The notes beneath the pieces were generated by a model. The model searched no databases. It was given only the letters and a program-made list of their open reading frames with translations, and had not been told where the DNA came from. The position numbers and the translations under genes are program-made. From Chiloscyllium plagiosum (lineage: Eukaryota), in assembly GCF_004010195.1 (NCBI RefSeq), contig NC_057754.1:4787397-4822588 (forward strand): DNA of 35,192 nt, written 5' to 3'. This document shows, piece by piece, positions 1-35,192 of the stretch (the first letter of the stretch is position 1; every line of letters starts with the position of its first letter).

Positions 1-531
1 CTGCAAAGGTCATTTTTGCTCCTTCACAATCTACAGACTCAGAAAATAACACCGTCTTATTCCTCTACAAACACTGCCCCAGGTTAAATTAATAGCTATG
101 GCTTATATTTTAAGTTTAATCAAGAGACTTATCTCCAAAAACATATAATCAAGAAAGAATCCACTATACTCACTACTGCAGCCTTTCTCTTGGACAGACT
201 TAAAACAACAATTAACTTATCTGATTCTGTGCTGTGAACTTCACCCAACAGTTCCTCCAAGGTTAGTTGTGAATTTTACTGTTTGTTAATTTTCCCCGAT
301 GCACTCCGATGTCCAGCAATACACATATTCAAACAACAAAGGCGGTAACTATGCAGGTTCTCGTTCTCTCTCTCTCTCTCTCTCTCTCCTGCACTGTCCT
401 CACCATGTCCTTCCTTTGTCTGCTCTTCTCCCTTTTAAACTGCCGTTGTTTTGAAAATACCTCAAAAATAAGGGGCAGCTGTTACAGCCAGAAATTTTTC
501 CTGTCCTCCATCTTGGATTACCCAGAATCCT
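1..531. repeat. Probable interspersed repeat (possibly the 5'UTR of a LINE on the minus strand) containing a (CT)n microsatellite at ~365-388
   Basis: The (CT)n tract is seen directly. The rest is recalled resemblance to a shark repeat ending ...CCATCTTGGATTACCCAGAATCC; family not determined. Confidence 0.3.
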
Positions 532-689
532 CACTTCTCAGTGGCTTACCATCATGTACTGGAGACGAACTAGGATCTCCATAAATAGGCCCTCTGCTTG
601 CTCCAGGACTCTGATTCAGAGTTGTTTGTGCAAACACTCACGTTGTAGCAAAAAGATAAATCACAGAAAAATTTGTTGACTTTTTTCTT

Positions 690-967
690 TCAGTGTTGGA
701 AATCTGTAATACCAAGCAAATATTCTGTTATTCTGAACATATTACTTTTTTAATTTTTCTGAATTATTACTATGGTTTTGTACTTTTGAACATCTGTAAT
801 GCTGAACTTTTTAATTCTTTATTTTTCTATTTTTTCCTAAGAATTTGTACTCAAATATCTGTACCTCGGTACCCTTATACATAAAATGGCTCTGTGAAGT
901 GGCAACTTGTAAATTTTTGACTGTACTCATGTGAGTACATGTGACAATAAAGCCAATTCATTCAATT
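690..967 (+). mobile_element. 3' part of a non-autonomous retroposon with a Rex1/Babar-like tail
   Basis: Ends tggcaac...actgtactcatgtgagtacatgtgacaataaa...attcattcaattc. The same tail (tggcaac...cactgta...tacatgtgataataaa...attctattct) ends the element at 9208-10159. Confidence 0.45.
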
Positions 968-1109
968 CGTATTTCAGAACTATACAGCAGATGTGTGAGC
1001 AGCATCAAAATAAGTGTCATTCCCTGTGGTTCGATGGTTTTCACCATGTCGCTCGGATTTGATTCCTGGCCAGAGAATGACTCTTCCTCTTTCCACCTCA
1101 GAAAGTGGG

Positions 1110-1296
1110 GAAGGCAGAGTCATTAAATATTTTTAAGGCAGAGGTAGATAGTTTCACATCTAACAAGAGAGTCAAAGATTATCAGAGTATATGGGATTGT
1201 GGAGTTGGGTCGACAGCTATATCTGCAGTGATCTTATTGAATAATTGAACAGTCTCAAGAAGCTGAATAGCTTACTCTGGTTCCTAATTCTTTATG
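1110..1296 (+). mobile_element. Old CR1-type LINE 3' end
   Basis: gtcattaaatatttttaaggcagaggtagatag...gatcttattgaa...gctgaatagcttactctggttcctaattc resembles the CR1 3' end at 22920-23560. Confidence 0.6.
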
Positions 1297-1460
1297 AATG
1301 CATTTTTGAATGTGACTTTGAAAAATTGAACAAATATTTTCGAGATAATATTTCATGTTCTTGAATGCTGTTAGATGGTTAGCGAACAAAGAGTTTAAAG
1401 CTGACAAGCTGTTCACAGTATTAATTTAATCTTCATTACATTTGGCTGAAAATTACAAGA

Positions 1461-1584
1461 GTTTAGTTCAGAGTGGTGCTGGAAAAGCACAGCAGGATGC
1501 TGCCTGAGCTACTGTGCTCTTCCAGCACCACTTTGATCTAAACTCTGGTTTCCTGAATCTGCAGTCCTCACTTTTGCCGCCTTC
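1461..1584 (+). mobile_element. Short fold-back PLE-terminus derivative (family A; ribozyme core absent)
   Basis: Inverted arms agagtttagttcagagtggtgctggaaaagcacag / ctgtgctcttccagcaccactttgatctaaactct, with 3' tail ctgcagtcctcacttt. Flanked by aaaattacaaga (1449-1460) and aaaattgcaaga (1585-1596). Confidence 0.7.
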
Positions 1585-2537
1585 AAAATTGCAAGATTTA
1601 AATTTATACTACAAAGGATCAGAGTTGCAAGATAATATTTTATGTTGTTGCTCCCAAAGCTGTCTAAACTGTAAAGCATTGGGCAGAGAATAAAGAATGA
1701 AATGCAGGGTTCTTAATTTTCTTTTGCCCTTGTCAAGGTGTAGTACATAGATTAATGTAAAGCAGACAACATCTCCAGGCCTATAATGTGTTAATTCTGA
1801 TGTACGACATTTATGTTTTCTCATGCTGTCTGTCTAATATATTTTCTGAGTGTGACAGCCGTTAGTGCCAACTTGAGCCCCTGTCTGTAGCCTCCTAGGT
1901 TAGATTTAAACTGAGTCAAACATGTTATGTGTACAGCCAGTCAAGGAAGACAGTCCAGGAAGAACTTTGGATCATCAATCTGGGTTAGGTGGACCTGAAA
2001 GAACATTATGCTATGAATCCACTGGATCACCCAACCTCTAAATTGAATACACACCAATTTTACAGGACTGAATGAATTTGTCTGAGAGGTGTAGAGTGTA
2101 ATATGGCCTCCCTTTAATTCCCACAACGTGCTCCACTTGTACATTTATTTTGGCAGCATGCACTTGGTTTTCTGTGCTCATGTGTAACTATTGCTGTTAT
2201 ACCATGCCACTCCAGAATGAATTTCTTAGTCCAATTGCTTGAATAGGCCACTTAAAAATAAATTTCTCTGCTTGTATTCTTGTTTGCTGAGTTATGGGTC
2301 CATGGGTAACTTGCTGTCTGTCTCCACCTTTCACTTGCGAACTTACAAAATGTTGAACTGTGGAGGGCATAACAAGTATGACTGATCCTATCCATGCTTC
2401 TGTGAGCAGGAGAAGAAACCTCAGCAGGTCAGAGATGAAACCTGCTATCCACCTGCTCCACATGTCTCATTTGAGACATAGAAGCAGCTAATTTGGTGAT
2501 TTTTCTGACTATGCCTGAGGTTGTGCACTTATGTTCA

Positions 2538-2599
2538 TGACTAAACAAATCTCTCCTTGTTTTCCAGCTGTGATCAGAGACTGCAAGTTATCCTAAAGG
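2538..2599 (+). other. Splice acceptor and 5'UTR part of the beta-spectrin exon (exon starts 2568)
   Basis: Branch-point-like TGACTAAAC at 2538-2546, pyrimidine tract ctctccttgttttcc, AG at 2566-2567, then 32 nt of UTR before ATG 2600. Implies a non-coding first exon further upstream. Confidence 0.75.
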
Positions 2600-2759
2600 A
2601 TGAGCAGCACAATGTCAACAGCCACAGACTATGACAGCATTGAGATACAGCAGCAATACAATGACATAAATAACCGTTGGGATGCCAATGAGGAGGAGTG
2701 GGACAATGAGAACAGCTCTGCACGACTCTTTGAACGCTCACGTATCAAGGCCTTGGCAG
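2600..2759 (+). CDS. SPTBN2: First coding exon of a non-erythroid beta-spectrin (SPTBN2-like; SPTBN1 not excluded), partial CDS ending in phase 1
   Basis: Translates MSSTMSTATDYDSIEIQQQYNDINNRWDANEEEWDNENSSARLFERSRIKALA, containing the beta-spectrin N-terminal motif WDNxxSSARLFERSRIKALA. An in-frame TAA at 2594-2596 lies just upstream of the ATG. The donor GCAG|GTAGGC at 2759/2760 sits at the conserved phase-1 position before DEREAVQKK. The MSST start and the 5-residue spacer between RWD and WDN resemble SPTBN2 more than SPTBN1 (3-residue spacer). Confidence is for the exon; the paralogue call is weaker. Confidence 0.93.
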
Positions 2760-3223
2760 GTAGGCAGAAAATACTGGTAGGTGAGACTAACAGTTGCAAG
2801 GCAGGAAGGGAAAAATCTACAGCAGAGTGGAGCTGCAAATGAAGAAGAAAGATTCTTCTCTTTTAAATTCCATAAATAGGACAAAACTCAACCATTCCTT
2901 TTTGCTGTTTCTATTGCTGGCTTTCTCTTTTTGAACATGTCGATTTTTACAATGTGGTACAATTCCCTTTCTGGTGTATTGCCAAGTGGCCATCCTTCTT
3001 TCATGAAACTAGGCTGCATCTGATGCTGTATGACTCTGTGGGACATTGTAGTGAACCCTGATCCTATCCTCATGCATTCAGTATTTGCACACTTTCCAAC
3101 AGAGTTCACTGAATGTATTTAAAAGTGGCTATTCTGACTGATTATTCGCCTCCTTACCTCAGGACACCAGGACTAAATATGGGACCCCATATGAAAAATG
3201 GAAACAGAATAGAACTATTTAAG

Positions 3224-3339
3224 AATCACCTGCACTTGAAATGTTTTGCGCCACAGATGCGACAGATCTGCTGAGTTTCGCCAGCAATTTCTACTTTTGT
3301 TTCACATCTCCAGCATCTGCATTTCTATGTTTTATTATG
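3224..3339 (+). mobile_element. Truncated single-arm PLE-terminus fragment (family D)
   Basis: cacagatgcgacagatctgctgagtttcgccagcaatttctacttttgtttc is similar to 22612-22665. Exact 12-bp direct repeat gaactatttaag at 3212-3223 and 3340-3351. Confidence 0.65.
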
Positions 3340-3440
3340 GAACTATTTAAGTTTCAGTGAGTTACAATACTCTCATCCTGATCAGACAGTGTGCGTTGCC
3401 CTATTGCCCTGCACCTGCCTGCCCATCCTCCCTTAAAATA

Positions 3441-3661
3441 GTGAAAACAAAAAATGCTGGAAATCACAGTGGATCAGGCAGCATCCTTAGAGCGAGAAAG
3501 CAAGCTAATGTTTCGAGTGTAGATGACTGTTCATCAGAACTGACAACATCAGCTCTGTTGAAGAGTCATGTAGACTCAAAACATTAGCTTGATCTTTGTC
3601 CAAAGATGCAGCATGACCTGTTGTGATTTGCAACATTTTTGTTTTGTTGCAACAGATCACA
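3441..3661. mobile_element. Fold-back PLE-terminus derivative (family C) with degenerate hammerhead cores on both arms
   Basis: Inverted arms aaaacaaaaaatgctggaaatcacag...aagctaatgtttcgagtgtagatgactgttcatcag / ctgttgaagagtcatgtagactcaaaacattagcttg...gtgatttgcaacatttttgtttt. Weak 8-bp flank ttaaaata at 3433-3440 and 3662-3669. Confidence 0.65.
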
Positions 3662-5221
3662 TTAAAATATGATCTGTTAAGAATGGTCACTTGGGCAATG
3701 TTCCAAGGTGCCCGATGCAAAATGTGGAGAAGAATAGGGGAGAGTTGAATTATTATTGAGTCTTTTAATCATTCTGTTGTATACTGCCATCAGGTGGAAT
3801 TTTTCCTGTCTCTGTTTTTGGTTCCAGTTAATGACGAGTCAAGTATGATGTTCATTGCTCCAGTAAAATTTTGTTTTAAAGCACTGTGTTTGTTCTAGTC
3901 AAATTGCTGTAGACATCTTGCTGTTTGAGTACGTCCAAGCTGCAAATAATTTCAATTGTCTCCTGCCATTTCCCTCATGACTGAAGAGTCCGATGGAAGA
4001 ATGGCGTGGAAGTCCACAGACTGACAGTTCATATTACAATTGTTGGTGCTTAGGGGATCTTTCTCAACTGTGGCACCTCTGCCACATGTTTACAGTTTGG
4101 TGTAGATGGTTCACAAGACACGTTGAACCAAACTTTATTGCTTGTTGCGCAAGGGCTGGTCAGCTGTTGCATTTTCGCAAGAGAGGTGGTCTGCAATGCA
4201 TAAGTGTTTAAAAATTTTTTGAATGCTCTTTTGTTGTTTGTACTCTTTGCTGACAAATGTTTCTTAGTTTTAGTCCTACCTGCTTTAATTTTCAAGTTTC
4301 TATATAGAATTCACTTGATATCCTTTGAAAAGTTGTCTTTCTTAATAAAGTTTTACTCTAACCTTCTGAAGAGGTTAGTTTTGTGTCTTTATAAACAGTC
4401 AGTTTGTTTATGGTGAAACATTTGCTTGATAGCCCGTATGTGAGATTAAAGATGGAGTGTACTTTTCACTTTTTCTGTCTGATCTATGCCTAACTTGAAG
4501 TGAGATGATAATGGTATGTTTTGTCTATGTTATTAAAACAATCATGAAAAGTAATGAGAGCAATATGCAAGTGGAAACATAACTCCACTGTATCTGACTC
4601 AAAACTACCCGACATTATGCAGTACCAAAGCACCTCATCACCACATAGTCTATGCATTGTAGATTTTTAACGATAACATCTGTATCCTATTACAGCAAAG
4701 CTATATATTAGCCACCCAACATGAAAGCATATATTGCTGCAGATACAGAGTAGGTCAGTCAGGATCAGAAAAGGGGAATAAAAGCCTAATATTTCAATCA
4801 CAGACCCTCCTTTGTAACTGAAACTGAAAGTCCCTTGACTGAGAAAAATAAGAACAGGAATGCTTGGGGCATGGGGCTTGTTCATGTATGTGTGAGAGAG
4901 ATATGCACAACAGGAGGAGGAAGGAAATCCAGCTACGAAGGTTTCCCAATACCCATTCTAACTGATAAGATTCTGAGAGGACATGACAGGATAATTGCTA
5001 AGAGTATGTTAATGTGACTAGTGTATGAGAAGCTGCAGAGGCCATGCAGGTTAGTAGTCTCGAGGAGTGGGTGAATGAGAGTGAGTCAGGGAAAATACTG
5101 TATGTAATAATGAGAATGATCAGCCATGATTCACATTCAGAGATGGGTTGCAGTAGACGGATAGAGTGAGTGTGAGATAACTAAGAAAAGATGGAGGCAT
5201 TTAGCCCAATAGAATGATAGA

Positions 5222-5420
5222 GGTCATTGACCTTCTTGTGGCATAGCTGAGCATTCCTCTGGTTGAGACAATAATGACCTGATGCAACTTGGACCTGGTG
5301 GCAGGCCCTGGTGGTATGACTTCCTTTGGCAGTCCTGAGGATGCTCATGGTCTTTTTCTGCATAACCCATCCAGGTCCTTGTCTGCAAAGAGAAGAACCA
5401 ATTTTCCTTTAACTGTCATG
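5222..5420 (-). pseudogene. Decayed Myb/SANT-like ORF of a PIF/Harbinger transposon
   Basis: Minus-strand fragments MTVKGKLVLLFADKDLDGL and QRNAQLCHKKVNDL resemble the RFxDxDLExL and RxxxQCRKKxNDL motifs of Harbinger Myb/SANT (NAIF1/MSANTD-like) proteins; frameshifted. Confidence 0.5.
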
Positions 5421-5938
5421 TCTGGGTCAAATGTCACAAACCATGCAGGGCAGCTCCAGATTGCCAGTGCTAATCTCGAAGCACAATAGCCTTTTAAATA
5501 TAATGCTAGTGTCAGGAATCCAAGGGCACATTCTATGAGTGGCAAGTACTTCCACCCATATTGAATGGGAGAATCAGGCTAGCATCAGATGAGAAGGACA
5601 CTATAGGGGTGTGGTATGCAGTTAATGGGGCAAGCGTGAGCTGATTATGTAAGATCCTTGCAGAGAGAAACCCTCCCTGAACCTAGATGACACTTAGTCG
5701 ATTTCTGGTAAGAGTCAGTCATATGTAACATAGATCTATGTAACATAAGACTACAAACATCCTTTCTATGGAAATCATCAGCCTACACTTTGGTACCTTG
5801 TTCGTTTACGCAGTGACTTGAGGTTGGAAGAGGGTCAATGATTTCAACTCGTGAGCCGACAGTTAAGTATAATACATGCTCACGAAAAATGATTGTGTAA
5901 TTTCATAACAGAATTAGGGCTTCAGACATAGTTAAGAG

Positions 5939-6157
5939 CTGAAAATGTGTTGCTGGAAAAGCGCAGCAGACCAGGCAGCATCCAGGGAACAGGAGAATCG
6001 ACGTTTCGGGCATAAGCCTTTCTTCAGGAATTCCTGAAGAAGGGCTTATGCCCGAAACGTCGATTCTCCTGTTCCCTGGATGCTGCCTGACCTGCTGCGC
6101 TTTTCCAGCAACACATTTTCAGCTCTGATCTCCAGCATCTGCAGACCTCACTTTCTC
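5939..6157 (+). mobile_element. Young fold-back PLE-terminus element (family A): 96-bp inverted arms plus a 31-bp 3' tail
   Basis: Palindrome 5935-6126 centred on GAA|TTC (6030/6031) with 3 mismatches and no loop. Tail gatctccagcatctgcagacctcactttctc. Exact 14-bp TSD gacatagttaagag at 5925-5938 and 6158-6171. Confidence 0.9.
6027..6068 (+). ncRNA. Minimal type I hammerhead ribozyme motif (mirror copy on the minus strand at ~6000-6027)
   Basis: CUGAAGA (6034-6040), A, stem II GGGC-UUAU-GCCC, GAAA, CG, UC, with palindromic ACGU in place of stem III. Stem I pairing is weak. Matches the minimal hammerheads known from PLE termini. Confidence 0.65.
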
Positions 6158-7449
6158 GACATAGTTAAGAGGACTGATGAACAAGCAGCAGGAGATTTAT
6201 TCATTTTTGTGTCGCCATTCTAACTGGAAGCAGAGCCGGGAACTATTCCCTTTAGCTCAGCTGGTGGGACAGGCTTTATACAAACAGTAAAGACATAGAG
6301 AGCAACAAAACTGAATAAACATGCAAGTTATTTTCTAAAGTAGGCATGTTGTCACTGTTTTGACTTGTAAAAGGTTTGAACTGAATGGTTGTCATGGATG
6401 AATGCACAACGCACTCATATTAAATCCAAATCATGCTGTTTTTGAGCAGGCATTGACCAAATAAATCTCAAAGATACATTTGACCATAGCCAGTAGTCCT
6501 GGGAATAAATGAACTCTGAGAATATTTTATTACTATTTCTACTTGCATTAACCACATAATCTTGAATTTCCTTTCTGTTTATCCCAGTATTTATTCAGCC
6601 CTTCCTTGATTACAAGAATTGACACAGGATTGACTGCTTAAGATGCAAAACAAAGTGTTCTAATCTTCAGTTTCATTCTGAGACTTGTGCATTTTCTATT
6701 TGAGCTTTATTGTTCTGCACTCAGAATCCAAGTTCTGTATCAGTTTACTTTGTTCCAATGTGTCATCTTCTGGGATCCTGAGAAAGTCCATAGATTTCAA
6801 GAATGTGTTTTGAAATAAGCGATCTGAGCTTCAGAAACTTTTGGCATTGTTTGCTCAGATAGGTCTAGTGAAATTGGAAACATTGCCAGAAAAGGTGTAG
6901 ATGGAATCTTCCAGGAGTCTTGCGGGCTGTGGCAATGAATTTGTGAGAATCATGTGACAAGGCATGTAAGGCTTTTCTTGACCTGGGAACGAGAAGTTGC
7001 ATTTTCCAACTAGGTTCTGGATGATGAGGCAAGAGTTTTGTTTGTGAGTGGTGAGAGTTCATTATCACCATTATTATTTAATGCTACTTGGTTAGTATAC
7101 TCTTTCCAACTCTGCCACACGCTGGATCAAAAGTGCATGTCAAGAATTCCTGACATGAAAATCCAGCTCGCTGCTTGCTGTCCCTTGTCTCAGGGTATAT
7201 ACCCCACGATGATAGATGCTGGCATTTGACATGTGAATCACTGCACCACAATGGCATATCTGGTAGTGCAACTCAGTCCTGGGAATTTGGAGGGTAAAAT
7301 GTTGGTGAAAGAAGGAGATTGGATATTTAAGGGGGGACTGATAGTGCCAAGGAAGAAATGAGATGCTCACCGAACTGTAGTGATGGAGCTCATGAGATTA
7401 AGATGAGAGTTGGAGTGATAGTTCGAAGTTGGGTATTAGAACATGTGGG

Positions 7450-7592
7450 AGTTCATTGGAGATGGACTATCCAGAGAGTGCAAGGTGAAAAAGGATGTGT
7501 TGATTCACAGATGGGGTGAACATGATGACCAGGTTGAGCCTGAAATTCACAGTGTTGACCATGACCTGCAAGGCCTTTCATGATCTGACATG
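7450..7592 (+). pseudogene. Possible second decayed Harbinger Myb/SANT-like remnant
   Basis: Broken-frame pieces resembling LE..QRVQGEKDVLI and CKAFHDL; highly degenerate, about 0.8 kb upstream of the transposase remnant. Confidence 0.25.
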
Positions 7593-8419
7593 CTAATTGC
7601 AACCTATTAATGGAAAATAGCTGTGACCATGCTAACCATGCTGGAAGGCTCTTCATGGAGCAATTGTATCATTCATGCACTCCAAGAGTACAGGTTAAAA
7701 TTATTTGCAATCATATCATTGTTCATGTTAAATGTATCCATTGCACAAGTATGTGAGGTGCAAATGCTGGTCAGAAGCAACTTTTTCTATGTCGTTGGTT
7801 CTTGCAACTCAATGATAGACATCTCTGTGATTCAGAAGGAATCACAGGTCACCACAAAAGAGGCACCCGCAGATCATAATGCACACAACAAATGCAAGAT
7901 CTCCAACAGTCCATAGCGGCATGGAATTGATTTTCTCTTAATCGGAGCTGTAAATATAATGCAAGGCTCTCTCAGGTGGGTTGATGAGGGCTGTCAGGTT
8001 GGTTGATGGTGGGTTGATGAATGGAGAAGGATTCATTACCCATGCATCACTTAAATTTTGTACTGTGTACTTGTCACATGACAAAGTGCCAAGATGAGTC
8101 ATGCCCTCCTTGTCTCAATACTCCATCTCTTACTATATAAAAGAGTATGTTAAGCCATCATTTCTATGTGATGCAAATTCTGATTGTTCACATCAGTAAG
8201 AACCTGTTCTGTTTCATCTGCTCCCCATTCAGGTTCATTGGAAGTGTGACTAATGGATCTAGCCACAGTAGGGTTTATTGCCACTGTTGCTGTGATGCAA
8301 TGAAGGTACAGAGAAATGGAAGAGCAACCAGTGCACCCCAGGACCAGCAGCGACCTTCAGTAAATGAAGAGCTGTCTTCACATGAAAAGATGGCAGCTGA
8401 AAGGCCCCTTAGTATGAGC

Positions 8420-9072
8420 AGGAGGCCAGAGTCTTTTGTCCCTGATGCCATTTCCTCTGGATGAGCAAATGCAGTATTGGTGCAGGCTAAGGATGTCTCA
8501 GGTCACTGTAATCAATGTCATTTGTGTCAGATGATAACACTTCATCTCATTTTCCCTGATGAGCCCGATTAGTAGAATTCACAGAGCTATATCGTAAAGC
8601 AACTGAGTTCATTAATAGTAAAGAGTTCAATTCCATCAATACACAAGTGATCTATGTTGGTTGGTTCCAGTTCTTACAAATTTGTGTCTGTTAACCTGAG
8701 ATATGCCATAATGCACGTATACTTGAGAACTTTAATGCATTTGAGAGTCAGATCCTTTATAAGGATGGTTACTGGGAGACAAGGAATAGCAACTGTGACC
8801 ATGGCTGATGACTCTGTTATGCAATCTCTGACTGACAAGGAGCACAGATACAATGCAGTCCATTTTTCAACTGGGTTCATGATGGAACAAGCAGTAGGCC
8901 TGCTGAAGGTCAGATTCTGCTGCTTGAATCATTTTGGTGGGACCTTGTTCCAGATAGAATGTGCTGCATAATCCTAGCCTGCTGTGCTCAACCCAACTGG
9001 AGCAGGCTATAAGGGGATGTAATGGATGCTGATAAATTGGAAGAGCAGGAGCACTTCTGATGAGGATGAGGA
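8420..9072 (+). pseudogene. PIF/Harbinger DDE transposase (HARBI1-like) pseudogene
   Basis: Motifs in the expected order: CRLRMSQ (~8481); FINSKEFNSINTQVI (cf. NRKGFHSINVQ); ICVC*PEICHNARIL (cf. ARYPGSxHDxxIL); GWLLGDKE*QL*PWLMT (cf. WLLGDxGYPLxxWLMTP); EHRYNAVH..T..MEQAVGLLKVRFCCLNHFGGTL; IILACCA. Multiple stops and frameshifts. Confidence 0.85.
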
Positions 9073-9207
9073 CATTGAGTATGACTTTGTGCACAATGAA
9101 ATACAACAGTATCAGTCTCTACATCCAGGTCCAGTAGTTGAGAGCTAGTGCTGTCGTCACTCATTGACTGTAAAATTGTTGGTGCTCGACATGCAAACAC
9201 TTTATTT

Positions 9208-10159
9208 TCAAGATGGTGGCGGAGTAGCAGTGCAATTTGCAGGCACATTAGCCCAGGAGCAAATTGCCCCATCAGGTGCCAGGCCTACACCACCATTCTG
9301 GGCCATTGGAAGTCACCCAGTTGCTGGGTCTGGGCAGGGAGAAGATGCCCTCCATCAAAGTCATTAAAAGGTAAGGTGTCAAAATACATGGAGTCATTAA
9401 AAAAAATCAAAAGAAAGAAAAGGAAAGCAACTTGCTTTCCTTTTCTTTCTTTTGATTTTTTTTAATGACTCCATTTATTTTGACACCTTACCTTTTAATG
9501 ACTTTGATGGAGGGCATCTTCTCCCTGCCCAGACCCAGCAACTGGGTGACTTCCAATGGCCCAGAATGGTGGTGTAGGCCTGGCACCTGATGGGGCAATC
9601 TCCTGGTGTGAAGTTCTCATCCAGGAGAGCAGTCTCCTGGTGTGGTGGCCTCATCCAAGAGGGCAGTCTCCCAGTGTGGTCGTCTCCTCGGAGGTGGGGG
9701 GGTCTCCCGGTATGGCATTCCTGTCCAGGAGGGGCAATCTTGGCCAGGAGTGGTGTACTTGGTTCGGTGTGGAGTCTCATCCCATTGTGGACGTCTTCTT
9801 TGGCGGCTTCCAGGTATTCCAGCAGCCCAGCACAATGGCCTAGCCCTGGCACAGAATTGTTGTCTTAGTGTGGAGGTCTTGATCTTGTTTTGGAGTCTTC
9901 CAGTGGCCCGACGTGGAGGTCTCATCTTGGCGTGATGGGGTAGACTCGGCCTGGTCCTGAGCAATGGTTTTGATCTGGTTTTGCAGCGTACCCTGGACCC
10001 AGAAGCCGTTAATTGAACTGACATAGACTTTTACTTTTGTTTTCTTCTTATTTATGATTTCTGTCATTAATTGAGGCGCCATCGTATGGCAACTTTTAAA
10101 ACACTTCACTGTAGTTTTTTTGTAAAAATACATGTGATAATAAATTGCTATTCTATTCT
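9208..10159 (+). mobile_element. Non-coding retroposon with internal 34-bp tandem units and a Rex1/Babar-like 3' tail, carrying an internal inverted duplication
   Basis: Starts near aagatggtggcggagtag. GC-richer body with 34-bp units gcaRtctccYRgtgtg starting 9595, 9629 and 9663. Tail cacttcactgta...tacatgtgataataaa...attctattct is shared with 690-967. Confidence 0.55.
9263..9599. repeat. Near-perfect 337-bp palindrome
   Basis: Arms 9263-9430 and 9432-9599 (168 bp each), a 1-nt spacer (C9431) and a single mismatch (9387/9475). The ORF track shows the same peptide CPIRCQAYTTILGHWKSPSCWVWAGRRCPPSKSLKGKVSK on both strands. Confidence 0.97.
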
Positions 10160-10160
10160 T

Positions 10161-10827
10161 AGAGTCCCTAAAGTATGGGAACGGGCCATTTAGCCAAACA
10201 AGTTCACACTGACCTGCCTAAGAGCATCCCATCCAGACCCTTCCCCTTACCCTATATATTCCATGGCTGTTACACCTAATCTATGCATCCCTAGACACTA
10301 TGAGGCAATTTAGCAAGGCCAGCCCACCTAACTTTGGACTCCACCCTATCTTTGGACTGTGGGAAGAAATGGGGTGGCACGGTGGATCAGTGATTAGCAC
10401 TGCTGCCTCACAGCGCTGGGGATCCGGGTTCGATTCCACCCTTGGGTGACTGTCTGCGTGGAGTTTGCACATTCTCCCCGTGTCTGTGTGAGTTTCCTCC
10501 CACAATCCAAAGATGTGCAGGTTAAGTGAATTGGTCATGCTAAATTGCCCATAGTGTTCAGGGATGTGTAGGTTAGATGCATTAGTCATGGGTAAATGTA
10601 CAGCAATTGGGTCTGGGTGAGTTGCTCTTCGGAGGGTTGGTGTGGACCTGTTGGGCCAAGGGGCCTCCTTACACACTGTAGAGATTCTATATAAACCAGA
10701 GCACCCAGAGGAAACTCACACAGACATAGTGAGAACATGCAAACTCCGGGAAGACAGTTGTCCAAAGATGGAATTGAACCTGGGTCTCTGGTGCTGTGAG
10801 GTAACAGTGCTAACACTGAGCCACCGT
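10161..10827 (-). mobile_element. tRNA-derived HE1/V-SINE-type SINE (outer copy, split by a nested copy)
   Basis: Minus-strand head acggtggctcagtgttagcactg (A box) and ggttcaattcc (B box) at ~10770-10827, central ggagtttgcatgttctc domain, and tail at 10161-10369. attctatt-like sequence on both flanks. Confidence 0.85.
10371..10690 (+). mobile_element. tRNA-derived HE1/V-SINE-type SINE (inner copy)
   Basis: ggcacggtggatcagtgattagcactgctgcctcacag (A box), ggttcgattcc at 10427-10437 (B box), V-domain gtggagtttgcacattctccccgtgtctg, and LINE-like tail ending ctgtagagattctat. Confidence 0.9.
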
Positions 10828-11469
10828 ATTCTATTATGTTATATTCTGTTTCTGAGAGACAAATCAGCTTCTGTTTGTTTGATTTCTGTATGCGTTTAGT
10901 ATTTGTAAATAAAAGTGAAATTTTTGAGGTGACTGAAGGCTTACCTGTGTGTTGGCCTCACTTTGGACAGTGATAAGATGCTGGGCTGCCGTGGACATTG
11001 GCGAAACAGTACAACGACTTCGATTGTAAGAGAGGATTGGCTATTTTGTGAATTGCAGGTCTCAAAGATGAAGTTCTGCCTCACCAGAAGCTGGCAATTC
11101 TAGGTCATGCAGATGTCTCTGTTATGAGGTAACATGCTGGAAATTAGGCCCTGCTATTCCTGGAGTCATTACGAAACTTAAAAGATTTTAAGACGAATGC
11201 AGAATTTCCCCAGCTTAACCTGTCTTTTCTACCCAAGTTGACAGAAAGCATGGATCAAGTTTGTATACTTAACAAAAATTCTATTCACTACAAATAAATA
11301 TTCTGATTACAGTTAAACTATCGTCATATGTCGCAATAGTTAAAACTCTAACCCACTTATAAAACTGTTGAAAGGATAGTCTCTCAGAAGTAAACAGAAG
11401 AGTCAGTCAGATCTTGGGCACTAAGATTAAACCTTCTGTTAGGTGGGGTTTGACAAAATTTAAAAGAAT

Positions 11470-12513
11470 AATTGTTATATAGAATGTCCACAGACAGGAG
11501 ATTCTGCGGCAGTGAGCATGAATCTGGGATAGTATGTTGCTTTTCTGTTGCTCGGATTAAGGACATCTCAAAATGTTTGAAGCATATTTTTAAAGGAGAG
11601 AGTAAGAACTTGGAAATTATTGTACACATTAATAAGGATAACATAGTTAGGGAAAAGATTAAGGGTTTACAGAGTGAATGTATGAGGTTAGGTAGAAGAT
11701 TAAAAAACAAATCCTCAAAAGTAATAATGTCCAGTTTACTCCCAGTGTTAAGCGTGAATGAAGGAAGGAATAAAAGGATAAAGAAGGTAGATCAGTGGCT
11801 GAAGAGATGGTTAATGTTCAGGGATTTGTGTCTTTGGATCATTGGGATACCTTCTGGGGTGAAAAGACCTTTTCAAATAGCATGGGTTTCGCTTAAACTG
11901 GAAAGGGACCAATATCCTAGTGGAAGATTTATTAGTTCTGTTAAGGGAGACTGTAAACTATGAGGGATAGGGGACTTGGGGTTGGGGGCAGCGTTTGGGT
12001 GGAAGTGGCGGTGGATCCTAAGTTGCAGAGCAAACAGAAAGATAGATGAGGATGGTTCTGAATCTGACAAGAACAAGTTAATTAGAAAAGCCAGACAAGA
12101 CCCAAATCAGAGAACGAAGTTACTCTGAAGAATTAAACTGCACTTATTTCAATACAACGGTTCTGACAAGTAGGACTGATGTTATAGGAAGGATAGAAAG
12201 GGGGGCAGAAGAGGAGGGGGAGTGATCCTTTTGATTCAGGAAAACATTACTACTATAATCAGAGAAGAAATTTGTAAAAAAATCGTCCAGTGAAAATATA
12301 TGGATGGAAATTAGAAATAAAAATTGTTACCTTGCTAGGATTGTACTATAGGACCCCCGTTAGCCAGAGAGAAACTGAGGAACAGATATGAAGAGAGATC
12401 GCACATATATGTAAGAATAATAAGGTTGCAATAGTAGGTGATTTTAATTTTCCAGAAATTGACTGGAACTACCATAGCGTTAAAGGTTTGGATGGTGAAG
12501 AATTTGTTGAATG
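11470..12513 (+). mobile_element. CR1 LINE fragment: ORF1 (SGNH esterase-like) plus start of the ORF2 AP-endonuclease
   Basis: STDRRFCG...VCCFSVARIKD...IIVHINKDNI...VIMSSLLPV...GRN...WLKRW matches the CR1 ORF1 esterase. Followed by LNCTYFN, RKDRKGGRRGGGV, GLYYR and VGDFNFPEIDW; degenerate. Confidence 0.88.
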
Positions 12514-13326
12514 TCATGGAGTTATAGAGATGTACAGCATGGAAACAGACCCTTCGGTCCAACCTGTCCACGCCGACCAGATATCCCAACCCAATCTAGT
12601 CCCACCTGCCAGCACCCGGCCCATATCCCTCCAAACCCTTCCTTTTCATATACCCATCCAGGGTATATGAATGTTGCAATTGTACTAGCCTCCATCATTT
12701 CCTCCGGCAGCTCATTCCATACACGTACTACCCTCTGCATGAAGAAGCTGCCCCTTAGGTCTCTTTTATATTTTCCCCTCTCACCCTAACGCTGTGCCGT
12801 CTGGTTCTGGATTCTCCTATCCCTGGGAAAAGTCTTTGTTATTTATCCTATCCATCCCCCTCATGATTTAATAAACCTCTATAATGTCACCCCTCAGCCT
12901 CTGACGCTCCACGGAAAACAGCCCCAGCTTATTCAACCTCTCCCTATAGCTCAAATTCTCCAACCCTGGCAACATCCTTGTAAATCTTTTCTGAACTCTT
13001 TCAAGTTTCACAACATCTTTCCGATAAGAGGTAGACCAGAATTGCACGCAATATTCCAAAAGTGGTCTCAGCAATGTCCTGTACAGGCGCAACATGACCT
13101 CTCAACTCTTGTACTCAATACTCTGACCAATAAAGGAAAGCATACCAAATGCTTTCTTCACTATCCTATCTACCTGTGATTGTACTTTCAAGGAGCTATG
13201 AACCTGCACTCGAAGGTCTCTTTGTTCAGCAACACTCCCCAGGACCTTACCATGAAGTGTATAAGTCTTGCTAAGATTTGCTTTTCCAAAAGTGCAGCAC
13301 CTCACATTTATCTAAATTAAACTCCA
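12514..13326 (-). mobile_element. CR1 LINE 3' portion (end of ORF2 and 3'UTR)
   Basis: EFNLDKCEVLHF, EQRDLRVQVHSSLK, LYRTLLRPLLEYCVQFWS...LERVQKRFTRMLPGL...YRERL and RVVRVWNELP, with a 3'UTR ending ccatgctgtacatctctata. Confidence 0.93.
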
Positions 13327-13787
13327 ACCCTCGCGCCCCCAACGCCATCCAACACCGCACCCCGCAGCCAGACTGTACACCAACAGTAAGACTGCTGCTG
13401 CCTTTGAAGGGTAAGTCTCCAAATAGAACATCTACACACACACACACACACAACTTTTTGACAGGTTCCACCTCTGCCCTGTACAGAACAGTGTTGGAGA
13501 GATTATCTGGGGAAGGGGGATTTAGGCTACACCCCTGTGTAGAACTCCAGGGAAAGTGTGGGGGGAGAGAGAGAGAGAGGGTGGGAGATCAGTCATTTAT
13601 AGACAGTGCCTGGACTGTTCAGGACTGTTCTTGGCAGCATTTCAGTGAGCCGAGTTCGTTTTTAATCATTGTACCTGTAAACAAAAGACGCGATCAGGGT
13701 TGAAACAGCTCTTTGACGTAATGTTTCTATTGGGACCTTGAGATCCTCTTCGGTTAATCCGATATTCGGATAATCGAGGTTTGTCTG
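13327..13787. mobile_element. One-ended Tigger/pogo-like (Tc1/mariner) non-autonomous DNA element
   Basis: Right end reads TA|CAGACAAACCTCGATTATCCGAA on the minus strand (TA at 13788-13789), a Tigger-like terminal inverted repeat (TIR) with subterminal cggataat-like repeats. No matching left TIR seen. (AC)n at 13434-13452. Confidence 0.55.
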
Positions 13788-13789
13788 TA

Positions 13790-14180
13790 CTGAATTAGAA
13801 AATTTTCTTGTACACGCTTTACAAATTCCTCTCCATTTAAACCCTTAACACTATGGCAGACCCAGTCTATGTTTGGAAAGTTAAAATTCCCTATCATAAC
13901 CATCCTATTATTCTTACAGATAACGGATCTCCTTAGAAATTTGTTTCTCATTTTCCCGCTGACTATGATAGGGGTCTATAATCCCAATAAGGTGATCATC
14001 CGTTTCTTATTTCTCAGTTCCACTCAAATAACTTCCTTGAATGTATCTCTGGGAATATCTTCCCAAGTACAGCTGTAATTGGTATCCCTTATCAAAAACA
14101 TCACCCCCCCCCCCCCCCCCCCCCTCTCTCTTGCCTCCCTGCCTGTCCTTCCTGTACCATTTGTATCCTGGAACATTAAG
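13790..14180 (-). mobile_element. CR1 ORF2 endonuclease fragment
   Basis: LNVPGYKWYRKDRQGGKREGG and IGNFNFPNIDWVCHSVKGLNGEEFVKRVQENFLIQY; poly-C at 14104-14124. Confidence 0.88.
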
Positions 14181-14285
14181 CGTGTTCAAGAAAATTTGCT
14201 TTACCAATATATAAATGTTCCTTCTATAGAAGGAGCAAAACTTGACCTTCTCTTGGGCAATGAGGCAGGGCAATGGGATCAGTGA
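14181..14285 (+). mobile_element. Continuation of the plus-strand CR1 endonuclease interrupted at 12513
   Basis: VQENLLYQYINVPSIEGAKLDLLLGNEAGQ directly continues ...GLDGEEFVEC, which ends at 12513. Confidence 0.8.
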
Positions 14286-15118
14286 CAATTTCTTGTCAAA
14301 CATAGATTAAGTGTATTTTGCAGAAGCCTGTTGCCATCCAATTGTTGTTACTAAATGTCTGCTTCGAAAACAAAGTGTTCCAATTGAAACACCTCAACTA
14401 CCCGCCTAGCTCAGTTCGATTTATTCAACAGGAAACAGACCTTGTTTGTAAAGCAAACACTGTCTGTCTTTCTTCACTCTACAGTGGAGGAGCTTAATTA
14501 GTGGTTTTCTAAGGAAGAGCCTCCTTCTTTTTGGGTGAGTTACTTATTTAAGGTCTTAATGTTTGCTGCTTTTAGCATTTGCAATAAATGATCCGGCTTG
14601 TGTAAATTCCAGTTTGTTTTTGTGATATATTCCTCAGAATACATCCACCAATTTTGGAAGGGATTTTATTTCTCAAAGGGAACATTCATTCGTTTGTTGA
14701 CTTTATAAATGATCCACATTCTGCCATAATAACATGACTAAACTTTCTCCTTTGCCACCAGCATAAACTAATCTTTTTATTATGAGTAATCCACACCTAA
14801 GTATTAGTGACTTGATATATCTTGGTGGAGTTGAAGATTACTTTATTATTCAGCTTGCGGTGTTTGCAACCACCTTGAAAGAACGTACATTTGAAAAAGC
14901 AGATGAAGAACAGAATTTCAGTCAAGATAAAGAATGAATTAAACTCTTGTTTTTGCACAGAATCATTATTTGTGCAATCATATGATCACATGCTCTAACA
15001 TATAATTTTGCTGATTAATAATTCATTTCTCTTGCCCATTTAATGCCATTACTTCCCTGCTAAAGTGAATTTCTTGTGGTCAAGTGTTGTTCCACAGTGT
15101 GAGTAGATCTCTGGGTGA

Positions 15119-15350
15119 TGAAATAACTCCACAGAGGTTGGCGTCCCATCACCAAGTCACCCTTTTTTTCACATGAATAGTCTTTGAGTATAATATGTTT
15201 CATACAGAGTCAGGCACTGGAGTGTCAGTGTCCCTGACACTCAGTCTTTTTATGTCAGCTCGGTCTTCCTGGTTGAACCAGATTAAAAACCCCAATCAGG
15301 GAATCCATATTCTGTGAGGTCCAGTTGGCTGACCTTGTTGCAATTATTTG
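15119..15350 (-). mobile_element. Solo LTR, same family as 23012-23470
   Basis: Reverse complement ends gggtgacttggtgatgggacgccaacctctgtggagttatttCA, matching ggtgacttggtgacaggataccggcctctgtgcgtgttttctCA at 23428-23470. Also shares tgattgggg and ctgaca motifs. Confidence 0.65.
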
Positions 15351-15399
15351 GTTTGATGATGTTACTGTTACCATGAGACACGCTAATCCACTGGAGTGA

Positions 15400-15790
15400 A
15401 AGATAGATTTACCTTTATATAGCCTTTCATGACCATAAAGAGGTCTGAAATGCTTTACAACAAATGAAGTATTTCTGAGCAGTAGTCACTCTTATAACAT
15501 AGGAAATGTAGAAATGTGTGAACAAGTTCACATGACCAAGTAGTCTATTCATGTGACATTGAATAAGGAATAAATATTGACTCAGAACACTGGGTCAACT
15601 TTTCTGCTGTCCTTTGAGATAAGGTATGGGATTTTTTAATTTGCCCGAGAGGGAGAATTGTTTTAATGTCACATTGAAAAGAATGCACCTCCCCTTTGCT
15701 CCCTCAGTGCTGTATTGGATTGGGGTAGTCAGCTTGGGTTATGAACTCAACTCTATGAAGCAATACTTGAAGAAACAGCCTTCTTACGAA
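15400..15790 (-). mobile_element. Old DeuSINE-like (SacSINE1/AmnSINE-related) relic
   Basis: Contains ctttacaacaaatgaagtatt...gtagtcact, aataaatattg..cagaacactggg, atgggatttttt and ctccctcagtgctg. Recalled similarity to the Deu-domain consensus; a related copy follows. Confidence 0.5.
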
Positions 15791-15894
15791 TGCTTCCAAT
15801 GGGCCATGCAAATTGAGAATGGGTTTAATGTGACCACGCTGTACAATTGGTACACAGGAAAGGCCCCACGATGAGTAACAGATCAATTAGAGCA

Positions 15895-16142
15895 ACTAGA
15901 TCATCTGTTTTCATTGTGTTGATTTAAGATGAAATGGGAGTTCCCCAGCCTTCAGAATATTTTCAGAAGATCTTTTACATTTATCTGAGATAGATGAGGC
16001 ATAAGTTTGATCTCTCATTGTGCAGCACTCAATTGATAGTGGATTTGGAAATTCTGTTCGTACTCGGTCTCCTGGTATGGGGCATAAACTCCCAACCTTC
16101 TGACTCTGGTGGGAATGCTAAGTGCTGACCCCTGGCTGACAC
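15895..16142 (-). mobile_element. Second DeuSINE-like relic
   Basis: gatcttttacatttatctgaga...gtgcagcactc...caaccttctgactc...ggctgacac; the last part is the reverse complement of the tRNA-like head. Confidence 0.5.
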
Positions 16143-17432
16143 TGCAGACACTGCCATTTCCTGAATTTACATGTGATCGTGTCAGAAACCTGATGTATTT
16201 GAAAACCTGGAAGGTATTGCAAAAGGAAATCCCTAAATAGTACAAACCACAGAGCTCCAGGTGATAAAAATGTAAGTCAGCTAATTCAGTCACTGACCAG
16301 TTTAATGCTACACCACTCAGAAGCTGTTGGCTGGGAGTTGTGGAAGTGGCACAGGTTTGACATTCAATCCCACTACCTCTGTCTTCATGTGAAGTCTCTA
16401 GAGATGCATCTAGTAGTGCCGTTTGTGCAGGATTGGAAGAAAAACCTGAATCTAGCCATCATGTGGCGCTGTGCCACCACTGCACAATTCCACCCTTATA
16501 CACATTGCAGTTCTATGACAAAAAGGGGAAGACTTTGGAGAAGGTTGGGTAATTTACTGTTTTACAAAGATGGATTTTATTGTGCTATAAATTATGATTC
16601 TTGTTGAATACTCAGGTTAAATTCAAAAGTTACAAAGAATGTGCAGCACAGAAACAGGCTCAACCGGTCTGTGCCGGTGCTTATGATCCACACAGAATTC
16701 AGTTGCTGTCACTCAGTTCAGCACCTTGGAATGTGCTTGCCAGTTTCTCTTTACAAAAATGTGGTGTCTGAAGTGTAATGTCTATTGGTGATACTCACAT
16801 GCAGTACTCTTTAAATATACTAAAATTCAAATATAAAATAAAATGAAGAATGCATCTGGGTCTCTGAGGTTACTGGAAAAATAACTTGTAGTTTTAATTT
16901 ATTTCCTTCTTCCACAATCTTAGAATCTGACCATCAACGTTTTTGAAGTGTTCCTTCTGTAACTCGGGTGTTTGCAATATAATGTAACTGATCATTGAGT
17001 CTAGTATTTATTGTCCATCTCTTACTGCTTTTGACGCAGTAATGATAAACTGCCTTCTTGTAGTCTGTTTGATGTAGCTAGATATTTTTTCTTCATTGCC
17101 TGATTCACCAGGTTTGATTCTCTTCTTAATGCTAGGTTTGAGTGGCATAAATGGATTAAGGAATAAAAGCATTTTATTAATGCAGCAGATTACCGAAAGG
17201 GAAACAATTGTAAAAAAAAACTCATACTTGAAAATGGTCCTCCTGGATTTCCGTTTTGAAGTATACAAGACAAGGTGGATTAGCATAAGTCATTTGCTAG
17301 TTTAACTTTTTTTCAAATGTAATATCATACCAGAGTTGAAGAACTGAAGTCAGAAGCTGTTTTTTTAATACTCGTTTTGGTTCCAGGGCAAAGCTACCAG
17401 CTTCTGAAAGTATATGGACAACACCAAAGTAA

Positions 17433-17636
17433 GGTGAAAGTGAGCAGTGAAGATGCTGGAGATTAGAGTCAAGATTAGAGTGTGTTGGAAAAGCACAGCA
17501 GGTCAGGCAGCATCTGAGGAGCAGAAAAATCGATGTTTCGGGCAGGAACCCTTCATCAGGCTCCTGCCCGAAACGTGATTTTCCTGCTCCTCAGATGCTG
17601 CCTGACCTGCTGCGCTTTTCCAGCACACTCTAATCT
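17433..17636 (-). mobile_element. Fold-back PLE-terminus element (family A variant)
   Basis: Tail gaaagtgagcagtgaagatgctggag on the left. Arms agattagagtgtgttggaaaagcacagcagg... / ...cctgctgcgcttttccagcacactctaatct. Minus-strand CUGAUGA-A-GGGU-UCCU-GCCC-GAAA-CA-UC. TSD caacaccaaagtaa (17419-17432) / caataccaaagtaa (17637-17650). Confidence 0.85.
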
Positions 17637-17958
17637 CAATACCAAAGTAACTTCACCAGGTTTGATGCGGTTAGTGGTGGGCAAGGCATGTTTTTCTGAC
17701 CTATTATTTACTCTGGGCATCTAACTTCAGTAAACTTACTTAGGTGCCACCATACACCTTGCTCAATCTTTTCCCTATGAGTTGGTAGGATGGAGCAATA
17801 TAAAAGCAGCCACGTTGATAACAAAATTCTTTTCAGGACCAGAATCAAATGTGTTCTGTATTCAGTTCTATAGAGGCATCATCGAATCAGGCAGTATATT
17901 CTGTTTATCTCACATTTGTTTTGAGAAGAAAAGGAGAGGGGTTCCCTTAATGTAGGGA

Positions 17959-18155
17959 TAAAGTCAGAAGTCACATGACACCAGGTTATAATCCAACAGG
18001 TTTATTTGAAATCATAAGCTTTTGGAACACAATCCCTTCATCATGTGACTTGCATTGTGAAAGCTTGCGATTTCAAATAAACCTGTTGGCATTATAACCT
18101 GGTGCCGTGTGACTTCTGACTTTGTCCACCTCAGATCAACACTGGCACCTCCACA
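17959..18155 (+). mobile_element. Fold-back PLE-terminus element (family B, homologous to the PLE end at 18548-18665)
   Basis: Arms aaagtcagaagtcacatgacaccaggttataatccaacaggtttatttgaaatc / gatttcaaataaacctgttggcattataacctggtgccgtgtgacttctgacttt. TSD ttaatgtaggga (17947-17958) / ttgatgtaggga (18156-18167). Confidence 0.82.
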
Positions 18156-18630
18156 TTGATGTAGGGAGGCAGAGAAAGGGACAGAAAGAAGGGGATAGCG
18201 GTTTGGTGCTTCTGCACTATTTGTTCAGGTATTGTGGTTAGTCAGTTAGAATCCATCAGAGCAATCTTCTGATTGACAATCCACAAGATGACTTGCTGCT
18301 TTCTCTACAGGGGCAGCTAACTAGCAGACATCCAACACTAAGTTAATGGTTTTCTAATTGTTCCACAGACAACATCTGTTGCAGGCATAACATTAATGCA
18401 TAATGTTAATGTTTGCTGAAGTTAATGGAATAGTAGATATCTAATTCTGAAACTCACATTTAGAATATTCTCCACTATTTACACATTTTTTGCTGTTGTT
18501 TCATACAAATTGTAGTTAATTATAATTTTCATTTTATTCTATATTCGGTGATGCCAGTGTTGGACTGGGGTGTACAAAGTTAAAAATCACACAACACCAG
18601 GTTATAGTCCAACAGGTTTAATTGGAAGCA

Positions 18631-18665
18631 CACTAGCTTTCGGAGCGACGCTCCTTCATCAGGTG
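18631..18665 (-). ncRNA. Minimal type I hammerhead ribozyme motif in the PLE terminus
   Basis: CAC-CUGAUGA-A-GGAGC-GUC-GCUCC-GAAA-GC-UA-GUG: stem I CAC/GUG, 5-bp stem II, palindromic AGCU at stem III. Predicted cut between 18634 and 18633. Confidence 0.78.
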
Positions 18666-18882
18666 ATTGTGGAGGGCTTGATCGTAACACAGAATTTATA
18701 GCAAAAATTTGCAGTGTGATGTAACTGAAATTATACATTGAAGAATTGATTGTCTGTTAAGCCTTTCATCTGTTGGAATACAGTGATAGTTTCACTTCTT
18801 TCATGTGTAAATCACAAAACCCTTTTTTTAAAAGTTGCATTCTCGGGTTAGCTGTTAACAATGGTGATAGCGAGACAATATG

Positions 18883-19644
18883 NNNNNNNNNNNNNNNNNN
18901 NNNNNNNNNNNNNNNNNNNNNNNNNNNNNNNNNNNNNNNNNNNNNNNNNNNNNNNNNNNNNNNNNNNNNNNNNNNNNNNNNNNNNNNNNNNNNNNNNNNN
19001 NNNNNNNNNNNNNNNNNNNNNNNNNNNNNNNNNNNNNNNNNNNNNNNNNNNNNNNNNNNNNNNNNNNNNNNNNNNNNNNNNNNNNNNNNNNNNNNNNNNN
19101 NNNNNNNNNNNNNNNNNNNNNNNNNNNNNNNNNNNNNNNNNNNNNNNNNNNNNNNNNNNNNNNNNNNNNNNNNNNNNNNNNNNNNNNNNNNNNNNNNNNN
19201 NNNNNNNNNNNNNNNNNNNNNNNNNNNNNNNNNNNNNNNNNNNNNNNNNNNNNNNNNNNNNNNNNNNNNNNNNNNNNNNNNNNNNNNNNNNNNNNNNNNN
19301 NNNNNNNNNNNNNNNNNNNNNNNNNNNNNNNNNNNNNNNNNNNNNNNNNNNNNNNNNNNNNNNNNNNNNNNNNNNNNNNNNNNNNNNNNNNNNNNNNNNN
19401 NNNNNNNNNNNNNNNNNNNNNNNNNNNNNNNNNNNNNNNNNNNNNNNNNNNNNNNNNNNNNNNNNNNNNNNNNNNNNNNNNNNNNNNNNNNNNNNNNNNN
19501 NNNNNNNNNNNNNNNNNNNNNNNNNNNNNNNNNNNNNNNNNNNNNNNNNNNNNNNNNNNNNNNNNNNNNNNNNNNNNNNNNNNNNNNNNNNNNNNNNNNN
19601 NNNNNNNNNNNNNNNNNNNNNNNNNNNNNNNNNNNNNNNNNNNN
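18883..19644. other. Assembly gap (N run)
   Basis: Run of N next to (TG)n-rich sequence. Confidence 0.99.
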
Positions 19645-19740
19645 CGTCTGTGTGTATCTGTGTCCGTGTGTATGTGAGAGTGTGTGTGTGTAGGAATATC
19701 TCTGTGTGTGTGTGTGTGTGTAGTGCAATAGTGATAATAT

Positions 19741-20124
19741 GTAATGTGACATGAACCCAAGGTCCCGGTTGAGGCCCTCCCTATGGGTACCGAACTTAGC
19801 TATCAGCCTCTGCTCGGCCACTTTCCTCTGCTGCCTGTCCCGAAGTCCACCTTGGAGGATGGTCACCCGAAGGTCCGAGGCTGAATGTCCTGGACCACTG
19901 AAGTGTTCCCCAACTGGGAGGGAACCCTCCTGTCTGTTGATTGTTGTGCGGTGCCCATTCATCCGTTGTCGTAGCCTTTGCTCGGTTTCCCCAATGTACC
20001 ATGCCTCCGGGCATCCCTGGCTGCAAAGTATAAGATAGACAATGTTGGCTGAGTCACATGAGTACCTGCAATGTACACGGTGGGAGGTGTTCCCACGCGT
20101 AATAGTGGTATCTATGTCCACAAT
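19741..20124 (-). pseudogene. PLE GIY-YIG endonuclease domain (truncated ORF end)
   Basis: CDSANIVYLILC..CPEAWYIGETEQRLRQRMNGH...VGEHF...H...AEQRLIAKFGT...GLN matches the PLE GIY-YIG signature. The RT domain is absent because of 5' truncation. Confidence 0.9.
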
Positions 20125-22488
20125 CCACAATTTTATTCTAGTCTGTTAAAAATTAGCTGCTGACAGAGTGATGTCAGAGAGTCTCCTGGAGTGACTTCTG
20201 ATGCCAGCTTAGGTGACAAAACTGAGATTGGGAAACAGGTTTGTGGAATATCCCACTGTTAGAAATTTCAAATGCCCTTGCTACCTATTACGGGCATCTG
20301 CATTTGTCTGATAAAAATGAGATGAGAAGTTATAAAAACCAGTGGAAGTAATATAATGTGAGCCTATTCAAAAAAGTGGTACCAAGTGGTTTCCACATTT
20401 AGGTGGAATTTGGTGTATCTCCCAAGGTGGAAAGCTTGGCAAGGGGGTGCCAAATTGTGCACAGGGCCTAAGAATGGTCTCATGATGGTGGGATGAAATT
20501 ATGACCTTAGGTTCTTGTAGATTTCAAGGTAGCTTGAATTTTCTGACAGCAAGTCGAGAAGCACTTTTACAAGCAACTAAAAGTAATGAATGCACATTAT
20601 CATTTAAAATAAACAGAATTAAGTACATCTTTTCAATCAAACTATCTGGGAATGAGAAACATATGCCTTCGGATTCATCACTGTAAATAAGGGATGTGCA
20701 GCAGGCAAGGTAATTAGCCTGTTATAATTAGAATGAGTAGCAAGTGCCTTTTCCTGCATATTTTATTGATCAACCTATTCAGAGTTATTATTACACAACT
20801 CTGGAGAAGTGAGACTCAAACTCGGGCCTCCTGATCTAGAGGTAGAGGCACTACCACTTCCCCACAAGAACCCATCTACTTTTTTCTATTTGGTGAGTGT
20901 TGACTGTGATCAGGTTATGACAGTCAAAAGGCTATAAGAGTTGTCCAAGGCATGGACAGAGGGAGTGAGGAGAGCTGTACTATATGGGGCAGTGGACAGT
21001 GTTATCTTGGGCAGGGAGATGTGCAGAGGAAGGCAGGAGGCAAGCAAGTTGCAGTTTAAGAGGAAAGACAGGCTGTCTGAGCTAGGAGAGAAAGAGTACA
21101 CCTGCAGCCGAAGGGCATGGAAGGACTGCCCACGGCGGGGAGTGAGATAGGGAAGGAGGCTACTACGTGGTAGAGAACCAGCGCAAGGGTGTAGGGCAAA
21201 TGGAGGAGGGAAGGGCTTAGTGTTTGGGTGTGCTGAATCATCATGGGGTGAGGGAGTGACTCCCCAGGCACAGATGGTTTGAAAAGGTAGAGTTAGTGCT
21301 GGAATTTGAACTGAGGGTCTTAGGCAATGGAAGGAACACTGATAGTGAGGGGAGAGTGGAATGCTCAAGGTGGTAGGTGCAGGTGATGGCTAGTTATCAG
21401 ATGTCCTGTCAGCTGGAGAATAGGTGGCATGGATAGTGAAAGCATTCAGGGTCATGGTGAACATGGGGATTTTAATAGGCATAGGCTCAGTGGCAACAGA
21501 AGGTACGTAAAGGATTATGGTTATTGTTTCAAGGGTAACAGAGGAGAGATAAATGGTAACATTAGATTAGTCAACAATAATGTGGAAAGTTGGTAGGTAA
21601 TGGGAAAGGTGGAAAGTGTGGAGAGTGTTTGGAATATAACATGCACGTGAAATGACTTCTTGAAAGTTTAGTTGCTGAACGATCCTTCAAAGATGAGAGA
21701 AAGATAGTTTTAGTTGGATAAAATTAATGGTGAGCGCAATGGACTGGCTAAAGGAATGCTGTAATAATCATTAGTTAAATAACATATATGAGGCTGCTTT
21801 GTATTATAAGATCCCAAGTAATTGAGGGTAACATGTCAGCATGGATAGAGGATTGGCTAACTAATACAAGATAGAGAGTTGGGCTAAGGGGGGCATTTTC
21901 AGAATGGAAACCTGTAACTAATGGAATACCACAGAGATCAGTGCTGGGGTCCAATTATTTACAATATTTATTTGTGACTTGGATGAGAAAAATAAATGTA
22001 CCATTGCCAAGTTTGCAGATGACATTAAAATAGATGAATGGGCAAAAAATAGATGAACGGGCAAGTGGTGAGGATAACACAAGGGGATTGATGAGGGACA
22101 TTGACATCTTAAGTGAGTGGGCAAAATTGGCAAATGGAATAGTATTTGGGAAGATCTGAGTTACGCAAATTAGCAGAAAGAATAGAGGAACTGCATGTTA
22201 TTTTAAAATAGAAAGGCTGCAAAAAGCTGAGTTGATCCATGAACCACAAAAAAAAAACTAGCATACAACTTTAGTACCTAATTGGAAAGGCAAATGGAAT
22301 GTTGACTTTTGTCTTGAAGGTAATGGAGTAGAAAAACAAGGAAGTATTGTTAATACTATACAAGGCACTAGACAGACCAGATCTTGAATACTGTGAACAG
22401 TTTTGGTCCCCTTATCTAAGGAATGATGTCTTGGCATTGGATGCAGTGGAGAGAAGATTCACCGATGCTGATCCCAGGTATGGAGGAA

Positions 22489-22689
22489 ACAAAAACAGAA
22501 ATTGCTGGAGAAACTCTACAGTTTTGGCAGCAACTTTGGAGATGAAACAGAGTTAATGTTTCAGGACCAGTAGGCTTTATTCGGTTCTGAAATGTTAACT
22601 CTGCAGGCTCTTCACAGATGCTGCCAGACCTGCCGAGTTTTTCCAGCAGTTTCTGTTTTTGTTTCAGAATTGCGTTTTTTTGTTTTATT
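22489..22689 (+). mobile_element. Fold-back PLE-terminus element (family D) inserted in CR1
   Basis: Arms gaaacaaaaacagaaattgctggagaaactc...agagttaatgtttca / tgaaatgttaactct...gagtttttccagcagtttctgtttttgtttc. Exact 15-bp TSD ccaggtatggaggaa at 22474-22488 and 22690-22704. Confidence 0.82.
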
Positions 22690-23011
22690 CCAGGTATGGA
22701 GGAACTGACTCAGGAGAGGTTAAATTAGAATTTAGAAGAATGAGAGGTGATATTATTTAAACATTTAAAATTGTCAGAAGCTTGAGATGCAGAGCAGTTG
22801 TATCACTTTGTGGGAGAGCCTCGGATCAGAGACCATAATCTCAGAGGAAGGAGTTACCCAGATTTGAGGAGGAATTTCTTTCCTCAGACAGTTCGGAATC
22901 TCTGAACTTTCTTAACTGCAGCAGTCAGTTGTTAAGTATATTCAAGACCCAGACAGATTGATTTCTAAATAGTAAGGGAATCAAAAATTATGGGTAATAG
23001 TGGAATTGAGG

Positions 23012-23470
23012 TTAATGATTGGAGCCAGGGTCAGATAGATCTCATTGCTGTGAGGTTCTTGATTGGGGTTGTTAACCTGAGCCAGGCAGGAAGTGCTGGC
23101 TGACAGATTTAAACAGGAGATTCAGAAGGTCCCCTCAGTCTAGGCACTGGTTTTAAGTTGGCTGGCGACAGCCAGTGTACTGTGAGTGGAGTTTCTGCTG
23201 GAGAGATTTTGATTGTGACTGTGTGCTTCCGGTTCTGCTGCTGCTTTTGCAGGTGTTAAACAAAAAGGAGATTCAGAAGGTCTCTTCCGTCTAAAGACTG
23301 GCTTTCATCCGGCTAGTAGTAAGAAAAGGAACAAAAATAACCGAGAGATTCAGTAGATCTCCTCAAACTAAGGACTGGCCTTGAGCTGGCTGGTCACAGC
23401 CCTGTGCAGTGCTAATATAAATAAATGGTGACTTGGTGACAGGATACCGGCCTCTGTGCGTGTTTTCTCA
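23012..23470 (+). mobile_element. Solo LTR inserted in the CR1 3'UTR, with a triplicated internal motif
   Basis: Flanked by tgagg (23007-23011 and 23471-23475), ends in CA, has AATAAA at ~23420, and carries three copies of gagattcag(a/t)ag..c....tcta.g.actgg at ~23117, ~23267 and ~23345. Lacks a clean 5' TG. Confidence 0.72.
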
Positions 23471-25154
23471 TGAGGATTATCAGATCAATCATAATCACAT
23501 TGAACGGCAGAGTAGACTTGATGGGCTGAATGGCTAACTTCTGCTCCTGTGTCTTATAGTCATCTGATACTCCCTTGGAGGGAAGATGACACTTGCTTAA
23601 GACAGTTACCTGCACATGGAGTCTTTTGATGTGGGGAGGCTGTTGTGCTGCACTTTCATAGGTGGGCTTTGGTTTAGATTAGGAGGTAGAGGAGAGGAAA
23701 AAGAGACTGTTTTGAATATAGTGGCTGAGAGAGAAGGTGAGACCTTACTAATGGTATGGGTGAAGTTTAGAGGAAGGAGAGACATGCTTTTAGAGCCACA
23801 GTTGGTGATGGAAGGGAAAGAGAGGCCCTCAGCAGTGGAAATGGATAGGAAATTGAAATTGATAAAATAATACAACTTCCTTTGTTATTAGTGTGAAAGT
23901 ATTTTTCAGGAAAGTTAACTGATGAATAATTACACTAGAAATAAGTTTAATGTTTTTACTAAAATAGAGATCTTTGCCTGTTGGGTATATATATCGGGAA
24001 TTAGGACTTGTTCAGAGCATTGAGGTGTCCCAAAGTTCCACTTAGTGTTGTACTTTGCATTGCATTTATAGTATGTTTAATAACAATGTCAAATTTGACT
24101 TGCCTTATGCATTATATTAATTGTCCTCCATTCTGCTTGTATTCTCTTTGTTAAAACCAAAACTCTTGGCACAATTTCCAATCATATTTATTCTCCCAGA
24201 ACTCAAGAGTAGTGGAACCCCACAGCCAAGATGTCATGCTTCTGAAAACTAGGCATCAGCTAGTCATGCCTTTTTACCTTGTTTTCTTTCACTCCTTACA
24301 ATTCTGCTGGTACTAAGTAGTACTGTAAAGATGGTCCTTCACCAAAATAAAAATCACTGTAAAGTCTTATAGTTAAAATGGCATTGTGGACACATAACCT
24401 ACATCTAATACAAAATACTGCAGATATTGGAAATCTGGAATTAATATAAAAAATGCTTGTAAATTCCAAGCTGCCACAGATGTTGAAATCTTGTACTTAC
24501 AAATAGAAATCACTGCAAATGTTTAGCAAGACAAGTAGATCTGTTGCGACAGAAACATAGTTAGCAATTCAGTTTCATGAGAATGTCTTAATAATGTACT
24601 AACTCTGTATTGCCACAAATGCTGCTGGAGCTTGAATCTTGGTGAATAGCTAGAGCTACATTTATGTTGTTTAGGATATCACTTGATTGGTTACGTTGTG
24701 TTACCGACCTGTAATCTATGCTTATTTGTTCATCTAGAAGGAACTAGACATCTGACACTGAAATATATACAGTTTCATCTTTACCTGTTACAGCATGCAT
24801 AGTCACCCAGATTAGCTGTCTCATTAGCCTTTATGGCCTTTTCCTTAAATGAGAAAACACAGCAGATTGTATGAGCATTTTACCTGCAGCTATATCTATT
24901 CAGATAGTGAGGGAGAGAGCTAGAGCATCAGCACGTGAGTAATGCAATTAAAATTAAACCTTTAGTTGCTGTTGGTGGGAACAAGATTTACTGCAGCACA
25001 TTAAGCTGGCAGAATGCTGGCTATTCACACAAACTATCTTCAATCTCAATTGAGCCAAATTACTTTTCAGAAAGTTGTATTGAGTGAAACTGAAGTTTTC
25101 AATCACCCTTAAAACAGAAAAACAATTTTCTGTAAAGGATTGCATTTTAAAAAT

Positions 25155-26420
25155 AACAACTTGTAATTATATAGTACCTTTACCATAATAAAAAATCCTA
25201 AGTCTTTTATTTGTCATTTATATAAATGATTTAGATGAGAATGTAGAAGGCATGGTTATTAGGTTTGCAGACAACACCAAAATTGGTGTCATAAGTAGAC
25301 AGTAAAGAAGGTTTTCTAAGATTACAAAGGCATCTTGATCAAATGGGTCAAAATGGGCTCAAAAATAGCAAGTGGAGTTTAATCTGGATAAATGCAAGCT
25401 ATTGCATTTTGGTAGAACAAACAAGGTAGGGCATGTATGATTAATGGTAGGGCCTTGGGTAGAGTTTTAGAACAGAGGGACCTAGGAGTTCAGGTTCATA
25501 ATTCTTTGAAGTTGTGTCACATATAGAAAAGGTGGTTGGCATGCTTACCTTCATTGCTCAGTGTAGGAGTTGGAAAGTCATGTTGAGGTTGTTCAGTATA
25601 TTGGTAAAGCCTCTTCTGGAATACTGTGTCCAATTCTGGTTGCCTAGTTATAGAAAGGATATTATTAAGCTGGAGAGGGTTCAGAAGAGATTTACTAGGA
25701 TGTTACTGGGTCTGGAAGGTTTGAGTTATAAAGGAATGCTGGATAGGCTGGGACTTTTTTCACTGCAGCGTAGGAGGTTGAGCGATGACTAATGAAAGTT
25801 TATAAAATCATGAGGGGTACAGGTATGGTGAATTGCAGGTATCTTTTCCCGAGGGTAGGGATTTCAAGACTATAGGGCATATTTTTAAGGTGAGAGGAGA
25901 GAGATTTAAAAAAGATATGAGGGGCAAATAATTTTACACAGAGTGGTTCCTGTGTGGAATGAACTTCCTGAGGAAGTGGTGGATGTAGATACAATTACAG
26001 GGTTTAAAAGACCTTTGGATACTTCATGAATAGGAAAGGTTTGGAAGGACATGGGCCAGGAGCAGGCAGGTGGGACTAGTTTAGTTTGGGATTATATTTG
26101 GCATGGACTGGTTGGACCGAAGAGTCTGTTTCATGCTGTATGACTCTGACTTGATGACATGAGCTTTACAAAGCAAAATTTGTAACCCACATAAGGATAC
26201 ATCAGTTGGATGACTTAGACTTTAGTGAAGAGACATGTTTCTAAGGAGTGTTTAAAGGAAGTAAGACAGCCGGAGAGTTTTCAAAGGAAATTCATGAGTT
26301 TAAGGCTTTGGCAGCTGAAGGCACCAATGGTGGAGTGATGAAAATCAGAAATGTGATTGGAAGAGTGTAGAGATAGATCTTTGAGAGTTGAAAGATTAGA
26401 GATCATAGAGTTAGAGAAGC
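25155..26420 (-). mobile_element. Old L2-like 3' end split by the CR1 above (pieces ~25155-25208 and ~26161-26420)
   Basis: acaacttgtaattatatagtaccttta...aag..ttta resumes as gctttacaaag...aggagtgtttaaagga...ggcagctgaaggcac. Recalled similarity to L2 tails; a related plus-strand copy lies at 34280-34438. Confidence 0.4.
25210..26159 (+). mobile_element. 5'-truncated CR1 LINE (end of RT and 3'UTR)
   Basis: VIYINDLDE...RFADNTK, EFNLDKCKLLHFG, PLLEYCVQFWLPSYRKDIIKLERVQKRFTRML; 3'UTR ggaccgaagagtctgtttcatgctgtatgactct. Confidence 0.93.
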
Positions 26421-26603
26421 TATGCAAGATTAGTTACAAGAAAATTGAAGGATGGGCTATTTACTGGAGCAAGGAATGTCAATTAGAAATAACAGTAGAA
26501 AATTGTAGAGAAGTTTGGATAGGTATGTCATGAAGATTTTTTATACTGACTGATAACTTGTTGCTGACAGTACAAAGAGTGAACAAGACTTTTCTTTTAA
26601 AAC

Positions 26604-26813
26604 GGGAAAGTGAGGTCTGCAGATGCTGGAGATCAGAGCTGAAAATGTGTTGCTGGAAAAGCGCAGCAGGTCAGGCAGCATCCAGGGAACAGGAGAATCG
26701 ACGTTTCGAGCATAAGCCCTTCCTGAAGAAGGGCTTATGCCCGAAACGTCGATTCTCCTGTTCCCTGGATGCTGCCTGACCTGCTGCGCTTTTCCAGCAA
26801 CACATTTTCAGCG
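26604..26813 (-). mobile_element. Young fold-back PLE-terminus element (family A), opposite orientation to 5939-6157
   Basis: Nearly identical to 5939-6157, with the tail gaaagtgaggtctgcagatgctggagatc on the left and a shortened centre (gcccttcctgaagaagggc). Intact hammerhead core on + at 26723-26750. Exact 15-bp TSD cttttcttttaaaac at 26589-26603 and 26814-26828. Confidence 0.9.
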
Positions 26814-28496
26814 CTTTTCTTTTAAAACATCAAGAGTTAATAGAATCTGGAATTCATTACCACATTGAAGCTTGGGCAATAGCATCATGATATGTTAATT
26901 GGCCAAATGCATAAAGAAAATATTAAATGGCAACTGCATAAGACTGAAGTAGCCTCCAGTGCTTAAATTTCCTTGAACAATGGGATGCTTCCTAGCGATG
27001 CACAAGGAAAGTGAACCAAGGAAAGCTTATATCACATCTGTGTGGAAGTCGACATCATGACATATTGGGAAGGGGCAAGTTTGCAACCCACATCAGGATG
27101 CACAAGTTTCTTGAGTAACTGGAATGGCTTCTTTGTAGAGCAGTGGAGGTTAGTACCTTTGAAAATTGAGATGTTATGATAAGAGTTAAGAGCTATGTAG
27201 GTTTTGAGAAGAAAATTAGCTGAATGAGATTAATAATCTATTTGTTTGTCCTATGTGATTTAATATACATTGTAAATATATTGCATTCACATACTAAAGC
27301 CACAAGTATTTCATGAATATCTTGAGATGTAGTCATAAATGTAGTATAATAGAAGTGTTTACACGGCTGTACAAGTACATTTACCCATATTATATTTTTT
27401 TGCTGCAAAGTAAAGGACACGGTGAAGGGCATGTATACCTGACCGTTAAGACTTGACCGATTTATTGCTGAGTAAAGTTATTTTTATAGTGCTGCTTGTT
27501 TCTACAAATAAAATCATGTGCTTTAAGGTGGTCTGATGCAAAGAAGTGAAGATCCAGGTACTTTGCTATAAACCTGCATCAAATTTGGCATTACACATTG
27601 TTTCTGCTGTTCCTGATGATTTTGCTGTGATGATTCCCATTAATGTAGGTCTGCCTTGCCTGAGCCATTCCAATGGAATAAAGTTTTAGGAAGTATACAT
27701 TTGGGTAAAGCGAGGACTGTATTGGACTCGGCTGGGGTGATAAGAGTACTAACATTTGCTGTACTGACTCGTGCAAATAATGACCAGTTGAAAGGGACGC
27801 TGAGGGGTTGGTGGCACCAGAGGAAAGGAGGTCAACACCTGCAATAGAGAAAGAGTAGTTTCTTGTATGATGACCGAGGCTGGAGGAGAGCTGCGTCACT
27901 TTAGTTCCAGTACTCCATGGTTCTCCACAAAATGAAATAAAAATACTTCCTCCAGTTACTGAGATGACCAATTAAATATCTTATCTGTATCAGATTATAA
28001 ACAACAAGGTCTATCTACCAGGTTTCTTATTAAATGTAATTATTACTTTATTATCAGAACAAAACTTACTCAATGAAGATGCAATATTTGATTAATATAC
28101 ACAGTAGTATGGAAACATAAATGCCCATCTCTCTAAATATCCCCAAATTGCACACACATATGCTTCAGAAAAAGAGAAAAAAAGATTTCTCTGTAGAGGT
28201 TAGTTTTTTTGAAAAACAATACTTTGGTCAAAGGGTTAATTTTGAAACCAAAAGGATAAAGCGTTGAATATTCTGCAGTCTGTTGTTAGCAAATTTTATT
28301 CCAACTCAGCTTGTTCTTAGTAGGCTTTCCTTCAACTGAACCAGTTAAAAATATGTATCTTTTCAAGCCAGTCACTTTTTTAAGAACAATCCGAGCAGAG
28401 TTGTACAATAAAGGAAGCAGTTATTGCCAGCCATATAATTTCTAGGAAGTCTTGTTCAAAAAAACTCCTATGACTGCAGTGACTTACAGTAAAATA

Positions 28497-28628
28497 GAAC
28501 AAAGAACTGCAGATTCTGGAAATCTGGAGCAAAAACAGAATTTGCTGGAGCAACTTGGCAGGTCTGTCAGCATTCTTGGAGAGATAACAAGAGTTAATGT
28601 TCTGGGTTCTGTAAACCCTTCTTCAGGA
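28497..28628 (-). mobile_element. Single-arm PLE-terminus fragment (family D) ending at a degenerate hammerhead core
   Basis: aactgcagattctggaaatctgg..caaaaacagaatttgctggag...agagttaatgtt...cccttcttcagg; similar to 22489-22565. Confidence 0.6.
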
Positions 28629-29275
28629 CATAAGGACCTCCCACAATTTCTGTCATTGTTTGTGAACTTTCTGTTTGTGAACTTTCAGTAACTTATTTCA
28701 AAGAGGCACTTTGAAGTATTTTTACAAAACCTGAAATAAGTCAATTTTCCACAATAATTTAAAGCTAACTTGCTTCAAGCAATATTATATATAAAGCATC
28801 CTTGTAACACTAGTTACAAAATTCAGAGAAGTCTTGGAAACCAGTCAGCAGTAAGGATATTTCCACTTTGTGAAAGTTTGATGATCTTCTGTGGGTTAGT
28901 CAGGAATGTTGCTAATTCAAAATGTGACAGACAGCTTTGATCATTTATAAACATTTAATGGTTTCTTTTAAACTTGAAATTCAAACAGATTTTATCAACA
29001 CCAAGTAAGTACATAGCTGAGTGTAAAGTTTGATTTTTGTGCATTGGTGCAAAGTGGGTGATAATTGGCAGACTACTATTTTTCCCCTCATTTTTAGGTT
29101 TGCTTTGGCTCTGTTGCAAAAAGTCACAGTCATCTTCAGTGAATGTCAACGAGTCATTTTGTGATACTTGGAACACATTTAGATTTCAAACTCCATTCTG
29201 TTTTATAATTTTGATTTGGACTTTTTTTTCTTTCACCGTCCAAAATACGTGTCTTCACATAGTTTAGAAACCACT

Positions 29276-29630
29276 TAGGAACATAAGAACATGAGTAGGT
29301 CATTCAGCCCTTCGAGTCTACTCCACCTTTTAATACGAACATGGCTGATCGAACATTTAAATGCCTTTTATCCATCCCCAATCACCCTATATAAGCACTG
29401 GTAATCAAACCTTTATTAATCTTTAGCTAAAACATACTCAAAGACTAAGCCCCTGTGGTAGACAATTTGAAAGGTTCACGGCCCTCTGAATAAAAACAAA
29501 ATTCTTCCTAGCTCAGACCTAAGCGGCATCCCTCATATTTATAAATTGTGCTCTATAGTTCAAGACTTGCCAACCAGAGAAATATTTTATTGCATCTACC
29601 CTGTGTACCCTTTTGAGTATTTTGTAAATT
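29276..29630 (-). mobile_element. Old CR1 LINE 3' end
   Basis: acataagaacatgagtaggtcattcagcccttcgagtctactccacc...catggctgatc is the reverse complement of a CR1 3'UTR. Confidence 0.7.
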
Positions 29631-32260
29631 TTAACTTTGGGAATATTTGTTAGGCGGTAGAGCAAAATAGCTCTGATGTTTGAATGTACTGGTATTTATT
29701 TGCAGACAATTTACTGTTTTCAATTTTCAGATAAAATTTATATTGCGCCACCAAAATGTAAGGCACAGGAAGTACCCGTACAGGTACATTATCAGAATTT
29801 GATTGGTCATTTATTTAGAAAAAATTCTTAAAATTCTTGTTCTTCACTGATATGGAGTATCTTCAGAGACATCAGCAATTCAGAATCAGTGTCATGGGGG
29901 AGCAGAGATGAAATAAAGTTCTCATGTGTGGGCTGCAGGGCACCCACATCGATTTGCACATTTTTGTTATTGTGTATATAAATCTCTGAACTTAAATAGT
30001 TTTAAGAAAGTAAGAATGTGATTTAGAAAGAATGAAGAAAAATTGAGCAGAAATAAGTCCAGAATCTCCTCAGAGATGCAGGAAATATAGATGGAATTTG
30101 GAATCCTTCTTGATGGACTTAGAAGAAAATGTCTTCAATACAAAATTTATGCTTCAGTCTCTGGGTTAGCTCTACCCTTCCTCTCAAGACTTGTTAAACA
30201 TTGCCAAGTGTTGGGAAAATAATGTCAAAATGAGCATATGTCTTGTTACCGTTTTAATTTCCCACTGTCTCCAAAGACATGATTGGTATACCCATTTTCC
30301 AAGTTAGGATAGCACAAATACAAAAAAAAAATGCCAAGAGGTGTTGAGTTGTTGCATGGGGTCAAGCAGTCTATGTATTTTATGTTGTTTTGCAATTTTA
30401 TACCAAACGGTAAGCTGCTGTACAGAACTGGCACTTTGTATTTAAAGCCTTTGCAGCAGAGTATGGGTGCCAGCTAAATAGAAGCTTGTAAATTTATGCT
30501 TGACAATGCCATTGACTGCGCACTATTAGCTTGTCACAGTATTGTAGTTAGTGTTGCTATAATTTTGTAGGACCTGAAAATCTATTTCTGCAGCAAGGAA
30601 ATAGTAGAGAGTACAACAACTTATGAAATCCCCAGAACATATATCTGAAAAATGTAACAGTAAAATTTTTTTTGATTAAAACAAAACAGTCCAAGCTATT
30701 AGAATGACTCTTATATGTATAAACATATAAGGAGGCAGAGGGCAACAGAACAGTCAGTCAGACAGTGCATTATAATCATTGCATCATCCACTAATCAACA
30801 TTACCAGCATCTAGCCAGTTTTCAGCCAACCTGAACTAATCACCATCAGCGGGAAGGGAGAGTTCAAGCTTGTTCCGTTGTGGGAGTCTGAGCAGTGGAA
30901 TCATCACATGAAGTAATGACAGAGCAGAAGTCAAGACAGGATTCAGAGGTATAGAGCCTGAACCAAGAAGACATCTGGCAAGAGCAGGAGAGGGAATTGT
31001 TAGGAACAGTAGAAATGTAAAAATTGTCATTTGAGGGATTATTTAATCTGAAACCCTAACTGAGAGATTGAGTCCTTTGTGTTAAATAAGGTAGTTATTG
31101 CAAAAGATGTTTTTATTTTTACTGTTCATCTTGTTCCTGTTTATCATGTCTCTTCTGCTCAACCTTCCAATTTCCCTCCTGGAAACAAATTCTATGATAC
31201 ATTCGCAATGCTTTGGAGCTCTTGGTTAAAATGTTCAATGACAAATGTGTATGATCTGTATGCCCCATTGGAGATGGAGAAGGACAGAGTGGGTAGTAGT
31301 AATGAGAAAGCAAAAGACTTGCAAATTATAGATTATTTCTACATTAAATGAAGAGTTTGGTTCATTATAGAGAGACAGAAAATGTTAAGTAGTATGTACA
31401 GAAGAGCCTCACTGTGGGTTAACATTGCATATTGTTCAGTAACTGCTAGTTTTTGGTTTAAGGTCCTTGACATGAATCTTAGCTCACTCCAGAGATAAGT
31501 GTGTCCTTAGGGATATTTTACAGAAACCGTCTGCTCAGATAACCTTAGTGTTTAGTACTAATATGATGGTATCCTTTTCAAAGTACTCTCCACTCTTTCA
31601 TGTTCCTACAATGATAAATATAGTACTTCATTTTATAATTTTTCCTCCTTTTTCTTTCATTGCTGAGTTGTATTCTTTACCACAACTGACAAAGACTGTC
31701 AAGAAAATAGTTCAGGGAGAAGAATCAGCAGACAATGAGCCAAGGACCTCCTCATGAGCAGAGTATACAAATTAAATGAATGGATTATTTGCTGTGCTAA
31801 ATATTTTCAGGGAAAACTCAGGTTAATTAACCATTTTATTCTGAAATATCAGCCAGGCACTTCACCTACTGTGTTATGGTCACAGCGAGGTTCCTTTTTT
31901 CTGTTTAATCATTTTCTGTTACTGTCTTGAAAGTATTGATTCATGTGGACATATGGTTCAATCAGTACTGGCCCTGTTGGCTGTTCAATATCACTGAATT
32001 GAGACAGTGAATGTCAACATTTTTTTGAGTGGGGTTCATCACAGTTAAACATGTTATCTTGAAGATACATTTTCTGATCAAGGATTTCAGATACAGATGC
32101 TCAATACACTCATGTCAATTTCCAATGTGCCATGTTGTACAATACTAAAAATAGCATGCAGTGCCACGTAGATTGTTGTCTTTTCCAAAGAAAATCATAC
32201 TTTATAGAATCTCAACATCATGTATAAATAAACTTAATTAATATCTAATTTATTGGCGAA

Positions 32261-32645
32261 GTGGTGGCATTGTGATAATATCATTGGACTAGTAATTCAG
32301 AGTGCCAGGCTAATGTTCTTGGGATATAGTTTCAAATTCCACTATGGCAGTTTCTGAAATTTGAATTGAATAAAAATCTGGAATTGAAAGCTTGCCTGAT
32401 GGTGACTGTTGATTTTTATAAAAACCCATTGGTTTACTAATGTCCTTCAGGGAATAAAATCTTCTATCCTTTTCTGATCTGGCTTAATGTGACTCCAGAC
32501 CAATAGCAGTGCAGTTCATGCTTAACTGTCCTCTGAAATGGCCTAGTAAATCACTCAATTCCAGGTCAGTTAGGCAAATTAGGATGGTCAATAAATGCTA
32601 GGCTAGCTAGCAAACGCATATCCCATGAGCATATACTAAAAAAAA
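32261..32645 (+). mobile_element. tRNA-derived SINE (second family)
   Basis: A-box-like tggcattgtgat, B-box-like gtttcaaattcc, body gtgactccagacc...cttaactgtcctctgaaatggcctag, and A-rich end; related copy at 33960-34256. Confidence 0.7.
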
Positions 32646-32789
32646 AGGTCCTTGTGGTCTATAAATACAGAAAGAGATTTCACAGATTTTTTTGCCTCTA
32701 TGAATTGATATTTGTGTTATTTTTAATGGTTGACCAGCTCATATCAAAAGGGAGTAGACTGACCAAGTAGTTGCTTAAAAAAAGGAAGT

Positions 32790-32956
32790 TAGCATGGAAT
32801 GCATTATCCCAGGAGGCTATTGAGGCAGAAGCTGCAATATTTTAAACAGAATTTGATGGGATTTGAAAAGAGGGAATAGAAAAGGATAGGAATGACAGAC
32901 AAGAGGACTGGAAGAGAAAATGCAGATCAATTTATTTTCTTGTGCTGTAAATCATG
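32790..32956 (+). mobile_element. Very old CR1 3' fragment
   Basis: tggaatgcattatcccaggaggctattgaggcag (WNAL...EA) ... ttcttgtgctgtaaatc. Confidence 0.4.
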
Positions 32957-33661
32957 AGTTCTCAAACTGTGGGTTGCACATCTTATGGTGTGGCAGAAGT
33001 CACACTTGAAATTCTGAGCTGCACCTCCTCATATTTTAAACAAATAATACTTTTACAAGTGCTTTAAAACACAGATTCTCCTGTTCACACAATGTCTATA
33101 TATGTTGAACTATAGACTGCAAACTTCAATATAATTGTTCATTGAATGTTTGCTGCTTAGTTGCTCTTTTATTTTTACTGACAACTGGGATCTTGTAGAT
33201 TTTCAGGTGTTAAAATGATGTCACATTTTCAAGTGGTTGGGGTTAAGCATTGCTGAAAATTCTGTAATTCTATAATAGCCAAATACTGTCAACTGGTTCT
33301 TCTTGAACATTACTTATCTGTTATCTTTGCTGCAGTTTTCTGAATTGAAACTCTCCCTCTTTACTGTATCTGGTTTCCTCTCTACTGTCTTTTCTCCTCT
33401 TAGCCATATCTCTTCTTTCTCTGCCTGGTAATGACATCATTAGTCTCAATTCAATCATCATTGCTTTTGTCTAATTATAGTCCAAACTATAGTCCAACTA
33501 GAGGGTACAAAATTCAGGAAAACTGTTAAAAAGGTTTAATACTGTCACCATCAGTATATCAAGAGTATGGAATCCATGTACAAGAGTAATAGGGAATATG
33601 AACCTTTAAGTTGTACTGAAGTCTATTTATGTGATTATACATAATAAACATGACCATGATC

Positions 33662-33853
33662 AGTTGAAAAGTGTGATGCTGGAAAAGCACAGCAAGTCAG
33701 GCAGCATCTGACGAGTAGAAGAGTCGACGTTTCAGACATAAGCCCTTCGTCAGAAATGTCCTTGGATGCTGCCTGACATGTTGTGTTTTTCCAGGGCTAC
33801 ACTTTTAGATTGATCCTCCAGCATCTTTAGTCCTCACTTTCTCTGAGTTGCTG
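33662..33853 (+). mobile_element. Older fold-back PLE-terminus element (family A)
   Basis: Left arm aaaagtgtgatgctggaaaagcacagcaagtcaggcagcatc...tcgacgtttcagacataagcccttcgtcag, right arm gatgctgcctgacatgttgtgtttttccag, tail ctccagcatct..agtcctcactttctc. TSD atgaccatgatc (33650-33661) / atgaccttgatc (33854-33865). Confidence 0.78.
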
Positions 33854-33959
33854 ATGACCTTGATCGTTCTAGAGAGATCAACAAGAAGTTGATAGAATTT
33901 AACTTAAAAAAAATAGTAAGACATCACTAAACCGATTTATTTTCCCCTCTGTAATATAA

Positions 33960-34256
33960 CCTGACTGTTAACTAGAAATACAGATGCTCTGGCTAACATT
34001 CTACAGATGTGGTTAAAATCTGACCACAGCAGTTGGAGGAACTTAAAATTCAATGAGTAGAATCTGTAATTGAAAGCCAGAGAGGGAAATCTTACCTGGT
34101 TTGCTCCACATTTGGTTCTAGACTCACAGCAGTGTTGCTAACTCTTAACTGTCCTCAGAAATGGTCTGTCAAGCCACTTAATTCAAGGGTGATTAAGAAT
34201 GGGCAACAAATGCTGGTCTTAGCAGTGAAGCCAACATCCAATCAAGTAAATAAATT
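33960..34256 (+). mobile_element. Degenerate copy of the SINE at 32261-32645
   Basis: Shared aatctgtaattgaaagc, ctcttaactgtcctcagaaatgg and gggcaacaaatgctgg. Confidence 0.6.
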
Positions 34257-34279
34257 AATTAATTCCCTGACTATCTTGC

Positions 34280-34438
34280 TTTCCCCCTTTAAGATGTTTC
34301 TTCAAACCTACCTCTTTGATCAAACATTTTGTCATCTGCTGTGATAACTTCTAATGTGGCTTGGAGTCAGTCATTGTCTTATTCCTTCCTTGTGAAGTGC
34401 CTGGTGTTGTTTGATTGTGTTAAGCTAAATAAGTAAGC
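34280..34438 (+). mobile_element. L2-like LINE 3' end
   Basis: cctttaagatgtttcttcaaacctacctctttgatcaa...ccttgtgaagtgcctgg...gctaaataagtaagc. Confidence 0.45.
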
Positions 34439-34664
34439 ATGGGAACACTAGAATAACTCAGCAGTCAAGCAGCATCTGTGATGAAAAGCCGAGCTACTGG
34501 GCGGAATTTTCCCCTGCCTAATGTGATATGGGTAAAGGCGAGAAAGTTGGAAAATTACATTGAGAATGAAAACATCAGAAATTTGATGTCAATAAAAATA
34601 CGTTTGAATTTCCTCTTAAGCTTTAAAGGGTGACTTCAGAATCTTGCTATTAAGTGGCAACTAA

Positions 34665-35192
34665 GGCCAGGTGTTAGAATTAGAGGTAGGTGAGCACTTT
34701 GGGGACAGTGACCACAATTCGGTGATTTTTACTCTAGTGATGGAGAGGGATAAGTGTGTACTGCAGGGCAAGAGTTATAGCTGGGGGCAGGGAAATTATG
34801 ATGCGGTGAGGCATGACTTAGGATGCGTGGCTTGGAAAAGTAGGCTTCAAGGCAAGGGCGTAATTGATATGTGGAGCTTGTTCAAGGAGCAACTATTGAG
34901 TGTCCTTGATAAGTATGTACCTGTCAGGCAGGGAGGAAAGGGTCGTGTGAGGGAGCCGTGGTTTAATAAGGAATTGGAATCCCTTGTTAAATGGAAGAGG
35001 GCGGCCTATGTAAAGATGAAGGCGTGAAGGTCCAATTGGGGTGATTGAGAGTTATAAGGTAGCCAGGAAGGACCTGAAGAGAGAGCAAAAGCAGCAAGGA
35101 GGGGACATGAAAGGCCCTTAGTTGGTAGGATTAGGGAAAACCCCAAGGCTTTCTATAGGTATGTCAGGAATAAAAGAATGACGAGGGTAGGA
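34665..35192 (+). mobile_element. CR1 LINE ORF2 fragment (end of endonuclease and linker), running off the window
   Basis: GQVLELEVGEHFGDSDHNSVIF (catalytic SDH), MWSLFKEQLLSVLDKYVP, EPWF and RENPKAFYRYVRNKR; stop and frameshift near 35027. Confidence 0.92.

Follow-up and report, generated by a model that had tools for sequence, protein, structure and literature searches.

Short fold-back insertions with hammerhead ribozyme cores in a shark beta-spectrin locus are probable products of Penelope-like elements

What gave rise to the short fold-back insertions that recur, about one per 4 kb, in a locus of the shark Chiloscyllium plagiosum? The window analyzed here, 35,192 nt of NC_057754.1, is as a whole a shark-like beta-spectrin locus and includes a host coding exon for the beta-spectrin N-terminus (2597..2760, + strand; PDB beta-spectrin chains, E 1.2e-19). 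A preliminary description had listed seven fold-backs and considered them either mass-produced ultra-short insertions of Penelope-like elements (PLEs) or a retrozyme-like RNA family. All seven are present, each with inverted arms (37-101 nt, 80-96% complementarity), a tail at one end and a flanking duplication. The tails, described as about 30 nt long, are indeed one-sided but spread more widely, over 24-42 nt. The duplications (12-18 bp, ≤1 mismatch) vary in length, six of the seven falling in the 12- to 15-bp range given earlier and one reaching 18 bp (15 exact); among 400 window pairs drawn at random, 13 showed a flank match of at least 12. Arm differences of 4-20% and a separate duplication for each of the seven hairpins led us to reject an assembly artefact. 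Target flanks are AT-rich (56-91%), with no clear symmetric motif on inspection of the listed duplications and flanks. Ten inserts, the hairpins among them measuring 120-220 bases, cover 1805 bp, or 5.2% of the non-N window.

Sequence comparison resolved three groups rather than the four or so first proposed. Family A comprises the fold-backs at 1461..1584 (+; short arms; 12-bp duplication, 1449-1460 / 1585-1596), 5939..6157 (+; symmetric; 14 bp, 5925-5938 / 6158-6171), 17433..17636 (-; 14 bp, 17419-17432 / 17637-17650), 26604..26813 (-; 15 bp, 26589-26603 / 26814-26828) and 33662..33853 (+; 12 bp, 33650-33661 / 33854-33865). Family B is represented by the fold-back at 17959..18155 (+; 12 bp, 17947-17958 / 18156-18167). 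Family C, related to family A, contains the fold-back with the 18-bp duplication (22489..22686, +; 22471-22488 / 22687-22704) and the two single-arm relatives already noted, both of which consist of one arm and a tail: 3224..3336 (+) lies between 15-bp duplications (3209-3223 / 3337-3351), and no flanking duplication was found around 28497..28625 (-), which starts at a decayed core. An older fold-back at 3441..3659 (+), a relative of family C with decayed cores at 3537 (-) and 3555 (+), was correctly described as having a weaker flank: the match is 10 bp (12.5% by chance) and the tail about 10 nt. The analysis added a PLE, described below, and three decayed pieces, namely, A/C-type arm remnants at 4722..4812 (-; nhmmer E 1.6e-08) and 34448..34500 (-; E 0.00026) and a tail-like piece at 24411..24463 (-; E 0.0015) that may belong to an old fold-back (24408-24655; flank match of 9 bp).

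A strict hammerhead pattern matched the window five times, versus a mean of 0.12 (maximum, 2) in 100 shuffles. One match, at 18662, belongs to the PLE; the other four lie in named hairpins, so that the CUGANGA/GAAA core said to occur in several copies is intact in four of seven. The 5939 hairpin has an intact core at 6034 (+) and another at 6027 (-) with one stem II mismatch. The remaining intact cores are located at 17559 in the tail arm of the 17433 hairpin, at 26723 (+) in the tailless arm of 26604, and at 33753 (-) in the tailless arm of 33662, whose tail arm has no hammerhead. The 17959 core (18044, -) has two core changes, that of 22489 is decayed, and 1461 has none. Stem II covaries between families, pairing being kept by five different stem II sequences, and at positions 15.2-16.2 family A has CG where family B has GC. 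A minimal type I hammerhead with a covarying stem II, the kind found in EN+ PLEs, is thus present in the terminal repeat. These core calls rest on our own pattern and not on an Rfam family: an Rfam search at E up to 10 gave 25 matches, sub-threshold microRNA-like ones included, with no hammerhead family and none at the gathering score. Cores within hairpins lie on opposite strands, in pairs 0-20 nt apart, and a pattern scan found no same-strand tandem cores in the window. Folding predictions gave stem II a probability of 0.00 in three young hairpins and 0.20 in 33662, and imposing the core on the three young ones is predicted to cost 26-39 kcal/mol, versus 6-21 kcal/mol for three older hairpins. 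The fold-back hairpin is predicted to bury the hammerhead core.

The link to PLEs comes from family B. A 5'-truncated PLE occupies 18542..20129 (-), where a GIY-YIG endonuclease fragment, a 762-N gap, a 3' UTR, a hammerhead, an arm and a tail follow one another between exact 11-bp duplications (18531-18541 / 20130-20140). We infer that the element is continuous across the gap because the duplication bounds both ends. The endonuclease fragment (19738..20124, -), not recognized in a Pfam search, was identified through homologs; it is 77% identical to a shark protein, P0003, that bears a reverse transcriptase (RT) domain (RVT_1), the window copy itself being 5' truncated. A Cx5CxxC linker precedes the endonuclease in the close relatives P0002-P0004, and the window copy breaks off immediately after this linker; judged by this Cx2-5CxxC linker, the element would be of the Neptune/Nematis type, the two being left undivided here. 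The PLE end contains an intact minimal hammerhead (18633..18662, -) with a 5-bp stem II and a 3-bp stem I, and the 17959 hairpin, 400 bp away, is 79-81% like this end (18552-18666). In metagenome loci, the same hammerhead lies downstream of a related endonuclease in two of three cases, the third ending too soon. Family B, and only family B, can thus be assigned to the terminus of an element with a C-terminal GIY-YIG domain and CCHH motif, the assignment resting on the window and two outside loci. A tblastn search of the window for an open reading frame (ORF) beside families A and C found only the one GIY-YIG fragment, so the expected connection of each family to GIY-YIG elements holds for family B and was not found for A and C. 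A search of genome contigs gave one 1.3-kb locus with the ORF only, and viral contigs had no match to the hammerhead pattern, the protein alignment or the family C motif. Families A and C, which account for six of the seven named hairpins, match family B in architecture and likely derive from relatives of its PLE.

The family B end (401 bp) aligned with 54,880-94,122 contigs in each of three DNA runs, which supports the very high abundance implied by the density in the window, although a contig count is no copy number; summed contig depth was likewise rejected as a copy number. Among the 18 of 1166 rows listed, loose ends that run into unrelated flanking sequence concentrate, in all three runs, at 18574-18579 and at 18543-18557; these two end sites match the pair of start sites described in the accessible part of an in vitro study of the lizard element PAc (PMC11167929). 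Strand-switch joints, of which 15 of 124 were listed, occur at five different pairs of places, and their longer side ends 1-11 nt ahead of the core; three of the five rows use 18631, next to an indel between subfamilies, and might reflect breaks in the alignment. These genome-wide turn points cover family B. Within the window, judged by eye, the end of the longer arm lies between 0 and about 14 nt ahead of the core in seven of eight hairpins, and that of the shorter arm anywhere from -6 to +39 relative to the core. The tailless end overlaps the target by at least 3 nt in five of seven hairpins (null, 6%; P = 1.7e-5). A TATA-like box (18694..18700, -) lies 38 nt ahead of the core, and an RNA start is predicted near 18670. 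The box recurs at -39 in one outside locus (L002) and is missing from another (L003); an initiator-like A, a loose match, occurs at -8 in all three loci.

Together, these results favor, with a probability of roughly 60%, the interpretation that the hairpins are ultra-short PLE insertions, each made anew by two-ended target-primed reverse transcription, family B matching a PLE end. The element endonuclease would nick both strands 11-18 bp apart, the spacing of the observed duplications. One nick would prime cDNA synthesis at an outer start site, from which the tailed arm would arise, and the other, aided by 2-4 paired nucleotides, at an inner site 24-42 nt upstream, from which the tailless arm would arise; the two end classes and the overlaps are observed, and priming would account for them. 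Copying would start near the mRNA 5' end and run off 0-14 nt ahead of the hammerhead core, where the ends pile up and the RNA start is predicted, hence the short length of the inserts. The two cDNAs would join by 2-3-nt overlaps, which would explain why one arm is often clipped. The template RNA would be uncut, because the arms run through the cleavage site, and the product is a predicted dead end, because its cores are on opposite strands and become buried in the hairpin. The covarying core and stem II and the long, variable duplications agree with mass-produced PLE insertions as first proposed. Contrary points for two-ended priming are the 1461 hairpin, which has no core, and the many copies that extend past the proposed stop; later deletions might account for all arm asymmetry, and 26604 might have arisen from a 5939-type hairpin by a deletion at a 3-bp repeat. 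Initiation without homology to the cut DNA, reported for PAc in the accessible part of that study (PMC11167929), counts against primer pairing, and a fly promoter that is TATA-less, with a start well upstream, counts against a TATA-driven start (PMC2377424).

The best-surviving alternative, which we nevertheless consider unlikely, retains two-ended or single priming but starts from the 3' repeat of full transcripts, the RT stalling at the hammerhead fold. The 5' edge of the core is indeed where ends gather, folding predictions have stem II forming in the end without a fold-back (P = 0.87), and summed depth is 1-2 million upstream of the core versus 3-4 million over it, so that many copies extend past the proposed stop. 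However, that stop is located farther on than stem II, level with or beyond a weak stem I of 2-4 bp, and coincides with a TATA box 30 nt upstream in two of three loci.

Slightly less probable again is that one cDNA snaps back and copies itself or that antisense RNA self-primes, as was suggested for rotifer PLEs, where palindromes at inverted junctions were interpreted as self-priming in the accessible part of the report (PMC3846280). The 5939 hairpin turns on a perfect palindrome, and end overlaps would arise on joining by this route too. Snap-back from the tailed cDNA, however, needs a longer tailed arm, and among the eight window hairpins, judged by eye, the longer arm is the tailless one in four and the tailed one in one, two being symmetric; nor does snap-back predict a fixed tailless end.

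That the hairpin is itself a non-autonomous retrozyme- or SINE-like element, transcribed and reinserted by PLE proteins, appears improbable. The high density (10 inserts in 35 kb), the 92% likeness of 5939 and 26604, and head-to-tail joints of a 92-96-nt unit in family B contigs would suit such an element, as would the derivation of retrozymes from PLE repeats, described in the available part of a preprint (bioRxiv 10.64898/2026.07.22.740005). Against it, the two like hairpins have no arm-specific variant in common (two copies only), and the centers differ in all five family A hairpins. At least two same-strand hammerheads in tandem units, the mark of a retrozyme, do not occur in the window, and by prediction, at the folding costs given above, the ribozyme could not fold in the transcript. 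The retrozyme-like family first envisaged is thus disfavored. Miniature inverted-repeat elements (MITEs) of a DNA transposon, for which the long inverted arms, missing ORF and density might speak, are largely refuted by duplications of variable length (12-18 bp) instead of a fixed short one with transposon terminal repeats, by a one-sided tail that leaves the repeat nonterminal at that end, by single-arm copies with duplications (3224) and by the match of family B to a PLE end.

In L1 twin priming, a second nick primes a second cDNA via short homology, producing an inversion within one duplication, and each cDNA is copied from a different part of the RNA. In the shark hairpins, both cDNAs would instead come from a single short stretch, hence an inverted duplication. 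The layout itself (inverted copy, tail, duplication and hammerhead) has been published, and what we infer in addition is the two-primer run-off mechanism. As far as the accessible parts of the reports show, EN+ PLE insertions such as Pen2a_Av carry an inverted 5'-truncated copy, a one-sided 30-40-bp tail and a duplication (PMC3846280; PMC8557442). The shark stubs resemble them in having inverted ends placed head to head, a tail on one side, a target duplication and a palindrome or overlap at the turn; they differ in that neither an ORF nor a spacer separates the arms (120-220 bp in total), in their density of about one per 4 kb and in the clustering of ends at the hammerhead edge. Their cores share with metazoan PLE minimal hammerheads the extra base before stem II, G10.1-C11.1, the palindromic 15.2-16.2 and the absence of helix III. 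Opposite-strand pairs 100-700 bp apart were noted in Schistosoma, in the part of that paper available; the shark pairs, in contrast, are 0-20 nt apart, inside duplication-bounded hairpins, with a stem I of 2-4 bp (PMC4209133). In vitro, PAc (anole Poseidon) cuts and extends both strands and uses two start sites, and shortening of the RNA 5' end shortens the product. The likeness to PAc extends to two start sites bounding the tail, an uncut RNA template and AT-rich targets; the shark relatives differ in their Cx5CxxC linker of the Neptune/Nematis type (PMC8557442), in a tail ahead of, not inside, any ORF seen and in a 2-4-nt primer overlap at the inner site, and hairpin products are not described in the accessible part of the PAc study (PMC11167929). 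Non-LTR retrozymes are likewise noncoding and PLE related, with type I hammerheads, but are described, in the parts available, as head-to-tail tandems with at least two same-strand ribozymes (PMC7761336; bioRxiv 10.64898/2026.07.22.740005), whereas the stubs are head to head. Among open-access papers, we found none that deals with fold-back stubs in sharks or with priming of PLEs from two ends. With the layout and the ribozyme already known, the surprise is limited.

A bolder proposal, which we advance tentatively and at somewhat less than even odds, is that shark PLEs mass-produce "strong-stop" DNA: a dimeric enzyme would prime both strands of a staggered cut at the mRNA front and run off the 5' end, so that the genome would hold many thousands of records of where the RNA starts, of the two priming sites and of the geometry of the cut. 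Now and then, a template jump would yield head-to-tail 92-96-nt units that carry a pair of same-strand hammerheads, and retrozymes could be born directly in this way. The origin of PLE inverted ends and tails is called open in the accessible parts of PMC8557442 and PMC11167929. If the preferred reading is true, the stubs represent the complete product of the PLE reaction in its simplest form, and they provide precise predictions for the in vitro system: nick spacing, two start sites and the RNA 5' end. At about 5% of the window, they may be mislabeled as MITEs or microRNA precursors, and within host pre-mRNA they would fold into long double-stranded RNA.

All seven insertions, starting at 1461, 5939, 17433, 17959, 22489, 26604 and 33662, were confirmed as fold-backs with arms of 37 to 101 nt and are real inserts. 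Scored at ≤1 mismatch, the flanking duplications were of 12, 14, 14, 12, 18, 15 and 12 bp, respectively, against a chance level of 13 in 400 random pairs for a flank match of ≥12 bp. Thus, duplications occur in all seven inserts as preliminarily described, in a range of 12 to 18 rather than 12 to 15 bp; the tail is likewise one-sided, its length (24 to 42 nt) spreading more widely than the ~30 nt first noted; and the grouping by sequence holds, with three groups instead of about four. Families A (1461, 5939, 17433, 26604 and 33662) and C (22489, 3224 and 28497, with the weakly flanked hairpin 3441 related) are related to each other, and family B is represented by 17959. Further pieces, all decayed, were detected by a profile search of the window at 4722, 24411 and 34448. 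Since the exon at 2597-2760 is similar to the N-termini of beta-spectrins, the inserts downstream of it are probably intronic.

Other repeats were observed in the window. A near-perfect palindrome (9253-9606; 173-nt arms, 98% identity, 1-nt loop) is 5'-terminal in an unrelated repeat with an apparent end near 10158; neither a hammerhead core nor a flanking duplication was found for this palindrome, and either a fold-back duplication or an artefact of assembly could account for it. Two mutually inverted copies at 10304-10827 are of what we take to be a tRNA-like SINE. LINE fragments lie at 12186-14140, which contains an inverted pair (12186-12507 and 13821-14140), and at 25373-26160, which matches 12511-13326 at 70%; hairpin 22489 is apparently nested in a similar fragment. 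An open frame of 163 codons (11472-11963) with a weak, below-cut-off match to OSK (SGNH-like; E = 0.00075) is likely a LINE ORF1 remnant. A 45- to 57-nt unit is present in three diverged direct copies at 23111-23401.

The strict hammerhead pattern (CUGANGA, stem II, GAAA, NN, UH) matched five times in the window versus a mean of 0.12 over 100 shuffles. Four matches fall within named hairpins, in agreement with the core noted in several inserts, and the fifth is at 18662. The core is mutated in 17959 and 3441, decayed in 22489 and missing from 1461. Stem II also covaries: families A and B as well as 17959, 3441 and 28497 differ in its sequence, yet pairing is kept in all of them. The pair of bases following GAAA is palindromic (CG in family A, GC in family B), as in the minimal hammerheads of Penelope-like elements (PLEs) described in PMC4209133. 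An Rfam scan of the window did not detect a hammerhead.

According to PMC7761336 and bioRxiv 10.64898/2026.07.22.740005, retrozymes require two same-strand hammerheads in tandem. The strict pattern scan found no such tandem in the window, and the suggestion of a retrozyme-like RNA family is not supported. For the three young hairpins, the predicted probability of stem II was 0.00, with a core-folding cost of 26 to 39 kcal/mol; the values for the plain PLE end were 0.87 and 3 kcal/mol. On these predictions, the core would be hidden within the fold of the hairpin.

The proposed link to PLEs was supported for family B, since hairpin 17959 is 79 to 81% similar to the end of a 5'-truncated PLE (18542-20129, minus strand) comprising a GIY-YIG fragment, a 762-N gap, a 3' UTR, the hammerhead, the arm and the tail, and enclosed by an exact 11-bp duplication. 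Of 126 candidates, 35 were homologous to the endonuclease fragment (19735-20130, minus strand); the top one, at 92% identity, is named from Chiloscyllium punctatum. A 77% relative of this PLE (P0003) contains a reverse transcriptase domain, and close relatives have the Cx5CxxC linker, ascribed to Neptune and Nematis in PMC8557442. The same hammerhead lies downstream in two of three metagenome loci with a related endonuclease. For families A and C, to which six of the seven named hairpins belong, tblastn in the window and pattern scans of viral contigs revealed no ORF link; we infer that they are PLE derived because they share the anatomy of family B. Among the relatives, a 1.3-kb contig in a bivalve gill-symbiont genome record (L004:3-1271; reverse transcriptase plus endonuclease, 62% identity) is probably host DNA inside the symbiont assembly. 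This PLE endonuclease fragment is also part of six shark models of ordinary genes (P0008, P0017, P0020, P0025, P0034 and P0036), which suggests either mis-annotation or exonisation.

Alignment of 401 bp of the family B PLE end involved 94,122, 54,880 and 79,514 contigs from three DNA runs, the counts being saturated in two. In the 18 rows listed of 1166, the loose ends, which continue into unrelated, AT-rich flanks, gather at 18574-18579 (tailless class) and at 18543-18557 (tailed class). The 15 joints listed of 124 include five strand switches; their longer sides stop 1, 2, 3, 9 and 11 nt upstream of the core, and their shorter sides lie at 18613, 18620 or 18631, the last of which, beside a subfamily indel, may be an alignment break. 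Head-to-tail units of 92 to 96 nt (joints 18670>18579 and 18671>18576; 1 to 4 contigs per run) occur elsewhere in these genomes and contain the entire hammerhead. Summed depth, which is not copy number, was 8 to 14 million over the arm, 3 to 4 million over the hammerhead and 1 to 2 million upstream, indicating that many family B copies reach beyond the hammerhead. The core is preceded by a TATA box at a distance of 38 nt in the window and 39 nt in metagenome locus L002, whereas metagenome locus L003 has none; a loose initiator A is at -8 in all three. These positions predict an RNA start at ~18670, with which the head-to-tail joints coincide. Separately, joint 18613>18578, a 36-nt step back within the arm, is deeply covered in each of the three DNA runs, which suggests that one subfamily carries an internal duplication. 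In rows ending at 18543-18557, the tail of one subfamily continues into ATG and then A-rich sequence, possibly an ORF start just behind the outer start site.

By their geometry, both arms read as antisense copies, each starting at one end of the duplication and directed inward. Scoring of eight turns by eye placed the longer-arm stop 0 to ~14 nt upstream of the core in all hairpins except 1461. The shorter arm starts at approximately -4 (5939), -6 (3441), +5 (26604), +9 (17433), +16 (22489), +20 (17959) and +39 (33662) relative to the core. The longer arm is tailless in four hairpins and tailed in one, and five turns show an arm overlap of 2 to 3 nt. Identity between the target and the template sequence that would continue beyond the outer tailless end extends over 3, 4, 0, 3, 3, 2 and 4 nt in seven hairpins, thus ≥3 nt in five of seven versus 6% in simulations (P = 1.7e-5); 3441 (overlap 0) was excluded because of its weak duplication. 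The PLE protein of the anole, when assayed in vitro, cleaves both target strands and extends them, uses uncut RNA, starts at two internal sites bounding the tail and yields shorter products upon RNA 5' shortening (PMC11167929). We propose, with a probability of roughly 0.6, that the hairpins originate from two nicks 11 to 18 bp apart: one cDNA would be primed from each of two start sites, copying would run off the RNA at its 5' end, immediately upstream of the hammerhead, and the two cDNAs would be joined via short overlaps. Stalling of reverse transcription at the ribozyme, in place of run-off, is unlikely, and snap-back (PMC3846280) somewhat more so. Replication of the hairpin itself is improbable; later central deletions could mimic the variable turns, and deletion at a 3-bp repeat of a 5939-type centre can yield 26604, so that the window alone is compatible with a master hairpin. 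A MITE origin is scarcely credible.

The published PLE layout already comprises a 5'-truncated copy in inverted orientation and a 30- to 40-bp tail on one side (PMC8557442 and PMC3846280), and opposite-strand hammerhead pairs have been described in Schistosoma (PMC4209133). Neither the shark stubs nor two-ended PLE priming turned up in searches of open-access article text. The 2026 preprint (bioRxiv 10.64898/2026.07.22.740005) derives retrozymes from PLE repeats, and a search of its text met inverted forms in one reference title only. The value of the inserts lies in a testable mechanism and not in a new class of element. The head-to-tail units of 92 to 96 nt would satisfy the retrozyme definition, and such PLE units may act as retrozyme seeds.
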